Origin: Bacteroidota bacterium
GTDB lineage: Bacteria; Bacteroidota; Rhodothermia; Rhodothermales; Rubricoccaceae
Direction: 5' to 3'
DNA length: 54,258 nucleotides
Assembly (NCBI GenBank): GCA_039178415.1
Contig: JBCDFF010000001.1
Coordinates: 1 to 54,258, forward strand
Shown here: positions 1-54,258 of the stretch, piece after piece
How the letters are laid out: the number at the start of each line of letters is the position of its first letter
Position numbering within the stretch: position 1 is the first letter of the stretch
Program-made: the position numbers and the translations under genes
The notes under the pieces: generated by a model
Told to the model about the DNA's origin: nothing
Database searches by the model: none
Seen by the model: only the letters and a program-made list of their open reading frames with translations

Positions 1-1
1 C

Positions 2-55
2 CTGCTGCGCGACCACCACGCCAAGCTGGTTGCCGAGGCGGCGCGTGCGACCTGA
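2..55 (+). CDS. 3' end of an unidentified CDS (partial, runs off the left edge)
   Basis: Frame 2 reads LLRDHHAKLVAEAARAT then TGA at 53-55, with GC-rich third positions like the rest of the window. It is followed by a hairpin at 83-116. Too short to identify. Confidence 0.3.
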   Translation: MLRDHHAKLVAEAARAT

Positions 56-82
56 GCGGTAGGTCCCGGAGGGCAGACATAG

Positions 83-116
83 GCGTAGCCTCTCCGGAGG
101 CGAGGAGAGGCTACGT
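83..116. terminator. GC-rich hairpin between convergent CDS end and tRNA-Asn 3' end (possible bidirectional terminator)
   Basis: Arms gtagcctctcc (85-95) and ggagaggctac (104-114) are perfect complements. The stem is extended by c84:g115, with an 8-nt loop. Confidence 0.5.
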
Positions 117-127
117 TCGGCGCGGGG

Positions 128-199
128 CGCCCCGGGTAGGATTCGAACCTACGACCCTGCGGTTAACAGCCGCATGCTCTACCGCTGAGCTACCGAGGC
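128..199 (-). tRNA. tRNA-Asn (anticodon GTT)
   Basis: Reverse complement folds as a cloverleaf: acceptor GCCTCGG/CCGGGGC, D arm GCTC..GAGC, anticodon stem TGCGG/CCGCA with loop CTGTTAA (GTT), T arm GTAGG-TTCGAAT-CCTAC. No encoded CCA. Confidence 0.9.
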
Positions 200-410
200 G
201 TGTCTCTGCTCCCCAGATGGGAAGGCTGAACGAGAGCGGGCGCAAAAATACTGGGGCGCGTTCCGCGAAAGCAAGCGGCCCGCAGTCCTTTCCCAATCAT
301 TCACTGCTCCGGTGGTGCGAAGAATGGAAGGACACGGCGGGTCTCTCGCCAGAGAGCGGGGGGGCGTATTGCACGGCGCAGCGGGACGCTGTAATTTTGC
401 GCCTCGCCCT

Positions 411-494
411 GCCCATGTGGCGGAATTGGTAGACGCGCTACATTCAGGATGTAGTGAGCTTACGCTCGTGGAGGTTCGAGTCCTCTCGTGGGCA
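411..494 (+). tRNA. tRNA-Leu (anticodon CAG), long variable arm
   Basis: GCCCATG TG GCGG AATTGGTAGA CGCG ... CTACA-TTCAGGA-TGTAG ... long variable arm ... GGAGG-TTCGAGT-CCTCT CGTGGGC A. Closely parallels the E. coli tRNA-Leu(CAG) architecture. Confidence 0.9.
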
Positions 495-503
495 CTCTGT
501 CAG

Positions 504-545
504 AAAGCGGCTTTCCCCAAGCAGGGAGAGCCGCTTTTCTTTCAG
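504..545 (+). terminator. Rho-independent-type terminator after tRNA-Leu
   Basis: aaagcggct (504-512) pairs with agccgcttt (529-537), followed by a T-rich tract (tcttt). Confidence 0.6.
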
Positions 546-872
546 CACGCGGACCGGGGCAGGCATGTGCCAGGAGGCTTTCGTATCTACTCCTGCCCCT
601 CTCCTAGAGAGAAAGTCCTGCCTTGTCTACCAGGGGGCGGTATGCTGGAAAATCAGATTAGAGAACGGCAACGTCGGTTGCCATAGGCATAATCTGTTCG
701 TATTACTGGGTCCGTAGTGCCTCCACCACTTCTGTCACGCTATTGGCACCGTCCCGAGGGATTCGGACAGAAGCGCACCTACCACACCTCTCCGACGGAA
801 CTATCCCGCTTCCCAGACCGCGCGGTTCGGGCATGCTCCGTCTTTGCTTGTGGCCCCACCAACTACGTTGTC

Positions 873-3800
873 ATGCGCCATACACTCGCCCAACTCGTGC
901 TCCTCACCGCGTTCCTCGTCTGCACGGCCCCCGCTTTTTCGCAGCCGTACACCGGGGAGCGGCAGACCTATCTCATAGAACTGCGCGCAGGGGCCAACCT
1001 AGTCGCACTCCCCGTTGTCCCGGACGATCCGGCCGTGACTGCGGTAGTCGGCAACATCGTATCGCAGCTCTCTCTTGTTCAGGATGACAAGGGACATTAT
1101 ATGATTCCCGATCTAGGGATCGACGCCATCGGGGCATGGCAGTGGAGCGAGGCCTACAAGGTCCACACGAAGGCCGCTACGTCACTGCTGGTGCAAGGAC
1201 CGGAGATTACCCCGGAGCTCTCGCCGCTGCCTCTAGAGGCCGGAGCCAACTGGATTCCATACCTCCGCAATGAGGCGCTCCCCGTCGAGGAAGGACTAGC
1301 TACGATCCTGCCGAGCCTGAGCCGGGTGGAAGACAATGCAGGGCTCGTCTTCGAGCCGGGCAGTCAGAACTCCACCTTGGACTCGCTGCGCGTCGGGCAC
1401 GGCTACCGGGTGTGGCTGACGCAGCAGGATACACTCATCTACCCAGTCAATCAGGACGTGGGCGGAGGAAACGGTCTCCAGGTTGGCACGATGGACCAGG
1501 CCCTCGCGCTGCGAGGGCTGGAGCCCGGGCAAGAGGTCGACGTCCTCGGGTACTACGTTCCCGGCGACGGCGGAGGCGGGCGTTTCCGCGTAGAAAACAG
1601 CGGGGCACCCACAGACGGAGGCCTCGTTTTCGTACCGGACGAACATCAGAGTAGCCCCGTCACTGAGGTGATCAACAACAACAGCATCCATCCGAAGCCG
1701 TTCTCGCTACCCGGAAATTCGAAGCTCGTCTACGGTACGCTGACAGTCGACCTCTTCCACCCAAACTCCAACACGGAACTTGCCACAATCAACGCTCGCT
1801 ATCTCCACGGGCATGAGTACGTTTCCAAACTCGCGGCAACACCACTCATCGACTATGCAGCAGGTGCCCTCGATGACACCCACAATCGGCTCCTAAACTG
1901 GTGCGAGGAGGCAATCGGATTGAGATGGCAGTGTGACCTGAGGGCAACCTACAGACGCACAACATCGCGCATACGGCTGCACCGCGTGAACGTCGGAGAG
2001 ACCTTGAACGCAAACTGGTTTGGTGCCCGTCCAATTTCCATCGACCCTGACTTCGACAATCAGCCGGTGCTCGCCCATGTGATCAACGTTGCGAATGCAA
2101 TGAACGCAGACGCGCCGGGCTCCATCACCACAGTATTACTGCCTAGCCGCGACGTTTATGAGTACTTCGGTAGCATCCAGTTAGGAGACGGTCTCACCCT
2201 CAAAGGTGCAGGGGGGACGGAACTGGTAACGCATACCAATGACCTGGGACATACTTACCAGCCTGTGCGCCTCAAGTCTAGTCGTACAACGCTCCGCGTT
2301 AAGGCAGACGAAGCCCTCACGCACGTACGGATGGATAAGAATCCCTCAGACCCCGGCTACGTTGAGCCTGACGTAAAGCACTGGCTTGGAGGGCGCCAGT
2401 CTACGATCAATCCTGCGCCGCGTGTGATGCAAGTCGGCCTAGAAGACATCGTGCTTGACGGTAACTGGGAAGGGAATCAGCAGGCTTGGACTGAGGGGTG
2501 GATGACATTCAATGAGATGGAGCTGTATATGCGAAATACACCGAGTTGGTCGGCCTTTGTCTCAACAAATCATCAGGGTGTCCCTATTCCTTTGGGTCAA
2601 GAACTTCGGTTGCGGAACGTCGGGATACGAGGTTACGGAGGAGCGGCTCTCCTGGGACATGTGGACAACGTATGGAACGTGGAAAATGTTAGAGTCAGCG
2701 ATACGGTGTGGAACCACCATATCTACGGCACGAATGGAGACTGGACTAACCTGACTTTAGCCGGCTTCTCCTGGGGTCATGCTGCTTGGTACGTGGGTGA
2801 GATATCTAACCTGGTCATCGAGGATATTGTACCTAACCCACGGCGCTTCTCACCTGAAGCATTTGCCATTAGAGGTGCCGATGCGTACTCTGAGGCGGAC
2901 ATAGCTAACAACCCGGACGATCCGAGACTCGCCCCCTACCTCCAGTCTGATGGCGAGCCGATAGAACTCGGTACGACGATTGACGGGTTCTACGTGGACC
3001 TCCGCGGTAGCGGGCTCTCCGTGCCGTTCGGCGGTATAGGCCCCAAACTCCGACTGCGCAATGGAAAAGTTATCATGGACGCCTCTGTCCGCACCGGCGC
3101 TGTATTCACAGAATTCGCAAACGGATCACAGGAGGCACTTTACCCCGAATATAACTTTGATAACATCACAGTATATACCAATGGAGAAGGCTCAGAGCGC
3201 CTCTTCGGTAGGCTAAACATCACCGGTAGCAGTTTCCGGAACATCACAACGAACAGTACGCTGCTCGATGCCCAGGAGAAGATCAATCATCTCCTGTCGC
3301 TCCGCGCCCACAACCGGAACCACTACGCATGGAATACTCCTCAGACCGTAACCTTCTCTGAGCTTAAAGGCGACGCTCCTTCTGTGTTCATGGCGGAGGT
3401 AGACATTCACTCCGAAGCTGCAGGCGCAGACTACTTTGTTCTAGACTCGCATTTTAACAATACTAGTGTATCCAATACGCTATTTCGAAACAGTAAGGCT
3501 AATGGACTACTGCGAGACCTAAGTGGTGACCCGAGCAAGCTCCGCGTGTTTATGGACGGCGTAGCGTTCAACATGTATGGCAACAGCTTCGATAACCTAG
3601 AAATATTCTTTGCTGTGGGGCGCATGCAGAACTGCACGGATGCGAGAAGCGGCCACACTAGTGAGGATGGTAGCACGTTCTCATACACAGCCAATGGGGG
3701 AGAGACAGAGCTTGATCTCCCCACGAACCTCCTCTGGACACCTCTCCGTCAGAACTACACCTCAGTTACCGAGGGCGAGGGAGCGAACGGACTCTTTGAC

Positions 3801-4013
3801 TCCTTTGAGTACCGGGCCTCCGACGGCTCCGAGTTGGGGGAGGACAAGCGGGGTCCTGAGATCCGCATCAATCTGACGCGGGCACTCAACCCGGGCGAGC
3901 AAGTGACCTTCACATGGGAGGCCGCGGTGCGACCCTGGGAGTCCGGCATCGGGCGGCCGGCCTCGTCCTCCTACGGGAGCAACAACCCCTTGACCCGGGA
4001 GAACGGTAGGTAG
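873..4013 (+). CDS. Large secreted right-handed beta-helix (pectate-lyase-fold) protein, possible polysaccharide depolymerase
   Basis: ORF 717-4013. The internal ATG at 873 precedes a signal-peptide-like MRHTLAQLVLLTAFLVCTAPAFSQ. Motifs YYVPGDGGGGRF and LNANWFGARP resemble the start of pectate-lyase-superfamily/tailspike-like proteins, and the N/G/T/S-rich middle fits beta-helix coils. No catalytic residues identified, so the function is inferred. Confidence 0.55.
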   Translation: MRHTLAQLVLLTAFLVCTAPAFSQPYTGERQTYLIELRAGANLVALPVVPDDPAVTAVVGNIVSQLSLVQDDKGHYMIPDLGIDAIGAWQWSEAYKVHTKAATSLLVQGPEITPELSPLPLEAGANWIPYLRNEALPVEEGLATILPSLSRVEDNAGLVFEPGSQNSTLDSLRVGHGYRVWLTQQDTLIYPVNQDVGGGNGLQVGTMDQALALRGLEPGQEVDVLGYYVPGDGGGGRFRVENSGAPTDGGLVFVPDEHQSSPVTEVINNNSIHPKPFSLPGNSKLVYGTLTVDLFHPNSNTELATINARYLHGHEYVSKLAATPLIDYAAGALDDTHNRLLNWCEEAIGLRWQCDLRATYRRTTSRIRLHRVNVGETLNANWFGARPISIDPDFDNQPVLAHVINVANAMNADAPGSITTVLLPSRDVYEYFGSIQLGDGLTLKGAGGTELVTHTNDLGHTYQPVRLKSSRTTLRVKADEALTHVRMDKNPSDPGYVEPDVKHWLGGRQSTINPAPRVMQVGLEDIVLDGNWEGNQQAWTEGWMTFNEMELYMRNTPSWSAFVSTNHQGVPIPLGQELRLRNVGIRGYGGAALLGHVDNVWNVENVRVSDTVWNHHIYGTNGDWTNLTLAGFSWGHAAWYVGEISNLVIEDIVPNPRRFSPEAFAIRGADAYSEADIANNPDDPRLAPYLQSDGEPIELGTTIDGFYVDLRGSGLSVPFGGIGPKLRLRNGKVIMDASVRTGAVFTEFANGSQEALYPEYNFDNITVYTNGEGSERLFGRLNITGSSFRNITTNSTLLDAQEKINHLLSLRAHNRNHYAWNTPQTVTFSELKGDAPSVFMAEVDIHSEAAGADYFVLDSHFNNTSVSNTLFRNSKANGLLRDLSGDPSKLRVFMDGVAFNMYGNSFDNLEIFFAVGRMQNCTDARSGHTSEDGSTFSYTANGGETELDLPTNLLWTPLRQNYTSVTEGEGANGLFDSFEYRASDGSELGEDKRGPEIRINLTRALNPGEQVTFTWEAAVRPWESGIGRPASSSYGSNNPLTRENGR

Positions 4014-4903
4014 GCGCTCACCATGACGGCGAGAAACGCGAGCGTGTAGAGCACCGGCCAGTAGCGAAACCGCCGCGTATCGCACTGGGTAGTCGCCATC
4101 GCGGTGAGTACCCAGGCGAAACCGACGACGGGAGCGAGTGGGTACGTCGTCAGGATAAAGGCCAGCAGCGTCGCGTCGCGCCACCGCGACAGGCCCCGGT
4201 CCTTCGGCCACAGAAAACACGCGGTCACGACGGCTTCGATCAGGATCGTCCACCACGTCATCACCTGTGCGAGCAGGGGGACGCGGGCTCCTGTGGACAC
4301 GCTGAATCCGGCGCTCGGGTCGCCGAAGCTGCGCAGGGTTCTGAGCTGCTGGACGTTCTCCTGCAGACCGGGAGCGGAAGCGCCGCCCACCACTTCGGCC
4401 ACGCCGTGAAAGCGCGGGTCCTGGAGCAGCGTAGCCTCGAAGAAGGCACCGCTCATGTAGTCCTCGGAGATCAGCTTCCAGACTACAGCGAAGAGAAAGG
4501 CCAGCCCGATGAGCAGACGACCGTTGAGGGCAAGGAAGCGGTCTGGCTCCCCGGCCAAGCGCGAGAGAGCGATGGCGAGGCACCAGTACGTGATGAGGTA
4601 CTTGTGGTTATCGATGTAGAACCAGCCCTGGTAATGCCCCACGGCCAAGATGAAGGTGACGGCAAACCAGAACAGGGCGCTGCGCAGGATGGGTCGGTGA
4701 AGCAGCGCGAACACGCCCAGGCAGAGCACCCCGGCCTGCATGTACCACGTCGAGAGCGTGTACAGGACCAGCAGCACGATCGTCATTGTCGCGACGAGGT
4801 CGAAGCGGCGCTCCGGGGCGGAGAAGTCGGCGGCCCAGGCCAGCGCGGCCGTGCGGACGCGGTGCCAGCGGCTGAGAGAAGCAACGTGCGGGGCGTCTGC
4901 CAT
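3971..4903 (-). CDS. Polytopic membrane protein, HTTM-like (vitamin K gamma-carboxylase/SdpB-like); paralog of 50597-51508
   Basis: Start MADAPHVASL at ATG 4901-4903. Motifs YIDNHKYLITYWCL, LFAVVWKLISEDYMSGAFF and MTWWTILIEAVVTACFLW match copy 2 and resemble the NNHSYLY / GVKKLDADWVEGYS / HWGGLLLDLSAGF motifs of HTTM domains (comparison from memory). The upstream part of ORF 3971-5464 is rejected because it overlaps the next gene in another frame. Confidence 0.6.
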   Translation of the reverse strand: MADAPHVASLSRWHRVRTAALAWAADFSAPERRFDLVATMTIVLLVLYTLSTWYMQAGVLCLGVFALLHRPILRSALFWFAVTFILAVGHYQGWFYIDNHKYLITYWCLAIALSRLAGEPDRFLALNGRLLIGLAFLFAVVWKLISEDYMSGAFFEATLLQDPRFHGVAEVVGGASAPGLQENVQQLRTLRSFGDPSAGFSVSTGARVPLLAQVMTWWTILIEAVVTACFLWPKDRGLSRWRDATLLAFILTTYPLAPVVGFAWVLTAMATTQCDTRRFRYWPVLYTLAFLAVMVSAYLPFSRVKGLLLP

Positions 4904-4913
4904 GAGCGGGCGG

Positions 4914-5585
4914 CTAGTCGAGGTCGAGGGTGACGCTGTTGAGCAGGTAGGGCGTCGCCCAGCGTCTGTCCGGATCGTAGCGCATGCCCCAGACTTCCGT
5001 GCGAACCTGGAGGATCTCCGGCTCGACCGTGCCGGGTGGCCGCGGGCGCGGCTGCGCGAACGCGACCCGGGTGGGGTACGGGACCAGCGCCGTCGTATCC
5101 ACCGCAATGAGGGCGCTGTCGGGTGGCTCGCCGGTGCTGTCGGCTCGGGCGAGCGCTTTCTCGCGCCGCCGCTCTTGCCGGCGCCGCTCCATGGCCGGCG
5201 TCTGGGCGAGGTACCTGCGCAGGTCTTCGGGGAGGCTTGCGATCTCGTCGAGCACCTCGTCGAACGGGTAGATGGCCCAGCCCTCGGCCGCCGCTTCGCG
5301 GCCGATCTGCTCCAGCGTCCGGTCATCGGGCATGCCGAGGATGCGCTTCTTCTGGACCGACAGGGTGCCGTACAGCGCCAGGGCCTCGCCTTCCGGTGTG
5401 ACGAGGTACGTCCGCAGAACGCGGTTGGTGGGCCCGTCCACCGTCGAGAACATCCCGAAGCCACCGCCTTTCCACGGCGTCAGGTACTGCATGTGCGCCC
5501 GGTAGATCTGCCAGCCCGCGATCAGGACGAGAAGGGCGGGAACGGCGTAGTAGAAGGCAGGGTGGCGAAGCGTGCGCGGTGCCAT
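4914..5585 (-). CDS. Small N-terminally anchored protein (possible SdpA/DUF5819-like partner of the HTTM protein); paralog of 49988-50590
   Basis: Start MAPRTLRHPAFYYAVPALLVLIAGW (ATG 5583-5585) gives one TM helix. The motif PWKGGGFGMFSTVDGP...LRTYLVTPEGEALAL parallels KWTGGGFAMFSTVDVP...LRAYVVTDQGEALAV in copy 2. Confidence 0.5.
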   Translation of the reverse strand: MAPRTLRHPAFYYAVPALLVLIAGWQIYRAHMQYLTPWKGGGFGMFSTVDGPTNRVLRTYLVTPEGEALALYGTLSVQKKRILGMPDDRTLEQIGREAAAEGWAIYPFDEVLDEIASLPEDLRRYLAQTPAMERRRQERRREKALARADSTGEPPDSALIAVDTTALVPYPTRVAFAQPRPRPPGTVEPEILQVRTEVWGMRYDPDRRWATPYLLNSVTLDLD

Positions 5586-5645
5586 GGTGCCCAGGGATGA
5601 AACGAGGGGAAGGCGTCTTCCCGAACATACCACTTGCAGGCAGTC

Positions 5646-6914
5646 TCAGGCTGCGGCGGGCTGCACCTCGGCCGGCGGCCGGGCATGGCTGAGCCGCTCG
5701 AAAAGTTGCTCCCACATCGCACAGGCCACCCGCTGCTCGTAGTGCTCCAGGAAGGCCGCCCGAGCCCGGTCGCCCTGCCCGGAGCGGAGCGCGTCGTCCT
5801 CGCAGAGCCGGAGCAGCCCCTCGACGAGCCGCTCCGTGCCGCCCGGCAGGCTCGGGTCGACGACAAAGCCGATGGCCTCGCGCTCGACCGTTTCGGCCGG
5901 GACGGACGCGCGGGGGCCGACCATCACGACGGGACGAGCGGCAGCCATGATGCCGTAGAGCTTGCCCGGCACCGCGATGCCCGCCATGTCGCGCCGCAGC
6001 GTAAGGAGGTGTGCGCTCGCCGCCGACAGCGAGTACCGGAGCTGCTCGCGCGGGAGGTAGTTCAGGTACCGGAAGTTCTCGATCCCGTGCGCCTCGGCGA
6101 AGTCGATGATCTCCTGCTTGCGCGGGCCGGACCCGACGAACAGGAAGAACAGTTCGGGGTGATCCTTGAGCACGCGCATCGCGCCGAGCACCTCATCGAA
6201 GCGGTGCGCGAGGCCGGCGTTGCCGGAATACATCACGATCCGCTTGCCGCGCAGGCCCCACTCGTCGAGGAGCGGGTTCTCGTCGTGCGGTACGGGTTCG
6301 ATCTCCCGCTTCTTGCTCCAGACCGGGATCGTGTGGAGGCGGTCCGGCCGGACGCCTTTCGCCGCGATGCGCCGCTTCATGTAGGTCCCGAGGTCCACAA
6401 TGAAGTCAGCGTTGCGGTAGCCGATGTCGTTGAACGCGTGGAGCGTCTTGGCGAGCAGGCTGCCCTTCCTCAGCATCCCGAGTGCCTCCTCGGCGTCCGG
6501 GTGGAGGTCCATCGACCAGATGCCGTAGCGCTGCCCGCGCAGCCGCTTGAGTAGGGCACCGACGAAGCACAAGAGCGGCGGCGTCGTCAGCACGACGAGG
6601 TAGTCGTAGCGCCGCTTGCGGAGCAGGTGCAGCAGGACGCGGACGTAGAAGCTGGCGTAGTCCACGAGGCGGCCGAGGTGGCGTGCGCGCCCGAAGCTCG
6701 TGGCTCGGATGCGGTGAATGCGGACGCCGTTGTGGACTTCTTCTTCCGGCGATTCGAGTTCGCCCGCGAGGTACTTTCCACGGCTGCACACCACGCTCAC
6801 GCCGTAGCCTGCCGCCGCGAGGTGCTCCGCGAGGTCGGTCAGGTGCTGTCCCGTCGAGGCGAAGTCGGGCCAGTAGTGCTGGTTGACGAACAGAATCGAG
6901 GGCTTCGCGGCCAC
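5646..6914 (-). CDS. Glycosyltransferase family 4 (WcaI-like)
   Basis: GTG start. The N-terminus (M)AAKPSILFVNQHYWPDFASTGQHLTDLAEHL is typical of WcaI-type GT-B enzymes. The C-terminal half has the GT1/GT4 E-x7-E-type region. Confidence 0.85.
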   Translation of the reverse strand: MAAKPSILFVNQHYWPDFASTGQHLTDLAEHLAAAGYGVSVVCSRGKYLAGELESPEEEVHNGVRIHRIRATSFGRARHLGRLVDYASFYVRVLLHLLRKRRYDYLVVLTTPPLLCFVGALLKRLRGQRYGIWSMDLHPDAEEALGMLRKGSLLAKTLHAFNDIGYRNADFIVDLGTYMKRRIAAKGVRPDRLHTIPVWSKKREIEPVPHDENPLLDEWGLRGKRIVMYSGNAGLAHRFDEVLGAMRVLKDHPELFFLFVGSGPRKQEIIDFAEAHGIENFRYLNYLPREQLRYSLSAASAHLLTLRRDMAGIAVPGKLYGIMAAARPVVMVGPRASVPAETVEREAIGFVVDPSLPGGTERLVEGLLRLCEDDALRSGQGDRARAAFLEHYEQRVACAMWEQLFERLSHARPPAEVQPAAA

Positions 6915-6961
6915 GAGATTGAAGATCGGCGTAGGGGCGACCGGCCGGGTGCCCCTACGGG

Positions 6962-8743
6962 TTACGCCTCGTTCTGGCTGACCGCCTCGGCGGCCTCGAC
7001 CGGGTGCCGCCGGATGACGGTGTTGCCGATCACGACCACGTCCATCCGCGTGCGTAGGAAGCAGTCGAGCGCCTGCTCCGGCGTGTCGACGATCGGCTCG
7101 TTCTCGTTGAACGAGGTGTTGAGCAGGATCGGGATGCCGGAGCGCTTGCCGAAGGCGGTGATGAGCGCGTGGTAGGTCGGGTTCTGCGTCGCGCTGACGG
7201 TCTGGATGCGGCCGCTGCCATCGACGTGCGTGATGGCGGGCAGGCTGTCCTGCTTGTCGGCGCGGACCTGGTAGACCTGCTGCATGAACGGCGCGGGGGC
7301 GGCGTCCTCGAAGTAGTCGTGCAGCACCTCTTCCGCGACCGACGGGGCGAAGGGGCGGAAGCGCTCGCGGAACTTGATCTTGAGGTTAATCAGGTCGCGC
7401 ATGTCGGCGCGGCTCGGGTCGGCGAGGATCGAGCGGTTGCCGAGGGCGCGCGCGCCCCACTCCATCCGCCCCTGGAACCAGCCGACCACATTCCCGTCGG
7501 CGAGGAGGTCGGCCGTGGCCTCAATCGTTTCGGTCTCGGTGTCGTGGTGCTCGTAGGTGTAGGTCCACTCGGCGTCGTCGCGGGCGTCGACAATCGCCGT
7601 CACGTCGGCGTCGGGATAGCTCGTGCCCCAGTAGCCGTGCTCCATTACGAAGTCGCGCGCCCCGCCGAGTTCCTGGTTCCAGACCCAGTAGGCCGCGCCG
7701 AGCGCGGTGCCGTTGTCGGCCGCGGCAGGCTGGATGTAGACCTCCTCGAACGGCGTGTTCGCCCTGATCTTGCCGTTGGCGACAGAGTTCATCCCGCAGC
7801 CGCCGGACATGCAGAGGCGCGGCTGCTTCGTGCGGTCGTGGAGGCCGTTGAGGATGTGGAACGCAGCCTCCTCGTAGACAGCCTGGAGCGAGCGGGCGAG
7901 GTCCTCGTGGACGCCGGTCACCTCGGCCTTCGGGTCGCGCGCCGGGCCGAGCAGCTTCTCCAGTTCCGCCGTGTAGACGCGCCCGAGCGTCGGGTAGCCC
8001 TCGTCCCACTCCATCTCGACGCCCTCGCTCCAGTGCCGGAAGTACTTCAGCTCCAGCTCGAACGTGCCGCCCTTCTTGAGGGTGAGGAGCTGGCGGAGGT
8101 CGTCCACGCGGGTCGGCTTGCCGTAGGGGGCGAGGCCCATCACCTTGTACTCGTCCCCGTAGTTGAGGAAGCCGAGGTGCTGGGTGATGGCGGTGTACAT
8201 CATCCCGAGTGAGTGCGGGAAGTAGACCTTCTCCAAGATGTCGAGCGTGTTGCCGCGCCCCATCGCCATCGAGGTGCTCACGAAGTCGCCGAAGCCGTCG
8301 ATGGCGCAGACGGCGGCCTCGTCGAACGGCGAGACGAAGAACGTGCTCGCGAGGTGCGCCGGGTGGTGCTCGACGTAGTGGATCTCGGGCAGCGCGTCTT
8401 TGCTCACCCCGAGCGCGCCGACGAGCGGCGTGTTGAGGTCGCGGACCTTGCGCGAGTTCTGCACGCGGTCGAGGACGAGCCGGAAGTCCGGCCGGTTCTT
8501 GAGCGTGAAGAGGCCTTTCTTGAGGATGTTCGCCTTCGGGTCGCGGCTGATGGCGACGTGGTCCACGTCGGGCCCGGTGATGCCCGCCATCTCCAGGCAG
8601 CGCTGGATGGCGAGCGTCGGGAAGCCGGCCCAGTGCTTGATGCGCCGGAACCGCTCCTCTTCGAGCGCGGCGACGAGGTGACCGTCGTGGACGAGGACGG
8701 CGGACACGTCGCCGTGGTATGCGTTAATGCCTAGGATGTACAT
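6962..8743 (-). CDS. Carbamoyltransferase (NodU/CmcH family)
   Basis: MYILGINAYHGDVSAVLVHDGHLVAALEEERFRRIKHWAGFP is the characteristic N-terminus of NodU/CmcH carbamoyltransferases. The length of 593 aa fits. Confidence 0.9.
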   Translation of the reverse strand: MYILGINAYHGDVSAVLVHDGHLVAALEEERFRRIKHWAGFPTLAIQRCLEMAGITGPDVDHVAISRDPKANILKKGLFTLKNRPDFRLVLDRVQNSRKVRDLNTPLVGALGVSKDALPEIHYVEHHPAHLASTFFVSPFDEAAVCAIDGFGDFVSTSMAMGRGNTLDILEKVYFPHSLGMMYTAITQHLGFLNYGDEYKVMGLAPYGKPTRVDDLRQLLTLKKGGTFELELKYFRHWSEGVEMEWDEGYPTLGRVYTAELEKLLGPARDPKAEVTGVHEDLARSLQAVYEEAAFHILNGLHDRTKQPRLCMSGGCGMNSVANGKIRANTPFEEVYIQPAAADNGTALGAAYWVWNQELGGARDFVMEHGYWGTSYPDADVTAIVDARDDAEWTYTYEHHDTETETIEATADLLADGNVVGWFQGRMEWGARALGNRSILADPSRADMRDLINLKIKFRERFRPFAPSVAEEVLHDYFEDAAPAPFMQQVYQVRADKQDSLPAITHVDGSGRIQTVSATQNPTYHALITAFGKRSGIPILLNTSFNENEPIVDTPEQALDCFLRTRMDVVVIGNTVIRRHPVEAAEAVSQNEA

Positions 8744-8916
8744 CCAACGTGGGGGTTTGCGGGCGCGGTGTCTACCCGGCTATCGGCCAGCGGAGAGCTT
8801 TAGATAACAGCCGCAGCGGACATCACTTGGAACAGATCGGAAGGGCGGGTCAAAAATAGGTCCACGCCACCGGGGCGGGATGCAGAAACAGAGGAGAACA
8901 GGCGGCATCGCAGCGC

Positions 8917-9783
8917 TTAGACGTCGAAGCCCCAGCGCTCGACGGGGAAGCCGAAGGTCTCCTTGAAGCGCTGCATGTCGGAGGCCAGCCAGGCGCGTAG
9001 CTGGCCGACCTCGGCTTCGGTGAGGTCGCGCTTGGCCGGGGTGCCGCGTGCACGGAGCGCAGCCTTGATGTGGGCGCGCAGGCTCTCCGGGAGGAGGTGC
9101 CTGAACCGGTGAAGCCCGGACCGCGTCAGCCGAAGCTCGGCCTCGGACCGGGCCGGCGTGGCGTTCCGTGGCCCAGCGTCGTCGAACCTCGCCGCCGGCA
9201 GGCCGAGCCAGTCCGTGACCGACCGGCAGAGCGCCTCGGGGTCGGCTTTGAGGTCGTCGAAGTCCGCGACGAAGTACCGGTCCCGGTCGGGATAGACAGC
9301 CAGGAATTCGGACAGCTGCCGGTGGTACATCGACACCGAGGCGGCGAGCAGACCAAACAGGTTGGCGTCGCCCCACGCGTAGTTGTTGAGGTGCGCGTAG
9401 TTCAGTTGCGACGCAAACCGGTCGACGGGGTCGCGCACGATGTAGATGAAACGGGGCTCGACGCCGTACGCCTTCATCCGCTGCGGCACGCCGGCTTCTT
9501 CGGGAAACTTAGTGTAGCCGGTCGAGGCTTCGAGGCAGACTGTGTGGTGCGCCGGATCGAAGTCGAAGAGCGACTCGTAGCGCTCGGCCGCGACCCGGTG
9601 GGCCTGGTGGGCCGAGAAGAACTCAGGCTCTTTGGCGCGCGCTGCGCACAGCGCCGGGTGCTGCGCCAGCAGGTCGAAGAGCGACGAGGTCCCGGCTTTC
9701 ATCGCGCCGATGATCATCACGTAGGCATCGGCCGGGATAGAAGACGCGTTTTGCATAAGACCGTACGCAGCATACGATGGCAT
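8917..9783 (-). CDS. Sulfotransferase (PAPS-dependent, Sulfotransfer_1/3-like)
   Basis: 5'-PSB loop IIGAMKAGTSSL and 3'-PB motif IYIVRDPVDRFAS. The ATG at 9781-9783 overlaps the stop of the upstream GT (ATGA). An alternative ATG lies at 9756. Confidence 0.8.
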   Translation of the reverse strand: MPSYAAYGLMQNASSIPADAYVMIIGAMKAGTSSLFDLLAQHPALCAARAKEPEFFSAHQAHRVAAERYESLFDFDPAHHTVCLEASTGYTKFPEEAGVPQRMKAYGVEPRFIYIVRDPVDRFASQLNYAHLNNYAWGDANLFGLLAASVSMYHRQLSEFLAVYPDRDRYFVADFDDLKADPEALCRSVTDWLGLPAARFDDAGPRNATPARSEAELRLTRSGLHRFRHLLPESLRAHIKAALRARGTPAKRDLTEAEVGQLRAWLASDMQRFKETFGFPVERWGFDV

Positions 9784-11021
9784 CAAGTGGGTCGGACGAC
9801 GCAGGCGGGCCGGGAGCCGAGACCGAGCAGCCAGGCGTAGACCGCTGTCATCTCCTCGGCGACGTGCGTCCAGGAGTAGTCTCGTTCGACGAGTGCGCGT
9901 CCCCGCTGCCCCATCGCTGCGCGCTCGTCGTCCGAGCATGCCACCGCCTCGCGGAGCCCGGCGGCCACGCCGTCGGGTCCAATGTCGACCCACCAGCCGC
10001 AGGCGTGGGTTTCCAGGTCTTGCCACGGTGCCCCTCTCGTTGTGAGGACGGGAACGGCGCTGGCGAGGGCCTCGGCCACGACCGTCCCGAAGTTCTCGCT
10101 GTGAGTCGGGAGCACAAAGAAGTCGGCGCTTCGATAGACCGCCCATTTGGCCTCGTCTTCCACCGGACCGAGGAACTGCACGTCGTCCTCCAGGCCAAGC
10201 GAGGGGATCAGGCGTTCGAGTTCGGCGCGGTGGCCTTCGGCGTCGGGGCCGGCGACGACGAGCTCCCAGCCAGCAGGCTGGACCTCGGCCCAGGCCCGGA
10301 AGAGGTCCGGCAGGCCCTTGCCGGAGTGGAGGCGCGAGAGGAACAGCGCCCGGCGCTTCGCCCCGTTTGGCTGGTGCGCCGCGCCTCTCGCCTCAGCAGG
10401 TACGTCCACACCGTTGGGCACCACCGCGATAGGCTGGCGAAAGCCGAGGTTGCGTATGCCTTCCGCTTCGGCCTCCGAGGTGGCGTGAAACAGCGTCACA
10501 GCCTCGAGGTCGCGGTGCTGGTAGAGCGCCCAGGCGACCTTCTTCTTCCCCTGCTTGTGCTGCAGCGCCCACGGCGTGAGCATGCCCCGCGTGCTGAGGA
10601 CGCGCGGAGTGGCTGTTCGCTGCGCGAGCCTGGAGACGAGGTGGTTCGTCGGGAGCCAGATGCCGTGGTCGTGCAGCACGGCGGGTGCGCGCTCCAGTAG
10701 CGCTTCGGTGACCTCGGCAAAAGCAGAGCCGCCCCAGAAGGCCGCCGCCGCGGAGGGCCGCTCGGCGAAGTGGACCGGCACGAGGTCCGGGGGAGGAAGA
10801 ACGGCAGGCCCTTCGTCGGGGCGCAGGCGGGAGGTGACGATCTGCACGTCGGTGCCGCACCGCGCCAGCGCCGCGCACAGCAGCGAGACGCTCCGGCTCG
10901 GCCCGCCCTGGTCGGCCGAGAGGCTGTCCAGGGTGTGAACCGTGTGGCTTGCCACTTCTGCGGCACCACTCCGCCTCGCCGTGCGTATATCTCGATGCTT
11001 CGAACCCTGTGGGTGCATCAT
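9783..11021 (-). CDS. Glycosyltransferase family 4
   Basis: Starts MMHPQGSK, with the ATG overlapping the stop of the Wzy-like gene. GT-B features: HTLDSLSADQGGPSRSV near the N-terminus and FFVLPTHSENFGTVVAEALASAVPVLTT (E-x7-E region). Confidence 0.85.
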   Translation of the reverse strand: MMHPQGSKHRDIRTARRSGAAEVASHTVHTLDSLSADQGGPSRSVSLLCAALARCGTDVQIVTSRLRPDEGPAVLPPPDLVPVHFAERPSAAAAFWGGSAFAEVTEALLERAPAVLHDHGIWLPTNHLVSRLAQRTATPRVLSTRGMLTPWALQHKQGKKKVAWALYQHRDLEAVTLFHATSEAEAEGIRNLGFRQPIAVVPNGVDVPAEARGAAHQPNGAKRRALFLSRLHSGKGLPDLFRAWAEVQPAGWELVVAGPDAEGHRAELERLIPSLGLEDDVQFLGPVEDEAKWAVYRSADFFVLPTHSENFGTVVAEALASAVPVLTTRGAPWQDLETHACGWWVDIGPDGVAAGLREAVACSDDERAAMGQRGRALVERDYSWTHVAEEMTAVYAWLLGLGSRPACVVRPT

Positions 11022-12505
11022 CAGACGCTTACAGGACTCTGCGAGGACTGTACACGCTTGGCATCCCGAAGCCACGAGGTGATGAACGATTCTCCGAAGC
11101 TGAGTAGTAGCGACAACACGAGCAAGTTCATCACCATGAGACCGAACAACTTGACGGTCGCAATCTCCAGTGTGTGAGCGTTGATGAGAACGGCTGTGGC
11201 GAAGGCGTACCCGATGAGTCGATTCCGAGCCCTCGCAAGGAAGAAATAATAGATCAACCCCCACACGAGACCGAGTAGGAAGATGGCACCATACATGAAT
11301 ATGGGGCCGAAATCGATATAGCTCTCCCCCATGTACCCAATGCTGAACGATGTGCCCTCACCGCCGCTGGCAAGCACGAGTCCCGTGTAGGCCATTGTCA
11401 ATTCCGAGTCCGAGGGAAGCACCGGTTTGTTCGGAAAAAGCAAGCGCGGTTGCAAGAAATGCATTATGGAAGATCCCCATAATCGACCCCCTTCATGCTC
11501 TCGCACAGCAGGGACAAAGTCCAGCGTGTGAGCAAAGAAGTCAATGTATGCCAAGCGCTCAAACATAGGAAACATAGCCTCCTCTATATCTTCCAACTTT
11601 AGCTCTGAGACCAGTTGAGCGATCTTGATAAGCGATTCTGATCGAGACACGACGGTCACTTGCCGAGTTTCGTCACCTCCGCTGGCGTATACACGATAAT
11701 CGGCCTTGATGCTTGTCCACACGGCACCGATCAGTCCAAGCGATAGGACCAAGACAATTCCGAGAAGAATGGTTCTGGGCTTAAGTCGGATGTGAACAGT
11801 AAACACTACAATTAAAGCAAAGAAAAAAACATCTTTGAACTCTGCAAAATATCCGAGGCCTGTGACAAATTCCACTCCTATTGCAAGAGCGAAAAGTGTA
11901 TAACGCCTCTTCTGGCTGAGTACGAGGTAGCCCAAAATAAAGAAGAATACCCATTTGATTGCCATTGCGGCAAATAGGGCTTGCGTCAGCCCCGCCAGAC
12001 CCCAAGCGAACGCCCCCAGCATAACCGAGATGCCCGCACCGAACAGGTAGAGCAGAAAGGCCCGTTCCACGGAGAAGGAGGCCGACACCTCAGCCAAATC
12101 AGGGCGCTCGAGTCTGTTGAGCTTCTGGAGTCCTGCTCTCATCCCGAAGGCGAGAACAACGAGACCCACTAGAGTGAGCCAAGCAGCCTTCTCAATGGAG
12201 GCCATAGGAACTAGCTCTTCGAGAGAGACGCCCACAAAGTTGGCCTGGAACGTCCTCGACGTCGCTTGCACCCACTGGAACCCGATCACGAGAAGCAGTA
12301 CGGGCGTCTCACCCGGCCGCCAGAGCAACTTGAAGAATAGCGGCAGAACCAAAATGCTCGCTGCTGTAAGGAGCGGGTTGGGTGCCAGGAGGCCAAGCAC
12401 ACCGGCTACCAAGAAGACAGCCACCAGTGCGGGCGGCAGGTTGGACTCTCGAGACGGTTCAGCCGCCGCGCGCGCCCGCTGGATTCTGGCGCTAGACACT
12501 CGCAT
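11021..12505 (-). CDS. Polytopic membrane protein, O-antigen/EPS polymerase-like (Wzy/O-antigen-ligase-like)
   Basis: More than 10 hydrophobic segments by eye, about 494 aa, with lower GC than its neighbours. Its position inside a glycan locus fits. The start is taken at MRVSSARIQ (ATG 12503-12505). The family call is by topology and context only. Confidence 0.6.
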   Translation of the reverse strand: MRVSSARIQRARAAAEPSRESNLPPALVAVFLVAGVLGLLAPNPLLTAASILVLPLFFKLLWRPGETPVLLLVIGFQWVQATSRTFQANFVGVSLEELVPMASIEKAAWLTLVGLVVLAFGMRAGLQKLNRLERPDLAEVSASFSVERAFLLYLFGAGISVMLGAFAWGLAGLTQALFAAMAIKWVFFFILGYLVLSQKRRYTLFALAIGVEFVTGLGYFAEFKDVFFFALIVVFTVHIRLKPRTILLGIVLVLSLGLIGAVWTSIKADYRVYASGGDETRQVTVVSRSESLIKIAQLVSELKLEDIEEAMFPMFERLAYIDFFAHTLDFVPAVREHEGGRLWGSSIMHFLQPRLLFPNKPVLPSDSELTMAYTGLVLASGGEGTSFSIGYMGESYIDFGPIFMYGAIFLLGLVWGLIYYFFLARARNRLIGYAFATAVLINAHTLEIATVKLFGLMVMNLLVLSLLLSFGESFITSWLRDAKRVQSSQSPVSV

Positions 12506-13682
12506 ACGTCTCCTCCCATGCTCTCGTGAAGGCCTCTGGAGTGATCCCAAGCCTCTCAAGCGAGGCCTCGGCGGCCTTCTTCATACCATCCAGTGAAGTC
12601 TCATCCAAATCCAAGAGACCTTCGATTCCCTCAGCCAGCGAGGCTGCAGTCTTCGCACGACAGATCCACCCGTCTCTTCGGTGAGAAAGCAACTCAGGCA
12701 TCCCACCGGAGGGAAAAACCACAGATGGCACACCCGCCTGTTTCGCTTCCAGTATAACATTGCCCAAAGGCTCTTCGAAGACTGAAGGGGCCACATGAAT
12801 GTCAGAAACTGAAAACAGGTCTTGTACCTCCTCGACGAAGCCAAGGAATTGAATGCGGTCGGACAGGCCAGCCTCTTCCACTCTGCGCATGAGGTCCTCG
12901 GCAAAAGAGTTTTTCCAAGCGTAGTCACCGGCAATGATGAACCGCACATCTTCACGAGTGGAGCACAGACCGAGCGCTGCTTCCACGAGTACGTCCAGTC
13001 CCTTCAGCTTCGACAGCTGCCCCACGTAGAAGACGGTACGGCCCTTGAAGGGCGCGACGGTTGGAAGCACGCTCGGAGATGAGACATGCTGAGGAGGGTA
13101 GCTGTATATGACTTGCAAACTATCCTCGGGTACCCCTACGGCGCAGAGACGCTCGCGGATGTATTTGGAAATAGGCACGAATCGGCTCACACTCGGCACG
13201 ATGAGATAGCGCCAGACGAACCGGAAGAGTGGGCGGTGCTGCCTGGGAGCATCGCCCACGCGGAAAACGATTGGAATACGAAGCGCCCATAGAACAGGAA
13301 GAAGGTTTAGCAAATACCCTTCATTGCCTACATGGATGTGTGTAGGCTGGAACTCCCGTGCAACGCGGAGAAAGTCTTTGCTGCCTCTCATCGCTTGGCG
13401 GAGTCTTCCTCTCCACTGCTTCAGTGTCATCCCTCGGGCGAAGCGCTTGGGATACCTGCCTGTGGTCCATGCCAGGCCTAGTTCGTCCAAGGCTGGTTGG
13501 ATGCTCTCATGACCGTAGCGACGGTGTGTAACGAAGAGTACGCTATGCCCGGCTTCCTTCAGAGCGTAGAGCGCCTGAATGTTGCCTCGCTCCTGACCCC
13601 ACAGCGGAATGTTGCCAAAGATCACCAAAATCCGAAACGGACCTGCGCGCTTTTGTGAGGGAGCTGCGACGTCTGTCTGCAT
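12492..13682 (-). CDS. Glycosyltransferase family 4
   Basis: RILVIFGNIPLWGQERGN at the N-terminus. The C-terminal HVAPSVFEEPLGNVILEAKQAGVPSVVF is a GT1/GT4 E-x7-E region. Confidence 0.85.
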   Translation of the reverse strand: MQTDVAAPSQKRAGPFRILVIFGNIPLWGQERGNIQALYALKEAGHSVLFVTHRRYGHESIQPALDELGLAWTTGRYPKRFARGMTLKQWRGRLRQAMRGSKDFLRVAREFQPTHIHVGNEGYLLNLLPVLWALRIPIVFRVGDAPRQHRPLFRFVWRYLIVPSVSRFVPISKYIRERLCAVGVPEDSLQVIYSYPPQHVSSPSVLPTVAPFKGRTVFYVGQLSKLKGLDVLVEAALGLCSTREDVRFIIAGDYAWKNSFAEDLMRRVEEAGLSDRIQFLGFVEEVQDLFSVSDIHVAPSVFEEPLGNVILEAKQAGVPSVVFPSGGMPELLSHRRDGWICRAKTAASLAEGIEGLLDLDETSLDGMKKAAEASLERLGITPEAFTRAWEETYASV

Positions 13683-13697
13683 CAGGTCGACGGGGCT

Positions 13698-14873
13698 TTA
13701 CGGCTGTTGAGTTGCTGCCATACAGTGAACAGCTTCAAGAGCGCCTTCAGCAGCAGTCCGCAAGGAGTATATCCGCATCTTGCCTGCGACGGCCTCATGT
13801 ACCGCAGCCGTACCATAGCCTGTCAAAGTTCGTTCCAGCATAGTAGCGAGCGCGGCCACGTCTCCCACAGGGAAAGAATAGCCGGTGAGACCGGGCTCAA
13901 TCAGATCGGGCGCACACCCGACAGCGTCAGAGACGACGGCGGACAGGCCGCACGCCATCGCCTCGTTGACGACCAGCCCCCACGTCTCAGTTTCCGAGGG
14001 TAATACCAGGGCGTCGGCCAGCGCGTAGGCTTCAGGCATCTCCGATTGATTAAAGAACCCAAGAAGACTGATGGGTGCGCCAGCGCGCTCGCACGCGGCC
14101 TCGATCTCCGGCCGCATGGGGCCTTCTCCGACCATCACGCCCTGAACTCCAGGCATACGGTGGGACAGACGAGCGAGTGCCTCGACGAAGTCCAGGGGAC
14201 GCTTGACGGGAATGAACTTTCCAACGAACAGAGCGATAGGTCTCTCAGGGTGTAGCGCGTAGCGTTCTCGGAGAGCCGCTCGGTTCCTCCGGGCCTGCTC
14301 AGCCCGTGCAGCGAAGAAGTCATTGTCGACGAAGTGTGGTACAAAGAACATCCGCTCCGGTCGTGCCCCGTAGTGCAGGTAGTACTCTCTTGCCCGCGTC
14401 CCCACAGTCAGATACGCGTCGAACCGCGGGATAAACGCTCGATAGACTACCTCCTTGGCCGCCCGGAGCCACCAGCGGCGCGGAGTATTGAGTTGCGAGT
14501 CGCCCCGGACTATCAGCGGCGTGCCGGTGCGCCAACAGGCGCGCATGGCCTGCCAGAAGCTCCGCGTGTTCCAGCCGTTGACGAGGAAGGCGTCAAAGCG
14601 CTCGTACTCAATGATGCCCGCGATCTCAGGGGTGTCGCATCCTCGAAAGGACTCTGTGCCAGGAGCCTTGGCCACATTGTCGAGGAAGCGGTGCTGGTAG
14701 CCGTCGAGGAGCGGGACATCCCAATCGAACGCGACGCCGAAGCCAGCGTCTGCCTGCCCCTGCGCCGTCTGCTGGTGCGCGAAGTAGACTTGCAGATCTA
14801 GGTGCTCAGCCAGGGCTCGGTAGAGCGGCGCGTGGTACTGAATCGGGTGTGTAGCGAGAATGCCCAAGCGCAT
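13698..14873 (-). CDS. Glycosyltransferase family 4
   Basis: MRLGILATHPIQYHAPLY start (alternative start at 14903). LVLPSETETWGLVVNEAMACGLSAVVSD is an E-x7-E region. Confidence 0.85.
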   Translation of the reverse strand: MRLGILATHPIQYHAPLYRALAEHLDLQVYFAHQQTAQGQADAGFGVAFDWDVPLLDGYQHRFLDNVAKAPGTESFRGCDTPEIAGIIEYERFDAFLVNGWNTRSFWQAMRACWRTGTPLIVRGDSQLNTPRRWWLRAAKEVVYRAFIPRFDAYLTVGTRAREYYLHYGARPERMFFVPHFVDNDFFAARAEQARRNRAALRERYALHPERPIALFVGKFIPVKRPLDFVEALARLSHRMPGVQGVMVGEGPMRPEIEAACERAGAPISLLGFFNQSEMPEAYALADALVLPSETETWGLVVNEAMACGLSAVVSDAVGCAPDLIEPGLTGYSFPVGDVAALATMLERTLTGYGTAAVHEAVAGKMRIYSLRTAAEGALEAVHCMAATQQP

Positions 14874-14912
14874 GGCATGCCGGGTTAACTTGAGGCGCCC
14901 CACAAGTGAGGG

Positions 14913-16202
14913 CTAAGAGGTCCGGCTCCGCTCGAGCGCTTCATCCAGCGCCTCGGCCAGAATCTGCGTCACACTCCGCGCTGAGTAGGTCTCGAACTGA
15001 GCCTGGTCTACATGCCCCGGGTCGAAGCCCTCAGCGAAGTGCTGGAACTCCGTGAAGGTGGGGACGAACGCGTGCCCGATCTTGCCGAGTTCGGCTTCGC
15101 CGTCGAAGCTGATGACCTTGCCCGCTCCAGTTGAGCGGAGGACGGCGCACGCGGTGCTCGCCTCGTGGAGGATGGCGAAGATGGGCTTCTCGGAGAGCAC
15201 GCCCTGGTAGACCTTCGAGGGCGTGTAGTGCGGTTCGGTGCTGCCGAGGATGAACACGGCGTCGGCGGCGTCGAGGTGGGTGAGCACGTCGAGGTAGGGA
15301 ATGCGTGCCGGGTGCTCGGTGACAACGCTGCCCCACAGCCCATACTGCTCGGCCACCGGACGCACCTTGTAGCCCTTCGGGTCGTTCGGCGAGGTGCCGG
15401 TGCCGACGAAGTGGAACCGGACGCTTTCGAAGAGCGACAGGTTCTCTGAGATAGCCTGGAAGACGCGGTGGAGCGGCTCGAACGCGAGCGGGAGCAAGGC
15501 CCCGGCGTAGAGAAACTGGAAGGTGCCCGGTTCCTTGTCGAAGACGTAGAGCGGGGCGTCCAGGTCGTGGGCGCGGCGGTGGTCCTCGGCCTCGCCGCCG
15601 TAGGGCATCGAGGCGGTCACGGCCGTGTGCTGGAGGTGCGGGTTTCGCTCGAGGACGTCCTCGTAGTAGCCTCGCGCGACGCCCGTGATCAGCGACGCAT
15701 GCCTGACGGCCAGCGGTTCGAGCGCGTCGGCGAGGTGACTGCTGAGCCAGTGGCGCGAGAAGAGTTGGTCGGCACCAGGCCACTCGTGGACCCACGGGTC
15801 GATGTAGTCGATCCCGTACGGCGTCCCCCGAAGTTTGTAGACGATCGGTCCGAGCATCGCCGCGTAGAACGAGGGGATCGGGATGTACAGGAAGTCGATC
15901 TGTTCTTCGTCGATGAGTTGAAGCGCGCGCCGGAGCATCTGCCGGAAGCCCCGTATCCCGATGTCGCCGACGACGCGGACCGGAGGCACCGGCATCGCTT
16001 TCACCTGCTCGACCCGCAGACCCTCCGGGACGAGCTTGGCGAGGTTCCAGTCGAGCCTCTCCTCGTAGTAGTCGTGGTGGACCGTCAGCACGACGGGCTC
16101 CCAGCCGAACGCCGGCAGGTGCTGCGAGAAGAGACGCGTCCGGTGCACCGCCGCGAGGTTCGAGGGCGGGAAGTGAGGGGCTACGATGAGGACGCGTTTC
16201 AC
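14913..16202 (-). CDS. GT-B fold glycosyltransferase (group-1-like)
   Basis: GTG start. (M)KRVLIVAPHFPPSNLAAVHRTRLF is a typical GT-B N-terminal beta-alpha unit. The C-terminal half is less canonical. Confidence 0.65.
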   Translation of the reverse strand: MKRVLIVAPHFPPSNLAAVHRTRLFSQHLPAFGWEPVVLTVHHDYYEERLDWNLAKLVPEGLRVEQVKAMPVPPVRVVGDIGIRGFRQMLRRALQLIDEEQIDFLYIPIPSFYAAMLGPIVYKLRGTPYGIDYIDPWVHEWPGADQLFSRHWLSSHLADALEPLAVRHASLITGVARGYYEDVLERNPHLQHTAVTASMPYGGEAEDHRRAHDLDAPLYVFDKEPGTFQFLYAGALLPLAFEPLHRVFQAISENLSLFESVRFHFVGTGTSPNDPKGYKVRPVAEQYGLWGSVVTEHPARIPYLDVLTHLDAADAVFILGSTEPHYTPSKVYQGVLSEKPIFAILHEASTACAVLRSTGAGKVISFDGEAELGKIGHAFVPTFTEFQHFAEGFDPGHVDQAQFETYSARSVTQILAEALDEALERSRTS

Positions 16203-16377
16203 AAAAGGAAAGGATTGCTTAAGACCAGGCGCGCCGCTGTTGTCGCGTGAGAGGCGGGCCCCACGCGGCCTGTGGACGAGCTGCGTCCAGTGTCGGACAT
16301 GCGCTAAAATAGGTAAAGTCAGGTCAAGTCTAAGACGGCGCGACGGTCAATAAGAGGCTAAGCCACCCAGGACGGAC

Positions 16378-17613
16378 TCAGGGGCCGGGCACGGGGCTGA
16401 GGGCCTGCTCGACGGTGCGGACGAGGACCGGGCGCTGCTGCTCCCAGCTAAACCGGCTCTCTGCAGCGCGGAGCGCTGCCGCTTTTGCTGCGGCCAGGCG
16501 CTCGGAGGACGAGAGGAACGAGCCGATGGCCTCGGCCAAGCTCTCCGCGTCGCCGCTGCGGCACAGCGACACGGCGTCCGGTGCCCGCTCGGCGATCTCG
16601 ACCTGGCCCGCCGTGTCGGTCGCTACGACGGCCAGCCCGCCCAGCAGGTAGTGCAGGATTTTGTTGGTGACGGTGAGGTTCCGGCTGGCTGGCTCGGTCT
16701 CCTCCAGGGCGAGCCCGACGTCGTGCTCGGCGATCCGGCTGAGCAGCTCGGCGGGCGAGACGAGATCGTGGGTGAAGAGGCGGTGGCCGGGGGCCGTCGG
16801 AAACCGGTCGTCCAGCCAGATCCGGTCTGCGTCTCCGACGCGGCCCCGGAGGTGGACCGCCACCGGTTGGCTGACGAGCGCGAGCGCGTCGAACAGCACC
16901 GACAGCCCGCGCCCGGGGCCGACGGTCTGGGAGACCCAGTGGAGCGAGGGCAGGGTACGGTCGGGACGGTCTTTGGCGAGGGCGTCCAGGTCCGTCCGCT
17001 CGGCCCAGGGGAACGCGTTGTAGACGACAGCCGGTTTGGGAGCCGCGTAGGTCGCCGCCAGCGCCTCGGCGAGGGCGTGCGAGGTCGTCATCGTGTAGGC
17101 CGCTTCGCGGAGCACGGCCGCCTCGCTGGCGCGGAGTAGCCGGCGAGGCCGCCGCTGCCACTCCGCGAGCTGGTCCTCGGAATGCCAGTCCTCGATGTCG
17201 GCCCCGACCCGGACCCCCTCGCGCAGAAGCTGGGCCACGACGTACACGCCGACTTCCTGGTGCCCGATTGTGAGGTCGGCTTGCTCGCGGCGGGCGGCGG
17301 CGAGCAGGACTCGCACGCCGTAGCCCAGCGACTCGGGGCGCTGGAGTCCGAGCCGGGCCACGGCTTCCGTCGCCGCGCGGCGGACGATCCGGTGCCGGTC
17401 CCGTCCTGCCGCTCCCGGCCGGAGGTCCACGGCGAACCGGTGCTCGAACCCGCCTTGCTGCGCGAGCACCGCGTCCTCTTCGGCGAGGTCCTCGTGCGTG
17501 GCCGGCCCGAGCACGACCGCCCGGTGCCCGGCCTCGCTCAGTGCCGACGCCTCTTTCACCACGCGCGGATTGCGGCACAGGTGCGCGCCGGTCACGATGC
17601 AGACGCGGGCCAT
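16378..17613 (-). CDS. Glycosyltransferase family 4-like
   Basis: Real start MARVCIVTGAHLCRNPRVVKEASALSEAGH (ATG 17611-17613, ATGA overlap with the upstream stop). The longer ORF extension to 18072 overlaps the GT2 gene and is rejected. Confidence 0.75.
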   Translation of the reverse strand: MARVCIVTGAHLCRNPRVVKEASALSEAGHRAVVLGPATHEDLAEEDAVLAQQGGFEHRFAVDLRPGAAGRDRHRIVRRAATEAVARLGLQRPESLGYGVRVLLAAARREQADLTIGHQEVGVYVVAQLLREGVRVGADIEDWHSEDQLAEWQRRPRRLLRASEAAVLREAAYTMTTSHALAEALAATYAAPKPAVVYNAFPWAERTDLDALAKDRPDRTLPSLHWVSQTVGPGRGLSVLFDALALVSQPVAVHLRGRVGDADRIWLDDRFPTAPGHRLFTHDLVSPAELLSRIAEHDVGLALEETEPASRNLTVTNKILHYLLGGLAVVATDTAGQVEIAERAPDAVSLCRSGDAESLAEAIGSFLSSSERLAAAKAAALRAAESRFSWEQQRPVLVRTVEQALSPVPGP

Positions 17614-18593
17614 CAGGAGCGGACCCCCGTCGCGTGCCCGTAGCGCAGCCTGTAGTAAGTCCGCCGGAGCCGCTCGGCCGGCTTCCACCCGATCAGGCTC
17701 CGCAGCCGCTTGATCGCCGGACTTCCGTCCTGCTCCATGTCGCACCCGCCGAAGGCCTCGGCCCGCGCTTCGGCCTGCCGGACGAGGCGCGGCGCGAACG
17801 GATAGGCCCGGAACGCGAACGTCTGCCACAGACAGGCGCAGGCGTGGCGCGCCTCGGGTGTGTCTAGCACGCTGAGCAGGTGCGCCGCGCACAACTCGGT
17901 GGCGTGGAAGAACGAGGCAAAGGTGGCGTGGTCGCGCCGCTTGCTGATGCTCGTGGTGATGCCGGAGCGGTAGTAGCCCTCCGCATCCGGACAGAATGAT
18001 ACCCGGACGGCTCGGGTGAGGACTCGGGTGAAGTATTCGCCGTCCTGATTGAGCCGAAGCGTTTCGTTCCACGGCCCGGCAGCCTCTACGAGGTCACGAG
18101 GCACGAGCCAGGCAAAGGGAGCCATCATCCCGCCGCCCTGCCACGACCGGACCAGCCAGTCCGAGGCCGGGTCGAAGTCCTGCCAGACGGCATCCGGCGT
18201 GAAGGTCGCTGTCGCCAGGTCGTTATTGTAGAACCGCGCCCACGGGCCGGAGGCTACGGTCCCACTCGGCTCGTCGACGAGGCGGCGCATCTGGACCTCG
18301 ACCTTGTCCAGCGCGAGAAGGTCGTCGGCGTCGAGGAACTGGAAGAAGTCGCCCGTGGCGTGGGCGATGGCCACGTTGCGGGCCGCGCATGCCCCCAGGT
18401 TCTGCTGGGTGATGACGCGGACCCCGCGTTCTTCGTAGCGCCGCGCAACAGCCAAGGTGTCGTCCGTGGAGCCGTCGTCCACCACAATGATTTCCGTACT
18501 AGGCCACGTCTGCCTCGCGGCCGAGTCCAGCGTCTCGGCCAGCCAAGGCCCGGCGTTGTACGCCGTGATGAGGATGGAGACGAGAGACGGCAT
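17613..18593 (-). CDS. Glycosyltransferase family 2
   Basis: VSILITAYNAGPWLAETLDSAARQTW...IIVVDDGSTDDT...FLDADD (GT-A DxD signature). Confidence 0.85.
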   Translation of the reverse strand: MPSLVSILITAYNAGPWLAETLDSAARQTWPSTEIIVVDDGSTDDTLAVARRYEERGVRVITQQNLGACAARNVAIAHATGDFFQFLDADDLLALDKVEVQMRRLVDEPSGTVASGPWARFYNNDLATATFTPDAVWQDFDPASDWLVRSWQGGGMMAPFAWLVPRDLVEAAGPWNETLRLNQDGEYFTRVLTRAVRVSFCPDAEGYYRSGITTSISKRRDHATFASFFHATELCAAHLLSVLDTPEARHACACLWQTFAFRAYPFAPRLVRQAEARAEAFGGCDMEQDGSPAIKRLRSLIGWKPAERLRRTYYRLRYGHATGVRS

Positions 18594-18596
18594 CGG

Positions 18597-19661
18597 CTAG
18601 TCGTTGCCGTTGAGGCGGCGGCGGGCGGCGGCGATCCGGTCTCGCGCCTCTTTCGAGAGCAGGCGGCGCACGACGCGGCGGGCGAGAGTCGGCTCGAAGG
18701 CGTCGGGTAGCGGCCAGCCCGGACGGGCGACGGGCAGGTTCCCCGGCTGGATCATCTGCATCGTATCGATGCAGAGCACTTGCTTCTGCGAGAGGTTAGC
18801 GATCTCAACGGCCTGTTTGATGTCACTCTCGATGAAGAGCCTGGCCTCGGTCTCGCGGTAGGCTTTAGCCTTGTGGGCACTGTAGGTGTTCATCCGCCGC
18901 CGCGTCGCGCCGTCCGGGTAGTCCATCATGATGAGGTGCTCGAAGGTAATACCATGCCGGCGCAGCCAGTCCTCGGTCTCGGGTCGGTACTTCTCCAACC
19001 GGTTGGTGACGATGGCCTTGACGCGGTCGGTCGGGAGATGGAGCGGGCGGGCGGTGTGGAGAAACGCTCGGTAGCGCTCGCCATCGTCGTTCTCGTGGTC
19101 GAGAGGATCGGCGCAGAGGACGCCGTCCATGTCCAGGCAGGTCCAGTGGAGGACGTGGTGGTGGAGCACGTTCCACTCGAAGCAGCGTGGATAGTGGAGC
19201 ACCTCGCAGTAGTGGTCCGGGAGATCGGTTGTGTCGGGCGTGACGTAGACCGCCCCGTACTGCACGCGGTGCGGCAACGACGCCGCCTCGACGCACCGCC
19301 GTGCCTCGCGCAGCGAACTGCCGGACCAGATGCTGTCGTCGAGTACGAGGACGTTGCGAGGCCCGTCGAGGAAGTGCTCCGCGGCCACAGCCACGGCCGA
19401 CGAGTCGACGGCGTCCTCACCCGGGGCGATGTCTTCGCGTTTCTCGGCCAGCGGGTTGACGCGTGTCTTGCCGGTGCCCATGATGCGCCCTTCGAGAAAC
19501 CCGTTGAGTTCGGCGAGCGGGAGGTTGCGGTAGAGCGCGAGAATGTTGGCCGCGAGCATCCCACTGCGCGGAATGCCCACGATAAGGTCGAGGTCGTGCG
19601 GAAGCTCTTTGGACCAGTTGATGAGTTGGTCGCTGAGCTGGGCGATGCTGCGGAAGTTCAT
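18597..19661 (-). CDS. Fusion protein: phosphoribosyltransferase (PRTase) domain + HAD-like phosphatase/nucleotidase-like domain
   Basis: N-terminal IVGIPRSGMLAAN and the PRPP-binding-type acidic loop VLVLDDSIWSGSSL. The C-terminal half starts with the HAD motif I-like CLDMDGVL and has a later ...FIESD acidic motif. Confidence 0.55.
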   Translation of the reverse strand: MNFRSIAQLSDQLINWSKELPHDLDLIVGIPRSGMLAANILALYRNLPLAELNGFLEGRIMGTGKTRVNPLAEKREDIAPGEDAVDSSAVAVAAEHFLDGPRNVLVLDDSIWSGSSLREARRCVEAASLPHRVQYGAVYVTPDTTDLPDHYCEVLHYPRCFEWNVLHHHVLHWTCLDMDGVLCADPLDHENDDGERYRAFLHTARPLHLPTDRVKAIVTNRLEKYRPETEDWLRRHGITFEHLIMMDYPDGATRRRMNTYSAHKAKAYRETEARLFIESDIKQAVEIANLSQKQVLCIDTMQMIQPGNLPVARPGWPLPDAFEPTLARRVVRRLLSKEARDRIAAARRRLNGND

Positions 19662-19676
19662 GGCATGCGTCTCGGA

Positions 19677-20621
19677 TTACGACTTGAAGGCGCGCAGGCG
19701 CTCGGCGGCGCGCAGGCCGAAGAGCTTGTAGACGAAGCTGAAGAGCGCACCGGTCCCCGTCTTCGGACCGGGCGTGTAGCCCGGCGGGACGGCGCGGCGG
19801 TGGTGGCGCATTGCGGCACCGGGGTCGAGCGGGTAGAGGTTGCGCACCTTGACGAAGATGCTGTCGAGGATGGTCTGCTCTTGGGCCGGGGTGAGCGTGC
19901 CCTGCTCCTGCAGGTAGGCGAACACGTCGGCGCAGAGGGCGAGGTAGCTCTCGCGGACGGGCGCGTCGTAGGGGCCGCTGATCGAGTCGTCGCGGATACC
20001 CTTGCGCATCACCACCTCGTCGTCAAAGGCGACGGCCCCGCCGCGCTTGAGGATGCGGAACATCAACTCGTACTCCTGGCTGCTGTGCTGCCCCTCGCGC
20101 CAGCCGCCGACGGCCTCCACGGCCTCGCGCCGGAACAGGTTGGCCGAGGTGACTCCCATCTGGCTCCACACGAGCGCCGTCCACGTCTCCTCGCCGGCCT
20201 CGCGCAGCACCTCGCGCCCGTCGTCGTAGCAGCGCAAAAAGGTCCCGGCCACAATGTCAGCCTCGGTCTCTTGGGCGAGGGCTACGTGGCGCTCGGTCTT
20301 GGTCGGCACGAGGAGGTCGTCGGCGTCGAGAAACTGGACGAAGGTGCCCTTTGCCTCGGCAAACCCGGCGTTGCGGGCGGCGGGGGCTCCACTGTGTGGC
20401 CCTTCGAGGACGCGGATGCGCTCCGGGTGCTCGGCTTCGAGCCGGCGCAACATCTCGGGCGTGCCGTCGGCCGACCCGTCGTCCACGCAGATGATCTCAA
20501 TGCGCTCGTACGTCTGCGCGAGGACGGACGCTACGGTAGCCTCGACGTAGTCCCGCACGTTGTAGCACGGGATCACGACGGAGACGAGCGGATCGGTAGC
20601 GGGTGCGGGGTCCGGCAGCAT
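19677..20621 (-). CDS. Glycosyltransferase family 2 (tandem paralog A)
   Basis: MLPDPAPATDPLVSVVIPCYNVRDYVEATVASVLAQTY...IICVDDGSADGT...FLDADD. The long upstream extension of ORF 19677-21779 is rejected. Confidence 0.85.
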   Translation of the reverse strand: MLPDPAPATDPLVSVVIPCYNVRDYVEATVASVLAQTYERIEIICVDDGSADGTPEMLRRLEAEHPERIRVLEGPHSGAPAARNAGFAEAKGTFVQFLDADDLLVPTKTERHVALAQETEADIVAGTFLRCYDDGREVLREAGEETWTALVWSQMGVTSANLFRREAVEAVGGWREGQHSSQEYELMFRILKRGGAVAFDDEVVMRKGIRDDSISGPYDAPVRESYLALCADVFAYLQEQGTLTPAQEQTILDSIFVKVRNLYPLDPGAAMRHHRRAVPPGYTPGPKTGTGALFSFVYKLFGLRAAERLRAFKS

Positions 20622-20629
20622 CGGAGGCG

Positions 20630-21595
20630 TCAGGACGAGGGCTTGAGGGTGAGGGCGGGGCGGCGGCCGAGCAGCTCGCGCACCTTCTCGGCGGCGGCGA
20701 AGCCGAGGAGTCGGTAGGTGAGCACGTAGAGCGCCGAGTTCTTGCCGCCGCTCGGCGGGACGTACCCGCGCGGGATGATGCGGTCGTGGTAGGCGCGGGC
20801 CGTGTCCGGGCTCAGTGGGTAGAGCTTGCGGATCTGGTAGAATACCGCCCCCAGCACCGCGTCCCGGCGGGTGCCGGAGAGCAGGCGCTGCTCCTGGAGA
20901 TAATCCACGATGTCTGCACGAAGCTGGATGTGCCGCTCGCGCACCGACGGGTCGCGCCAGTTGCTGACGGAGTCCGGGCGGTCCTGGAGGACGGCCAGCG
21001 GCGTCTCGTCGAAGGCGAGGTGGGCACCGCGCTTGAGCATGCGGAACATCAGCTCGTACTCCTGGCTGCTGCGCTGGGCTTCGTTCCACGCGCCGGCCTC
21101 CAGCACGGCCTCGCGCCGCCAGAGGTTGGCCGAAGTGATGCCGGCGCGCCCGTTGATGAGGCTGATCCACGGGTCGCCCACCTCGACCGGCCGCAGCCAC
21201 GGTCCTTTGTCGACGAGGTGGCGGTGGTAGCTCGCCGCGATGATGTCGGCCCCGGTCTCCCCAGCGCGGCCGACGTGGTGTTCGAGCTTCGTCGGCTTCA
21301 GCAGGTCGTCGGCGTCGAGGAACTGGACGAAGGTGCCGGTGGCGGCGTAGAGGCCGGCGTTGCGGGCGGCGGGGGCTCCGCTGTGCGGCCCCTCGATGAC
21401 GCGCACCTGATCGGGGTTCGCCGCGCGCAGCCGGTCGAGGACGGCCCGCGTTTCGTCCTTCGATCCGTCGTCGACGCAGATGATCTCCAGCGGCGGGTGC
21501 GTCTGCTCCAGTGCCGAGTCCACTGCGTCCTCGACGAAGTCGGCGACGTTGTAGCACGGGATGACGACGGAGACGGTGGGCGTGCCGGGCGTCAT
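20630..21595 (-). CDS. Glycosyltransferase family 2 (tandem paralog B)
   Basis: MTPGTPTVSVVIPCYNVADFVEDAVDSALEQTH...IICVDDGSKDET...FLDADD. Colinear similarity to 19677-20621 runs through the C-terminal SSQEYELMFR(I/M)LKRG motif. Confidence 0.85.
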   Translation of the reverse strand: MTPGTPTVSVVIPCYNVADFVEDAVDSALEQTHPPLEIICVDDGSKDETRAVLDRLRAANPDQVRVIEGPHSGAPAARNAGLYAATGTFVQFLDADDLLKPTKLEHHVGRAGETGADIIAASYHRHLVDKGPWLRPVEVGDPWISLINGRAGITSANLWRREAVLEAGAWNEAQRSSQEYELMFRMLKRGAHLAFDETPLAVLQDRPDSVSNWRDPSVRERHIQLRADIVDYLQEQRLLSGTRRDAVLGAVFYQIRKLYPLSPDTARAYHDRIIPRGYVPPSGGKNSALYVLTYRLLGFAAAEKVRELLGRRPALTLKPSS

Positions 21596-22542
21596 AGGGC
21601 CACCTCGCGGGACGCGGCTGTGCGGGGTACGGCCTCGCCGGCCTCGCGCCCCGCGAGGTAGCCAGCGAGGACGCCAAGGTGCTTCTTGAGCGCCGCCCGC
21701 TCGCCGAACTGCGCTTGCCGGTTCCGAAGTACCGCGTGGGCGCTCCACCGGGCGGCGGCGAGCGCGCTGCGGGCGGCATACTCCGCGACCGTCAGCAGAC
21801 GGCGGCGTGCGGCCTCCGTGCGAAGCCGGTTGCCCTTTTCGAGGCCTGCCCGGTACTTCCGGTGGAGCGCCCACGCAGGCGAGCACCGCGCGCGCGGCAC
21901 GTAGTGCCACACCCGCGCGCCGGGTACCTTGATCTGCTCGGTGCCGCGTCGGCGCAAGAGTCGCTGCATGGATGATTCCTGGCCGCTCGCGCCCGTCGGG
22001 GAGCCGGGGCCGTGGTTGGGGTCGAAGCCGCCTGCCTCCTGGATATCGTCGGCGAAGGCGGCCCAGTTGAATCCGAGGAAGTAGTCCGGGCGCGGCCAGT
22101 CGTCGAACTCGACGCCGCGCGCGGAGAAAGGGAAGTGGGGGCGCAGCCAGTCGGGCGGCGCTTCTTCGTAGTCGATGCTGAACGGGCCGCCGAAGAACGC
22201 GCCGCGCTCGCGCCCTGCGGCGGCGGCGTCGTAGGCATCGAGAATGTCCGGCGCGAGGCGGACGTCGTCGTCGAAGAACACGACGAGGCCGGGGGCTACC
22301 GTCTCCAGCGCTTCGTTGAGCGCGTGGCTCTTGTTGGCGCGCTCGACGTAGAGGTAGCGCACGCGCTCGCCGGCAGGCCGCGCCGCGACGAGGGCTTCGG
22401 CCCCTTCCTGCGGACCGTTCTCCACGACGACCGTCTCGCGGTAGATCGTCGGTTTGGGGCAGGCCGCGAGCGAATCGAGCGTGCGCTCCAGGAGCGTCGC
22501 CCGCCCGTGCGTCGGGATCAGGACGGTCAGCGCGGCAGCCAT
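21592..22542 (-). CDS. Glycosyltransferase family 2-like
   Basis: MAAALTVLIPTHGRATLLERTLDSL...VVFFDDDV (DxD). The ATG at 22540-22542 overlaps the upstream gene by 16 nt. Confidence 0.75.
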   Translation of the reverse strand: MAAALTVLIPTHGRATLLERTLDSLAACPKPTIYRETVVVENGPQEGAEALVAARPAGERVRYLYVERANKSHALNEALETVAPGLVVFFDDDVRLAPDILDAYDAAAAGRERGAFFGGPFSIDYEEAPPDWLRPHFPFSARGVEFDDWPRPDYFLGFNWAAFADDIQEAGGFDPNHGPGSPTGASGQESSMQRLLRRRGTEQIKVPGARVWHYVPRARCSPAWALHRKYRAGLEKGNRLRTEAARRRLLTVAEYAARSALAAARWSAHAVLRNRQAQFGERAALKKHLGVLAGYLAGREAGEAVPRTAASREVAL

Positions 22543-23342
22543 GACCCGTGGGTGTCGATCCGGTTCAGCGCTGCCTCGTAGACCTGGAGGTTCGGGGCGC
22601 ACAGCGCCCGGATGCGCTCCATCAGTTCGGGACTTATTTCTTCCTGCTGCTGCCCCGCCGTGCGCGGGTTCGCGTTCCGGTGCCCGATGTCGAGCGATAC
22701 CCCGAAGTAGCGCTCGCAGTCGGACGCGAACGTGCCGAGGTGCTCCAACACGCCGGCCACGGCGAAGCGCTCGAGGTTGGCGACGGCCTGCCCGATGGCC
22801 TCGTCGGAGGACGCCTCGCTGATGAGCCGCGTGGTGCTCAGGCTCGTGACGTAATTCCCCCCGTAGAAGCGCGCGCGGTCCGTCTCGACGAACGCCTCCA
22901 GCGGCTCGTCGATGCGGTAGTGGTCCGTGTTGGTCTTGTAGCGGTTGTAGAAGTAGTTCGAGAGCCACCGGGCAACGGGCTCGCGGAGCACCGTCACGTA
23001 GCGCCACGCGTCGCCGAAGGTGTCCCACGCCGCCGCGCTGTAGTTGAAGTGCCCCGAGATGTAGCGGTGGTGCCCCGCCATGAAGTAGAGGAGCACCTGC
23101 TCTTTGTGCCTCCGAAGCCCGTCGCCGGAGAGGTCGGCTGCGCGCGCCGCCGCGTGCGGGTCCAGGTGGACGGCCCCGGCCCCGGCTGCCCGGTACGCCC
23201 GCTCCAGCGCGGTGTTGATCGAGGTGCCGCCGCACTTAGGGACGTGCAGAAAGAACAGGCGCTCCAGGTCTATCGCCGGCCGGGCCGGCCGCGGGCGGAC
23301 CTTCCGGTAGAGCGAGCGGAGGATGGAGGTAGCAGGCGTCAT
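22527..23342 (-). CDS. Sulfotransferase (Sulfotransfer_2-like), tandem copy 1 of 3
   Basis: FFLHVPKCGGTSINTAL (PAPS 5'-phosphosulfate loop) and YVTVLREPVARWLSNYFY (3'-phosphate motif). The ATG overlaps the stop of copy 2 (ATGA). Confidence 0.75.
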   Translation of the reverse strand: MTPATSILRSLYRKVRPRPARPAIDLERLFFLHVPKCGGTSINTALERAYRAAGAGAVHLDPHAAARAADLSGDGLRRHKEQVLLYFMAGHHRYISGHFNYSAAAWDTFGDAWRYVTVLREPVARWLSNYFYNRYKTNTDHYRIDEPLEAFVETDRARFYGGNYVTSLSTTRLISEASSDEAIGQAVANLERFAVAGVLEHLGTFASDCERYFGVSLDIGHRNANPRTAGQQQEEISPELMERIRALCAPNLQVYEAALNRIDTHGSWLPR

Positions 23343-24142
23343 CGCAGCCAGGAGCCCCGACGTTCGATGCGGTCGCGGACGGCGTCGTAGACCCGGCGGT
23401 TGGGCGCGCACAGCGCCTCGACGCGCGCCATCACCTCCGGGCTGAGTTCTTCGCGCTGCTGCCCCGCCCCGCGCGGGTTCTTGTTCCGGTGCGCGATCTC
23501 GACCGGCAGCCCGAAGCGCGCCCGGCAGTCGGCGGCGAAGGTGTCGAGGTCTTCGAGCACGCCGACGACGGCGAAGCGCTCGACGTTGGCGATGGCCTGC
23601 TCGACGGCCGCGTCCGTCGCAGCCTCGGCCAGCGGGATGCCACCGGCCAGGTTCATGACATAGCTCCGGCCGTACGCCACCGCGCGGTCGGTCTCGATAA
23701 ACTCCTCCAGGGGTGCTTCGATGCGGTAGTGGTCCTTCGCCTTGTACTTGTTGTAGAAATAGTTCGAGATCCACCGGGCGACGGGCTCGCGCAGGATCGA
23801 GACGTACTGCCACGCGTCGCCGAAGGCGTCCCAGGCGGCGGGGCTGTGGTTGAAGTGGCCCGAGATGTAGCGCGTGAACTGCCCGGCCATGTAGTAGACG
23901 AGCAGCCGCTCCCGGTAGGTCTCGACGTCGTCGCCCATCGCCTCGGCGGCCCGCACCGAGGCTTTGGCGTCGAGGTGGGCAATCGGAGCCCGGGCCGCGC
24001 GGTAGGCCTGCTGCAGCGCCGTGTCCACCGACGAGCCGCCGCACTTGGGGACGTGCAGGAAGAAGATTTTCTCTTCCGGCGCGGGCGGCGCGGGCTGCGG
24101 GCGCACCCGCCGGTAGGCGCGTTGCAGGAGCGAAGTCGGCAT
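23339..24142 (-). CDS. Sulfotransferase (Sulfotransfer_2-like), tandem copy 2 of 3
   Basis: FFLHVPKCGGSSVDTAL and YVSILREPVARWISNYFY. ATGA overlap with copy 3. Confidence 0.75.
   Translation of the reverse strand: MPTSLLQRAYRRVRPQPAPPAPEEKIFFLHVPKCGGSSVDTALQQAYRAARAPIAHLDAKASVRAAEAMGDDVETYRERLLVYYMAGQFTRYISGHFNHSPAAWDAFGDAWQYVSILREPVARWISNYFYNKYKAKDHYRIEAPLEEFIETDRAVAYGRSYVMNLAGGIPLAEAATDAAVEQAIANVERFAVVGVLEDLDTFAADCRARFGLPVEIAHRNKNPRGAGQQREELSPEVMARVEALCAPNRRVYDAVRDRIERRGSWLR
23347..23609. repeat. Near-identical segment shared with 24201-24463 (constant offset 854 nt)
   Basis: By direct comparison, an 84-nt run (23347-23430) and a 108-nt run (23483-23590) are identical to the partner. They are separated by a diverged patch of about 52 nt. 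Confidence 0.85.
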
Positions 24143-25005
24143 CAGCGGTCTCGGTGCGGTCCGGTGGCGGGTGGCGTGCTGACGGGTGGCGTGCTGGCGA
24201 GCCAGGAGCCCCGACGTTCGATGCGGTCGCGGACGGCGTCGTAGACCCGGCGGTTGGGCGCGCACAGCGCCTCGACGCGCGCCACCATCTCCGGGCTGAG
24301 CTCCTCGCGCTGCTCAGCGGCCGCGCGCGGGTTGCGGTTCCGGTGCGCGATCTCGACCGGCAGCCCGAAGCGCGCCCGGCAGTCGGCGGCGAAGGTGTCG
24401 AGGTCTTCGAGCACGCCGACGACGGCGAAGCGCTCGACGTTGGCAATGGCCTGCTCGACGGCCTCGTCGCTCCCGGCCTCCTCCAGCGAGATGCCGTCCG
24501 TGAGCCACGTCACGTAGCTCCGGGCGTAGGCGAGGGCGCGCTCGGATTCTACAAACTCCTCAATCGGCTCGTCGATCTTGAAGTGGTGGTCGCCCTTGTA
24601 CTTGTTGAAAAAGTAGTTCGAGACCCAGCGCTTGACCGGCTCGCGGAGGACGGTCACGTACTGCCACGCGTCGCCGAAGGCGTCCCACGCGGGGGCGCTG
24701 TACATGAAGTGGCCCGAGATGTAGCGGGAGTGCTTCGCCGCCATGTGGTAGTGCAGAATCTCGCGGCGGAGCGCGTGGAGGTCCGCCCCGGCTGCCTCCG
24801 CTGCGCGTGCCGAGGCGTGCGAATCGAGGTGGGCGATGGACGCCCCGGCGGCGCGGTACCCCTGCTGGAGCGCCGCGTCAATCGACTGCCCGCCGCACTT
24901 GGGAAGGTGCAGGAAGAAGAGCCGGTCCGGCAGAGGCTTCTGCTGGCGCGGGCGCACCGTGCGGTAGGCCTTGCGCAGCATCGCGGTCGGGGAGGGCACT
25001 GCCAT
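24142..25005 (-). CDS. Sulfotransferase (Sulfotransfer_2-like), tandem copy 3 of 3
   Basis: FFLHLPKCGGQSIDAAL and YVTVLREPVKRWVSNYFF. C-terminal extension STPPVSTPPATGPHRDR. ATGA overlap with the upstream GT. Confidence 0.75.
   Translation of the reverse strand: MAVPSPTAMLRKAYRTVRPRQQKPLPDRLFFLHLPKCGGQSIDAALQQGYRAAGASIAHLDSHASARAAEAAGADLHALRREILHYHMAAKHSRYISGHFMYSAPAWDAFGDAWQYVTVLREPVKRWVSNYFFNKYKGDHHFKIDEPIEEFVESERALAYARSYVTWLTDGISLEEAGSDEAVEQAIANVERFAVVGVLEDLDTFAADCRARFGLPVEIAHRNRNPRAAAEQREELSPEMVARVEALCAPNRRVYDAVRDRIERRGSWLASTPPVSTPPATGPHRDR
24169..24198. repeat. 15-nt tandem duplication (gggtggcgtgctgac / gggtggcgtgctggc)
   Basis: Read directly. On the minus strand it encodes STPPA/STPPV at the extended C-terminus of sulfotransferase copy 3. 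Confidence 0.8.
24201..24463. repeat. Partner of repeat 23347-23609
   Basis: Same comparison. Covers the 3' third of sulfotransferase copy 3. Confidence 0.85.
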
Positions 25006-26105
25006 CAGGTCACAGGCTGCGCGTCGGGGCGCGGTTGCCGGGCGGGCGCGGTGCCTTGCCACTGCCGGAGTACGGCCCCGAGGTCCAGGACACACTTGTC
25101 CCAGTCGTACTTCGCGGCTTCGGCGCGGGCGGCGGCTGCGCGCTCGGCGCGAGGCCGGGCGAGGTAGGCGCGCACCGCATCGACGAGGGCTTGGGGGTTC
25201 TCGCGCTCGATGATCATGCCGGCGTCCGAGTCGGCGGGGATGATCTCGCGGAAGAACTCGAGGTCGGAGGCGATGACGCCGCAGCCGTGACTCCACGCCA
25301 GCAGGAGCGTGCCGCTGCCGGTGATCTGCCGGAACGGAAGCCAGATCGCCTCGCTGACCGAGAGGATGTCGATCATCTCCTGGTCCGAGATCATGCGCGG
25401 CAAGTAGCTGAACGACGGGAGGCGCTCGGCGTGCTCTTCGAGGAAGGCCGTCTCGAACCCCGCGTGTGGCTTGCCGGCGACGACGAGGTGAACGGCCGAC
25501 GGGCCGAGGTCATCGGTGAGCTGCGCGATGGCCTCGCACGAGATGTCCAGCCCTTTGTACTCGCGCATCCGCCCGAGGCAGCAGAAGACCGCGTGGTCCT
25601 CGGTCAGCCCGAGGTCGCCGAGCACCTCGGCGCGCGGGCGCGGGGCTGGGTAGTACCCCCCGTAGTTGCCGTGCGGCATCACGACAACCGGCGCGCTCGG
25701 CTTGAAGCGGTCCCGGACCCACTCGACCATCGGCAGGCGGTGAACGATCAGCAGGTCGCTGCTCCGGGCCAGCAGTTGCAGCGCCAGCCGGTCCAGCGTG
25801 CCGTCCTCCTCGAAGAGGTCGAAGTTGTGGACCGTCCAGATGACCTTGACGCCCCGGAGGCGCGCCGCCTTCAGCATCAGCCAGAGCTTGAGGATGTTCT
25901 TCCGCTTCGGCTTGTTGCCGCTCCAGAGCATCTCGGGCCAGTGGAAGTGCAGCACGTCGCCCGGCCCCAGCGTGCTAAGCACCCAGCGCGGGGAGAACAC
26001 GAACCCCGCGTCGTGCTCCACGCCGTACGGCTCGAGCGCCTCGTAGAAAAGCTGGAGGTAGGGGTTGCGGCTGGTCCCCGGGTAGCTGAAGAGTCGGAGC
26101 GACAT
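25005..26105 (-). CDS. GT-B glycosyltransferase (group-1-like)
   Basis: MSLRLFSYPGTSRNPYLQLFYEALEPYGV...VLHFHWPE...IWTVHNF, the N-terminal pattern seen in group-1 GTs of O-antigen loci. C-terminal ...IWLPFRQITGSGTLLLAWSHGCGVIASD. Confidence 0.65.
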   Translation of the reverse strand: MSLRLFSYPGTSRNPYLQLFYEALEPYGVEHDAGFVFSPRWVLSTLGPGDVLHFHWPEMLWSGNKPKRKNILKLWLMLKAARLRGVKVIWTVHNFDLFEEDGTLDRLALQLLARSSDLLIVHRLPMVEWVRDRFKPSAPVVVMPHGNYGGYYPAPRPRAEVLGDLGLTEDHAVFCCLGRMREYKGLDISCEAIAQLTDDLGPSAVHLVVAGKPHAGFETAFLEEHAERLPSFSYLPRMISDQEMIDILSVSEAIWLPFRQITGSGTLLLAWSHGCGVIASDLEFFREIIPADSDAGMIIERENPQALVDAVRAYLARPRAERAAAARAEAAKYDWDKCVLDLGAVLRQWQGTAPARQPRPDAQPVT

Positions 26106-26159
26106 GAGAGTGAAAAGGTGTAGAGCGTGGGTAGAGTGTGACCGCGCTAAGAGAACAGG

Positions 26160-27242
26160 TTAGGCTCTGGCTACTTTGCGCTTTAGCCGTGCTCCTACTT
26201 CTCGCAGGACAGACCGGGGTTCCACGCGCCACAGCATGTTCATGATCGCGAGGTAGCTCGCGGCCGACGCCGGGCGCGCCCGCTCGGCGAGCTGAAGCAG
26301 CTTGCCCGCCGCGTCTCGGCGGACGAGCGGTGCCGAGGCTGCGTCGAGGGCGAAGCGCCGGGTGTACGCATCGTACAGGTCCCGGACGAGTCGGGCAGCG
26401 GCTTCGAGGTGCGCCGGCGACGTGTCGGGGGGCTCGATGCCGGGAACGCTCCCGCGCTGCACGAGCTGCCGCACGAGGGCGACCTCGTTGAGGGGCACCT
26501 TGCGTTCCAGCAGGCGCTCGTGGGCCTGCTGCATCGTCTCGATGACGGTGCGCTCCTGCCGCTCGGCGTGCTGCGCGCCGATCGTGCCGTCGTGCTTGCG
26601 GCGCGTCAGGAGGGCATCGGGCAGATTGGCAATCCGGGTGACGAAGCGCGCGCGCGTCCACAGCTCGTAGTCCTCGGCGTGGAGCGCCTCTTTCCGGTAG
26701 AGGCCCTGCCCGTCGTCGAGCGCGTCCAGCACCTCGCGCCGCATGAGGACCGTCGGGTGGCAGATGTTCGTCTTGAAGAGCAGGTTCCAGCCGTTCATGC
26801 CCGGCGGTGCCCAGCGTGGCCACGCGCCGCCGGTTAGCTCTCCGTCCGCGTCGCTGTAGGCCGCCACGGTGCCGAGGATGCCGACCTCGGGGTGCGCCTT
26901 CAGAAAGGCCACCTGCTGATCGAAGCGCTCGGGGTGGCTGACGTCGTCGTCGTCCATGCGCGCAATCAGCCCGCCCCGCGCCTCGGACACCCCCCGGTTC
27001 AGCGACGCGATCAGCCCCCGGTTCGCCTGCGAGAGCACCCGCACCCGCGCGTCGCGGGCGGCGTAGGCGGCGAGGATCTCCGGCGTGGCGTCGGTCGAGC
27101 CGTCGTCGATGCAGAGGAGTTCGAAGTCGGTGAAGGTCTGGTCGAGGATGCTGTCGACGGCTTGGCGGAGGTAGCGCTCGCCGTTGTAGACCGCCATCAC
27201 CACGCTGATGGTTGGGTCTTCGATGGGTGGGGGTTCGGGCAT
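26160..27242 (-). CDS. Glycosyltransferase family 2 (paralog 1 of pair)
   Basis: MPEPPPIEDPTISVVMAVYNGERYLRQAVDSILDQTFTDFELLCIDDGSTDAT...ARMDDDDVSHPERF. Confidence 0.85.
   Translation of the reverse strand: MPEPPPIEDPTISVVMAVYNGERYLRQAVDSILDQTFTDFELLCIDDGSTDATPEILAAYAARDARVRVLSQANRGLIASLNRGVSEARGGLIARMDDDDVSHPERFDQQVAFLKAHPEVGILGTVAAYSDADGELTGGAWPRWAPPGMNGWNLLFKTNICHPTVLMRREVLDALDDGQGLYRKEALHAEDYELWTRARFVTRIANLPDALLTRRKHDGTIGAQHAERQERTVIETMQQAHERLLERKVPLNEVALVRQLVQRGSVPGIEPPDTSPAHLEAAARLVRDLYDAYTRRFALDAASAPLVRRDAAGKLLQLAERARPASAASYLAIMNMLWRVEPRSVLREVGARLKRKVARA
26921..27208. repeat. Near-identical ~288-bp segment shared with 27994-28281 (offset 1073 nt)
   Basis: Direct comparison: more than 100 nt are perfectly identical from 26921, then only scattered mismatches plus one diverged patch of about 35 nt. 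Covers the GT-A nucleotide-binding N-terminal domain of both GT2 paralogs. Confidence 0.85.
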
Positions 27243-27247
27243 CGGGC

Positions 27248-28315
27248 CTAGCGCTTGAGCGCGCGCCGGGTGAGCTTCTTGAGGAGAGTCGGGGTGCGCC
27301 CGGGGTCCCAGCGCAGGGCGCGCGCTGAGACCGCGAGGGCAGCCGGCGAGCGCGGCGGGAGCTTGAGGGCCCACTTGGTGTAGCGGTCAGCGATGCGCTG
27401 CTTTAAGCGGTGCTCCATCGCAGGCGTGAGGGCCCGGCCGTCCTGGATGCTCCGGTAGGCGTCCACCATCGACCGCAGGTTTGCGTCGACCGTGCCGAGG
27501 TCGCTGGCCTCGGGAAAGCGGTAGCCCTGCGCCGCGTAGGCCAGCCAGAAGCGCTGCAGCATCTTCACCTCGTCCAGCGTTGGGGTTGCGCCGAGCGTTC
27601 GCTCCATGTGGTGCCGCGCCACGACGGCTGTGTAGTGCATTTGCTCGCCCCGGTGCTGCCGCGAAACGCTCCCAGCGTGGTAGCGGTAGCGCTGCAGCGC
27701 CTCGGGAAGAAGCCGTACGGCCCCGCGCTGCGTGAGGCGGCACCAGAGGCCATAGTCCTCGGCGTGCCGGTCATCGGCGGCATAAGCCCCCGCGTCGAGG
27801 GCGGCTGCGCGGCGGTACATCACCTGGCTGTGGCCTCCCACGTAGTTGTAGAAGAGGAGAAACCAGCCTGCGAGATCAGCGTCCCGCGCCGAGTCATAGA
27901 CCGAGCCGGACTGTCCCTCGGTGTCCATGATCTGAAGGTTGCAGGAGACGAGCACGGTCTCCGGCTCCCGCTCGAAGACGGCCACCATGCGCTCGAAGCG
28001 CTCGGGGTGGCTGACGTCGTCGTCGTCCATGCGCGCAATCAGCCCGCCCCGCGCCTCGGACACCCCCCGGTTCAGCGACGCGATCAGCCCCCGGTTCTCT
28101 TGCGAGAGCACCCGCACCCGCGCGTCGCGGGCGGCGTAGGCGGCGAGGATCTCCGGCGTGGCGTCGGCCGAGCCGTCGTCGATGCAGAGCAACTCAAAGT
28201 CTCGGAAGCTCTGGGCGAGGATGCTGTCGACGGCTTGGCGGAGGTAGCGCTCGCCGTTGTAGACCGACATCACCACGCTGACGCGTGGCGCGGCGGATTC
28301 GGGGTGAGAGTTCAT
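27248..28315 (-). CDS. Glycosyltransferase family 2 (paralog 2 of pair)
   Basis: MNSHPESAAPRVSVVMSVYNGERYLRQAVDSILAQSFRDFELLCIDDGSADAT...ARMDDDDVSHPERF. The C-terminal half is diverged from paralog 1. Confidence 0.85.
   Translation of the reverse strand: MNSHPESAAPRVSVVMSVYNGERYLRQAVDSILAQSFRDFELLCIDDGSADATPEILAAYAARDARVRVLSQENRGLIASLNRGVSEARGGLIARMDDDDVSHPERFERMVAVFEREPETVLVSCNLQIMDTEGQSGSVYDSARDADLAGWFLLFYNYVGGHSQVMYRRAAALDAGAYAADDRHAEDYGLWCRLTQRGAVRLLPEALQRYRYHAGSVSRQHRGEQMHYTAVVARHHMERTLGATPTLDEVKMLQRFWLAYAAQGYRFPEASDLGTVDANLRSMVDAYRSIQDGRALTPAMEHRLKQRIADRYTKWALKLPPRSPAALAVSARALRWDPGRTPTLLKKLTRRALKR
27994..28281. repeat. Partner of repeat 26921-27208
   Basis: Same comparison. Confidence 0.85.
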
Positions 28316-28365
28316 GAGGTGGGCAATGCAGCAAGAAGGGGACGTGCAGCGAGCTGTCCGCTGTC

Positions 28366-29157
28366 TTAGCTCAGAGGCGCTTGCTGAGTGGGACCCTCCG
28401 GCGAAGAGGGTGCGGAGACGGGAGTGTAGCGCGGAAGGTGATCGTGCCGGTCGGCGAGCTCGTCCAGGAAGACGTAGTCTTCCGCGTACCAGGCCGCGAG
28501 GTTGGCTCTCGCCTCGTCGCTCAGCGTGACGTCTAGATGCTCGGGACGGCGGTGAGCCTCTTTGGGGCTGCTCGGTAACTGGAGGTCTTCGGGCAATCCC
28601 AGGACAGCCTTGAGCCGCTGGAAGTCCTCGCGCAGATGTTCCTGGGAGCCGACAAACAGCAGGTCGTCTGCCCGCGAGCGGAAGGCCGCGTCGTCGCCGA
28701 ACCACAGGCGGTAGGGATCGCGGACATGCTGGATGCTGCGCATAGCGTGCTCAGCCTCGGCCCGGCGCGCTGCGTCCGGGTCGCTAAGGGCGCGGGCGAG
28801 TTCGTCGGGCGTCTGGAAGCGCTCGAAGGCGGTCGCCTCGTTCCGGGTCCAGCGGTAGAAGTAGCGGGGCTGCCCTTGGCGCTGTCGGCTGTAGAAGCCG
28901 CTGGCGAACCGGCTGACCGGGTCGCGGACGAAGAAGAAGAAGCCGTCGCCCTCGGGAATATCGCCGAGCGTGACGCGATGGCCGTGCAGGAAGAGCCGGC
29001 AGTTGTCGCCGCGCGCGTTCTCCAGGGTCGCCTTTAGGGCCGTGCCTCCGGTCTTACCTACATGCAAGAGGTGCGCGTGCTGCACGCCGCGCCACCTATC
29101 CCAATGGAGAGTCAGACGTTCGAGGTGGGAACGTTCAAGAGGCATGGAGAACAGCAT
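28366..29157 (-). CDS. Sulfotransferase-like protein (Sulfotransfer_2-like)
   Basis: LLHVGKTGGTALKATL P-loop-like PAPS motif and FFFFVRDPVSRFASGFY. Start at MLFSMPLER (29157) or MPLER (29145). Confidence 0.65.
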   Translation of the reverse strand: MLFSMPLERSHLERLTLHWDRWRGVQHAHLLHVGKTGGTALKATLENARGDNCRLFLHGHRVTLGDIPEGDGFFFFVRDPVSRFASGFYSRQRQGQPRYFYRWTRNEATAFERFQTPDELARALSDPDAARRAEAEHAMRSIQHVRDPYRLWFGDDAAFRSRADDLLFVGSQEHLREDFQRLKAVLGLPEDLQLPSSPKEAHRRPEHLDVTLSDEARANLAAWYAEDYVFLDELADRHDHLPRYTPVSAPSSPEGPTQQAPLS

Positions 29158-29297
29158 GTTGAGCCTGGGAGGGTAGGGGTTAGAACGGTCCCTCCCGGTC
29201 TTAGGTGTAGGCGTAGCACCTTCTGCCTGTGCTGTTGCGGTCGGTGGACTCGTGAAGGACCGTAGCACCCCAGGCGAGGCCGGCGTTGGTAGGAAGG

Positions 29298-30290
29298 TCA
29301 GGCGAGTTCGAAGTCGAGATCAAACGGCAGTTCGAAAGGCCGGGCGAAGCGGAGTACCTGCTCGGCCTGGTCCTCGGTGAGTTCGTCGCGCCACTTGCCG
29401 GGTTCCTGCTCCGACACGCGCTTCAGCGCGTACGGCCTGTCGCTGGCCACCGTCGTGTCACCCGCGAGTTGTTGCCGTATCGCCTGGGTCCACCGCAGGT
29501 CGAGGTCCTCGAACAGAGTACGGTATGCCTGCTCCGGCTCAACGCAGAGCGTCTCGTGCTGGACGACGATCCAGTCCGGATGGCGCTCGTGCTGCTGAAG
29601 CATGACGTAGTTCGAGGCTCCCCAGAACGCGCCTAGCTTCTCGAAGTAGGTCTTCGCTGAGTTCATCACGTCCCGGTACGAGGCGAGGTGGTCGTCCATC
29701 AGCGCCGGCTGGGCGAGGAGCACCTGAAGGTGCGCGTCGGAGCCCTGCCAGTGCCAGTCGTCCGGGAAGCGCCCGCGCAGCCGGGCCCACGACGAGGCCA
29801 TGGCGCACGGATGCCGCAGTGCGATCACAATGCGGGGCCGAAGGTGGTGGCTGATCCAGTCGAGCGCGAGGCACGCGTGGACGTCTTTGACGAGGTGCCG
29901 GGAGGGCCACCAGAGGTTCTGCTGCAGGGCGTGCGCGTCGCGAGGTGCCGCGTGCCCGTTGTAGACTCCTCGGCCGGCAAAGGCCGCGCGGGCGTGCTGC
30001 TCAAATGCCGGGTCGCGGTCCGCGGCCCGGACGTACCGCATGTGGAAGGCTCGCACCTCCGGGCCGAGGGTGACGTTGAACGGCTCGTGGAAGTAGCGTA
30101 CGCCGTCGGCCTTCGCGAGCGTCGAGGCGAGCCAGGTGGTGCCGGAGCGCGGCAGCCCGACGACCAAGATGGGGACCTGCTTCGCGGCGCGGAGGTCGCC
30201 CGGCAGCGCGCGGACGCTCTGGGCGATGGGAACGAAGCGCTTGAGGAGGCGAGAGTCGGTCATGGGACAAAGGAGTCGCAGCGGGCTCAC
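29298..30290 (-). CDS. Sulfotransferase (P-loop PRSGTTW type)
   Basis: ILVVGLPRSGTTWLASTL and IVIALRHPCAMASSW. A GTG at 30288-30290 gives a GTGA overlap with the upstream stop. An alternative ATG start lies at 30263 (MTDSRLL). Confidence 0.75.
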   Translation of the reverse strand: MSPLRLLCPMTDSRLLKRFVPIAQSVRALPGDLRAAKQVPILVVGLPRSGTTWLASTLAKADGVRYFHEPFNVTLGPEVRAFHMRYVRAADRDPAFEQHARAAFAGRGVYNGHAAPRDAHALQQNLWWPSRHLVKDVHACLALDWISHHLRPRIVIALRHPCAMASSWARLRGRFPDDWHWQGSDAHLQVLLAQPALMDDHLASYRDVMNSAKTYFEKLGAFWGASNYVMLQQHERHPDWIVVQHETLCVEPEQAYRTLFEDLDLRWTQAIRQQLAGDTTVASDRPYALKRVSEQEPGKWRDELTEDQAEQVLRFARPFELPFDLDFELA

Positions 30291-31237
30291 ACCCAGTCCG
30301 TGAGCTTCCAGGCATACCCGAACGTCTTCATCGTGGGGTACACCTCGTCCCGAATCCGCTTCTTGTCACCCAGAGACAGCTCCTTGCGCCCGGTGCCGGG
30401 CTTGGCCTTGCGTACGAATCCTTCAGGCTCAACGGCGGTGTCGCCTTGCACGCGCTGGTAATGGCCGAAGATCGGAATCGGGGTGCCGCCGCCGCCTTTC
30501 AGCGCCCCCACGCGGTTCGCTTCTACGGCATGGCTGACCTGGTCAGCACTCCAGGCTAACCCCATGAAATCCGTAAGCGACCGGAGCGTGCCTTCGGGAT
30601 CGGCGCTGAGGTCTTCGTAGCGGACTTGGACGAACGTGCCGGCAGGCATCTGCCCCGACGCCTCGCGGACAGCCTCGACGTGCTTGACCCAGATGCCAGC
30701 AGCCTTGCCGGTGTCGCTCGGTGCCCACGCTTTTCCCCAGCCCTGCGAGGCGGCCACGAGCGACGCCACAACGTCGCGCGGGTCCCGGACCAGGTGGATG
30801 AACTTGCTCCGCGGCAGGAGCGTCCTGATTTCCGGAATCACGAGGGCGTGCGACGGGCTCTTCTCCAGAAACCGGTCTCCTTGCCGCATCCCGGCTGCCC
30901 GCATCATCATCACGACGTAGAGACGGAGCAGGTTCAGGAACTCGGCCTCCTCCAGGTAGCCGGCCAAGCCGAGGCCGCTCCGGCCCTCAAAGGCGGGGTC
31001 AGAGGTTCGGTCGATCGCACGCTGCCACGTCCGAAGCTGGGGCGCGAGGTAGTGGCTGAAGAGATGCGACTCCTGCCCCGTCCTGACCTGGGGGTGGCTG
31101 GCAAGCAGACGCTGGAGCCACGTCGTCCCGCTCCGCGGGCTCCCGACGATGAAGACGACCTCCTCGCCGGCACAGGATGACGCCTCCTCCCACAAATCGG
31201 GCGGGGCCTCGTGAGGAACGAGAGACTCTGCGGACAT
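30287..31237 (-). CDS. Sulfotransferase (P-loop PRSGTTW type)
   Basis: VVFIVGSPRSGTTWLQRLLASHP and FIHLVRDPRDVVASL. Confidence 0.8.
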   Translation of the reverse strand: MSAESLVPHEAPPDLWEEASSCAGEEVVFIVGSPRSGTTWLQRLLASHPQVRTGQESHLFSHYLAPQLRTWQRAIDRTSDPAFEGRSGLGLAGYLEEAEFLNLLRLYVVMMMRAAGMRQGDRFLEKSPSHALVIPEIRTLLPRSKFIHLVRDPRDVVASLVAASQGWGKAWAPSDTGKAAGIWVKHVEAVREASGQMPAGTFVQVRYEDLSADPEGTLRSLTDFMGLAWSADQVSHAVEANRVGALKGGGGTPIPIFGHYQRVQGDTAVEPEGFVRKAKPGTGRKELSLGDKKRIRDEVYPTMKTFGYAWKLTDWV

Positions 31238-31249
31238 AGCGGGACGTGC

Positions 31250-32572
31250 CTAAGGCTGTTGGATCAGCGGAGCGCCGGCATCGGCCTCGTGGGTCCACGC
31301 GTGCTCCAGGAGGACCGTCGAGTGCTTTGCGTCAGGCGTGAAGCCTGAACGGTAGAACGTGCTCATGCCGACTTCGAAGTCAAGCGCCGGCTTCAGAGCG
31401 TCGAGCATGCGTTTCTGGACGTAGTCCTTGGCGTTGATCTTGATCTGGTAGGCTCCGTTGGGAAGAGGGAGGTTGGGGAGGCGGCACCGAACACGTCCGG
31501 TTCCTTTCTTGATCTCGTAGTATGTGTCGTGCGAGCGCGTGTGCATGACCGATACTGGGACCTTCAGGTGGTTGTGAATCTGCACCCAGAACATGACGCC
31601 CGGCAGGTCTTCCTCTGCCTCGTACTCCAGCACGATATCGACGGGCTCGCCTGCTGTCGGGGCATGGGTCCGCCGGCCGCGCTGGTCCACGAGATAGGCC
31701 GACGTGAAGCGAAGGCGACCGTCGCCGCCGCGTTCGTCGTCGTCTATCTCGTCGAGACGGAGGTTGTCCCGGTCAGTGACTTCCATGTCGTCGAGGTACC
31801 ACTCCACGGCCTCTTGCACTGGCCCTTGATGGACGAGGCGGCCCCCGTCGAGCACGTAGGCCCGCTGACACAGGTTGGTGACGGTGCTCATCTCGTGGCT
31901 CACGTAGAGCACGGTCCGGCCGGACTTAGAGACCTCGTCCATTTTGCCGAGGCACTTCTTCTTGAACGCGATGTCGCCCACGGCCAGCACCTCGTCGACG
32001 ACGAGGATGTCCGGTTCGAGGTGGGCCGCCACGGCGAACCCGAGGCGGACCTTCATGCCCGAGGAGTAGCGCTTGACCGGCGTGTCGATGAACTTGCCGA
32101 CGCCGGAGAACTCCACGATCTCGTCGAACTTGCGGCCCACCTCTGCCTTCGTCATGCCGAGGATGGTGCCGTTGAGAAAGACGTTCTCGCGGCCTGTCAA
32201 CTCCTGGTGGAACCCGGTGCCGACTTCGAGCAGGGCCGAGACGCGCCCGATAAGTTCGATGCTGCCCGTCGTGGGATAGGTGATGCGCGAGAGGAGCTTG
32301 AGCAGCGTGGACTTCCCGGCCCCATTGCGGCCGATGAACCCGACGACCTCGCCGGGGTGGATCTCGAACGAGACGTCGCGCAGTGCCCAGAGCACGTCGT
32401 CGCGGTCCTCGTCGTCATCGAAGTGGCTGAGGTCGCGGAGCCGGCGGTAGTTGGAGACCGGGGCCGTGAACCATGAGCCGATCGAGCCGAGGAGGGTTTC
32501 GTGCTTCTCTTCCTCCACGCCGATTCGGTAGCGCTTGCCGAGGTTCTCTACACGTATCGCAGGGCGGGACAT
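31250..32572 (-). CDS. wzt: Polysaccharide ABC exporter ATP-binding protein with C-terminal extension (Wzt/TagH type)
   Basis: Walker A GRNGAGKST, signature YSSGMKVRL, Walker B ILVVDEVLAVGD. The LEVGTGFHQELTGRENV motif is typical of Wzt/TagH. About 190 aa follow the NBD, where Wzt carbohydrate-binding domains sit. Confidence 0.9.
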   Translation of the reverse strand: MSRPAIRVENLGKRYRIGVEEEKHETLLGSIGSWFTAPVSNYRRLRDLSHFDDDEDRDDVLWALRDVSFEIHPGEVVGFIGRNGAGKSTLLKLLSRITYPTTGSIELIGRVSALLEVGTGFHQELTGRENVFLNGTILGMTKAEVGRKFDEIVEFSGVGKFIDTPVKRYSSGMKVRLGFAVAAHLEPDILVVDEVLAVGDIAFKKKCLGKMDEVSKSGRTVLYVSHEMSTVTNLCQRAYVLDGGRLVHQGPVQEAVEWYLDDMEVTDRDNLRLDEIDDDERGGDGRLRFTSAYLVDQRGRRTHAPTAGEPVDIVLEYEAEEDLPGVMFWVQIHNHLKVPVSVMHTRSHDTYYEIKKGTGRVRCRLPNLPLPNGAYQIKINAKDYVQKRMLDALKPALDFEVGMSTFYRSGFTPDAKHSTVLLEHAWTHEADAGAPLIQQP

Positions 32573-32622
32573 AGGCGTGAGGATGATGCGAAGTTTTCAG
32601 GTGCAGCGGGTGCGCGGCGCTC

Positions 32623-33537
32623 CTACCAGAGCACCCCAGACGACCGCGGGTCGAAGTCTTGGTAGAAGGGAAGCCCGAAGGGTTCTGCGAAGCGGCGGCA
32701 GGTCTCCATGTCTTCGTCCGACACCTCGGCGCGCCACTTGTCGATCTGCGCTGCCGACTTCCGGGTAAGTGAGTAGGGACGGTCCGAGTGCTCGTCTGTG
32801 TTCTCGTCGAGAAAGTCCTCGGCCTCCTGGGTCCAGTGAAGGTCGAGGCGGTCGAAGAGAGTACGAAAGCGGGCGACAGGGTCTTGGCAGAGCCACTCGA
32901 ACGGCACAAGAGCGCGGTCTGCTCCCCGCTTGTGCTGGTGGTAGACTACGTAGTTAACCGCTCCCCACTGGGCGCCGGCTCGCTCCCAGAAGGTTTCGGC
33001 GGAGAGGAGAAGCTCCTCAAATGGGTGCAAGTAGTCCGCCAGGAGCGTGTCGCTCCAAGTCAGCCGGTGAGGCCTCGGCTCCCACCCGAGCCGCCGGACG
33101 CTCGCGAACTGTCCGCACGGATGACGCAGGAGGTAGACCATGCTAGCGCTAGGGTATTGGGCTTGGAGCCAGTTGAGGGCAAGGCTCGAATTGACGAGCT
33201 TGACGATCGTGTTCGGCTTGCGGCGGTAGAGCGCGGGAAGGTGTTTCCCCAGCTTGTGCCACCGCTGAGGCAGGTGGTCCATGACCGGCCCGGCATCGTC
33301 GCGCATGGTGAACGGGGTGGCGACCTTGCCGCGAAGAGCCCGGTCCATGTGACGGCGATACTGCTCGTCGTCCCCCGCGCTCGCGAGGTAGAGGTAGGGG
33401 AAGTAGCGCTCCGCCCCATCGACGAGGACGAAGTTGTCGGGCTCACGGTAGTACGTGTAGCCGGGCGCGAGTCCGAGCACGCGGCCGGCCCAGCTCGTGC
33501 CGGTCCGCGGCATGCCTGCTACGATGGCCTGTTTCAT
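32623..33537 (-). CDS. Sulfotransferase-like protein located between wzm and wzt
   Basis: MKQAIVAGMPRTGTSWAGRVL P-loop and MVYLLRHPCGQFASV, colinear with 29298-30290 (e.g. WTQ..R..L and the RPY(S/A)L(T/K)R tail). Start taken at ATG 33535-33537. Confidence 0.7.
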   Translation of the reverse strand: MKQAIVAGMPRTGTSWAGRVLGLAPGYTYYREPDNFVLVDGAERYFPYLYLASAGDDEQYRRHMDRALRGKVATPFTMRDDAGPVMDHLPQRWHKLGKHLPALYRRKPNTIVKLVNSSLALNWLQAQYPSASMVYLLRHPCGQFASVRRLGWEPRPHRLTWSDTLLADYLHPFEELLLSAETFWERAGAQWGAVNYVVYHQHKRGADRALVPFEWLCQDPVARFRTLFDRLDLHWTQEAEDFLDENTDEHSDRPYSLTRKSAAQIDKWRAEVSDEDMETCRRFAEPFGLPFYQDFDPRSSGVLW

Positions 33538-33553
33538 CGCGTCTCGGATAGCG

Positions 33554-34465
33554 TCAGGCAACGTCGGCGAAGAGGTGCTCGGTGCGCCGGAAGTAGAAGG
33601 CACCCGTCACGGTGAGCACCACCGCCGTGATCGTCCCCATCCCGATCAAATCCCACGGCATCGGCACGGTGCCAAGGATGGCGGCCCGGAACCCTTCGAT
33701 GACGCCAGCCATCGGGTACAGGCCGTACAGGATGCGGATGAGTTCTACATTCTCGGGAAACTTCTCCGCGAGCAGGGAGACCGGCCACACGACGGGAGCC
33801 GCGTACATCAGGAGCTGCTTCGCGTAGCCCACGATCCGGCCGACATCGCGGTACTGGAGCGCGAGCGACGACAGCCAGAGCCCCACTCCAAGTGCCGTCA
33901 GCATCAGAATAGCGATCAGCACGGGAAGGAAGAGAACCCACAGCGTCGGGACGACGGCGTACCAGATCATGAGGCAGATGAGCACGCCGAAGGAAATGCC
34001 AAATCCAACGAGGCCGGTTCCGAGCGGAACCAGCGGCAGAATCAGCCTCGGGAAGTAGACCTTCGTGAAGATGCCTCGGTTGCCGACGAGGCTGCTGGTA
34101 GTGCCTCCCAGCGCACCGGCGAAGTACTGCCAGGGCAGGAGGGCCGTATAGGAGAAAAGGGCGTAGGGCACGCCGTCCGACGGCACCTTTGCCAGGTTGC
34201 CGAAGATGACCGTGAAGACGACCATGCTGAAGACCGGCCCGAAGATGGCCCAGCCGAAGCCCATGACGGTCTGCTTGTACGCAACCGTCACGCCGCGGTG
34301 CACCTGCGTCCAGAGTAGGTCCCGGTAGGCGAGGACCTCGCGCCAGTTGACAAACTGCCACCCACTGGGCGGCTCAACGCGAACGATCTGCTTCCCGGCT
34401 GCCGAGGCGTGCCCGTTGGTACTTGGTAGCGCGCTAGCCGCAGCTTTTTGCTGTACGTCTTGCAT
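33554..34465 (-). CDS. wzm: ABC-2 type polysaccharide exporter permease
   Basis: REVLAYRDLLWTQVHRGVTVAYKQTVMGFGWAIFGPV is the conserved ABC-2/Wzm N-terminal motif, with 6 hydrophobic segments. ATG at 34463-34465 (alternative GTG at 34507). Confidence 0.85.
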   Translation of the reverse strand: MQDVQQKAAASALPSTNGHASAAGKQIVRVEPPSGWQFVNWREVLAYRDLLWTQVHRGVTVAYKQTVMGFGWAIFGPVFSMVVFTVIFGNLAKVPSDGVPYALFSYTALLPWQYFAGALGGTTSSLVGNRGIFTKVYFPRLILPLVPLGTGLVGFGISFGVLICLMIWYAVVPTLWVLFLPVLIAILMLTALGVGLWLSSLALQYRDVGRIVGYAKQLLMYAAPVVWPVSLLAEKFPENVELIRILYGLYPMAGVIEGFRAAILGTVPMPWDLIGMGTITAVVLTVTGAFYFRRTEHLFADVA

Positions 34466-34534
34466 CGTAGTCGGAGTGGGTGGGCTTCCGCCGGCGCGCT
34501 CGGGCACCGGTCTGAAAGTGGTTGGGCCAGAAGA

Positions 34535-35671
34535 CTAGGCAGGGCCCTCTGCTTGAAGCGGAGCACTCCGCTTCACGTCTTCCAGTGTATCAATGATCTC
34601 GTGCACGCGCCGTGAAAAGTTTTCGTACGAGAAGCGGTCAAGGCGCTCTGGGACTCCCCGGGGTTTTCGGAGTGAAGCTCGGATGGCTTTCTTCAACTCC
34701 TCCGGCTTGTCCGGGTCCACAGTGATGCCGAAGCTCTCGTCGGGTATGGCTTCCAGGCTGCCATCGATGTTGCTTCCGATGACTGGGATACCGCAGGCCA
34801 TCGCCTCAAGGTAGACAATGCCGAAGCCCTCTAGCCTGCTCGGCATCGCGTAGACATCAGCGAGACGGTAGTGGTCTACCTTTTCTTCTTCTGGGATAAA
34901 ACCGGCAAACGTGACACGCTCGGAGAGTCCTAGGCTCTGGGCCTTCGCCTCGAGGCGAGAACGGTCTGTTCCGTCCCCAACGATCAGGTAGGCTAGGTCT
35001 GGAATTTCACTGGCGAGCGATTCTAGGGCATCCAGCACCTCATCGAATCCTTTGGCTTGCTCCTCGGCCTCCAACCTGCCCAGCGTCAAGAGGACCGTTT
35101 TGTCACGGAGGCCGTACCGGTCGAGCAGCGTCTGCTTCTTGGGGCCTGGGGTAAAGCGCGTCGGGTCGATGGAGTTTGGCAGCACGAATCCCACGCTTGG
35201 GGGCAGTTCGGTCCAGTTCGAGAAGCGCTCCCTCGTGACGTGGCTCACGGTAATGAACGCGTCGGCGCTCCGGACGGCCCAGTCGGTCAGCGTGTCGCCC
35301 GTGGGATGCCAGGCCTCGGAACCGTGGACGATTTGGACAAGGCTTCCGCCGGTGCGCAGGCGGCACAGCCAGCCGAGCGGAGACAAGTTGATGTGTCCGC
35401 AGAGGATCATGTCGTATGCCGGTCCGCGCAGGAGATCGCGTCCCAGGGTAGTCAGGTACTTGGCTTTGCTGTTGACCCCCGCCGTGAGGTAGGTCAGCTT
35501 GGCGAAGACGCCGTCGGTTGGCACGTCCGTGCCGGGTGCCATGAGGCGCGGTAGGGCCGTCAAGCTGGTCACTCCGGGATGAGCACAGACCGCTTCTAGA
35601 AGGTCTCGGTTGAACTTGCCAATTCCGCCAGACACACCAAACCCGTCTGTGATGAGTGCGAGGATTCTCAT
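34535..35671 (-). CDS. Glycosyltransferase family 4
   Basis: MRILALITDGFGVSGGIGKFNRDL start. VYAMPSRLEGFGIVYLEAMACGIPVIGS E-x7-E region. Confidence 0.85.
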   Translation of the reverse strand: MRILALITDGFGVSGGIGKFNRDLLEAVCAHPGVTSLTALPRLMAPGTDVPTDGVFAKLTYLTAGVNSKAKYLTTLGRDLLRGPAYDMILCGHINLSPLGWLCRLRTGGSLVQIVHGSEAWHPTGDTLTDWAVRSADAFITVSHVTRERFSNWTELPPSVGFVLPNSIDPTRFTPGPKKQTLLDRYGLRDKTVLLTLGRLEAEEQAKGFDEVLDALESLASEIPDLAYLIVGDGTDRSRLEAKAQSLGLSERVTFAGFIPEEEKVDHYRLADVYAMPSRLEGFGIVYLEAMACGIPVIGSNIDGSLEAIPDESFGITVDPDKPEELKKAIRASLRKPRGVPERLDRFSYENFSRRVHEIIDTLEDVKRSAPLQAEGPA

Positions 35672-35699
35672 GCTGCTGGTCTGAAATCGGTGTGCCTGT

Positions 35700-37499
35700 T
35701 CAAGCGCTCGCCACTTGGCCGTACCGCGCATAGACCTCGCGCGCCCAGCCACGCAATCCTCGATCCCGCGGCGACACAAGGCCTTCTGCCAGCATCCACT
35801 GGCGCACGGGCGTCGTGAAGCCGGTCTTCGGCCGGTTCAGGACTGCATCTGGAAGAGGAAGCGCAGGAGCTTCGGCCAGACTGTGCTTGCCCAAGTCGGA
35901 GCGTGCAGCCAGCAGGGGGGCGACGCTGCGCAGGAGGTGAATGTCTACGAGAGGAACGCGGACCTCCAGCGAGTGGGCCATGCTTGCCCAGTCGGTGTCA
36001 CGCAGGAGCTGGTTCCGCATGTACCACACCGACTCGAGCGCGGAGACCTTCAGCCGCTTCGTTCGGATAGGCCGAGCGGTTTCCTGAAGGCGCGCGCGCG
36101 TCTCGAGGGTACGCCACCCTTCCCGGACGAGATCGGGGTCCAAGATGTCAGGAAGCTCCCATGGCATGAACATGCCGCGCCGCAGGAGGTAGGCTCCAGC
36201 GTAGTCTGTGCCGTACTCCAGCAGTCCGGCGTACTTGGGCGACGTAAAGCGCCGAAGCATCGGGGCGGAGACGGCTCGCAGGTGCGGGCCAAGCTGGGCT
36301 GCGAGGGGGACTCGGCGCGTGAGCGAGACGAGTTTCGGAATCTCCGTAAAGCTGGGGTAGCCGCCGAACAACTCGTCGCCGCCTAAGCCGGAGACGGCGA
36401 CCTTCAGGCCCGCTTCGGCCGCAGCCCGGCTGACGAAATAGCTGTTCAGGCCGTCAGTCGAGGGCTGGTCCATCGCCGAGAGGAAGCGGCCGGACTCCTG
36501 CTTGAAATCGGACCGTCCGATCCAGACGGTGTCGTGCTGAGCACCGTAGTGGGCCGCCACTTGCTCTGCGAGAGGAACCTCGTCGTTGCTCGTGCCTCGG
36601 TACTCGGCGAACCCGAGCGTGACCGTCCGAAGCTGCCCGCCGACCTCCGAGGCTAGCGCCGCCAGCGCCGTCGAGTCGCGCCCCGACGACAAAAAGACGC
36701 CCACGTCCACGTCGGCAATCAGGTGGTGGCGGACCGTGTCAAGAAGAGCTTGGCGAAGCCGGTCGCGTGCCTCACCGTTTAGATGGATTTCTCTACGCTC
36801 AGCCTCGGAGAGCAGGTCTGGAATAGTGGCGAACGAACGCTCCCGGCGTTGGCCTTCGCTGTCGACCCAGAGCGTGTGCCCAGCAGGGAGCGCTTGGACT
36901 CCCCTGTACAGGGTGTGTGGCTCGGGCACATGCCCCCACAGGAAGAATCCAACGTGTCCTGCCGGATCGGGCGCCGTGTCGACAGCTCCCGCTGCCAATA
37001 GAGCTTTCACCTGCGAGGCGGCGCGGAAGGTTGTCCCGTCGTCTGCCCAGTAGAGCGGCTTGATGCCGTAGGGGTCCCGAGCAAGGAAGAGGCCGCCACG
37101 CTCAGCGTCCCATAGCGCGAAGGCGAACATGCCGCGCAGGTCGTGGACCATCGACTCGCCGTGCTCGGCCCACAGGTGCAGCAGAACCTCCGTGTCCGAA
37201 TGCGACGTAAAGCAATGCCCGCGGCGCTCAAGGTCAGCACGAAGCTGACGGTAGTTGTAGATCTCTCCGTTGAAGCTGATGACCTGCGTGCCCGTGTGGG
37301 ACGGCATCGGCTGAGCGCCCGCCTCAGAGAGGTCGATGATAGAGAGGCGGCGATGACCTAAGCCGGCACGGCCGTCCGGTGCTGTCCACGTACCTGAACC
37401 GTCAGGTCCGCGCAAGGCCATTGCGTCGCAGGCGAGCCCGAGCCATGCTCGGTCCACCTGAGAGTCTCCGTAGGCGAAAGCCGCCGCGATCCCGCACAT
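35700..37499 (-). CDS. asnB: Asparagine synthetase (glutamine-hydrolysing) family amidotransferase, first gene of the minus-strand glycan array
   Basis: MCGIAAAF with the Ntn nucleophile Cys2. SGRDSTALAAL is a PP-loop (SGGxDS-like). The length of 599 aa fits. Confidence 0.9.
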   Translation of the reverse strand: MCGIAAAFAYGDSQVDRAWLGLACDAMALRGPDGSGTWTAPDGRAGLGHRRLSIIDLSEAGAQPMPSHTGTQVISFNGEIYNYRQLRADLERRGHCFTSHSDTEVLLHLWAEHGESMVHDLRGMFAFALWDAERGGLFLARDPYGIKPLYWADDGTTFRAASQVKALLAAGAVDTAPDPAGHVGFFLWGHVPEPHTLYRGVQALPAGHTLWVDSEGQRRERSFATIPDLLSEAERREIHLNGEARDRLRQALLDTVRHHLIADVDVGVFLSSGRDSTALAALASEVGGQLRTVTLGFAEYRGTSNDEVPLAEQVAAHYGAQHDTVWIGRSDFKQESGRFLSAMDQPSTDGLNSYFVSRAAAEAGLKVAVSGLGGDELFGGYPSFTEIPKLVSLTRRVPLAAQLGPHLRAVSAPMLRRFTSPKYAGLLEYGTDYAGAYLLRRGMFMPWELPDILDPDLVREGWRTLETRARLQETARPIRTKRLKVSALESVWYMRNQLLRDTDWASMAHSLEVRVPLVDIHLLRSVAPLLAARSDLGKHSLAEAPALPLPDAVLNRPKTGFTTPVRQWMLAEGLVSPRDRGLRGWAREVYARYGQVASA

Positions 37500-37681
37500 A
37501 GCTGCTTCGTTTCTGATGGCTAGAGGTGCGCGAGGTCACCTTGCTCCTCAGTGGGCTCGTCCACCAGTCCCAGACGGGCTTAGACCTCTGCGGTCAAATT
37601 AAACTTCAAAAATGCAGCCAGAACGAATAATTGCGGAACCCTGATGCAGAGACTGGGCGGCCCAGCAGTGCTAGACGAAGT

Positions 37682-37714
37682 GCGGCCCGGACCTCGCGGT
37701 GAGGTCCGGGCCGC
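37682..37714 (-). terminator. Perfect 14-bp GC-rich hairpin downstream of the T9SS-CTD gene
   Basis: gcggcccggacctc (37682-37695) / gaggtccgggccgc (37701-37714), 5-nt loop, 20 nt after the stop at 37735. No clear U-tract. Confidence 0.45.
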
Positions 37715-37734
37715 ACGGCGCAGCGTGCTCAGGT

Positions 37735-38484
37735 CTAGCCCAGGACGGTCATTTTGCGCGTCGCCGTGAAGTCTCCTGCGCGGATGCTGCAGATGTAGAT
37801 CCCGCTGGAGATCCCGTTCTCGGCAGCGAAAGCGACTTCATGCGTGCCCGCGGGCTGCACCTGATCGACGAGCACGGCCACCCGGCGCCCGACCATGTCA
37901 AACACTTCGAGCGTGACGGGGCTCTCACGGGGAAGCTCGTACTGAATCGTCGTCTGGGAGGTGAACGGGTTAGGGAAGTTAGAGTTGAGCGCGAAGGTGC
38001 CCGGCGCTGCCGTCTCGTTCGATACCACCGGCGATGCGGTCATGTCGGACACTACATAGATGGCATTGCTCTCAAACGCCTCGCTCTCGGCGACGACCAG
38101 CGTGTACGTCACAGACACCCCGCCGAAGCCACGGCCATACTCTACGTTTTCGGAGGCGTCCCAGATGGCAAAGCTCAAGGACTCGCCGTCGGTAAAGCCG
38201 TCGGTCACCGCCGTCACAGGACTGTCCCTCCAGGCAACCAGAACAGCATGGTCATTCTGCCAGGTCGCACTGCCGGCGCACACGCCGTCTGGTGTGAAGA
38301 CGGCGAGCTCGTCGCCAGCTTCCAGTTTCGCGCCGCTTATGCTCGCGGTGGCGAGAGGCACAATCACTGTGGCGTTGCTGCCGGTCCGCGCGCTGCACGT
38401 ACTAAAATGAGACTCGGCGTGTGCGGCGGGGACCACGGTGAGGAGAACAGAAATGCTGAAGAGGAGGAAGTTGCGCGTCGTCAT
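37735..38484 (-). CDS. Secreted protein with Por/T9SS C-terminal sorting domain
   Basis: Signal peptide MTTRNFLLFSISVLLTVVPAAHA. C-terminus FPNPFTSQTTIQYELPRESPVTLEVFDMVGRRVAVLVD...GIYICSIRAGDFTATRKMTVL is a textbook T9SS CTD (TIGR04183-like). Confidence 0.8.
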   Translation of the reverse strand: MTTRNFLLFSISVLLTVVPAAHAESHFSTCSARTGSNATVIVPLATASISGAKLEAGDELAVFTPDGVCAGSATWQNDHAVLVAWRDSPVTAVTDGFTDGESLSFAIWDASENVEYGRGFGGVSVTYTLVVAESEAFESNAIYVVSDMTASPVVSNETAAPGTFALNSNFPNPFTSQTTIQYELPRESPVTLEVFDMVGRRVAVLVDQVQPAGTHEVAFAAENGISSGIYICSIRAGDFTATRKMTVLG

Positions 38485-39012
38485 GATCGTAGCGTGGCGT
38501 GTCGTTGCGTTTCGTGCCACGCAGAGCGACAATCGACATACCGCCTCAGCACAGGTCCCGTCTCATTTCTGTTCACCCCCCCATTAGCGAAACCCATCTG
38601 TACCATCGGTGACGCTCGGCTTACAAATCATCCGGTCCAGGTGGCGGGGTATCCCCAAAAGAGAAAAAGACACGAGGTAAATAAATCCCCCGGGAGTGGC
38701 GTTCTGAAATCCACGAACGTTTTGAAATGAACGCGGGGAGAATCGGAACGGCTCTTGCCTGCGCTGAATGCGTCCGCGAGAGCGACGATAAGCCTCCTAG
38801 CGGTCTTCCTGATTCCTCGTTGCGCCAGAAGCCCACGCGCGCTGTGCCTGATGAGGGTAGATAGCGACTCCGAGCATCTGTACCTTGCTCGCTTCCCCTA
38901 CGCTGCCGAATTAACGTTATCAACTCTGGGTGCCCACGCGGAGGGCAGGACCGCATCCCCGCCGCCGACCTCAACATCCAGCCGACCAGACGCCTACCGA
39001 GCGTAACAGCAT

Positions 39013-41397
39013 ATGCAGACTCCTGAGCCAGGCCGCGAGCGCGGCGCTTCCTCTGGGGGGTACTCGTACACTCCCTCGCCGACCAAGAACAAGCAGTTGG
39101 AGCAGATCCTGGATATGCTCTACCGGCGTCGGATGATTATCATCGCGGCGCTCGTCCTCGTCACGACCGGGGCCTTGGTCTACAGCTTTATGACGGAGCC
39201 GGAGTACAAGACCGGCTCCCTAATTATGCTAGAGCTGAACCGCGCCCCGAGCGGAGGAAGCGGTGCCGAGACCGAGACGCCGTTCATCCGCAGCGACCGC
39301 ACGATCCTGACGGAACTCTTCATCCTCCAGAACGACCAGGACATCCACCGCCGGGTCTACGAGCGGCTGAAGGAAATGAACGAGTCGGACCCGACCGTCA
39401 GCTACCCGCCCGAAGGGCAGGTGGTCTTCACCCCAGCCAGTCGATCGCTGGACAACGCGCTCCAGGTGACGTCGGTCAGCACGAGCCCGAGGGAGGCGGC
39501 TCGGCTGGCCAACATCTACGCAGAGGAATACGTCCGGCAGACCCAGGACGTGAGCCGGAACTACCTCGACCAGACGTACGGCTTCCTGAAGCAGCAGGAG
39601 GAGCAGCGCCTGGAAGAACTGCGCGTCGCAGAAGAAGAGGCGCAGCGATTCACGGAAGCGAACCAAGCGGCAGGCCTCACGCAGTCCGGCGAGGCTGTGG
39701 TGGCACAGATCGCCAGCCTGGAAGCGCAGCGCGAAGCCGCCGAGCTAGACCGCCAGATGAAGCTCGCGCAGATGGCAACGACCGAGGACGCGCTCAACGA
39801 GATCAGCCCCCAGTTGGCTGACCGCATGTCCTCTGAGACAGACCGCGAGCTGGCCGCGCTGCAGCAGCAGATCGCAAGCCTGGAGGGGCAGCGGCAGACC
39901 ATTCTCGGCTACGAGACCAGCCAGGGAACGGGGACGGAAGAAGCACAGGAACGCCGCGCTGCCGACCTCGAAGGCATCGACCGGCGTCTGCAGGCGGCGC
40001 GGGCCGAGGTGCGCGAGCTTTCGGAGACCTACGTGGAAGAAGTCCTCGCAGCCGGCGGCATCGACCAGGGGCAGGGTGCTGTGAGCTATGCGGCGGAGCT
40101 TCGCCGCCAGATGACGACAGACAACATCACGCTCGACGGTCTCAATGCCCGCATCAACCTGATGAACACGCGCATCCGGGAGATGGAGGGCGACCTGAGC
40201 CAGATTCCCGGGCAGTCGACGGAGTTTGCCCGGCTGCAGCGCCAGCGCCAGCAGGCAGAGCAGATGTACCAGTTCGTCGTGGAGCGCCTCCAGGAGACGG
40301 AGATTGCGCAGCAGTCCGAGCCAGGCTACGCCCGCATCCTGCGCGAGGCACCCGTGCCCAGAGTGCCCGACGGCCCGAGCCGGTGGAACACGATAGCGAT
40401 GGGCCTGCTGCTGGGCCTTGCGCTCGGTACCGGCCTGGCCTTCGCCCGCGACAAGCTCGACAACCGCATCTACAAGCCGGACCAGCTCCGCGACCGCGAC
40501 CAGAACGTCATCGGGGTCATCCCGAACATGGAGCCGCACATCAAGCAGGTCTACGACGGCGCGCTCTTCACGGAGTTCAACGGGAACGACGTGTCGACGA
40601 GCCTGACGACAGCGCTCGACCCGCTCTCGGCAGCCTCGGAGGCGTACCGGCACCTCCGCACCGCTGTCCAGTTCAGCCGCCCCGGCGTGATGGTGCAGAC
40701 GCTCCTGGTGACGAGCGCGGCCCCCTCGGAGGGCAAGTCCACGACAGCGGCCAACCTCGCGCTGACGATGGCGCAGGCCAAGCGCCGGACGCTGCTCATC
40801 GATGCCGACATCCGGCGGCCCAAGCAGCACACCCTCCTCGGGCGCCCGCTGGAGCCGGGTCTCGTGCAGGTGCTCCTCGACGGTGAGCAGTCCCTGCAAG
40901 CGTTCCAGACCTCGCTCGACGAGAACCTCTACGTCATGCCGGCCGGCGGCCTGCTGGACAACGGCGTCGAGGACGAAGCGTTCACCGGGGGCATCGACCC
41001 CACGCTCGTGGAGAGCCCCTCGGAACTGCTCGGGTCGAAGCGCATGCGCGACGTGCTCGAGATGCTGCGCGGCCAGTTCGACATCATCATCATCGACACG
41101 CCGCCGGTCTTGGCCGCCACCGAGCCGGTGCTACTCTCGACCCAGGCCGATGCGACGATCATCGTGGCCGCCGCCGGCAAGACGAAGGAGGGCGACCTCG
41201 ACCATAGCCTCGAGCGCCTCTCGGACGTCGGCGCGCATGTCATCGGGACGATGCTCAACCGGTTCGACCTGTCGCTGGCCTACGGCTACAAGTACAGCTA
41301 CGGGGTTTACGGACCGTACTCCAAGTACAGCTACGGTCCAGGAGAGCAGACAATCGAGCCCTGGTGGAAGCCGTCGCGCTGGTCCCACAAAGCCTAG
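39013..41397 (+). CDS. Polysaccharide co-polymerase / BY-type tyrosine autokinase (Wzc/GumC-like)
   Basis: N-terminal Wzz-like TM and a long coiled-coil periplasmic region. C-terminal kinase with Walker A SAAPSEGKSTTAANLA and Walker B IIIDTPPVLA. Terminal Tyr cluster YGYKYSYGVYGPYSKYSYGPG. Confidence 0.9.
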   Translation: MQTPEPGRERGASSGGYSYTPSPTKNKQLEQILDMLYRRRMIIIAALVLVTTGALVYSFMTEPEYKTGSLIMLELNRAPSGGSGAETETPFIRSDRTILTELFILQNDQDIHRRVYERLKEMNESDPTVSYPPEGQVVFTPASRSLDNALQVTSVSTSPREAARLANIYAEEYVRQTQDVSRNYLDQTYGFLKQQEEQRLEELRVAEEEAQRFTEANQAAGLTQSGEAVVAQIASLEAQREAAELDRQMKLAQMATTEDALNEISPQLADRMSSETDRELAALQQQIASLEGQRQTILGYETSQGTGTEEAQERRAADLEGIDRRLQAARAEVRELSETYVEEVLAAGGIDQGQGAVSYAAELRRQMTTDNITLDGLNARINLMNTRIREMEGDLSQIPGQSTEFARLQRQRQQAEQMYQFVVERLQETEIAQQSEPGYARILREAPVPRVPDGPSRWNTIAMGLLLGLALGTGLAFARDKLDNRIYKPDQLRDRDQNVIGVIPNMEPHIKQVYDGALFTEFNGNDVSTSLTTALDPLSAASEAYRHLRTAVQFSRPGVMVQTLLVTSAAPSEGKSTTAANLALTMAQAKRRTLLIDADIRRPKQHTLLGRPLEPGLVQVLLDGEQSLQAFQTSLDENLYVMPAGGLLDNGVEDEAFTGGIDPTLVESPSELLGSKRMRDVLEMLRGQFDIIIIDTPPVLAATEPVLLSTQADATIIVAAAGKTKEGDLDHSLERLSDVGAHVIGTMLNRFDLSLAYGYKYSYGVYGPYSKYSYGPGEQTIEPWWKPSRWSHKA

Positions 41398-41528
41398 GGC
41401 ATTATATTGCCAGCCCTCTGAATCGCTAGTCCGATTCCCGCTGTGCGCCGTGCGTGAGGCCTCGGAGGCCGCGCGCGGCGCACAGAGCGTACCGGCCCCC
41501 TCAGCTCTGCCTTCTACTCGCTAAGCGC

Positions 41529-42032
41529 ATGAGACGCCTCGCTCTTCCGTTCGCCACCGCCGCTCTGATCGCACTCGCCTCTCTTCCGGTACAGGCACAG
41601 CAGACTCCTGTGGCCGTGGGCGGGGTGCGCTACACGGTCTTCCATCTGCCGGGAGAGGCTACCAAGGAAGTCGTGCTGATGGGAGATCAGCAGAGCGGGA
41701 TCTATGTCATCGGAGAGACGATCACGCTGGACAAGTTCTTGGCCCTCACGGGTCTCTCCTTTTTCGAGCGTGAAACGGAAAGAGTAGAGATCAGGAAGAC
41801 GGTACGCGTGTTCCGCGAGCAAGGAGGCGAGCGCGTCGCCGTCTACGAAGCGCGGACGGAGGAGATGCTGGTCCAGTCCGAGGCCTATCCGACCCTCCAG
41901 GACAGAGATATCATTGCGATCGAGACGCAGTCGCTCAGGGGATTTGACTACCGGCAGGTGCTCCAGACAGTCTCCCAGCTAGCCACCTTGACGCTGCTCG
42001 GACTTCGCCTCTACGACGCGTTCAACAACTGA
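41529..42032 (+). CDS. Small secreted protein with SLBB-like beta-grasp pattern (Wza-related fragment?)
   Basis: Signal peptide MRRLALPFATAALIALASLPVQAQ. VVLMGDQQSGIYVIGETITLDKFLALTG and TLQDRDIIAI resemble SLBB motifs. No Poly_export domain is evident. Confidence 0.35.
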   Translation: MRRLALPFATAALIALASLPVQAQQTPVAVGGVRYTVFHLPGEATKEVVLMGDQQSGIYVIGETITLDKFLALTGLSFFERETERVEIRKTVRVFREQGGERVAVYEARTEEMLVQSEAYPTLQDRDIIAIETQSLRGFDYRQVLQTVSQLATLTLLGLRLYDAFNN

Positions 42033-42086
42033 CCGGCAGGCTGTCCAGCCGAGAGCTGCGGTGGAGGTCAGAACAGTGTCTAAGCC

Positions 42087-42098
42087 ATGAAATTTCAT
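42087..42098. promoter_or_regulatory. Perfect AT-rich 12-bp palindrome ATGAAATTTCAT in the intergenic region upstream of the WecA-like gene
   Basis: Read directly. Stands out in a GC-rich intergenic region. No known operator assigned. Confidence 0.2.
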
Positions 42099-42413
42099 CG
42101 TACGATAATGGCCCGTCCCGAGCGTCGGTGTCGTATATAGCACCAGGTGCGAGCATTACCCGCACGTCTCGCCGGTCTCCTGTATCTCCAAACAGTGCGC
42201 CAGTACCGCCGAGGCACGGCGGCGCTGAGCGCACCCGCCGGGCACTGAAGAACAGAGCAAGAATATGGGCCTCAGTAATTACAGGTCCTCGCGTCCATCC
42301 ACAAAGGGCACGATTCCGGTACTACTCCACACCGATCTCGCGCAGCCCAACACGGAGCCGGCCTCGCACCTGACGGACAGCCGCTCTAGGCAGAAACTCA
42401 CCCACGCGGTCCT

Positions 42414-43679
42414 ATGGAGTATTCGGTACTAATCATCCTGATCACGGGCTTCTTCGTCGCCTTCGGTACGACAGGACTGCTGACACCGATCGTGCGCCGC
42501 CTCGCCATCGAGCGGGACTGGGTTGACCACCCGGATGGACACCGTAAGCTCCACACGACCATTGTTCCGGCCGTCGGCGGCATCGCTATCGCCATCGGTT
42601 TTGCCGTAGGGCTGGCGTACCTGCATGCCGTCCGGGACCTGCTGAACTTCGATGTCCAGTTCCCGTCGAGCGCGCTGTGGATAGGAGCCCTCGTCATCGT
42701 AGCGTCGGGCTTCTACGACGACACACGCGGGCTGGGCTTCAAGGGTAAGTTCGCCGTGCAGGTGCTGGTGGCCTATGCCCTGCTCCATGCAGGCTACCGG
42801 ATCGACGTGACGGGGCTGCCGTTCGTGGGAGAGGACCCATACACCCACGCGCTGATCTCGATGCCGCTGACGCTGCTCTGGGTCGTGGGGGTCATCAACG
42901 CGGTCAACCTGCTCGACGGGCTCGACGGGCTCGCGGCCGGCGTTTCGCTCATCGCGTTTGCCTCGCTGGGCCTCATCTTCGGGATGGGCGGCGAACTGGG
43001 GCTGGTCTTGATCGCGCTCATCATCACCGGGGCGCTCGCCGGGTTCTTGCTCTTCAACTTCAACCCGGCCTCCATCTTCATGGGAGACTCCGGGAGCCTC
43101 TTCCTGGGCTACCTGCTGGCGACGTACACCCTCTCCGGCCCGGGGCATGCCGATCCGTGGCTGGCCCTGCTCATCCCGGCTGTGGTGCTCGGCCTTCCGC
43201 TGATCGACACGGCGCTCTCGATCGCGCGCCGCTTCGCGGGACGCCAGGCGATCTTTGCGCCGGACCGCGACCACATCCACCACCGCCTCACGCGGACGTT
43301 CACGCATCGCCAGGCCGTTCTGGTGCTCTACGCGGTTGCGCTCTCGTTCGGCGTGGCGGCCGTGGCGATGAGCATGATGGCAGCCGTCTACAGCGTCGGC
43401 ATAATCGCTGTCATGCTGGTGCTGACCGGTGTAGGTCTGAACAGGCTCAAGTACCTACGCCGCAGCTACGTCGAGCCAGACGTGCATTCCATCGGTGGAT
43501 TCTTGGAGCGCGAGGAGGAGCCCGCTTCTGCACCGTTCGAGGCGGCGGACGCGCGCGACGAGGACGTGCTGGCGGAACCGGTGGCGGCTGGCACGGGCAA
43601 CGGCAGGGTGCACGACGGGCACGGTACCGAGCGAGCCGGCTCGAGGTCGGATTTCAACATGTCGGGTGCTACATCCTGA
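42414..43679 (+). CDS. wecA: Undecaprenyl-phosphate HexNAc-1-phosphate transferase (WecA/TagO, MraY-like GT4 family)
   Basis: VDHPDGHRKLH, FYDDTRGL, NAVNLLDGLDGLAAG and NFNPASIFMGDSGSLFLGY are the conserved WecA/MraY-family motifs. Confidence 0.85.
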   Translation: MEYSVLIILITGFFVAFGTTGLLTPIVRRLAIERDWVDHPDGHRKLHTTIVPAVGGIAIAIGFAVGLAYLHAVRDLLNFDVQFPSSALWIGALVIVASGFYDDTRGLGFKGKFAVQVLVAYALLHAGYRIDVTGLPFVGEDPYTHALISMPLTLLWVVGVINAVNLLDGLDGLAAGVSLIAFASLGLIFGMGGELGLVLIALIITGALAGFLLFNFNPASIFMGDSGSLFLGYLLATYTLSGPGHADPWLALLIPAVVLGLPLIDTALSIARRFAGRQAIFAPDRDHIHHRLTRTFTHRQAVLVLYAVALSFGVAAVAMSMMAAVYSVGIIAVMLVLTGVGLNRLKYLRRSYVEPDVHSIGGFLEREEEPASAPFEAADARDEDVLAEPVAAGTGNGRVHDGHGTERAGSRSDFNMSGATS

Positions 43680-43836
43680 GGCTGGCAGTGCGCGCTCGCT
43701 GGACAGATCCGCGAGCGATCCGGCACCAAATCGGCGCGCCGCCGGTAAAAGTCGAGCAGGCATAGATTCTTCTGCCCGATCATTCCTATACTCCCACCTT
43801 CAATCTCGCCACGGGGTACCACACGTGAATCTGCTC

Positions 43837-44127
43837 ATGATCACAGAGCAATCGACCATTGCCGTAACTCAAGGCCTGACGGCTGCCGACCTCGGCGGAG
43901 AAGCCGTTGTGCTGGACCCTAACTCAGGCCGTTACTACGGCCTCAACGAGTTGGGCGCGCGGATATTCGACCTCGCGAGGAAGCCGCGCTCGGTGGAGTG
44001 GATCATGGAAGCGCTGCTCCAGGAGTACGACGTGGAAGAGCGCAAACTAAAGGAAGATCTGTTGGCCTTCTTGCACGAGATGGAGCAGCGTCAACTCATC
44101 GAGGTCACCGATGGACCTGCTGCGTAA
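43837..44127 (+). CDS. PqqD-family RiPP recognition element (lasso peptide B1)
   Basis: About 96 aa. AADLGGEAVVLDPNSGRYYGLNELGARIFDL...LLQEYDV....L..DLLAFLHEMEQRQLIEV is the PqqD/RRE pattern. Overlaps B2 by 17 nt. Alternative GTG start at 43825. Confidence 0.8.
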   Translation: MITEQSTIAVTQGLTAADLGGEAVVLDPNSGRYYGLNELGARIFDLARKPRSVEWIMEALLQEYDVEERKLKEDLLAFLHEMEQRQLIEVTDGPAA

Positions 44128-44557
44128 GTTCGCCGGCCGCACCTGGGCCGACAAGCGGCTCCTGCTGCGCTCGCTCGCTCTCGTGGTGGGGGTGCGGGCT
44201 GGCCTCTGGGTGTTGCCGTACCGTACGGTTCAGCGTCTGGTTGAAGCAAAGCCGGGCCCCGTGCCCCCCGTAAGCACGCGGGACGGGGCTCCCTACCAGC
44301 GGCGCGTCGTAGCCGCCGTAGAATCTGTGGGGCGGCGGCTGCTCGGCGACAAGCCATGCCTAGTCCAAGCGCTCGTGGCGCAGCGGTTGCTGCGGCAGGG
44401 CGGGTACGAGACCTCGCTGCACCTCGGAGTCGCTAAAGACGGGCGGAAGCTCCTCGCGCACGCGTGGCTCGAACGCGACGGCTACGTGGTGATTGGCGGC
44501 GGACGATCGCAGTTTCAGTACACGCCGCTCAGCCCGGTCGGGCCGGACGCCGCGTGA
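44111..44557 (+). CDS. Lasso peptide leader protease B2 (transglutaminase-like Cys protease)
   Basis: KPCLVQALVAQRLLRQGGYETSLHLGV......LLAHAWLERDGYVVIG shows the Cys...His-containing McjB C-terminal-like motif. Its stop overlaps the cyclase GTG (GTGA). Confidence 0.8.
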   Translation: MDLLRKFAGRTWADKRLLLRSLALVVGVRAGLWVLPYRTVQRLVEAKPGPVPPVSTRDGAPYQRRVVAAVESVGRRLLGDKPCLVQALVAQRLLRQGGYETSLHLGVAKDGRKLLAHAWLERDGYVVIGGGRSQFQYTPLSPVGPDAA

Positions 44558-46677
44558 GTGCTGTTGCCGGGCTATACCATCTGAACGGTCAGGGCGCGGA
44601 CCAGGACGCGCTGCGCCGCATGGTTGATGCGATGCCGCACTGCGGGCCGGACGGTGCCGAGGTGTGGAGCCGGGGACCGGTAGGCCTCGGGCACCGGATG
44701 CTCCACACGACGCCTGAGTCGCTGCACGAAGTCCTACCGCTGGCGAACGCCGCCGGCACGCTCGCAGTCACTGCCGACGCCCGGATCGACAACCGGGCCG
44801 AACTGCTGGAGCAACTGCATCTCGGCGACAGCGAAGAATCAGTCACGGACAGCGCGCTCATCCTCGCGGCCTACGAGACCTGGGGCGAGCAGTGCCTCGA
44901 TCACCTCGTCGGCGACTTCGCCTTCGCCATTTGGGACGAGGCGGCGCAGCACCTCTTCTGCGCGCGCGACCACTTTGGTGTCCGGCCGTTCTACTATCAT
45001 CACCGGGCGGGCCGGCATTTCGCGTTCGGTACTGAGATCAAGGCGCTGCTTGCCGTCCCCGGCGTGCCGCAGCGGCTCAACGAGGTGCGCCTCGCGGACT
45101 TTCTCGCCACGATGCGGGAGGACCCGGAGAACACGATCTACCAGGAGGTCTTCCGGCTGCCTGCCGCACACGCGCTCGTTGTCTCGCCCGATGCGCTGCG
45201 GGTCTGGCGCTACTACACCCTCGCCCCAGCGACCGATGTTCCGCCGGACGCCTCCGACGCGGAGTACGAAGCGCGCTTCCGGGAGCTGTTCACCCAGGCC
45301 GTTCGCGCTCGGCTCCGCAGCGCATTTCCCGTCGGCTCCGAGTTGAGCGGCGGCATGGACTCCTCGTCGATCACGGCAGTCGCAGGGCAGATCATGGCGG
45401 ACGAGGGGAAGCCGCTCCACACGGTCTCGCTGGTCTACGACGACATCGAGGCGTGCGACGAGAGCCCCTTCATCAACGCCGTACTGGAGCAGGAGGGCGA
45501 CTTCGTTCCACACTTCGTCAAGGGCGACCGGCTCGGCCCGCTCTCCAACCTGGACGACGTGTACACGTATCTCGACGACGGCCTCGCCAGCGGCAACCAG
45601 CACCTGGTCTGGGCGGCGAAAGCCGCCGCGGGCGATGCCGGGATCCGCGTGCTGCTCGACGGCCTCGACGGCGACAACGTGGTGGGGCATGGGTTGCTCT
45701 ACCTCAAGGAGCTCGCCGAGACAGGCGACTGGGAGGCGTTCGCGCGCGAGAGCAAAGCGGCGGCGCGGCAGTTCCAACGCACCGAGCAGCGCCACAACTT
45801 CGAGGACAGCTTCGCTAGCCTCGACACCGCCTTCAACCGCTTCGGCCTGGCGCGCCTCCAGACCCTGGCCGACGAAAGCCGTTGGGGGGCGTTCTTCAAG
45901 GAGCTGGCGGCTGCCGAGCGGCTCTTCGGGGTGAAGCGCTCGGACGTGCTGCGGCTCCTGTGGCGGCGGCTCGTGCAGCCGGCGGCGCTTCTGCGCGCGC
46001 GCGACGCCCGGCGGAACGACAGCAACAATGCGGCGCGCCCCAAGCCGCTGCTTCCGCTCCTCGACCCGGACTTTGCCGAGCGTATCGGGATGGCCGAGCG
46101 TCTGCAGCGCTTCGAGGACCAGAAGCCAAACCTGACGACGGTACGGGACGTGCAGCGCCAGCTCCTGAACGGCTCGCGGATCCAGACGGCGCTCGAACTC
46201 ACGACGCATGCGAGCGCGGCCCACGGGATCGAGATCCGGCACCCCTTCTTCGACAAGCGGCTCGTCGAGTTCTGCCTCGCGCTGCCGCCGGGGCAGAGCC
46301 TGAAAGACGGGTGGACCCGGTCCATCCTGCGCCGCGCGCTCGGCGGCATCCTGCCGGAGAAGGTGCAGTGGCGCGTCGGCAAGGCGTGGCTCGCGCCGAA
46401 CTTCGAGCGCGGGCTCTACGAGCAGGACCGGGCACTGCTTGACGAGCACGTCGCGGACCTCGGCCCGCTGCGCCCATACGTGGACAAGAGCGTAGTCGAT
46501 GGCCTCTACCGCAGGGGAAAAGACGTTCCCAATATCGAGCAGGCACAGCTCGCTCGCATCACCACGCTCTCGTTCTGGCTGAAGAAGCGCTTCCCGACCT
46601 TAACGGAAGGTGAGACGCTGGCCTCGTCCGGCGGGTGCGACGGCGACCGCGGAGCCACGGTGCCTCAGGGGCCGTAG
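44554..46677 (+). CDS. Lasso peptide cyclase (asparagine-synthetase-like, McjC type)
   Basis: AsnB-like throughout (SELSGGMDSSSI PP-loop), but the N-terminus is (V)SAVAGLYHL, with Ser where AsnB has the glutaminase Cys2, as in lasso cyclases. Flanked by B2 and the precursor. Confidence 0.85.
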   Translation: MSAVAGLYHLNGQGADQDALRRMVDAMPHCGPDGAEVWSRGPVGLGHRMLHTTPESLHEVLPLANAAGTLAVTADARIDNRAELLEQLHLGDSEESVTDSALILAAYETWGEQCLDHLVGDFAFAIWDEAAQHLFCARDHFGVRPFYYHHRAGRHFAFGTEIKALLAVPGVPQRLNEVRLADFLATMREDPENTIYQEVFRLPAAHALVVSPDALRVWRYYTLAPATDVPPDASDAEYEARFRELFTQAVRARLRSAFPVGSELSGGMDSSSITAVAGQIMADEGKPLHTVSLVYDDIEACDESPFINAVLEQEGDFVPHFVKGDRLGPLSNLDDVYTYLDDGLASGNQHLVWAAKAAAGDAGIRVLLDGLDGDNVVGHGLLYLKELAETGDWEAFARESKAAARQFQRTEQRHNFEDSFASLDTAFNRFGLARLQTLADESRWGAFFKELAAAERLFGVKRSDVLRLLWRRLVQPAALLRARDARRNDSNNAARPKPLLPLLDPDFAERIGMAERLQRFEDQKPNLTTVRDVQRQLLNGSRIQTALELTTHASAAHGIEIRHPFFDKRLVEFCLALPPGQSLKDGWTRSILRRALGGILPEKVQWRVGKAWLAPNFERGLYEQDRALLDEHVADLGPLRPYVDKSVVDGLYRRGKDVPNIEQAQLARITTLSFWLKKRFPTLTEGETLASSGGCDGDRGATVPQGP

Positions 46678-46791
46678 CCATAAGGTGGCTCGGGGCCTTT
46701 GGCACAGTACGTGATGCCGGGCTATGTTCTGCCCTGCGGGCTTCCGCTTCGCAGACCTTCACCGTCCCCATTCACCAAGCGGTACTTCACC

Positions 46792-46980
46792 ATGAAGACC
46801 TACAGCGCACCCATGCTCACCGAGTACGGCGACGTGGCCGCGATCACGGCGACGCTGGGCGACCCCTTCACGGGCGACCAGTCGTTCGACGTGGACGGCA
46901 ACGTGATCGAGGAAGGACTCAACTCGATCAACCAGTGCCCGACGCTCGAGTTCGAGACGTGCCACTTCGAGAACCCGTAG
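46792..46980 (+). CDS. Lasso peptide precursor (62 aa)
   Basis: MKTYSAPMLTEYGDVAAITATLGDPFTGDQSFDVDGNVIEEGLNSINQCPTLEFETCHFENP. The leader fits YxxPxLx3Gx5Tx exactly (Y4,P7,L9,G13,T19). A Gly-x5-Asp (GDPFTGD) macrolactam candidate follows. Located immediately after the cyclase gene. Confidence 0.7.
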   Translation: MKTYSAPMLTEYGDVAAITATLGDPFTGDQSFDVDGNVIEEGLNSINQCPTLEFETCHFENP

Positions 46981-47016
46981 CAACGGCTACGGCACTCGGT
47001 TGCAATGCACGACACG

Positions 47017-47052
47017 GCGAAGGCTCCAGGGACTCTTCCCCGGAGCCTTCGC
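47017..47052 (+). terminator. Strong stem-loop 37 nt downstream of the precursor stop (attenuator / mRNA-stabilising hairpin candidate)
   Basis: gcgaaggctcc (47017-47027) pairs perfectly with ggagccttcgc (47042-47052), with extra ggg/ccc pairing inside. No U-tract follows. Confidence 0.45.
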
Positions 47053-47130
47053 TAAAGTGAGGCGTTTGGGCCTCGCGTATCCACCCGTTTCATCCCCAGG
47101 GTCCCGCCGCCTGAAGCTCGCCTCCACCTC

Positions 47131-48045
47131 ATGCACCGTTACAAGGCTTTCGGACTTTCGATCCACTCAGACATCGCGCTCTCCGGTTTCGCCCCGGGCA
47201 GCAGCCTGCCGGACATTACGATCCAGAAGGGCGACCTGCGCGTGCGGAAGACGGCACCGGGCGCGCGGCACGGGAACGTCGTCTCGGGGCACATCAAAGA
47301 GGACCACTGGGACCTGGACCTCCTCTTCCACATCCAGGGCGGCGAGGTGGTCACCTACGACACGCTGAAGCCGCTCTCCGAGGACCTGCTCCGCAGCTTC
47401 GTGCAGGGCGCGCTCCTGGCCGCCGTCCTGCGGCAGCGGCACCTCCTCGTGCTTCACGGCTCGGCGGTCTCCGACGGCGAGCAGGCCATCGCCTTCCTCG
47501 GCAACTCCGGCTGGGGCAAGTCCACGCTCGCCGAATACTTCTGCCAGCGTGGGTACGAACTCATCACCGACGACGTGATGGTGGTCGTCCCCGGCACTGA
47601 GGCCGAGCCGGCGCGCATCCCCCCGGGCGTCAAGCAGGTCCGCCTCCGCCCCCATTCCGCTGAGCGGCTTGTCGAGGACTACGAGAGCCTCCCGCTGGTC
47701 ACTGAGGTCTCGGCCAAGCGCCTGCGCGTTCTAAAGGGCGAGGAGGTGCGGTCGATACCCCTGTCGAAGCTGTACATTCTGCAGCGGCAGACGGCCGACG
47801 CGAACCGCATCACGCCGCTGGACCCGCAGCAGGTCCCGCTTCACTGCGTCGCCCACACGCACGCCACCAACTGGATCACCGACCCTGAGTACGTCTCGGA
47901 GCACTTCAGGCAGTGCGCCCAACTCGCCAAGCACACGCCGGTCGCCCTCCTGGAGCGTATCCTGTCGCTCGACGCGCTCCCGGATATCTACGACCTCGTC
48001 ACGGCCGACGTCGACGAGCTCTCCGCGAGTGAGCAGCCCACCTAA
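47131..48045 (+). CDS. HPr-kinase-like serine kinase associated with lasso clusters
   Basis: LVLHGSAVSDGEQAIAFLGNSGWGKSTLAEYFCQRGYELITDD matches the HprK C-terminal P-loop domain pattern seen in lasso-associated kinases (PadeK/ThcoK type). Confidence 0.7.
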   Translation: MHRYKAFGLSIHSDIALSGFAPGSSLPDITIQKGDLRVRKTAPGARHGNVVSGHIKEDHWDLDLLFHIQGGEVVTYDTLKPLSEDLLRSFVQGALLAAVLRQRHLLVLHGSAVSDGEQAIAFLGNSGWGKSTLAEYFCQRGYELITDDVMVVVPGTEAEPARIPPGVKQVRLRPHSAERLVEDYESLPLVTEVSAKRLRVLKGEEVRSIPLSKLYILQRQTADANRITPLDPQQVPLHCVAHTHATNWITDPEYVSEHFRQCAQLAKHTPVALLERILSLDALPDIYDLVTADVDELSASEQPT

Positions 48046-48056
48046 GCAGTCCCCCG

Positions 48057-49991
48057 ATGACAGCAGCGCAAACGTGGCGGCACAGAGCCGATGACCTGAA
48101 GCTGCGGGCCTCCTACGTGCGGATGGCCCTCCGGCTGATCTGGTCGGCGGCGAGCACCTGGACGGTGCTATGGTTCGCGCTGCTCGCGGTGCAGGGCACC
48201 CTCCCGGCGGCGGTCGTCTACCTCACGAAGTGGCTCGTCGACAGCCTCGCCGCAGCGGTGGCCGGAGAGGTCGGCCTCGGCGCGGTGATCGCGCCGGCCG
48301 CACTGATGGGCGGCATCATGATCCTCCAGCGCGTCCTCGGCGGGATCAACGAGTGGGTCTCGACGGCCCAGGCCGAACTCGTCGGGGACCGGGTGAAGGA
48401 GCTCGTCCACGAGAAGGCGACCGAGGTGGACTTCGGGTTCTACGAGTCGGCGGACTACCACGACAAGCTGGAGCAGGTCAACTCGCAGGCCAACAGCCGC
48501 GTGCTCCAGCTCCTCAAGAACATCGGCGGGCTGCTGCAGGCGGCTGTGACGCTGCTCTCGATCTCGGCGATCCTGCTCAGCTACAGCCTGTGGCTCCCGC
48601 TCGTGCTCATCGTGAGCACGCTGCCCGCGTTCTTCGTCGTCGTGCGGCACAACAAGAAGTACCACGCGTGGTGGAAGGGGTCGACCGCCCGCCGCCGCCT
48701 CGCGCAGTACTTCGACCTCATGGTGACCTTCGACGCCTCGGCGGCCGAGGTGCGGATCAACAACACGGGCACCTACTTCCGCACGCGCTACATGGCGCTG
48801 CGCAAGGCGCTGCGCGAGGAGCGGCTCGACCTCCTCAAGCGGCAGGTGCTGGCGCGGCTCTTCGCTACGTTCCTCGGCCTCCTCGCCACCGCCGGCGCGA
48901 TGCTCTGGGTGGTGCTCCGGGCGACGCGCGGCGCGGCCACGCTCGGCGACCTCGCTCTCTTTTACCAGGCGTTCAATCAGGGCCAGGCACTCGTCGGCGG
49001 GCTGCTCCAGAACATGGGGCAGATCTACACCAACACGCTCTTCCTAGAGCACCTCTTCGATTTCCTCGACCAGGAGAACGCCCTCGAAGAATCCGAGGCA
49101 CCGACGCCGTTCCCGGCCCGGATCGACGAAGGGGTCCGGTTCGAAGACGTTTCCTTCAGCTATCCCGGTTTCGAGCGGAAGGCCCTCGAAGGGTTCAGCC
49201 TTACGATCCCGGCCGGCAAGATCGTCGCCATCGTCGGCGAGAACGGGGCGGGCAAGAGCACGTTCATCAAGCTCCTCTGCCGGTTCTACGACCCGACGGC
49301 CGGGCGCATCACAGTCGACGGGACCGACCTCCGCGACTTCGCGCAGGCGGACCTCCGCCGCCACGTCTCGGTGATGTTCCAGGTGCCGATGAAGTACCAG
49401 ATGACGGCCGAGCAGAACATCCGCCTCGGCGACCTCGCCCGCGAGACGGGCCGCGACGCGGTCCAGGCGGCGGCGGTCGGCGGCGGGGCGCACGAGGTGA
49501 TCCAGAAGCTGCCGCAGACCTACGACCAGGTGCTCGGGCGCTGGTTCGAGACGGGGAGCGAACTGAGCGGGGGCGAGTGGCAGCGCGTGGCGCTCTCGCG
49601 GGCGTTTTTCCGCGAGGCCCCCATCGTCGTCCTCGACGAGCCGACGAGTTCGATGGACTCGTGGGCCGAGAACGAGTGGCTGGCACGGTTCCGACGGATG
49701 GTCGAGGGCCGAACGGCGCTGCTGATCACGCACCGCTTCACAACCGCGATGCAGGCCGACGTCATCCACGTCATGGACGCTGGCCAGGTCGTCGAGACGG
49801 GCACGCACGACCAACTGCTGGCCCTCGGCGGGCGCTACGCGGCGTCGTGGCGCGCCCAGATGCGGCAGGAGGAAGGCACGGTCGAGTCGATCGCGGGCGA
49901 GTCCGTCCTCGGCGACGGCCTCGCGGGGGAGGAAGCCGCCGGCGTGCATCCGACCCTCGACGCGGACGCGGAGCCGCCCTCGGTGCGATGA
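48057..49991 (+). CDS. Fused TMD-NBD ABC exporter (McjD-like lasso exporter/immunity)
   Basis: Six N-terminal hydrophobic segments. Walker A GENGAGKST, signature LSGGEWQR, Walker B IVVLDEPTS. Confidence 0.9.
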   Translation: MTAAQTWRHRADDLKLRASYVRMALRLIWSAASTWTVLWFALLAVQGTLPAAVVYLTKWLVDSLAAAVAGEVGLGAVIAPAALMGGIMILQRVLGGINEWVSTAQAELVGDRVKELVHEKATEVDFGFYESADYHDKLEQVNSQANSRVLQLLKNIGGLLQAAVTLLSISAILLSYSLWLPLVLIVSTLPAFFVVVRHNKKYHAWWKGSTARRRLAQYFDLMVTFDASAAEVRINNTGTYFRTRYMALRKALREERLDLLKRQVLARLFATFLGLLATAGAMLWVVLRATRGAATLGDLALFYQAFNQGQALVGGLLQNMGQIYTNTLFLEHLFDFLDQENALEESEAPTPFPARIDEGVRFEDVSFSYPGFERKALEGFSLTIPAGKIVAIVGENGAGKSTFIKLLCRFYDPTAGRITVDGTDLRDFAQADLRRHVSVMFQVPMKYQMTAEQNIRLGDLARETGRDAVQAAAVGGGAHEVIQKLPQTYDQVLGRWFETGSELSGGEWQRVALSRAFFREAPIVVLDEPTSSMDSWAENEWLARFRRMVEGRTALLITHRFTTAMQADVIHVMDAGQVVETGTHDQLLALGGRYAASWRAQMRQEEGTVESIAGESVLGDGLAGEEAAGVHPTLDADAEPPSVR

Positions 49992-50590
49992 GACTCCCGC
50001 AGTGGCTCGCCTACGGACTCGCCCCCGCCGTCCTCGTGCTCGGCGTGGCCCTCCAGCGCTACAACGTGGCGGTCCACGACCAGACGAAGTGGACCGGCGG
50101 CGGCTTCGCTATGTTCTCGACGGTCGACGTGCCGGGCGCGCGCGCGCTCCGCGCCTACGTGGTCACGGACCAGGGCGAGGCGCTCGCGGTCGAGCCCGAC
50201 TACGGCATCGAGCGGCGGCTCGTCTACACCCAGCCTAAGCAGGAGCGTCTCCACGCCGTAGCCCAGCACCTCGCCGCCCAGACCTGGCGCGTCTACGATG
50301 CCTCGACGTACCTGGAGGTCTGGCCGTCGCTCCCGGACTTTCTCCAGCGCTACTTCCAGCGCTCCGACGCCTGGCAGGCTGCCTGGACAGACTCGGCTTC
50401 CACCGAGGGTCTCTACCCCGGCCACCTCGCCTTCGCTGCACGCCGCGCGCCGTACAACGGGCGCCCGGCAGAGGTCGCGATCACCGGTGCCCGCGTCGAG
50501 GTCTGGAAGCCCGTCTTCGACCCCGACGCCGAGGAGCTCAGCTGGCAGCGGATCGCCGAGGCTACGGCGCAGACGGCCTCGGCCGAGTAA
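49988..50590 (+). CDS. Small N-terminally anchored protein (possible SdpA/DUF5819-like), copy 2
   Basis: The ATG at 49988-49990 overlaps the ABC exporter TGA (49989-49991). MRLPQWLAYGLAPAVLVLGVAL is a TM helix. The KWTGGGFAMFSTVD motif is shared with 4914-5585. The N-terminal 606 codons of ORF 48170-50590 are an out-of-frame shadow of the ABC gene. Confidence 0.5.
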   Translation: MRLPQWLAYGLAPAVLVLGVALQRYNVAVHDQTKWTGGGFAMFSTVDVPGARALRAYVVTDQGEALAVEPDYGIERRLVYTQPKQERLHAVAQHLAAQTWRVYDASTYLEVWPSLPDFLQRYFQRSDAWQAAWTDSASTEGLYPGHLAFAARRAPYNGRPAEVAITGARVEVWKPVFDPDAEELSWQRIAEATAQTASAE

Positions 50591-50596
50591 GTACGC

Positions 50597-51508
50597 ATGG
50601 ACGCGTCCGCCCAAACGCCCACCGTGTCACCCCCGCCCGAAGGCGGCCTGCGCGCCCTCGTCCGGCGTCCGGTCGACGCCCTCCTCCGGGCTGATCTCTT
50701 CGAGCTAGGCGCGGCGATGACGCTCCTGATGATCGTGCTGTCGCTGCACGAGCCGTCGTGGCCGGTCAAGCTCGGGCTCGTGACGCTCACCGCGACGGCG
50801 CTCGTGCTGCGCCCGCTGATGCGGAACCCGCTGCTGTGGCTCGGCCTCGTCGGCGTCCTCGTGCTGGCCTACACCCAGACGTGGTACCAGCAGAACAACC
50901 ACGACTACCTCAAGCTCTACTGGTGCCTCGGCGTCGGGGTCTCGCTCCTCGCCGCCGAGCCGCTGCGGGCGGTGCGTGTCAACGCCCGCATTCTCATCGG
51001 GCTCTGCTTCCTGTTTGCGACCGTCTGGAAAGCCGTCTCGGTGGACTACATGAGCGGCGCGTTCTTCAACTACTTCCTCCTCCAGGACACGCGCTTCGAA
51101 CTCTTCGCCGACCACCTCGTCGGCCTCGACCCGAGCGTGCTGATGCAGGAACGTGCTGGCCGGGTGTTCTACACCGCGTTCGGCGATCCGGCGGGTGTGC
51201 TCGCCGTGCCGTTCGCGGCCGAAGCCCGGTGGCTCGGGGTTGCGATGACGTGGTGGACACTCCTCATCGAGGGGGCCGTAGCTCTGGCCTTTCTCCTCCC
51301 GGCGCGGTTCACCCTGGCGAAGTGGCGCGACGCCGTGCTCCTGGTGTTCATCTTCTCGACCTACTTCATCGCTCCCATCCTCTACTTCGCATGGCTCATC
51401 ACAGCGATGGGCCTGATCCAGTGCGAGCGGGAGACGTTCCGCTACGCTCCGGTCCTGTATGTGGCAGCCTTCGTGCTCGTCCTGATGCGGTTTTACCTTC
51501 CAGTATGA
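50597..51508 (+). CDS. Polytopic membrane protein, HTTM-like (vitamin K gamma-carboxylase/SdpB-like), copy 2
   Basis: QQNNHDYLKLYWCL, LFATVWKAVSVDYMSGAFF, MTWWTLLIEGAVALAFLL. Colinear with 3971-4903 over the whole length. Confidence 0.6.
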   Translation: MDASAQTPTVSPPPEGGLRALVRRPVDALLRADLFELGAAMTLLMIVLSLHEPSWPVKLGLVTLTATALVLRPLMRNPLLWLGLVGVLVLAYTQTWYQQNNHDYLKLYWCLGVGVSLLAAEPLRAVRVNARILIGLCFLFATVWKAVSVDYMSGAFFNYFLLQDTRFELFADHLVGLDPSVLMQERAGRVFYTAFGDPAGVLAVPFAAEARWLGVAMTWWTLLIEGAVALAFLLPARFTLAKWRDAVLLVFIFSTYFIAPILYFAWLITAMGLIQCERETFRYAPVLYVAAFVLVLMRFYLPV

Positions 51509-52671
51509 CGAACAACGCGGGGCTAGGTGCGGCTCCCCGACCGGCGCGGCGCGGAAGGCGGGTGGTGCGCCTCGGCCTGCGTGTGGCCGAGGTCGCACTC
51601 GTCGGCCTGCTCATCATGGCCTTCACGGCGGCCTACGTGCCCCCGGACACGCTCTGGTGGGGGCAGTTTGTCGCCATCTTCAGCGGCCTGCTGCTCGCCA
51701 TCGTCGCGGTCGTCGCAGCCATCGCTGCGGTCAAGCGGCAGTGGCGGCGGGCCGCGCTGCACGCCTCGCTCCTCACCGGTGCCCTGCTGATGCCCGCTCT
51801 CAGCGCCCGCCCTGACCCGGTCCCCGCCCCGCCCGACGCGCCGGGGCTGACCGTGATGACGTTCAACGCGAGCGTGCGGCACGCCGGCAGCGAGCAGGAC
51901 GCCCTCGCCGCCCTCCTGGCCCGCGACAAGCCCCACCTCATCGCGCTCCAGGAATTCTCCATCCGCCTGATCCGCGAAACGGGCGTCACGATGGGCGCGC
52001 CGCTGCTCGGGCCGCTGCTCAAGGACCGGGCGTACGAAGCGTCCTGGCCCGACACCGAGGGCAAGGACTACCTCTTCAGCCGTCCGATCTTCTCGCGCAT
52101 CCAGGCGCAGGAGCAGGGCGAGGTCCTGGCCGGCGACCCCCCGACAGGTCCTCGGTCCGGCGGACTGTGGTCCTCTGGCGGCATCACGCGCCGGCTCTAC
52201 CGGTGGGACGGCCGGACAATCGCCCTCTACAACGTGCACCTCCACTCGTTCAGCAGCCACCGCCCGTGGCGCGAGGCGGACGAGCGGTTTTCGCTCCGGG
52301 CCTGGGCGGACGCGCTCCAGGACTACCGCCGGGACTTCGAGGTGCGCGCCGAGCAGGCCCGCGTCCTGCGACGCCTCCTGGATGAGGAAGCGCATCCGTT
52401 CATCGTCTGCGGCGACTTCAACAGCACGCCTCGAAGCTGGGTCTACGCCTACCTCCAGCAGGGCCTCCGCGACGCGTTCCGGGAGGCCGGATCGGGATGG
52501 GGCGCTACGTTCCCCGCGCGCCTTCCGCTCATCCGCATAGACTATCTCCTCGTCAGCGATGCGTGGTCCGTGCGCCGGGCCTACGTAGACACCGGCCTGG
52601 CCTCCGACCACCGACCGGTCATCGCAGAGCTCGTGCTGCGGACGGAGCCGGAACCGACCGCGAACCGGTAG
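51505..52671 (+). CDS. Membrane-anchored endonuclease/exonuclease/phosphatase (EEP) family protein
   Basis: The ATG overlaps the HTTM gene stop (ATGA). There are 2-3 N-terminal TM helices. Then LTVMTFNA..., IALQEF, VCGDFNSTP and LASDHRPVIAEL, the EEP catalytic motifs. Confidence 0.75.
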   Translation: MTNNAGLGAAPRPARRGRRVVRLGLRVAEVALVGLLIMAFTAAYVPPDTLWWGQFVAIFSGLLLAIVAVVAAIAAVKRQWRRAALHASLLTGALLMPALSARPDPVPAPPDAPGLTVMTFNASVRHAGSEQDALAALLARDKPHLIALQEFSIRLIRETGVTMGAPLLGPLLKDRAYEASWPDTEGKDYLFSRPIFSRIQAQEQGEVLAGDPPTGPRSGGLWSSGGITRRLYRWDGRTIALYNVHLHSFSSHRPWREADERFSLRAWADALQDYRRDFEVRAEQARVLRRLLDEEAHPFIVCGDFNSTPRSWVYAYLQQGLRDAFREAGSGWGATFPARLPLIRIDYLLVSDAWSVRRAYVDTGLASDHRPVIAELVLRTEPEPTANR

Positions 52672-52861
52672 AGACTGAGCCGTGCCTGGACGCCCCACGC
52701 AGCCCGTGAATATCTTACGTCGCACCACCTCGACGGGGCACCAGGCGACGCGCGGGCTCCCCCTGTCTTGAGAAATAACATCTCGATGCCCTCGTTAGAA
52801 CCAGCCACGGCGGGGCCGCGAACAGTGCTCCGACGCATAGCCAGTCCTTAAAAACAGCTCG

Positions 52862-53989
52862 ATGGCGACCATACACCCCGACGAGGCCGGCGCACGACCA
52901 GAATACAAGGCCCTAGTGCTCTGCTGCCGGACCGAGCTGACGCCCGCACACGCCGACCACCTCGCGCGGTACCTGAGCGACGAGGATTTGCAGTGGAACT
53001 ACCTGGTCACGCTGGCCGGGTACCACGGGGTGCAGCCGCTGCTCTACTGCCACCTCCGGAGCATGGAAGAGCACTTGCTCTCTGAGAAGCACATGACGTG
53101 GCTGCGCGGCGTCGTCGGGGCACGCTCGGCTCACAGCCTGGTGCTGATGCAGGAGCTAGGCCGCCTAACCGAACTCTGTGCTCAGCAGCACCTCCCCATG
53201 CTCGCAGTGAAAGGGGCGGTCCTGGCCCAGAGTGTGTACGGCGGCGTTGCCCTCCGGCCCTTCGCAGACATCGACCTCGTGATCCGGCGCGAGGACTTTA
53301 CGCACCTGGAGACGCTGCTCCGGCAGCAGGGCTACGGATCCAGGAAGATGAGCCCGTTCCAGAAGACGAGCTACCTCTACATCAACGGCCAGTACACCTT
53401 CTGGCGGCGCATCCCGAGCCTGGGCGAAGCCGCCGCGTTCATCGACGTGCACACCGCCATCATGCCGCCGGGCTACGCCTACTCGGAAAACTTCGACGCA
53501 CTGACGGCGCGCTCCGTGACCGTGCCGGTTGCCGGACGCCAGGTGCCGACGCTCGGGCGCGAGGACCTGCTCCAGGTGATCTGCTACCACGGCTTCAAAA
53601 ACCGGTGGGACCGGTTCAAGTACATCTGCGACCTCGCCGAGCTGATCCGCGCGTCCCCGGACATGGACTGGGAAGCAGCGTACCACCGGATGCACGCGAT
53701 GCGCAGCCGGCGCGTACTCCGGCTGGGCCTGTTCCTCGCCTCCGCGCTGCTGGACGCTCCGCTGCCCAGGCAGGTCTGGGAGGACGTGCGGGAGGACCGC
53801 CGCGTCAGGGACATCGGGCACGCCATCATCGACCGGCTGCCCAGACAGGCCCACATCAAGGTGGAGCCCTACTGGGAGCGCGTGCGGCTCAACGTCTTGG
53901 CGCAGGACACAGTCGGGGGCGGGCTCCGGTACGGGGCGTATTCCGCCGCCCGCAAAGTGACCGACCTGTACCTGCCTGCAGGCGAGTAG
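52862..53989 (+). CDS. Uncharacterised nucleotidyltransferase family protein (NTP_transf_5-like)
   Basis: LAVKGAVLAQSVYGGVALRPFADIDLVIRREDFTHLETLLRQQGY is the hallmark block of this family, which is known to accompany kinase-containing lasso clusters. Confidence 0.6.
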   Translation: MATIHPDEAGARPEYKALVLCCRTELTPAHADHLARYLSDEDLQWNYLVTLAGYHGVQPLLYCHLRSMEEHLLSEKHMTWLRGVVGARSAHSLVLMQELGRLTELCAQQHLPMLAVKGAVLAQSVYGGVALRPFADIDLVIRREDFTHLETLLRQQGYGSRKMSPFQKTSYLYINGQYTFWRRIPSLGEAAAFIDVHTAIMPPGYAYSENFDALTARSVTVPVAGRQVPTLGREDLLQVICYHGFKNRWDRFKYICDLAELIRASPDMDWEAAYHRMHAMRSRRVLRLGLFLASALLDAPLPRQVWEDVREDRRVRDIGHAIIDRLPRQAHIKVEPYWERVRLNVLAQDTVGGGLRYGAYSAARKVTDLYLPAGE

Positions 53990-54011
53990 TCACCCGGCGG
54001 CACCTCGGACG

Positions 54012-54258
54012 CTACTGCGGCGCGGGGCCGGACTGGCTCTGCTCCCACCGTATGGCGAACTGCAGGAGTTCGGTCACCGTCTCAAACCCCAGCTTCTCCT
54101 TCGCCCGGCGGCGGTATGTCTCGACCGTCTTCCGACTCAGGTTCAGGCGCTCGGCGATCTCCTCGGTCGGCTTGCCCTGGCCCAGCATCTGGAAGACCGC
54201 CATCTCGCGGTCGGTCAGGTCCTCCAGCCCCGGCGTCGACTCCCCGAGCCTGGCCGCG
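54012..54258 (-). CDS. LuxR/FixJ-type HTH regulator, C-terminal part (partial, continues beyond the right edge)
   Basis: LTDREMAVFQMLGQGKPTEEIAERLNLSRKTVETYRRRAKEKLG is the GerE/LuxR HTH. The reading frame stays open to position 54258. Confidence 0.8.
   Translation of the reverse strand, partial: AARLGESTPGLEDLTDREMAVFQMLGQGKPTEEIAERLNLSRKTVETYRRRAKEKLGFETVTELLQFAIRWEQSQSGPAPQ

Follow-up and report, generated by a model that had tools for sequence, protein, structure and literature searches.

A gene cluster with eight sulfotransferases of four sequence types and an ABC exporter in an uncultured marine Rhodothermales bacterium

Introduction

Polysaccharides carrying sulfate are a typical product of animals and algae. 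To our knowledge, bacterial ones have been reported from only a handful of genera, and the bacterial loci that we found described in the literature carry two to three sulfotransferases (STs) each.

The plasmid-borne synechan (xss) cluster of Synechocystis sp. PCC 6803 combines two STs of distinct subfamilies, interleaved with about eight glycosyltransferases, with Wzx/Wzy/PCP/OPX export and the XssQRS regulators; in this system, ST number tracks sulfate stoichiometry (PMC8205485). The ABC-linked capsule locus of the marine Gram-negative Vibrio sp. KMM 8419, whose sulfated polysaccharide has been structurally proven, has three STs over about 80 genes, together with sugar-nucleotide genes and extra cysNDC copies, and the co-location of PAPS genes with the locus was treated as a hallmark (PMC11641403). 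In E. coli O8/O9a and Klebsiella O3/O4/O5/O7/O12, wzm/wzt with a Wzt carbohydrate-binding module is accompanied by WecA-type priming (PMC11231755). In such polymerase-terminator O-polysaccharide systems the whole chain is made in the cytoplasm, modifying enzymes are encoded beside wzt, a few multi-module glycosyltransferases assemble repeats of one to four sugars, and a coiled-coil terminator adds methyl, methyl-phosphate or Kdo (PMC11231755). ABC-dependent O-polysaccharides usually have repeats of one to three sugars (PMC4483657). Finally, the EPS of Rhodothermus marinus shows a sulfate-ester IR band (PMC9590192).

Here we analyze a sugar-polymer gene cluster of about 34 kb from an uncultured marine Rhodothermales bacterium.

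Results

Gene content and packing of the locus

The window, that is, the whole stretch of DNA analyzed (54,258 nucleotides), contains the cluster described in Table 1. The closest MAG has a coral skeleton as its source, and the setting is marine and sulfate-rich. Verification of the ORFs by third-position GC frame analysis and start-codon mapping reproduced all eight ST genes listed in the original prediction, each on the minus strand. Its count of 14 glycosyltransferases, interleaved on the same strand with a carbamoyltransferase and export genes, also agreed with the Pfam domains, which resolve into eight GT4-type and six GT2 enzymes, all single-module.

The packing is operon-like: 30 genes run in one direction, neighboring genes overlap at 11 of their 29 junctions, and gaps exceed 100 nt in just three places (140-175 nt). 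The occurrence of eight STs in 30 consecutive genes has a chance expectation of ~1e-6, even with 30 STs spread over 3000 genes; this clustering cannot be due to chance. Scans for sigma-70 promoters and terminators returned nothing exceeding background.

The AsnB-like protein may catalyze uronamide or amide formation. The PRTase+HAD-like protein has the PRPP-loop motif VLVLDDSIWSGSS and a DMDGVL motif, and the locus perhaps encodes a PRPP-dependent ribofuranosyltransferase, as in Klebsiella O4 and O7 (PMC11231755). Two terminal proteins, one with six hydrophobic segments, are unassigned; PHROGs and permissive Pfam scans of the unassigned proteins gave no matches. As originally noted, the ORFs tiling the window encode no PAPS-synthesis domain (cysDN or cysC); cysQ is absent from them as well.

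Table 1. Features of the locus, in the order of the minus-strand block after the divergent genes.
Feature	Coordinates	Strand	Evidence and remarks
Divergent partners (Wzc-like, secreted protein, WecA-family)	39013-43679	+	Syntenic in relatives
WecA-family polyprenyl-phosphate HexNAc-1-P transferase	42414-43679	+	PF00953 137 bits
Secreted protein, 192 aa	within 39013-43679	+	
Wzc-like PCP/tyrosine-kinase	39013-41397	+	PF02706, PF13807, PF13614
AsnB-like glutamine amidotransferase	35700-37499	-	First gene of block; PF00733 190 bits, PF13537 155 bits
GT4h, conserved exporter partner	34535-35731	-	PF00534 135 bits
Wzm, ABC-2 permease	33554-34507	-	PF01061 33.9 bits; several hydrophobic segments
ST8, between wzm and wzt	32623-33537	-	Sulfotransfer_3; PF13469 42.7 bits (cut-off 27)
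Wzt, ABC ATPase with C-terminal carbohydrate-binding domain	31250-32572	-	PF00005 79 bits; PF14524 Wzt_C 55.9 bits (cut-off 30.4)
ST7	30287-31237	-	Sulfotransfer_3/1, TPST- and CurM-like; PF13469 144 bits
ST6	29298-30290	-	Start 30290 (GTG) or 30263 (ATG); PF13469 43.7 bits
ST5	28366-29157	-	Sulfotransfer_2 type; PF03567 32.4 bits (cut-off 22)
GT2f	27248-28315	-	PF00535 (118 and 126 bits, GT2f and GT2e)
GT2e	26160-27242	-	
GT4g	25005-26105	-	PF13692 53 bits
Tandem HS2ST/HS6ST-like STs	22527-25005	-	Three genes
ST4	24142-25005	-	
ST3	23339-24142	-	
ST2	22527-23342	-	
GT2d, GT2c, GT2b, PRTase+HAD-like, GT2a, GT4f	16378-22542	-	Pfam GT2/GT4 matches
PRTase+HAD-like protein	18597-19661	-	
Distal sub-block after 175-nt gap (GT4e, GT4d, GT4c, Wzy/ligase-like, GT4b, ST1)	8917-16202	-	Pfam GT4 matches
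Polytopic Wzy/ligase-like membrane protein	11021-12505	-	Low GC; at least 9 hydrophobic segments; sole match TIGR04370, E 0.0016
ST1	8917-9783	-	HS 3-OST/NDST-like; PF13469 52 bits, PF00685 42 bits; PDB 3-OST-1 E 1.3e-8
Terminal sub-block after 173-nt gap (O-carbamoyltransferase, GT4a, two further proteins)	3971-8743	-	
NodU/CmcH-type O-carbamoyltransferase	6962-8743	-	PF16861 239 bits, PF02543 204 bits
GT4a	5646-6914	-	Terminal sub-block

Assignment of the sulfotransferases

The eight translations all contain a 5'-phosphosulfate-binding loop Lys/Arg and a 3'-phosphate-binding Arg...Ser, in the forms quoted originally: GAMKAGTSS / IVRDPVDRFAS in ST1, H(V/L)PKCGG(T/S/Q)S / LREPV(A/K)RW in ST2-4, HVGKTGGTA / FVRDPVSRFAS in ST5, and PR(S/T)GT(T/S)W with LRHPC or VRDPRD in ST6, ST7 and ST8. 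Whereas ST1 and ST5-ST8 score directly above the gathering cut-offs of PF13469 or PF03567 (Table 1), ST2, ST3 and ST4 as single sequences are 1-6 bits short (19.8, 21.2 and 16.2 bits against a cut-off of 22) and match through their family profile and fold. PF03567 is matched by 35 of 41 members of this tandem family, in which K33, H96, R118 and S126 are invariant, and in the PDB the family profile matches HS6ST (E 3e-11) and HS2ST (E 3.5e-6). The folds closest to the AlphaFold model of ST3 (pLDDT 94) are those of HS2ST and HS6ST. The ST8 model (pLDDT 92) gave 102 Foldseek matches at E<1e-3, and the 50 listed are all sulfotransferases, TPST1/2 being the best; both models have the sulfotransferase alpha/beta fold. 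In the ST8 family, R11, G13, S15, R138, H139, P140 and S146 are invariant, and ST8 and ST6 are paralogues (35% identical, BLASTP E 3e-49). Distant relatives were reached only through profile and fold searches; searches of PDB sequences with ST3 or ST5 alone and with the ST8 profile yielded nothing useful, and an NCBIfam search gave no informative family names. On sequence grounds, membership of the PAPS-dependent sulfotransferase superfamily (PF00685/PF03567/PF13469) is confirmed for all eight proteins, with the fold predicted by modeling for ST3 and ST8.

Among relatives of solved structure, animal HS2ST, HS6ST and 3-OST come closest to ST2-4 (2-O/6-O type) and ST1 (3-O/NDST type), with which they have in common the 5'-PSB Lys, the catalytic His and the 3'-PB Arg/Ser. 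Identity to the HS enzymes in structural alignments is 13-16%, and the likeness partly reflects a bias of PDB and Pfam seeds toward glycosaminoglycan (GAG) enzymes (PMC11625862), so that the closest solved structure does not define the acceptor. In addition, the animal enzymes are Golgi type-II membrane proteins, whereas the bacterial ones are soluble and cytoplasmic; in each of the eight STs the 19-residue hydropathy maximum is below 1.4.

It should be noted that the tandem family is not "very rare", as 43 matches had suggested: an exhaustive search found 648 representatives at E<=1e-30, a number that rises to 4473 at E<=1e-10.

Export route and conservation in relatives

The original prediction missed the export route, a Wzm/Wzt ABC transporter whose Wzt carries a carbohydrate-binding domain. 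Export by this transporter would place sulfation in the cytoplasm. The cassette (AsnB)-GT4-Wzm-ST8-Wzt-ST7 is also present in five further genomes. In all six, ST8 is 16-50 nt from wzm and wzt, and ST7 follows 12 nt past wzt. The AsnB-like gene has the same position in three relatives (L008, L009 and L045), GT4h is 71-74% identical in relatives, and the divergent Wzc/secreted/WecA arrangement is the same in L007, L008 and L009 (74-88% identity). The downstream ST and glycosyltransferase content is variable, as in a serotype locus: ST5 is found in L007 and L009 and is absent from L008, ST6 is found in L008 and L048 and is absent from L007 and L009. Of the sets compared, that of the window is the most complete. 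Among 38 loci with ST8 homologues, the combination of multiple STs with Wzm/Wzt occurs only in this clade.

Regarding chain termination, Pfam detected no kinase, methyltransferase or Kdo-transferase domain in the locus, and a crude scan for a coiled-coil terminator found none: helix-prone stretches free of Pro and Gly did not exceed 54 residues in any of its proteins. A non-canonical terminator may nevertheless exist. It is conceivable, if rather improbable, that a sulfate ester added by the exporter-linked ST8 and/or ST7 is a non-reducing-end cap read by the Wzt binding domain, which would license export, and that the variable downstream STs then decorate the repeat units. If so, ABC-dependent glycan assembly would have a chemically new class of chain terminator, one that does not need the coiled-coil ruler protein of the known systems. 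A neighborhood search with Wzt_C homologues gave one match. A single cap conserved across the clade finds no support, since the Wzt binding domain (65-78% identical) is less conserved than the ATPase domain (89-95%).

Comparison with described systems

Like xss, the locus interleaves STs of distinct subfamilies with glycosyltransferases and has a PCP (the Wzc-like protein). Unlike xss, it is chromosomal and has eight STs of four types and Wzm/Wzt (Wzt_C). Pfam scans of all window ORFs found neither a Wzx/MOP flippase (Polysacc_synt/MOP) nor an OPX (Wza) domain, and no STAND or two-component regulators of the synechan type were detected in the locus. Family searches do not assign the Wzy-like protein as Wzy, WaaL or O-oligosaccharyltransferase. 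The locus resembles that of Vibrio sp. KMM 8419 in being ABC-linked, in coming from a marine Gram-negative and in having several STs in one large locus, but it packs eight into 25 kb, without PAPS or sugar-nucleotide genes. With the polymerase-terminator systems it shares wzm/wzt, the Wzt binding module and WecA-type priming, whereas its glycosyltransferases are single-module, STs flank wzt and the usual terminator proteins are lacking. Fourteen single-module glycosyltransferases are atypical for ABC-dependent O-polysaccharides. This runs against the reading proposed here, as do the missing coiled-coil terminator and the absence of PAPS genes from the window. Taken together, the block at 3971-37499 (-) and the divergent WecA/Wzc genes probably constitute a chromosomal surface-polysaccharide locus of the O-polysaccharide-like, ABC-transporter-dependent type.

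Predicted product and alternative interpretations

The most likely product is a heavily sulfated surface polysaccharide. Since the ST identities hold and the STs sit in a packed glycan-assembly and export locus conserved in relatives, a complex glycan sulfated at several positions, as originally proposed, is the best reading and is supported by the HMM, profile and fold matches; the failure to match sulfotransferase HMMs, originally named as a refutation, did not occur. As ST2-4 are recent paralogues, eight genes need not equal eight sulfated positions, and, as discussed below, more than one product may be made. The accompanying description as glycosaminoglycan-, fucoidan- or carrageenan-like in charge stands as a charge analogy only. 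A GAG-like backbone was rejected: the glycosyltransferases are generic GT2/GT4 enzymes, and the window has no uronic-acid, heparosan/GAG synthase, Ugd (UDPG_MGDP_dh), C5-epimerase or N-deacetylase genes or domains.

In the pathway that we consider most likely, undecaprenyl phosphate would be primed by the WecA-type enzyme, and the single-module GT4/GT2 enzymes, perhaps with a PRPP-dependent ribofuranosyltransferase, would build a complex heteroglycan at the cytoplasmic face of the inner membrane. The eight soluble STs of four types would then place sulfate esters from PAPS at several distinct positions of the still-cytoplasmic lipid-linked glycan, and the carbamoyltransferase and amidotransferase would add further groups. 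The finished chain would leave via Wzm/Wzt, a terminal feature of the chain probably being checked by the C-terminal carbohydrate-binding domain of Wzt. What the analysis shows directly is the family membership, motifs and folds of the enzymes and the order and conservation of their genes; that the STs act on the glycan, that they do so in the cytoplasm, how many positions they sulfate and what finally anchors the chain (lipid A-core or another structure) are inferences.

One alternative, which we regard as possible though not favored, is that the cluster makes at least two separate glycans: a proximal one (37499-16378; Wzm/Wzt and ST2-ST8) exported by the ABC transporter and a distal one (16202-3971; five GT4s, the Wzy-like protein, ST1 and the carbamoyltransferase) that is Wzy/Wzc-type or ligase-dependent, with less sulfation per polymer than eight genes suggest. 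The three gaps of 140-175 nt, two of them at 16202|16378 and 8743|8917, a possible internal promoter (a Bacteroidota-type TAnnTTTG box at 8851-8858(-), inside the gap at 8743|8917, with the same motif directly upstream of both tRNA genes), the low-GC insert (54-56%) with the polytopic Wzy-like protein and the Wzc-like gene on the opposite strand together point to at least two transcription units and perhaps to two or more polymers. However, no flippase or OPX is detected in the window, the Wzy-like assignment has an E value of only 0.0016, the GT4f | GT4e junction is kept in the relative L002, and all genes are contiguous in the same direction.

It is unlikely, in our view, that only a few positions are sulfated, with ST2-4 and ST6/ST8 as redundant, alternatively expressed or partly inactive copies in a fast-evolving serotype locus that confers light sulfation. 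ST2-4 are a three-copy DNA repeat (59-71% pairwise protein identity) in which the 3' ends of ST3 and ST4 are 92% identical over 300 nt, indicating recent duplication or gene conversion, and two tandem copies suffice in relatives, which miss either ST5 or ST6. Nevertheless, the invariant Lys, His, Arg and Ser are retained in all three copies, their N-terminal halves have diverged, and the four ST types are too unlike for a common acceptor site. Moreover, in L008 the tandem copies alternate 1:1 with GT2 genes, suggesting that each copy pairs with a specific sugar addition.

Finally, the idea that some STs, especially ST7 and ST8, are mere neighbors of the glycan genes and act on protein tyrosines, lipids or a small molecule is very improbable: although their nearest structures are tyrosylprotein and CurM/olefin-synthase sulfotransferases rather than carbohydrate ones (for ST7, TPST2 at E 1.5e-13 and the CurM ST at 2e-11), and single ST8-family genes without Wzm/Wzt occur in many Gemmatimonadales genomes, the seed bias mentioned above applies, both genes keep their tight positions around wzt in six genomes, and ST8 homologues in Halochromatium and L047 also lie among GT2, Wzy_C, Wzx and AsnB genes.

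Discussion

As the locus of a heavily sulfated surface polysaccharide, the cluster would extend the sulfated-polysaccharide trait to Rhodothermales and would show dense, multi-type sulfation carried out wholly in the cytoplasm, before an ABC exporter. Its conserved Wzm-ST-Wzt-ST cassette provides a concrete handle on how modification is coupled to export. The eight small, soluble bacterial STs of carbohydrate type, 2-O/6-O- and 3-O-like ones among them, are candidates for the enzymatic sulfation of heparin-like or designer polysaccharides. In marine surroundings shared with coral, a polyanionic coat of this kind could influence how the bacterium binds cations, interacts with a host and withstands phages or grazers.

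Gene content and organization of the glycan locus

Because the window has a G+C content of ~67%, raw ORF lists were noisy; genes were called by a third-position GC frame plot combined with start-codon mapping. This analysis delineated 30 co-directional minus-strand genes, from 37499 down to 3971, and established as real coding frames the eight ORFs that the original prediction had proposed as sulfotransferase genes (ST1-ST8), all of whose translations contain the motifs it had quoted. Only ST6 has an ambiguous start (GTG at 30290 or ATG at 30263). The packing is operon-like, with 11 of the 29 junctions overlapping and just three gaps exceeding 100 nt (140 nt at 29157/29298, 175 nt at 16202/16378, and 173 nt at 8743/8917). 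Pfam analysis also bore out the earlier counts of 14 glycosyltransferases on the same strand as the sulfotransferases (eight GT4-type and six GT2), and of no PAPS-synthesis genes: domains of ATP sulfurylase, APS kinase, or PAP phosphatase are missing from every ORF tiling the 54-kb window. The genes for a Wzc-like co-polymerase/kinase and for an initiating transferase of the WecA family lie in divergent orientation to the block.

Features of the window and their coordinates (scores are Pfam bit scores, with cut-offs in brackets)
Feature	Coordinates	Strand	Remarks
ST1	8917-9783	-	PF13469, 52 (27)
ST2	22527-23342	-	19.8 (22)
ST3	23339-24142	-	21.2 (22)
ST4	24142-25005	-	16.2 (22)
ST5	28366-29157	-	PF03567, 32 (22)
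ST6	29298-30290	-	PF13469, 44 (27)
ST7	30287-31237	-	PF13469, 144 (27)
ST8	32623-33537	-	PF13469, 43 (27)
O-carbamoyltransferase		-	NodU/CmcH-type; glycan block
AsnB-like amidotransferase		-	glycan block
Wzm permease		-	glycan block
Wzt ATPase		-	C-terminal Wzt_C carbohydrate-binding domain; glycan block
Low-GC island	11021-13682	-	54-56% vs ~68% G+C
Wzy/ligase-like polytopic membrane protein		-	within low-GC island
PRTase+HAD-like protein	18597-19661	-	354 aa
T9SS-tail protein	37735-38532	-	small, secreted; sorting domain PF18962
Perfect 14-bp hairpin	37683-37715		after T9SS-tail protein gene
1098-aa protein	717-4013	+	lower-GC region (55-61%)
tRNA-Asn	125-200	-	
tRNA-Leu	411-495	+	
TAnnTTTG	243-250	-	directly upstream of tRNA-Asn
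TAnnTTTG	392-399	+	directly upstream of tRNA-Leu
TAnnTTTG	8851-8858	-	upstream of carbamoyltransferase gene
PqqD-like recognition protein	within ORF 43495-44127	+	
Transglutaminase-like protease	44111-44557	+	
Asn-synthase-like cyclase	44464-46677	+	
98-aa ORF	46684-46980	+	
HPr-kinase-like protein	47131-48045	+	weak, 22 bits
ABC exporter of RiPP-like cluster	48057-49991	+	
NTP_transf_5 nucleotidyltransferase	52862-53989		

TAnnTTTG, a -7 promoter motif of the Bacteroidota type, occurs only five times in the whole window, and its presence at both tRNA genes suggests that this type of promoter is in use in this organism. Since another copy sits in the 173-nt gap, the genes distal to it may form separate transcription units or be part of a second polymer. 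The low-GC island, which also holds a GT4 gene, looks horizontally acquired; TIGR04370 was the sole match of its membrane protein (E = 0.0016).

The PRTase+HAD-like protein, conserved in one related locus (L002), combines an N-terminal PRTase fold, including the PRPP-binding loop VLVLDDSIWSGSS, with a C-terminal HAD-like DMDGVL motif. Its matches were weak (Pfam, 19.5 bits; PDB, E = 0.005). Its similarity to the two-domain PRPP-dependent ribofuranosyltransferases of Klebsiella O4/O7 (PMC11231755) raises the possibility that ribofuranose is part of the glycan.

Identity of the sulfotransferases

Five of the eight proteins (ST1 and ST5-ST8) scored above the Pfam gathering cut-offs, and the three tandem copies ST2-ST4 fell below. 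In a 41-member alignment of the tandem family, residues H30, K33, G35, G36, H96, R118, P120, and S126 are invariant; PF03567 recognizes 35 of these proteins. Against PDB sequences, the family profile retrieved heparan-sulfate 6-O-sulfotransferase (E = 3.3e-11) and 2-O-sulfotransferase (HS2ST; E = 3.5e-6), with the conserved GH motif aligned to the HGH of HS2ST; likewise, the best folds for the AlphaFold model of ST3 (pLDDT 94.4) were HS2ST and HS6ST. ST8 has no sequence relative among PDB sequences. Its model (pLDDT 92.1) gave 102 structural matches at E < 1e-3, and all 50 listed are sulfotransferases, TPST1/2 on top. The closest solved relatives of ST1 are HS 3-O-sulfotransferases (E = 1.3e-8), and those of ST7 are TPST2 and CurM-type enzymes (E = 1.5e-13). 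Taken together, the Pfam, family-profile, and fold evidence makes all eight credible PAPS-type sulfotransferases.

The proteins fall into four sequence types: ST1 and ST7 (25% identical), ST2-ST4 (59-71%), ST5 alone, and ST6 and ST8 (35%). The tandem triplet is young, since ST3 and ST4 share a 300-nt segment that is 92% identical. A lone family member, 52% identical to ST3, lies at 10001-10852 of a 508 kb contig (L003; ERZ25070591 ctg148229). It is not part of a glycan locus; it is flanked by genes for an ABC ATPase and a MarC-family protein, with T9SS-tail proteins encoded nearby.

Conservation of the locus

The nearest relatives of ST8 are found in Rhodothermales MAGs, one of which (IP29b_bin.81) was obtained from Isopora palifera coral skeleton (PMC9868349). 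Synteny mapping revealed the conserved order WecA-192aa-Wzc // T9SS-tail protein-(AsnB)-GT4-Wzm-ST8-Wzt-ST7, with ST6 or ST5 variably present and the glycosyltransferase GT2f shared with a single relative (L007). The tandem family has three copies in the window vs. two in relatives, interleaved with GT2 genes in locus L008. The cassette is also present in two further assemblies (ST8 identity of 59% and 72%), and its genomic surroundings differ in one of these. Within Wzt, divergence is faster in the binding domain than in the ATPase domain.

Among 38 GTDB loci with ST8 homologues, only those of Rhodothermales combine many sulfotransferases with Wzm/Wzt; Gemmatimonadales and most others showed no sulfotransferase besides the homologue itself, and Nocardioides showed three. 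ST8-family genes also lie in other glycan contexts. A Logan contig (L047; SRR17689989) harbors a Wzx-type locus that packs into 10 kb four sulfotransferase genes along with a methyltransferase and GT2s, which shows that multi-sulfotransferase glycan loci also exist in other uncultured bacteria. In Halochromatium glycolicum (NRSJ01000068), an ST8-family gene adjoins genes for a Sulfotransfer_2 protein, an AsnB-like protein, a 932-aa GT2, and a Wzy_C protein. The ST8-AsnB association recurs across phyla.

Other genes in the window

All relatives conserve the T9SS-tail protein (57-69% identical), its gene being the first one upstream of the glycan block in the same orientation; the N-terminal domain of the protein matched no family. 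A connection between such T9SS cargo and an anionic glycan anchor (cf. A-LPS in Porphyromonas) is speculative. The region 43840-49991 (+), perhaps extending to 53989, resembles a lasso-peptide-type RiPP cluster, with genes running from the PqqD-like recognition protein to the ABC exporter. No precursor peptide was found. The 1098-aa protein has an N-terminal hydrophobic segment and matched nothing in Pfam or PHROGs.

Proposed route of sulfation

In ABC-transporter-dependent assembly, the entire chain is built on undecaprenyl phosphate, on the cytoplasmic side of the membrane, before it is exported. Since the eight enzymes are all soluble (hydropathy analysis detected no hydrophobic segment in any of them) and PAPS resides in the cytoplasm, the simplest reading is that a glycan acceptor would be sulfated in the cytoplasm ahead of export, which suits this type of pathway. 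That the sulfotransferases belong to four unrelated types speaks for several separate acceptor positions, and the 1:1 pairing of tandem-family and GT2 genes in L008 suggests sugar-specific sulfation. The analysis itself establishes the identity, order, and conservation of the genes; the acceptor, the timing of sulfation, and the number of positions modified are inferred.

In all characterised terminated O-polysaccharide systems, the C-terminal module of Wzt binds the non-reducing terminal cap, such that only finished chains leave (PMC11231755). A bolder, though improbable, possibility is that a sulfate ester serves as this export-licensing cap. The locus departs from classic polymerase-terminator systems in its 14 single-module glycosyltransferases and in having no coiled-coil terminator, none being found in a scan of the locus proteins.

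Comparison with known sulfated-glycan loci

Assignment as a GAG locus is not supported, because the window contains no backbone synthase, Ugd, epimerase, or deacetylase. Three putative GAG-type sulfotransferases have been described in Pontiella (PMC7356697). The synechan xss cluster contains two sulfotransferases and eight glycosyltransferases with Wzx/Wzy export, whereas the locus described here has eight and 14, respectively, with Wzm/Wzt; the synechan authors were unaware of another bacterial EPS cluster with two sulfotransferases, and mention cyanobacterial ABC-type clusters containing ST genes (PMC8205485). The capsule locus of Vibrio KMM 8419 has three sulfotransferases in ~80 genes, together with cysNDC (PMC11641403), compared with eight in 30 genes here. 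A 2024 review puts the number of bacterial genera with sulfated polysaccharides at six (PMC11625862), and our literature search found no paper treating Rhodothermales and sulfotransferases together. Within this known type of locus, the new element is the occurrence of eight sulfotransferases among 30 genes, together with a conserved Wzm-ST-Wzt-ST cassette.

Follow-up and report, generated by a model that had tools for sequence, protein, structure and literature searches.

The stretch of DNA analyzed here (the window, 54,258 nt) carries on its + strand an intact ten-gene operon at 43837-53989, in the order B1-B2-C-A-K-D-X200-X303-EEP-N (Table 1). Gene overlaps of 17, 4, 4 and 4 nt along the cluster point to operon organization, with X200, X303 and EEP joined to the preceding gene via 4-nt overlaps or a 6-nt gap. 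An earlier, sequence-only reading of this DNA had described an operon complete at 43837-49991, with a PqqD-like recognition element, a B2 protease, an AsnB-like cyclase, a 62-residue peptide, a kinase and an ABC exporter following one another, B1 and B2 overlapping by 17 nt, and B2 and C sharing GTGA. Gene by gene, this order was confirmed, as were both overlaps, and the six genes do lie at those positions. The conserved, coupled unit, however, runs on to 53989: X200, X303, the EEP phosphoesterase and a PF14907 nucleotidyltransferase, all kept in relatives, had been missed. Judged from its sequence, the locus is a real, intact lasso-peptide gene cluster of a Rhodothermales bacterium.

Table 1. 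Features of the lasso-peptide cluster and its surroundings in the window.
Feature	Position	Strand	Basis or remark
Paralogous X303'/X200' pair, far end of glycan island	4004-5552	-	tblastn
WecA/MraY-type GT4 initiating glycosyltransferase, directly upstream	42414-43679	+	PF00953, 136.8 bits
B1, PqqD-type RiPP recognition element (leader-binding chaperone), 96 aa	43837-44127	+	PF05402; ATG start verified
B2, transglutaminase-like Cys protease (leader removal), 148 aa	44111-44557	+	PF13471, NF033537
C, lasso macrolactam cyclase, AsnB homologue without Cys2, 707 aa, GTG start	44554-46677	+	NF033535, PF00733
A, precursor peptide, 62 aa	46792-46980	+	NF033528, NF033521
GC-rich palindromic hairpin, ~36 nt past the A stop	47016-47053	+	no T-tract at this copy
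K, HprK/PEPCK-fold P-loop serine kinase (tailoring), 304 aa	47131-48045	+	motifs, fold
D, fused permease-ATPase ABC exporter, 644 aa	48057-49991	+	ABC_tran
X200, 200 aa, no Cys, start overlaps the D stop (ATGA)	49988-50590	+	family-less
X303, polytopic membrane protein, 303 aa	50597-51508	+	small family restricted to such loci
EEP, endonuclease/exonuclease/phosphatase-family phosphoesterase, 388 aa, start overlaps the X303 stop	51505-52671	+	PF03372
N, PF14907 'uncharacterised nucleotidyltransferase', 375 aa	52862-53989	+	PF14907
GerE/LuxR-type HTH regulator, convergent, cut by the window end	54012-54258	-	GerE, 49.1 bits

The core biosynthetic enzymes were assigned by family scores and motifs. 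B1 scored 66 bits against PF05402 PqqD (cut-off 23.4) and 69.6 bits against NF033536 lasso_PqqD_Bac, which is under the cut-off of 80 for that model, and it is 83-94% identical to its counterparts in L003, L005 and L019, three related loci discussed below. B2 scored 77.6 bits against PF13471 (cut-off 26) and 90.7 bits against NF033537 lasso_biosyn_B2 (cut-off 33), and it retains the catalytic Cys83 (CLVQA) and His117 (HAW). C gave 157 bits against PF00733 and 767.8 bits against the lasso cyclase model NF033535 (cut-off 525), its residues 1-677 aligning to positions 1-667 of 668; the SGGMDS motif is intact at residue 265. Since the N-terminus of C reads M/V-S-A-V-A-G, the protein lacks the Cys2 glutaminase nucleophile. 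D scored 112.5 bits against ABC_tran and 283 bits against the MsbA-like TIGR02203, under its cut-off, and has five hydrophobic segments, a Walker A motif at 394 and LSGG at 503. Thus PF05402, PF13471 and PF00733, the three models that the sequence-only reading had named as a check, all gave significant matches. Its accounts of the B2 Cys/His motif (CLVQAL...HAWLE) and of an AsnB-like C without Cys2 likewise hold, and the family scores and the kinase fold model agree with the architecture that it had proposed: a split B, an HprK-like kinase, and export by an ABC protein.

The precursor A had been described as a 62-residue peptide with a canonical lasso leader, and it passes two NCBI lasso-precursor models: NF033528 lasso_cyano (35.8, cut-off 33) and the lasso leader model NF033521 (25.5, cut-off 19). 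A tblastn-type search found this one precursor gene alone within the window. The leader comprises residues 1-20, with the pattern Y4..P7.L9...G13.....T19-A20, and the core is predicted from sequence to be T21-P62 (42 aa), with a ring from T21 to D29, i.e., Thr1-Asp9. In an alignment of 25 divergent kinase-linked precursors, the sole invariant columns were Y4, P7, G13, T19, D29 and S45, so that in the core part the ring Asp and the internal S45 are the only invariant residues. The fixed T19 (the -2 Thr) and D29 (core position 9) mark A as a lasso precursor, whereas position 21 is variable. The leader spacing, i.e., Gx5T-x followed directly by the core, places the cut after residue 20, and T-A then X1...D9 is common to three divergent precursor subfamilies. 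Nearer to A, 32 homologues share an invariant core, and the ring codons show a pN/pS of 0.08 at a pS of 0.44. C49 and C57, the only two Cys in A, lie past the ring and are invariant in these 32 homologues. The C-terminus reads ...HFENP; Pro62 is at least 90% conserved among the homologues, and none of the 32 has a C-terminal Ser.

By homology to characterised lasso systems, B1 would bind the leader (YxxPxLx3Gx5T-A), B2 would cleave after Ala20, and C, using ATP, would link the N-terminus of Thr21 to the side chain of Asp29, resulting in a 9-residue macrolactam ring with the tail threaded through it; D would then export the product. This product would keep its 33-residue tail, be 42 aa in total and be strongly acidic, with a computed mass (core minus 18 Da) of M = 4610.02, or 4608.00 with a disulfide. 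The stretch xSFDVDGNVIEE after the ring would form a loop, probably a β-hairpin, and Cys49 and Cys57 may close a tail-tail disulfide loop. Class IV lasso peptides, pandonodin among them, are defined by disulfides of the tail-tail type (PMC13352647), so that a Cys49-Cys57 bond would make the product class-IV-like and prevent unthreading. The predicted 42-aa core would exceed the longest characterised lasso peptide, of 33 aa. A 33-residue tail, and Thr, Phe or Asp as core residue 1, lie outside the characterised lasso peptides; for this reason the peptide might be trimmed, or cut after Leu22 to leave a Gly1-Asp7 ring.

K carries the motifs LHG at 108, GNSGWGKST at 124-132 and TDD at 146-148. Its sequence scores lie under the family cut-offs (Hpr_kinase_C, 22 bits vs 33.3; HprK_rel_A, 31.8 vs 200); its structure model (pLDDT 92.7) matched PEPCK (E 2e-8) and HprK/P (E 4e-5) in Foldseek, and a profile search of the PDB found HprK at E 3e-5. 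The closest named relatives among the matches listed were cyanobacterial 'serine kinase' proteins (33-38% identity), and no Firmicutes kinase stood among the 120 matches listed, which came from Rhodothermales, cyanobacteria and metagenomes. For PadeK, ThcoK and PsmK, the PDB held nothing detectable. PadeK, ThcoK and PsmK phosphorylate the C-terminal Ser only (PMC8498205; PMC6993621), whereas the A family has Pro at its C-terminus and an internal conserved Ser. The sequence-only label of a PadeK/ThcoK-type kinase was thus right about the HprK-like P-loop fold and too specific about the type. The TDD pair of K is the equivalent of D158/D159, which are essential in PsmK (PMC6993621).

N scored 177.5 bits against PF14907 (cut-off 31.2) and is found in 26 of the 34 long kinase-bearing lasso loci, usually behind D. 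It has a DxD motif (DID) at 136-138, close in position to the essential D134/D136 of PsmN, the enzyme that adds a hexose to the phosphate of pseudomycoidin (PMC6993621). From the family description in that paper, PsmN itself appears to belong to PF14907. S45 is, on sequence grounds, the likely phosphosite rather than the C-terminal residue, because it is the sole invariant core residue besides the ring Asp, the C-terminus is Pro, and K has both a P-loop and the DD pair; its conservation could instead serve folding or recognition by C. We infer that K acts on the linear precursor, phosphorylating Ser45 within the chain, and that N then decorates the phosphate, with a hexose by analogy with PsmN. 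The membrane-tethered EEP may trim or reverse the phosphodiester near the exporter.

EEP scored 72.2 bits against PF03372 (cut-off 24.5) and has two N-terminal transmembrane helices (27-45 and 55-73), which by the positive-inside rule would place its catalytic domain in the cytoplasm; it is kept in L003, L005, L015 and L019 and is 46% identical in the distant cluster L026. X200 found no match in Pfam, NCBIfam or the PDB. Its N-terminus is hydrophobic by reading of the sequence, and a hydrophobicity scan at its threshold gave no segment; the protein is conserved at 71-79% and in the same position in the four relatives that keep EEP. X303 was compared by sequence and fold with HTTM/MauE/DoxX-like membrane proteins. 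It has just 38 homologues among 5.8 billion proteins, and the window protein matched nothing in Pfam or, as a profile, in the PDB; weak matches to MauE were found for 6 of 22 family members (best E 0.002). The only coherent PDB fold matches of its model (pLDDT 86) were to the transmembrane domain of vitamin-K gamma-carboxylase, and these are weak (TMq 0.41-0.43, probability 0.9, E 0.25). At the far end of the glycan island lie X303' (4004-4804, - strand; 44% identical to X303) and X200' (4968-5552, - strand; 32% to X200). In L006, L008 and L010, the X303'/X200' pair stands ~7 kb from an orphan precursor gene. Since paralogues or neighbours of EEP, X200 and X303 occur in glycan contexts, these three proteins may work for the polysaccharide locus instead of the peptide.

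The lasso cluster is embedded in a glycan island of ~40 kb, bearing out the adjoining glycan locus of the sequence-only reading: it includes a Wzz/GNVR/P-loop protein, a GT4 WecA-like protein, Wzm/Wzt, several GT4 genes and sulfotransferases. The WecA/MraY-type gene is in the same position in L003, L005, L019, L026 and L060; the GerE gene is so in L026, and homologous ORFs (FAM 6) lie behind the cluster in L005 and L019. The host had been taken for a high-GC, Bacteroidota/Rhodothermota-like bacterium with a type IX secretion system (T9SS) CTD protein. In agreement, GC is 0.62-0.71 over most of the window, Por_Secre_tail scored 32.4 bits (cut-off 27) at 37738-38562 on the - strand, and all relatives of A with a genome assignment are Rhodothermales MAGs. 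It had further been said that few lasso peptides are characterised from this lineage; our literature search found no paper on lasso peptides from Rhodothermales.

The ten-gene order is kept in four Rhodothermales genomes, being complete in L003, L005 and L019, whereas the contig of L015 begins inside C and shows the same order from the C end onwards. More widely, the backbone B1-B2-C-A-K-D-N recurs in filamentous cyanobacteria (Brasilonema) and in the majority of 34 long loci from metagenomes. Across four related Rhodothermales genomes there are 22 precursor loci, with enzymes at 4 only, so that each genome has one enzyme set and 5-9 orphan precursors (6-10 copies in total); the figure of one set per genome is based on the ±10 kb flanks and on the matches listed, in which each genome has a single homologue of the kinase. 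The orphan genes are syntenic between genomes. All 26 complete precursor copies examined have an intact ORF, the full leader motif and an invariant ring sequence, and most are preceded by an SD-like sequence and followed by a GC-rich hairpin; some copies deviate at otherwise conserved sites (S31A/T, S45C). The hairpin stem, AGGCTCCGRGG...CCYCGGAGCCT, also occurs 3' of the aligned cluster and orphan copies, with compensatory changes at 3 pairs. Its pattern was observed once in the window (0 expected), the exact pattern among 106 loci matched solely just downstream of precursor genes, and the fold of the hairpin region overall gave z = -3.46. The hairpin probably terminates transcription in part or stabilises the A transcript.

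The orphans have the same leader, ring and loop, and differ in the C-terminal disulfide loop and tail. The same enzymes would probably process these precursors from elsewhere in the genome, and as the orphans differ in the tail, one pathway would yield a small repertoire of related lasso peptides. The unusual features predicted for this system are the longest peptide of its kind, with a highly conserved core, a likely phosphosite that is internal, and, in related genomes, one enzyme set with 6-10 scattered precursors. Taken together, we hold the ten-gene lasso operon, with the proposed product, tailoring and multi-precursor substrate range, with good confidence.

Departures from this reading concern the ring, the tailoring and the substrates. 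B2 could cut after Leu22, with Thr21 at -2, to give a 40-aa core (GDPFTGD...) with a 7-residue Gly1-Asp7 ring and a computed mass of 4395.88 (4393.87 with a disulfide). Lasso cores canonically start with Gly, the Rhodothermales family keeps T21, L22 and G23 without exception, and Gly is common at column 23 more widely; Gly1-Asp7 rings are known, as in huascopeptin (cited in PMC13352647), and a -2 Thr is replaceable by Ile (PMC10368454). The leader spacing nevertheless puts the cut behind residue 20, and T19 is invariant in 25/25 precursors, while column 21 varies among T, V, D, F, I, L, A, M and G, and four subfamilies have F, R, V or N in place of Gly at column 23. Characterised kinase-linked lasso peptides also carry 9-residue rings, as paeninodin and pseudomycoidin do (PMC6993621), and we regard the Leu22 cut as unlikely. 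We consider it improbable, too, that K, N and EEP act elsewhere than on Ser45, i.e., on another residue or a glycan/lipid carrier, or in immunity or regulation, leaving an unmodified class II or IV product. The ~40-kb glycan island, with X200/X303 paralogues beside GT4 and carbamoyltransferase genes, is compatible with such a role, as are the low family scores of K and the absence of the C-terminal Ser that is the hallmark substrate of characterised lasso kinases. Against it, K directly follows A, and N follows D, in most of the 34 loci, in unrelated taxa and with no common glycan context, the internal Ser is the sole invariant non-ring core residue among kinase-linked precursors, and the analogous pair PsmK/PsmN acts on the peptide (PMC6993621).

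As to the orphans, they may not be substrates of the pathway but duplicates in decay, or small proteins, secreted or cytoplasmic, that have their own function. None of the enzymes is encoded within 10 kb of an orphan, the genes around the orphans are of unrelated housekeeping or glycan function, and some copies diverge, as at the two sites named above. Decay sits badly, however, with 26/26 intact copies, a ring under strong purifying selection, and synteny and flanking signals retained in most copies, and a conserved leader would be purposeless without B1 and B2; we therefore think it very unlikely that the orphans are non-substrates. The multi-substrate reading can also be drawn at its fullest: one B1/B2/C/K/N set would act on 6-10 dispersed precursors to make lassos of ~40-47 residues with a tail disulfide loop and a phospho-glycosyl group on the internal Ser at the ring exit, all tied to a sulfated-glycan island flanked on both sides by precursor genes. 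To this full form we assign a low probability. If true, the pathway would make the longest lasso peptides known, and its products would be acidic cell-envelope or glycan-associated peptides, not classical antibiotics.

The cluster resembles those of paeninodin and pseudomycoidin in the split B1/B2, C and the ABC exporter. Further points in common are a P-loop kinase of the HprK type whose DD pair is a metal site, a nucleotidyltransferase (there PsmN) whose DxD lies near residue 135, and a 9-residue ring closed on acidic residue 9. It differs from them in gene order (B1-B2-C-A-K-D...N here, C-A-K-B1-B2-(N)-D there), in a predicted core of 42 aa vs ~23, in the added tail Cys pair, EEP, X200 and X303, and in its Gram-negative Rhodothermales host, those of paeninodin and pseudomycoidin being Firmicutes. 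Its precursor ends in Pro and has the conserved Ser 17 residues before the C-terminus, whereas Ser must be the last residue for PadeK, ThcoK and PsmK. Uncharacterised cyanobacterial lasso clusters (Brasilonema octagenarum, L024; NF033528, lass_lactam_cya NF033535) have the same backbone, B1-B2-C-A-K-D-...-N, and similar precursors: these are 61 aa long, share the leader, carry Asp at core position 9 and a G-S-x-D motif, and have C-x7-C at the C-terminus. Identity is only 31-43%, however, the cores are unrelated apart from these motifs, and a PRTase-like protein with a second, fused PqqD domain takes the place of X200, X303 and EEP. Extra precursors lie in cis in the cyanobacterial loci L037 and L040, whereas those of Rhodothermales are dispersed.

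Pandonodin (class IV; at 33 aa with an 18-aa tail the longest known) likewise has a long C-terminal tail with two Cys able to close a loop below the ring. The window product is predicted to be 42 aa, with 33 residues past the ring and a putative disulfide, whereas pandonodin is 33 aa and proteobacterial. The B protein of pandonodin is fused, and to our knowledge its cluster has no kinase or nucleotidyltransferase. The arrangement of one enzyme set with 5-9 distant precursor genes sharing a leader follows the same logic as that of the prochlorosins, which are of another RiPP class and whose cores are hypervariable; in the lasso family described here, by contrast, the ring and loop, which make up most of the core, match the leader in conservation, and variation is confined to the C-terminal loop and tail.

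The genes read from the sequence alone as a lasso-peptide operon were checked on the DNA and against curated profiles, and the boundaries agreed with that reading: B1 starts at ATG 43837 and overlaps B2 by 17 nt (44111-44127), C starts at GTG 44554 and shares GTGA with the TGA stop of B2, and the 62-codon precursor gene A spans 46792-46980. B1, the PqqD-type RRE, scored 66 bits against PF05402 (cut-off 23.4). The leader protease B2 scored 77.6 against Transglut_core3 (26) and 90.7 against the lasso B2 model NF033537 (33), with the catalytic motif residues Cys83 and His117 present. The cyclase C scored 157 bits against Asn_synthase and 767.8 against NF033535, 'lasso peptide isopeptide bond-forming cyclase' (525), in an end-to-end alignment; it has Ser in place of Cys2 and carries SGGMDS. 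A passes two NCBI precursor models (lasso_cyano, 35.8 versus 33; lasso_leader_L3, 25.5 versus 19), and the ABC exporter D has Walker A and LSGG motifs. With every core component above curated profile cut-offs, the lasso-peptide reading stands, and judged from its genes the cluster is a lasso biosynthetic gene cluster by every testable criterion. Its detection is in itself unsurprising, as any RiPP miner would flag it.

The weakest call by sequence is the kinase K (Hpr_kinase_C, 22 bits versus 33.3; HprK_rel_A, 31.8 versus 200), in which the P-loop GNSGWGKST is present as had been described. A structure model from 26 homologues (pLDDT 92.7, pTM 0.90) gave ATP-dependent PEP carboxykinases as its best PDB matches (E ~2e-8, TMq 0.5-0.57) and also matched HprK/P (E 4e-5, TMt 0.54), while the K family profile matched HprK in the PDB (E 3e-5). 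On this model K is a P-loop kinase of the PEPCK/HprK fold; the fold and profile matches thus bear out the proposed HprK-like kinase, although the sequence scores are below cut-off. No solved structure of a lasso kinase (ThcoK, PadeK) was detectable in the PDB by sequence or profile, the matches being limited to the HprK P-loop region and generic ABC P-loops.

The operon had been considered complete at 49991. This did not hold: the same-strand unit continues past D through X200 and X303 (proteins of 200 and 303 aa), a phosphoesterase of the endonuclease/exonuclease/phosphatase family (EEP) and the nucleotidyltransferase N. The ten-gene order is identical in three Rhodothermales clusters, each from a different genome (L003, L005, L019), and in a fourth genome, where the contig (L015) begins inside C, it is the same from the end of C onwards. 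The nearest relative, L003, is 85-94% identical, protein by protein. A distant Rhodothermales locus, L026, whose K is 41% identical, keeps B1-B2-C-A-A-K, exporter, EEP and N, and has upstream the same T9SS, Wzz and GT4 genes as the window. The order B1-B2-C-A-K-D-N is found in Brasilonema octagenarum (L024) and in most of 34 metagenome loci, namely those of at least 7 kb carrying a related kinase; 26 of the 34 have N. K and N thus form a tailoring pair conserved in a broad lasso clade. Among the loci compared, EEP is Rhodothermales-specific and X200/X303 are confined to the close Rhodothermales group.

Two of these loci encode proteins that have no counterpart within the window cluster. In L024, a 426-aa protein between D and N combines a weak PRTase-like region with a second PqqD/RRE domain at its C-terminus (42.8 bits), which suggests an extra leader-guided tailoring step there. 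In L026, K and D are separated by a 387-aa polytopic protein with weak GT-C/PMT_2 matches (24 bits, just below cut-off), a hint of glycosylation accompanying these peptides.

Coordinates of features in the window and in related loci (L003 to L026)
Feature	Location	Strand	Remarks
tRNA-Asn	125-200	-	
tRNA-Leu	411-495	+	
1098-aa ORF	717-4013	+	no Pfam match
X303'/X200' paralogue pair	4004-4804, 4968-5552	-	44% and 32% identity to X303 and X200
GT4 gene	5649-7385		beside X303'/X200'
Carbamoyltransferase gene	6965-8779		beside X303'/X200'
Three sulfotransferase genes and Wzm/Wzt ABC-2 exporter pair	8920-10146, 30290-31249, 32626-33606, 31253-32596, 33557-34534	-	
Second lower-GC segment	10001-14000		GC 0.58-0.60
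512-aa ORF	11024-12559	-	no Pfam match
359-aa PRTase-like protein	18600-19676	-	19.6 bits, below cut-off
Second Asn-synthase-family gene	35703-37535	-	GATase_7, 155 bits; Asn_synthase, 190 bits
T9SS CTD protein	37738-38562	-	sorting domain, 32.4 bits versus 27
Hairpin after A	47016-47053	+	palindrome unique in window
X200	49988-50590	+	start inside D stop codon
X303	50597-51508	+	6 nt after X200
EEP-family phosphoesterase	51505-52671	+	PF03372, 72 bits; 4-nt overlap with X303
N, nucleotidyltransferase	52862-53989	+	PF14907, 177.5 bits; 190 nt after EEP
Hairpin copy	L003 10233-10257		
Hairpin copy	L004 10238-10263		
Hairpin copy	L006 10245-10270		
Hairpin copy	L008 10247-10272		
Hairpin copy	L015 707-732		
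Hairpin copy	L016 10246-10270		
426-aa protein	L024 12849-14129	+	between D and N
387-aa polytopic protein	L026 11297-12460	+	between K and D

A word-indexed search of 5.8 billion proteins returned 32 homologues of A (58-79 aa), and an HMM scan of 1.84 billion representatives gave 43 matches at E <= 0.001, part of them spurious repeat proteins; the large repeat proteins P0193 and P0217, considered as precursor fusions, were discarded as spurious multi-repeat matches. Among the 32 homologues the core is conserved above the leader, and the invariant residues are T19, T21, L22, G23, P25, F26, T27, G28, D29, S31, F32, D33, D35, G36, N44, S45, Q48, C49, T51 and C57. Over the ring codons 21-29, pS was 0.44 and pN 0.036 (pN/pS 0.08), with pN/pS at 0.37 over core codons 21-51 and 0.42 over the leader. 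The synonymous variation shows that the conservation of A reflects selection on the peptide.

In each of three divergent subfamilies, T-A is followed by nine residues closing on Asp (TLGDPFTGD in the window, FSFDSSKKD in Brasilonema, DSRENSTAD in L026), and across 25 kinase-linked long precursors from unrelated sources the sole invariant columns are Y4, P7, G13 and T19 (leader motif), D29 and S45. Together these patterns argue for a predicted cut after A20 and a Thr1-Asp9 ring. A cut after L22 would close a Gly1-Asp7 ring on the same Asp; we consider it unlikely. Whether the ring is the predicted Thr1-Asp9 or the shorter one, 33 residues are kept after the ring Asp, in a product of 42 or 40 aa, respectively. 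The predicted product has nine acidic and no basic residues. The longest lasso peptide is pandonodin, with 33 aa and an 18-aa tail (2026 review, PMC13352647); if the cluster makes what is encoded, the size limit of the lasso fold would move from 33 to ~42 residues. An EF-hand-like Ca2+ site at SxDxDGN was considered and rejected, as related subfamilies have F-x-N-G-x-x-V/I there; a beta-turn fits the aligned region better than a metal site.

The characterised lasso kinases act only on a C-terminal Ser, on the linear precursor (PMC8498205; PMC6993621), whereas the A family ends in Pro and none of the 32 homologues is Ser-terminated. The PadeK/ThcoK label given to K is therefore too specific: K, N and the predicted 9-residue ring fit that type, but its defining substrate feature, the C-terminal Ser, is absent. 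The aligned precursors have instead a conserved internal Ser in the motif G/N-S-x-D/N, 4 to 24 residues from the C-terminus and often with C-x6-8-C after it; in the window peptide this is S45, 17 residues from the end. Because, apart from the ring Asp, no other core residue is invariant in precursors encoded directly upstream of K, Ser45 is by conservation the best candidate phosphosite. Across subfamilies the D29-S45 segment follows the pattern hydrophobic-x-hydrophobic-x-(N/D)-G-x-x-hydrophobic, which suggests a beta-hairpin loop. If so, S45 would sit near the exit of the tail from the ring, and a phospho-glycosyl group there might, as we propose with low confidence, act as a plug, an idea put forward by Zyubko et al. 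for the C-terminal modification of pseudomycoidin (PMC6993621). A lasso kinase/nucleotidyltransferase pair would then be able to target an internal Ser beside the threading point, which would put the 'post-translational plug' idea to a direct test.

A second class of kinase-linked precursors was observed upstream of the kinase gene in metagenome loci (L058, L063, L064, L069, L072, L076, L077, L086-L089 and L103). Their cores are 14-17 aa long, with a conserved G-S 2-4 residues before the C-terminus and never terminal (for example ...DALSGSSIL and ...DGMTGSIITA). An internal Ser may thus be the general rule outside Firmicutes and Proteobacteria.

The window holds a single precursor copy. A genome scan found 22 precursor loci in four Rhodothermales genomes, with approximate counts per genome, tandem copies included, of 10, 7, at least 6 and 6; five copies stand in tandem in L013. 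One locus per genome bears the enzymes (B1, B2, C, K, D and the rest), and no lasso enzymes lie within 10 kb of the others. On the 3.5-Mb chromosome CBDCCX010000006.1, distances of 49 kb, 356 kb, 0.94 Mb and 1.87 Mb separate these orphan precursor genes from the cluster. Orphans are syntenic between genomes, and their neighbours are unrelated (RseP-like protease, DNA polymerase III delta, PepF, GT4, SpoIIE-GAF, T9SS cargo); a common neighbour such as a receptor or second enzyme was sought and dismissed, since only a T9SS Laminin_G_3 cargo and GT4 recur and most neighbours are unrelated housekeeping genes. In all 26 complete copies examined the ORF is intact and the full leader and ring are kept; an SD-like sequence 8-12 nt upstream and a GC-rich hairpin 40-60 nt downstream accompany most of them. 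Variation between copies falls mainly after C49, in the predicted disulfide loop and tail. From these features the orphans look functional, and B1/B2 would act on them in trans, as the conserved leader is otherwise hard to explain. By synteny with L010 and L019, a further precursor is expected 2-3 kb beyond the left end of the window, the side on which X303'/X200' lies. If true, many dispersed precursor genes would here be served by a single lasso enzyme set, the first such case found in the literature searched. Lasso peptides are valued as ultra-stable scaffolds, and for display or engineering a natural template would be offered by an invariant ring-and-loop joined to a variable C-terminal module.

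The hairpin after A (stem AGGCTCCGRGG-loop-CCYCGGAGCCT) recurs near-identically downstream of cluster and orphan precursor genes in several genomes. Ten aligned copies have a nearly constant stem, with compensatory changes in three pairs, and in the ~1 Mb of loci compared the exact stem pattern occurs solely a short way downstream of precursor genes. The hairpin might serve as a duplicated terminator or stabiliser, or as a protein-binding palindrome. At gathering thresholds, Rfam matched two tRNAs only in the window, and at the cluster neither a known riboswitch nor a known leader RNA. A sigma-70/terminator consensus scan, on which we do not rely, reported no more than a weak promoter-like site (46699-46728) and, since the hairpin lacks a T-tract, did not pick it up.

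For X200 and X303 nothing significant was found in Pfam, NCBIfam or PDB sequence searches, even at permissive E-values, and no relative of known function was detectable for X200. The X303 family comprises 38 detectable proteins. The X303 model (pLDDT 86) has no significant PDB match; its only coherent matches are to the transmembrane (HTTM) domain of vitamin-K-dependent carboxylase (TMq 0.41-0.43, probability ~0.9, E 0.25), and six of 22 X303 relatives have weak MauE matches, so that an HTTM/MauE resemblance is a lead only. Disulfide formation by X303/X200, by analogy with MauE, was weakened as a candidate role, X200 being without Cys and the X303 Cys not invariant. EEP carries two TM helices at its N-terminus, and the positive-inside rule predicts a cytoplasmic catalytic domain; the enzyme could plausibly trim or reverse a Ser-phosphodiester. 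The paralogue pair X303'/X200' is found at the other end of the glycan island. Given the GT4 and carbamoyltransferase genes beside the paralogues, X200/X303 may belong functionally to that island. In L006, L008 and L010 the pair is ~7 kb from an orphan precursor, placing precursor genes on both sides of the ~50-kb island in relatives.

The neighbouring glycan locus noticed earlier proved to be one large polysaccharide island, from ~4 kb to 43.7 kb of the window. It contains many GT4 glycosyltransferases, three sulfotransferases, a carbamoyltransferase, Wzm/Wzt, an AsnB-type amidotransferase and a Wzz/GNVR/P-loop protein, with a WecA-type GT4 directly upstream of B1. The sulfotransferase genes and the Wzm/Wzt pair suggest a sulfated, perhaps carbamoylated, polysaccharide. 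The T9SS CTD protein was recovered by its sorting domain, and the proposed Bacteroidota/Rhodothermota-like host is borne out by the genome-assigned precursor relatives, all of which are Rhodothermales MAGs. Firmicutes lasso clusters sometimes carry a sulfotransferase; those of the window lie at least 10 kb from the lasso genes on the other strand, and no link to the peptide is drawn. The second Asn-synthase-family gene, located in the glycan locus and 30% identical to C, has orthologues at the left edges of L005 and L019; it is probably a sugar amidotransferase, not a second cyclase. The 359-aa protein of the island, with its weak phosphoribosyltransferase-like match, is recorded since a PRTase-like protein occurs in the cyanobacterial lasso cluster too. 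The 1098-aa ORF, immediately preceded by the two tRNA genes, has a GC content of 0.55-0.61 versus ~0.67 elsewhere and may be acquired DNA at the island edge. A second lower-GC segment inside the island, with GT4 genes and the 512-aa ORF, looks like a swapped-in cassette.

Literature searches covering few subscription journals found no publications on lasso peptides from Rhodothermales/Rhodothermota or cyanobacteria, and none on orphan lasso precursors. Three directly testable features are of specialist interest, namely the conserved core of 42 residues, its conserved internal Ser and the dispersed set of precursors, and B1-B2-C-A-K-D-N marks a broad uncharacterised clade whose signature, D9 plus G/N-S-x-D/N, genome-mining tools could adopt. 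Class IV lasso peptides are defined by a tail-tail disulfide (PMC13352647), and both invariant Cys of the window precursor lie in the tail. In pseudomycoidin, the phosphate placed by PsmK receives one or two hexoses from the analogous PsmN, whose D134/D136 are essential (PMC6993621); N of the window has DID at 136-138. The window cluster shares K, N and a predicted 9-residue ring with the paeninodin/pseudomycoidin type, but not the C-terminal Ser, and its kin are instead the uncharacterised cyanobacterial clusters (NCBI models lasso_cyano and lass_lactam_cya).

Follow-up and report, generated by a model that had tools for sequence, protein, structure and literature searches.

The window analyzed in this study, a stretch of 54,258 nucleotides, contains a small gene (A) that, judged by its leader, its family scores and the adjoining enzymes, is a bona fide lasso peptide precursor. 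We consider it moderately likely that the whole C-terminal 42 residues of the encoded peptide are the functional core of a split-B lasso pathway whose steps proceed as proposed below. Homologue searches indicate that precursor A is one member of a family that is widespread in Rhodothermales and cyanobacteria, and that the long core is the norm of this family. The initial annotation had described the precursor as atypical. This description holds against the characterized lasso peptides, but not within the large family modeled in NCBIfam, for which such a length is normal.

An alternative longer ORF with a TTG start at position 46699 covers precursor A; the ATG codon given in Table 1 is supported as the start because the homologues all begin with MK(T)Y. 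In the translation, the leader was read as Y4-x2-P7-x-L9-x3-G13-x5-T19-A20. This is the exact fit to YxxPxLx3Gx5Tx that the initial annotation had claimed, and it places YxxPxL and the Thr at -2 with the exact spacing of the lasso class. The core length (42 aa when counted from T21 and 40 aa from G23), the composition (4 Asp and 5 Glu, zero Lys/Arg, and a C-terminal Pro) and the two tail cysteines were also found as described there; Cys49 and Cys57 correspond to core positions 29/37 in the T1 numbering and 27/35 in the G1 numbering. Precursor A matched NF033528 (lasso_cyano) over residues 2-24 with 35.8 bits against the curated cut-off of 33, and NF033521 with 25.5 bits against the curated cut-off of 19. 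The Pfam search gave zero matches for precursor A itself. When the six-frame translation of the window was searched with a relaxed leader pattern, precursor A was the only uninterrupted ORF that matched, and a second match was found to span stop codons.

Furthermore, a PDB profile search showed a residue-for-residue co-linearity of the leader with those of TbiA-alpha and TbiA-beta (5v1v and 5v1u), which have been solved in complex with recognition proteins, and with the MS-271 precursor (8itg). The dN/dS values of the precursor ORF against the related loci L001-3 and L006 were 0.17-0.68, all below 1; these values are no strong evidence because too few sites differ. On the 5' side of the gene, the promoter-like TTGGCA-18-TATGTT was observed 1 time, with 0.1 expected in shuffles, and is regarded as a weak lead. 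On the 3' side, the 101-nt stretch that holds the stem-loop between A and K gave -53 kcal/mol (z = -5.3 against shuffles), and the stem was the best-conserved portion of the A-K spacer in the four Rhodothermales genomes compared.

Table 1 Precursor A, its segments and the surrounding genes, with positions in the window.
Feature	Position	Strand	Evidence or remark
B1, PqqD-type RiPP recognition element (leader-binding chaperone)	43837..44127	+	Pfam PF05402, E 3.9e-18
B2, transglutaminase-like leader peptidase	44111..44557	+	NF033537 lasso_biosyn_B2, 90.7 bits (cut-off 33); Pfam PF13471
C, lasso cyclase	44554..46677	+	NF033535 lass_lactam_cya, 764.6 bits (cut-off 525)
Promoter-like site 5' of precursor A	46699..46728	+	TTGGCA-18-TATGTT; consensus match only
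Precursor A ORF	46792..46980	+	ATG 46792, TAG 46978-46980; 62 aa, MKTYSAPMLTEYGDVAAITATLGDPFTGDQSFDVDGNVIEEGLNSINQCPTLEFETCHFENP
Leader, aa 1-20	46792..46851	+	Y(-17)xxP(-14)xL(-12)...T(-2)A(-1)
Core residues 1-9, TLGDPFTGD	46852..46878	+	Predicted macrolactam ring closed from the amine of T1 onto the side chain of D9
Core residues 10-22, QSFDVDGNVIEEG	46879..46917	+	Predicted beta-hairpin, candidate lasso loop
Core residues 23-28, LNSINQ	46918..46935	+	Contains Ser45 (core Ser25), candidate phosphorylation site
Cys49...Cys57, core residues 29-37	46936..46962	+	Predicted disulfide-closed nine-residue loop with hypervariable interior
C-terminal extension HFENP and stop codon	46963..46980	+	Variable in length among homologues
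Stem-loop, A-K intercistronic RNA	47016..47053	+	Conserved, 3' of precursor A
K, HPr-kinase-like lasso precursor kinase	47131..48045	+	Weak matches to Hpr_kinase_C and HprK_rel_A/B
D, ABC exporter, permease and ATPase	48057..49991	+	PF00005, E 3e-32
U1, N-terminal membrane anchor, cluster-associated	49988..50590	+	Conserved in L001-3 and L006
U2, polytopic membrane protein, cluster-associated	50597..51508	+	Conserved in L001-3 and L006 (57% identity in L006)
EEP, membrane-anchored endonuclease/exonuclease/phosphatase-fold protein	51505..52671	+	PF03372, E 6.5e-20
N, NTP_transf_5 nucleotidyltransferase-fold protein	52862..53989	+	PF14907, E 4.6e-52

The cluster is co-directional and has the order B1-B2-C-A-K-D-U1-U2-EEP-NTase. 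The enzymes of the lasso class adjoin precursor A, that is, an RRE (B1), a Cys-protease (B2) and an Asn-synthetase-like cyclase (C). B1 scored 69.6 bits against NF033536 (lasso_PqqD_Bac), which is under the cut-off of 80, and it aligns with BsfB1, including the Tyr that has been proposed to contact Thr(-2). B2 overlaps both B1 and C, which suggests translational coupling. The cyclase ORF opens with GTG at 44464, and the NF033535 alignment begins at ORF residue 32; the likely start of the cyclase is the GTG at 44554, which overlaps the B2 stop. K showed 29% identity to BsfK (E 3e-11). Its catalytic motif, LHGSAV...GNSGWGKST...TDD, is intact and aligns with the catalytic residues H148/G163/G166/G168/K169/S170/D186/D187 of BsfK (PMC10368454).

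Exporter D showed 57-92% identity in related loci, and the family search detected no peptidase domain in it. Family searches also found no protease other than B2 encoded in this cluster or in the other clusters examined. These two results argue against programmed removal of the tail. When U1 and U2 were searched against Pfam and other libraries, no significant family match was obtained. EEP is co-conserved in L001-3, L006, L008 and L016, and the N gene, which belongs to the same annotation class as PsmN and BsfN, is present in L006, L008, L015, L016, L017 and L018. Genes for a Wzz-type co-polymerase/kinase, a small exported protein and a GT4 phosphoglycosyl transferase are located directly upstream of the cluster. 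The source of the window is an uncultured Rhodothermales-like organism.

The initial annotation had made its reading depend on whether related genomes keep the small ORF adjacent to homologous B/C genes. In every related locus examined, the ORF was indeed found beside homologous C and K (and B1 and B2) genes, and the reading therefore stands on this point. The order C-A(n)-K-D was kept in at least 10 loci from several lineages, with cyclase identities of 41-85%, and also in Fischerella and Moorena; it recurs in every locus with enough flank, and K always comes after A in related loci. In three Rhodothermales MAGs the gene order is the same throughout, with the upstream polysaccharide genes included. 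The same order was found on a divergent plasmid-like contig on which Rep3 and ParA adjoin; its cyclase is 47% identical, and its precursor gene is present in four tandem copies, most of whose differences lie in the Cys loop and the C-terminus. The Rep3 and ParA genes adjoin the cluster in L006 and L007. A plasmid origin was also considered but rejected; tblastn of precursor A against PLSDB gave no match. Further metagenomic loci were arranged as C-A-A-K-D-EEP-N (L008), C-A-K (L011 and L012), A-A-K-D-N (L015) and GT4-B1-B2-C-A-K-D-EEP-N (L016). In two gammaproteobacterial loci with more distant cyclases (L004 and L005), no precursor of the lasso_cyano type was found, and these loci are uninformative for this reason.

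Many cultured cyanobacteria contain cyclase relatives that are 44-47% identical and are named "lasso peptide isopeptide bond-forming cyclase" by NCBI. The clusters of Fischerella thermalis and Moorena have the order B1-B2-C-A-K-D-N, and their precursors of 70, 72 and 52 aa have cores of 49, 51 and 31 aa, respectively. T(-2), G3, D9 and a GS[IL]D motif are common to these precursors. Two Cys are present in those of Fischerella, and the Moorena precursor has a 31-aa core without Cys.

Subsequently, the family of precursor A was collected. A word-indexed search of 5.8 billion proteins with precursor A as the query gave 31 full-length homologues of 58-79 aa with 65-87% identity. A profile search of 1.8 billion representatives gave approximately 36 further distant small proteins, and a second profile search gave a few extra homologues. 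Profile matches of 362-1538 aa (P0035, P0059, P0060 and others) were rejected as spurious repeat-protein matches. The counts described hereafter refer to the 72 usable family sequences.

The core length in the family was 35-51 aa, with a median of 42. Asp was found at core position 9 in 71/72 sequences and Gly3 in 68/72. Two Cys were present in 66 sequences and four Cys in 4, and 2 sequences were without Cys; core position 29 held the first Cys in 60 sequences, and the two Cys were separated by 7 residues in 49 of the 66 two-Cys members. The motif S-x-[DN]-x-C, with the family form S-[IVL]-[DN]-x-C, was observed in 66/72. The cores contained on average 6.8 acidic and 0.8 basic residues. Pro was the commonest C-terminal residue (42/72), the others being G, L, R, C, A and so on, but never Ser, and 0-7 residues followed the second Cys across the homologues. 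In a diverse alignment of 37 sequences with a mean column identity of 27%, Y4, P7, T19 and D29 were invariant, and G13, G23, G36, S45, C49 and C57 were conserved in 90% or more. The turn motif D-x-[DN]-G / [DN]-x-[DNS]-G was conserved across the family, with G36 at the same level.

Within the Rhodothermales clade, the column entropy was 1.07 bits for the leader (aa 1-20), 0.04 bits for the ring (aa 21-29), 0.76 bits for the hairpin (aa 30-42) and 0.44 bits for aa 43-51, and it rose to 2.15 bits between the Cys (aa 52-56) and 1.86 bits after the second Cys (aa 58-62). These values suggest that the core is a constant scaffold that bears a hypervariable Cys-framed loop. The initial annotation had raised the question of whether the long tail is conserved among homologous peptides. 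The search showed that the long tail and both Cys are kept across approximately 70 members, which argues against a dispensable follower.

All of the 37 diverse members matched NF033528, many of them below the 33-bit cut-off; hence, the precursor family is the family behind the NCBI lasso_cyano model. These matches ended at model positions 25-32 of 35. Since NF033528 covers only the leader and the ring (35 positions), the conserved long tail lies outside the published family definition. NCBIfam already models both the precursor (NF033528) and the cyclase (NF033535), and detecting the family is therefore routine. We found in the literature no characterized member of the lasso_cyano family, no characterized cyanobacterial lasso peptide, no paper that ties lasso peptides to Rhodothermales or relatives, and no paper containing the core sequence strings.

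The initial annotation had proposed two registers for the ring, T1-D9 and G1-D7, and Asp29 occupies one of the acceptor positions of lasso peptides (core 7, 8 or 9) in both, as D9 and D7, respectively. The comparative data favored the former, and we consider a nine-residue T1-D9 ring to be likely. Thr19 was present in all family sequences aligned. Residue 21 varied (T in 34, V in 15, I in 13, A in 4, Y in 2, L in 2, R in 1 and Q in 1) and was F, I or S in the cyanobacterial precursors. The MS-271 precursor, in which TK is followed by C1-L2-G3...D9, aligned with the X-L-G...D9 layout of precursor A. As for the leader spacing, Y(-17) is also found in BsfA, for which the site of B2 cleavage has been shown by mass spectrometry (PMC10368454). 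In P0061, the one family member from which a residue is deleted, the T1-D9 register would give a ring of 8 residues and the G1-D7 register a ring of 6.

Some features count against T1-D9. A core that begins with a beta-branched residue (T/V/I in 62/72) would be unusual among lasso peptides, and [T/V/I]-[L/F]-G, in which Gly23 is 94% conserved, also resembles a (-2)(-1)(+1) junction. If the register were G1-D7, B2 would cut in the same pathway after Thr21-Leu22, a seven-residue ring would be closed between Gly23 and Asp29, and the product would have 40 aa. The conservation of Gly23 in 68/72 members fits such a register, as does residue 21, which in 62/72 members is T, V or I and thus matches the residues accepted at -2, namely Thr, and Ile/Val in BsfA-type precursors (PMC10368454). 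Gly is moreover the usual first core residue, and huascopeptin, as cited in PMC13352647, gives a precedent for a Gly1-Asp7 ring. However, the G1-D7 register requires Y(-19), whereas TbiA, MS-271 and BsfA share the Y(-17) spacing, and it offers no explanation for the invariance of Thr19. It is also opposed by the members in which residue 21 is F, S, Y, R, Q or A, by the four members that lack Gly23, and by P0061, whose ring would have six residues, while in the lasso literature consulted the acceptors lie only at core positions 7-9. Taken together, these findings make the G1-D7 register unlikely, and we retain the T1-D9 register in what follows.

The structure of the core was predicted with AlphaFold2 using the 37-sequence alignment. 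The mean pLDDT was 69.6, which means medium confidence, and the isopeptide and threading are beyond such a model. Strands at aa 29-32 and 38-42 were predicted to flank a DVDGN turn, with a pLDDT of approximately 76 for this block. We read this predicted beta-hairpin, which starts at the ring acceptor (aa 29-42), as the lasso loop. In microcin J25, the lasso loop above the ring is a beta-hairpin, and a counterpart would be provided here by the hairpin predicted at aa 29-42. Microcin J25 differs in its 21 aa, G1-E8 ring, fused B protein, aromatic plugs and 2-residue tail. An EF-hand or DxDxDG calcium site in FDVDGNVIEE was also considered and rejected; the PROSITE EF-hand pattern fails in every register, as Phe or Val occupies a position from which the pattern excludes it. 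A D-G/N-G beta-turn is the better reading of the motif and agrees with the predicted hairpin. Below the hairpin, G42, S45, [IVL]46, [DN]47 and the Cys pair are conserved. The only Cys of precursor A are the two that lie C-terminal to the ring, which is the sequence pattern of class IV, and the same is true of 66/72 relatives.

From these results, the following biosynthesis is proposed. B1 would bind the YxxPxL leader, and K, acting through the leader/B1 complex, would phosphorylate a core Ser, for which Ser45 (core Ser25) is the best candidate. B2 would cut after Thr19-Ala20, and C would form the nine-residue ring by linking Thr21 (T1), through its amine, with the Asp29 (D9) side chain. Residues 30-42 would form the beta-hairpin loop above the ring. 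The tail around LNSINQ would be threaded through the ring, which would then be held between the hairpin and the disulfide-closed loop. The nine-residue loop from Cys49 to Cys57 would be class IV-like and would block the ring from below as a bulky stopper and/or provide a specificity surface. N, and possibly EEP, would decorate the phosphate further, by analogy with the PsmN-dependent hexose on phosphorylated pseudomycoidin, and D would export the very acidic product, in which the tail is presumed to be retained. The predicted disulfide loop is not obligatory, because two family members lack both Cys and the Moorena core has only 31 aa.

The threading step has an alternative. The product may be branched-cyclic with an unthreaded tail, or it may be threaded only if phosphorylated or glycosylated, with no stable lasso formed by the peptide alone. 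The family alignment showed no evident conserved aromatic or large plug residue in the tail, and this lack of conserved bulky plugs in the family tails fits an unthreaded product. On the other hand, the full B1/B2/C machinery belongs to curated lasso families, and the disulfide loop and the hairpin could act as stoppers. We regard a branched-cyclic product as improbable and return to the threaded lasso.

As K is co-conserved with A in every locus, a conserved phosphate acceptor is expected. The acceptor sites known from other lasso precursors are absent; the family has no C-terminal Ser (paeninodin type) and no Ser3 (Bsf type), core position 3 being Gly in 68/72. Ser45 is the best candidate for the kinase target, since it is the only nearly invariant hydroxyl outside the Rhodothermales clade. 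K may thus act on Ser45, although Ser45 may also be conserved for structural reasons rather than as the target of K.

Phosphorylation of lasso peptides has so far been reported on the C-terminal Ser of paeninodin and pseudomycoidin and on Ser3 of the BsfA precursor (PMC10368454). In pseudomycoidin, the precursor is phosphorylated and a hexose is then added to the phosphate, which requires PsmN (PMC6993621). The paeninodin and pseudomycoidin clusters of Firmicutes have in common with the present cluster an HPr-kinase-like K beside A, split B1/B2, C and D, and that of pseudomycoidin also contains an NTP-transferase-fold N. The acceptor is the C-terminal Ser in both peptides, whereas precursor A ends in Pro. 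Their cores are presumably about half as long as that of precursor A and without Cys. The cluster of Bradymonas sediminis likewise contains A, B1, B2, C, D, K and N; there, BsfK phosphorylates an internal residue, not the C-terminus, and is stimulated by B1 (PMC10368454). The core of BsfA has 21 aa, with a G1-D8 ring and phospho-Ser3, and follows Ile(-2); that of precursor A, in contrast, has 42 aa, with Gly3 and two Cys, and follows Thr(-2). With the class I peptides of the MS-271/siamycin type, precursor A shares an alignable leader and the layout T-x followed by X1-L2-G3-...-D9, in which a nine-residue ring is closed on Asp9 (8itg). These peptides have 21 aa and four Cys, with Cys1 and Cys7 in the ring and two ring-tail disulfides, whereas the predicted ring TLGDPFTGD is without Cys and both Cys of precursor A lie far downstream; precursor A is accordingly outside class I.

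The longest characterized lasso peptide, as of a 2026 review (PMC13352647), is pandonodin, a class IV peptide of 33 aa with an 18-aa tail and a tail-tail disulfide, and the second longest is achromonodin-1 with 30 aa (PMC13352647; bioRxiv 10.1101/2023.06.21.545946). A product of 40-42 aa would exceed the 33 aa of pandonodin (PMC13352647), in line with the initial suggestion of one of the longest lasso peptides. Solved lasso structures cover 14-33 aa, and the predicted cores derived from RODEO cover 12-160 aa (PMC12214591); long cores are thus known as predictions that are uncharacterized. Pandonodin, from Pandoraea, has in common with precursor A a long tail with two tail Cys, the disulfide being only predicted for precursor A. 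Pandonodin has a short loop and 33 aa, whereas the core of precursor A has 42 aa, of which 13 are predicted to form a hairpin that separates the ring from the Cys loop. The PDB profile search detected no sequence similarity of precursor A to pandonodin.

The long C-terminal region might instead serve K, N or C as a docking or follower segment only while the peptide is being made, and then be trimmed to leave a mature lasso of approximately 20-25 aa, which the variable length after the second Cys and the 31-aa core without Cys of the Moorena relative would fit, but this is quite improbable, given that no cluster contains a protease except B2 and the exporter has no peptidase domain, and that conservation extends to the second Cys, with the hypervariable loop between invariant Cys resembling a displayed surface rather than a discarded segment.

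The size of such a peptide, and possibly the way in which it is locked, would be surprising. Nevertheless, these findings represent an extension of a well-understood RiPP class, and what appears to be new is family-wide, namely cores of approximately 42 aa, the predicted hairpin, the hypervariable disulfide loop and the K, N and EEP partners. One could go further and imagine a "macro-lasso" of approximately 40-50 residues, in which the nine-residue ring is trapped between the beta-hairpin and the disulfide-closed hypervariable loop, not by bulky side chains. An internal tail Ser would bear a phosphate-linked sugar added by K, N and possibly EEP together with the neighboring sugar-pathway genes, and the Cys loop, together with tandem copies that vary chiefly within it, would give the constant knotted scaffold a recognition surface that can be diversified. 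We regard this full picture as a long shot.

If the product retains the core of approximately 42 residues, the size range of the knotted scaffold, 14-33 residues in characterized peptides, would be extended, and the family would test how the cyclase threads a long and partly folded tail. Stoppers other than bulky side chains may exist, either the disulfide loop or a phospho-sugar. Furthermore, a third class of kinase target sites in lasso peptides may be found here, after the C-terminal Ser and the ring Ser3. Because relatives occur in cultured cyanobacteria (Fischerella and Moorena), the family is experimentally accessible, and a scaffold in which the ring is constant while the Cys-framed loop is hypervariable would be attractive for peptide engineering and display.

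Three genes downstream of the ABC exporter gene were examined for conservation. U1 and U2 were kept both in the three Rhodothermales metagenome-assembled genomes that share the complete gene order of the window (L001-3) and in L006, a divergent contig. When their families were sought in Pfam and NCBIfam, no match was obtained for either protein, and both genes were missing from the metagenomic loci L008, L015, and L016 and from the cyanobacterial clusters. The gene for the EEP protein was co-conserved with the lasso cluster in L001-3, L006, L008, and L016. To our knowledge, no role has been described for an EEP-type protein in any lasso cluster; the protein might serve as a phosphodiesterase, an immunity protein, or a tailoring enzyme. 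In addition, response regulators with GerE domains occupied the position after the NTase gene in L006 and L015, and hence the LuxR/GerE-type gene found there in the window may be a cluster regulator.

Features in and around the lasso cluster of the window and at related loci
Feature	Location	Strand	Remarks
Second asparagine-synthase-family gene	window 35700-37499	-	599 aa; within the upstream polysaccharide region; Pfam scan
Polysaccharide / sugar-pathway genes	window 39013-43679	+	beside lasso cluster
Sigma-70-like promoter match	window 46699-46728	+	TTGGCA-18-TATGTT; 114-nt spacer, cyclase to precursor gene
Stem-loop	window 47016-47053	+	spacer between precursor and HPr-kinase-like (K) genes, directly 3' of precursor stop codon
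U1	window 49988-50590	+	single N-terminal membrane anchor; cluster-associated
U2	window 50597-51508	+	polytopic; cluster-associated
EEP	window 51505-52671	+	membrane-anchored endonuclease/exonuclease/phosphatase-fold protein; weak VanJ-like match
LuxR/GerE HTH	window 54012-54203	-	C-terminal part of regulator; directly past NTase gene, opposite strand; cut by window end
Four tandem precursor genes	L006 9591-11164; also L007		64, 58, 63, 63 aa
Polysaccharide / sugar-pathway genes, other loci	L006 2045-6214; L016 371-1627; L017 1283-5347; L018 1-2440 and 16154-17224; L014 1-640		

The spacers flanking the precursor gene were also analyzed. A 101-nt stretch holding the strong downstream stem-loop had a fold energy of -53 kcal/mol (z = -5.3), and the stem-loop, which was without a T-run, was the best kept portion of its spacer when four Rhodothermales genomes were compared. 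This element may stabilize or attenuate the transcript and thereby set the precursor:enzyme ratio. On the upstream side, one promoter-like match was observed versus 0.1 expected by chance, with a sigma-70-like consensus that may not suit a Rhodothermales-type organism.

The tandem precursors of L006 differed mainly in the hypervariable loop between the two conserved Cys residues and in the C-terminal extension. Rep3 and ParA genes adjoin the cluster on this contig, suggesting that it is a plasmid. Two precursor copies were also present in L008, L015, and the Fischerella thermalis locus L017. Separately, the metagenomic protein P0065 (133 aa) contained two leader-plus-short-core units in succession (KKPYHTPKLTVYGNLPTIT[RG]TLGTQ...). 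Duplication or fusion of a lasso precursor could explain this, as could a gene-calling artefact spanning tandem genes.

The C-A-A-K-D-EEP-N cluster of L008/L009 had no adjoining B1/B2 genes and an Fe-S protein was encoded upstream; this arrangement resembles the cyanobacterial cluster without B to which the pseudomycoidin paper (PMC6993621) refers. L014 (5316-9552) had a cyclase broken up into several pieces, together with two K-like genes; this cluster may be decaying or mis-assembled.

Finally, of seven lineages whose flanking sequence was long enough, six had polysaccharide and sugar-pathway genes adjoining a lasso cluster of the window's type, with the plasmid-like contig and two cyanobacteria among the lineages. 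The neighbors included genes for a Wzz/tyrosine-kinase co-polymerase, a GT4 phosphoglycosyl transferase, GT1, epimerases, and a pyruvyl transferase. The 599-aa asparagine-synthase-family protein of the window is probably an EPS-associated amidotransferase and not a second lasso cyclase. The sugar genes beside the lasso clusters may supply sugars for glyco-modification, or may reflect a functional tie to the cell envelope.

Follow-up and report, generated by a model that had tools for sequence, protein, structure and literature searches.

Here we report that a 54,258-nucleotide stretch of DNA from a Rubricoccaceae bacterium (contig JBCDFF010000001.1; the whole stretch is hereafter referred to as the window) encodes a P-loop kinase of the HprK/phosphoenolpyruvate carboxykinase (PEPCK) fold, with intact catalytic residues, in a lasso peptide operon whose precursor carries no C-terminal serine. 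By analogy with characterized enzymes, the kinase is most likely active and dedicated to the lasso precursor. Its target is probably an internal hydroxyl of that precursor, and we see an even chance for the narrower proposal, read from sequence conservation, that it phosphorylates the linear precursor specifically at Ser45. The kind of enzyme and the existence of internal sites were already known; the large and distinct kinase clade, the very long precursors and the conserved mid-tail Ser motif are new. The clade comprises hundreds of clusters in Rhodothermales and cyanobacterial producers (Moorena, Nostoc and Scytonema), and its precursors are approximately twice the usual lasso length and have one conserved Ser in common. 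Our literature search found nothing on cyanobacterial or Rhodothermales lasso peptides, or on this kinase clade.

To our knowledge, HprK-like kinases are the commonest tailoring enzymes of split-B lasso clusters, and we know of only three kinds of site mapped for them: a C-terminal Ser, Ser3 of the ring and S3 of a linear peptide. PadeK, ThcoK, SyanK and PsmK act on their precursors in linear form and phosphorylate the Ser at the C-terminus (PMC9266682, PMC6993621), and PsmN, an uncharacterized NTP transferase, places a hexose on the PsmK-made phosphate of pseudomycoidin (PMC6993621). BsfK from Bradymonas sediminis, reported in 2023, phosphorylates its precursor, which has Asp as the last residue, at Ser3; the reaction is leader-dependent and stimulated by B1, and mutagenesis revealed that H148, GxxGxGKS and D186–D187 are needed (PMC10368454). 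LppK, reported in 2026, phosphorylates S3 of a linear peptide (PMC13381572). The original prediction took the C-terminal Ser to be the usual substrate of such kinases, which is correct for PadeK, ThcoK, SyanK and PsmK but is not a general rule, as the Ser3 of BsfK and the S3 of LppK demonstrate. There is therefore precedent for a lasso kinase whose substrate is not a C-terminal Ser.

The kinase gene sits inside a complete, tightly packed lasso operon, in which the order is GT4, B1, B2, C, precursor, kinase, ABC exporter, two membrane-protein genes, EEP phosphoesterase and NTP_transf_5:

42414–43679, + strand: WecA-like GT4 phosphosugar transferase, directly upstream of B1 (PF00953 and TIGR02380-like matches)
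43831–44127, + strand: B1, a PqqD-type RiPP recognition element (RRE) (PF05402, 65.9 bits; lasso_PqqD_Bac, 69.5 bits)
44111–44557, + strand: B2 leader peptidase, transglutaminase-like (PF13471; NF033537 lasso_biosyn_B2, 90.7 bits)
44464–46677, + strand: C, lasso macrolactam cyclase (NF033535 lass_lactam_cya, 764.6 bits against a cut-off of 525)
46792–46980, + strand: lasso precursor A, 62 residues, MKTYSAPMLTEYGDVAAITATLGDPFTGDQSFDVDGNVIEEGLNSINQCPTLEFETCHFENP (NF033528 lasso_cyano and NF033521, both above cut-off)
47131–48045, + strand: HprK-like RiPP peptide kinase (K), 304 residues (open reading frame, weak HprK matches, invariant motifs and a structural model)
48057–49991, + strand: D, MsbA-like ABC exporter (ABC_tran and MsbA-family matches)
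51523–52671 (start codon approximate), + strand: membrane endonuclease/exonuclease/phosphatase-family (EEP) protein (PF03372, 72.5 bits)
52862–53989, + strand: NTP_transf_5 nucleotidyltransferase, of the same enzyme type as PsmN and LppN (PF14907, 177.5 bits)

The EEP gene is conserved downstream of D in loci from Rhodothermales. Between it and the exporter lie two genes (window 49988–51508) that are retained only in the closest relatives (U49, MEM; L021, L041–L044), and most other clusters of the kinase family are without them.

The predicted start of the kinase agrees with the starts of its homologues in the alignment. Curated profiles match the protein weakly: Pfam Hpr_kinase_C (PF07475) gives 22.2 bits against a cut-off of 33.3, NCBIfam HprK_rel_A and HprK_rel_B (TIGR04352 and TIGR04355) give 31.8 and 28.4 bits against cut-offs of 200, and hpr-ser (TIGR00679) gives 18 bits against a cut-off of 240. 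As these scores lie under the cut-offs, the kinase falls outside those curated families; PF27840 (PF27840.1) is the precomputed label on the window kinase and most of its homologues. The AlphaFold model (pLDDT 92.3, pTM 0.90) has PEP carboxykinase (E 4e-9, TMq 0.56) and Lactobacillus casei HprK/P (1kkl and 2qmh) as its top Foldseek matches, and PEPCK and HprK/P are the two known folds of HprK-type P-loop kinases. A profile search of the PDB sequences with the kinase returned mostly generic ABC P-loop matches, the informative part being only the longer HprK stretch, which runs from the His to the Asp-Asp pair and matched the HprK entries 1jb1, 2qmh, 3tqf and 1ko7. The catalytic elements align with those of BsfK:

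47455–47457, + strand: codon of the catalytic His109 (in LVLHGSAV), invariant, aligned to BsfK H148
47500–47526, + strand: P-loop G124-N-S-G-W-G-K-S-T132, invariant, aligned to BsfK GRSGAGKST
47569–47574, + strand: codons of Asp147–Asp148 (in ITDDV), the metal/catalytic pair, invariant, aligned to BsfK D186–D187

H109, G124-x-S-G-W-G-K-S-T132 and D147–D148 are unchanged throughout an alignment of 23 diverse homologues with identities down to 28%.

A comparison with characterized enzymes places the window kinase among RiPP-associated kinases. It is 29% identical to BsfK over 202 residues (E 2e-12), and the two have in common the H/GxxGxGKS/DD motif, a B1/B2/C/K/D/N lasso cluster and a precursor without a C-terminal Ser. 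With PadeK, ThcoK, SyanK and PsmK, which act on the linear precursor and were compared by description, it shares the enzyme family and a setting in which the kinase is accompanied by a discrete RRE, an ABC exporter and often an NTP transferase. LppK differs in that the clusters for linear polyphosphorylated peptides (LPPs; Bacillota) have neither cyclase nor B2 and rely on a signal-peptidase-like enzyme to remove the leader, whereas the window has the full lasso set. HprK/P (PF07475, TIGR00679; 1kkl, 2qmh) has the same PEPCK-related P-loop fold, His and Asp-Asp, whereas the window kinase has a different N-terminal domain, a predicted RiPP-precursor substrate, an unrelated genomic context and scores far below the HprK cut-offs. 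The HprK/PEPCK fold, the His, GxxGxGK(S) and Asp-Asp motifs, and the PqqD-type RRE with a YxxPxL precursor are all present, as in RiPP and lasso kinases. The original assignment as a lasso-cluster HprK-like kinase is thus borne out by the weak HprK matches, the invariant motifs, the confident model and the complete operon.

More than 130 homologues of the kinase, called at most 'serine kinase', are present in the protein database, from Rhodothermales, Rubricoccaceae and many cyanobacteria, and a scan of species-representative genomes (one per species) identified 478 relatives. Gene context was counted at the 56 of the best 80 loci in which the kinase is flanked by 3 kb or more in each direction. 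The cyclase C is near the kinase at 53 of these 56 loci, B1 at 50 and a recognizable precursor also at 50; the ABC exporter D follows the kinase at 51, and NTP_transf_5 is nearby at 34, GT4 at 6 and an EEP protein at 6. With the cyclase at 53 of 56 loci and GT4 at 6, the kinase is tied to the peptide machinery and not to glycan genes, the reverse of a family that is unrelated to the peptide and always accompanies glycan genes, which the original prediction had envisaged as one outcome. For a tight sub-clade of kinases in Thermosynechococcaceae, Acaryochloridaceae and Altericista (L064, L079, L085, L104, L107, L112 and L113), neither a cyclase nor B1 nor a precursor was detected nearby.

The GT4 gene is syntenic with the lasso operon across Rhodothermales and is missing from the cyanobacterial clusters, which retain B1-B2-C-A-K-D without GT4 or Wzc. 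The order of Wzc, a small SLBB protein, the WecA-like GT4 and then the lasso operon is kept across Rhodothermales families (window 39013–43679 and L021, L024, L025, L029, L032, L041, L042, L044 and L118), and persists even between loci whose kinases are just 35–40% identical. The polysaccharide export/initiation module and the lasso operon move as one in Rhodothermales.

The window precursor ends in ...TCHFENP, its last residue being Pro and not Ser, as originally stated, and so lacks the conserved terminal acceptor Ser of the paeninodin type. Its leader spans residues 1–20, with Y4xxP7xL9 and T19 at position −2, and characterized systems have YxxPxL at −17 to −12 and Thr at −2 (PMC10368454). 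By this leader rule (Tyr at −17, Thr at −2), the 42-residue core runs from Thr21 to Pro62, holds Cys49 and Cys57, and is predicted to form the ring T1–D9. Among related precursors, Thr occupies −2 almost without exception in the Thr21-type register, and core residue 1 is variable (A, I, F, V, L, T or D). The core thus probably starts at Thr21, two residues before the G1 of the original prediction. A start at that glycine (G3 in our numbering), with a seven-residue ring, is only a minor alternative, since it would put the Thr at −4 and the Tyr at −19. The internal hydroxyls listed originally (T5, S9, S23, T29 and T34) are correct in G1 numbering, although this numbering is probably two residues late. 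One of them is the residue of interest here:

46924–46926, + strand: codon of Ser45 (core S25; S23 in G1 numbering) in G-L-N-S-I-N-Q-C, the predicted phosphorylation site

To define what the precursors of this family have in common, we collected the 106 distinct cores found beside kinases that match the window kinase at E < 1e-35. These cores have a median length of 43 residues (range 30–53); position 3 is Gly in 92 of them, and position 9 is Asp in 101. The original prediction had suggested comparing the precursors of the closest kinase homologues for a C-terminal Ser, and this comparison found one in 3 of the 106 cores; in the clusters of PadeK, ThcoK, SyanK and PsmK, by contrast, the last-residue Ser is described as extremely conserved. 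Ser or Thr occurs at any one ring or near-ring position in at most 35 of the 106. S-x-D/N is found in the tail of 97 cores, compared with 41 on average and never more than 54 in 1,000 shuffles. For the more stringent [GNDS]-S-x-[DN] the count is 86, with shuffles averaging 19 and peaking at 31.

An iteratively refined site profile of 100 cores yielded the family motif G-S-x-D/N. Position 0 is Ser in 97 of the 100 (Thr in 2, Cys in 1), a proportion that is partly inherent in the procedure, which allowed only Ser, Thr or Cys as the site. Independent evidence comes from the residues on either side, with Gly at −1 in 75 and Asp or Asn at +2 in 93, and from the shuffle test. The median distance from D9 to the motif Ser is 18 residues, and another 5–28 residues come after this Ser, among them exactly two Cys in 64 of the 100 cores and none in 35. 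Across approximately 100 related precursors, no hydroxyl residue other than the motif Ser is conserved. The window motif, LNSINQC, is a weaker variant with N at both −1 and +2, and N-S-[IV]-[ND]-Q-C is retained in the four closest orthologues of the window precursor. Unlike the BsfK site, which is ring residue 3 of a 21-residue core, the conserved Ser of the window lies 16 residues past the ring Asp of a 42-residue core that has Gly at position 3.

The kinase phylogeny parallels these precursor types. In a maximum-likelihood tree of 106 kinases, in which BsfK forms a very long outlier branch, a branch with support of 95/80 divides the kinases into a clade of 87, including that of the window, and a clade of 17. 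Precursors that combine a long core with the internal motif predominate in the larger clade: by precursor, it comprises 64 kinases with this motif, 14 with none found, 5 with another type, 4 with both features and 0 with a terminal Ser only. Every precursor type that ends in Ser without the internal motif falls in the clade of 17. One cluster of each type occurs in several cyanobacterial genomes, such as L075, L077 and L110. In these three and in L057 and L071, also cyanobacterial, a second lasso cluster with Ser-ending precursors (such as ...GITLVPVS and ...NFQLPTS) lies nearby and, where fully covered, has its own, more distant kinase; the paired clusters provide a natural comparison for site specificity.

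A cyclase-centred sample, assembled for kinase-less controls, was not decisive because 35 of the 40 Rhodothermales loci have the kinase. The five loci without it include both kinds of precursor, Ser-ending (three precursors) and SxD-like. One of the Rhodothermales loci, L159, has SxD-like precursors and no kinase less than 7 kb from the cyclase; this is a mild counterpoint to a strict link between kinase and motif, tempered by the presence of a kinase in another cluster of that genome.

The original prediction offered three explanations for the missing terminal Ser: an internal target, a different substrate such as the adjacent glycan, or a tail that is trimmed first. Our data best support an internal residue and narrow it to Ser45 as the sole hydroxyl conserved in the approximately 100 precursors. 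Phosphorylation at another precursor hydroxyl, either near the ring (T21, T27 or S31) or between the cysteines (T51 or T56), is unlikely; all five residues are kept in the five closest orthologues, but none is conserved clade-wide, the Ser/Thr count at any ring or nearby position being at most 35 of 106 and position 3 being Gly in 92. Ser3 itself, considered by analogy with BsfK and LppK, was rejected since the window has Gly or Pro there in either register. We consider it very unlikely that the tail is trimmed after the conserved Ser, before or after phosphorylation, to leave a product that ends in (phospho)Ser like paeninodin, with the Cys-containing extension as a follower peptide. The C-terminal-Ser precursors of the sister kinase clade, the widely varying number of residues after the motif Ser (5 to 28) and the Chrysosporum precursors, which belong to the window kinase's own clade and end in Ser, would fit such trimming. 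Against it speak the exactly two Cys found past the Ser in 64 of 100 tails, which suggest a functional disulfide loop in the product, and the lack of any protease besides B2 in the operon, whose ABC exporter gave no peptidase-domain match.

A non-peptide substrate, for example a glycan or a lipid-linked intermediate of the polysaccharide locus, or a role as a mere ATPase or scaffold, is highly improbable. The gene order that links the lasso operon to Wzc, the SLBB protein and the WecA-like GT4 throughout Rhodothermales is in keeping with such a role, as is the Thermosynechococcaceae sub-clade of kinases without lasso genes nearby. However, this reading is weakened by the cyanobacterial B1-B2-C-A-K-D clusters that lack GT4 and Wzc, by the presence of GT4 at only 6 of the 56 well-flanked loci among the best 80, where the cyclase is near the kinase at 53, by the characterized relatives, all of which are peptide Ser kinases, and by the intact catalytic residues. 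Several counterpoints bear on Ser45 itself. The conserved Ser could have a role in folding, in the lasso plug or for a different enzyme, such as NTP_transf_5 or the HTTM-like pair; the window has a weaker variant of the motif; one cluster has a paralogue with Cys in place of the Ser; and the two internal sites mapped by experiment lie at core position 3 and not in the tail.

For phosphorylation at Ser45, we propose the following mechanism. By analogy with PadeK and BsfK, the kinase would modify the precursor in its linear form, with the PqqD-type B1 holding on to the leader, and it would target the internal Ser45 (core S25) in the G-S-x-D/N motif instead of a C-terminal Ser. B2 would subsequently remove the leader, and C would then close the ring. 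The phosphate might be extended by the downstream NTP_transf_5, as PsmN adds a hexose to the phosphate of pseudomycoidin. If correct, Ser45 would represent a third class of site, and it bears on whether the phosphate is a handle for glycosylation. In an extended version, which we regard as quite unlikely, the motif-Ser phosphate would serve as the handle for phosphoglycosylation by NTP_transf_5, GT4 and Wzc would join in Rhodothermales, and the product would be a lasso glycoconjugate. Such a product would consist of a long lasso peptide, capped by a disulfide, that bears a glycan or is tethered to one, and the bulky phosphoglycosyl group would act as its plug beneath the ring.

The window genome has one kinase and one lasso cluster, together with a second, stand-alone precursor paralogue, MKPYTKPALTEYGDVAAITATLGDPFTGDQSFDVDGNVIEEGLNSVNQCPTVDNEGCFFNEGGAP, at positions 633–830 of contig C409. 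The end of this contig overlaps window positions 1–141, placing the paralogue approximately 3 kb before the window start and approximately 50 kb from the operon; the contig carries no lasso genes beside it. A search of the window genome for a Ser-ending precursor elsewhere found none, this single paralogue ending in ...GGAP, again without a terminal Ser, and retaining LNSVNQC. Other clusters of the family contain three to five tandem precursor genes (L093, L100, L101 and L109 in Moorena; L024/L095 in Rubricoccaceae), with near-identical leaders and variable tails, all of which have the Ser motif and two Cys. In Nostoc spongiaeforme, Cys replaces the family Ser in one of three tandem precursors (L080:6189–6383), which reads LDGCPDGILIP against LDGSQNGVLIP in its neighbours.
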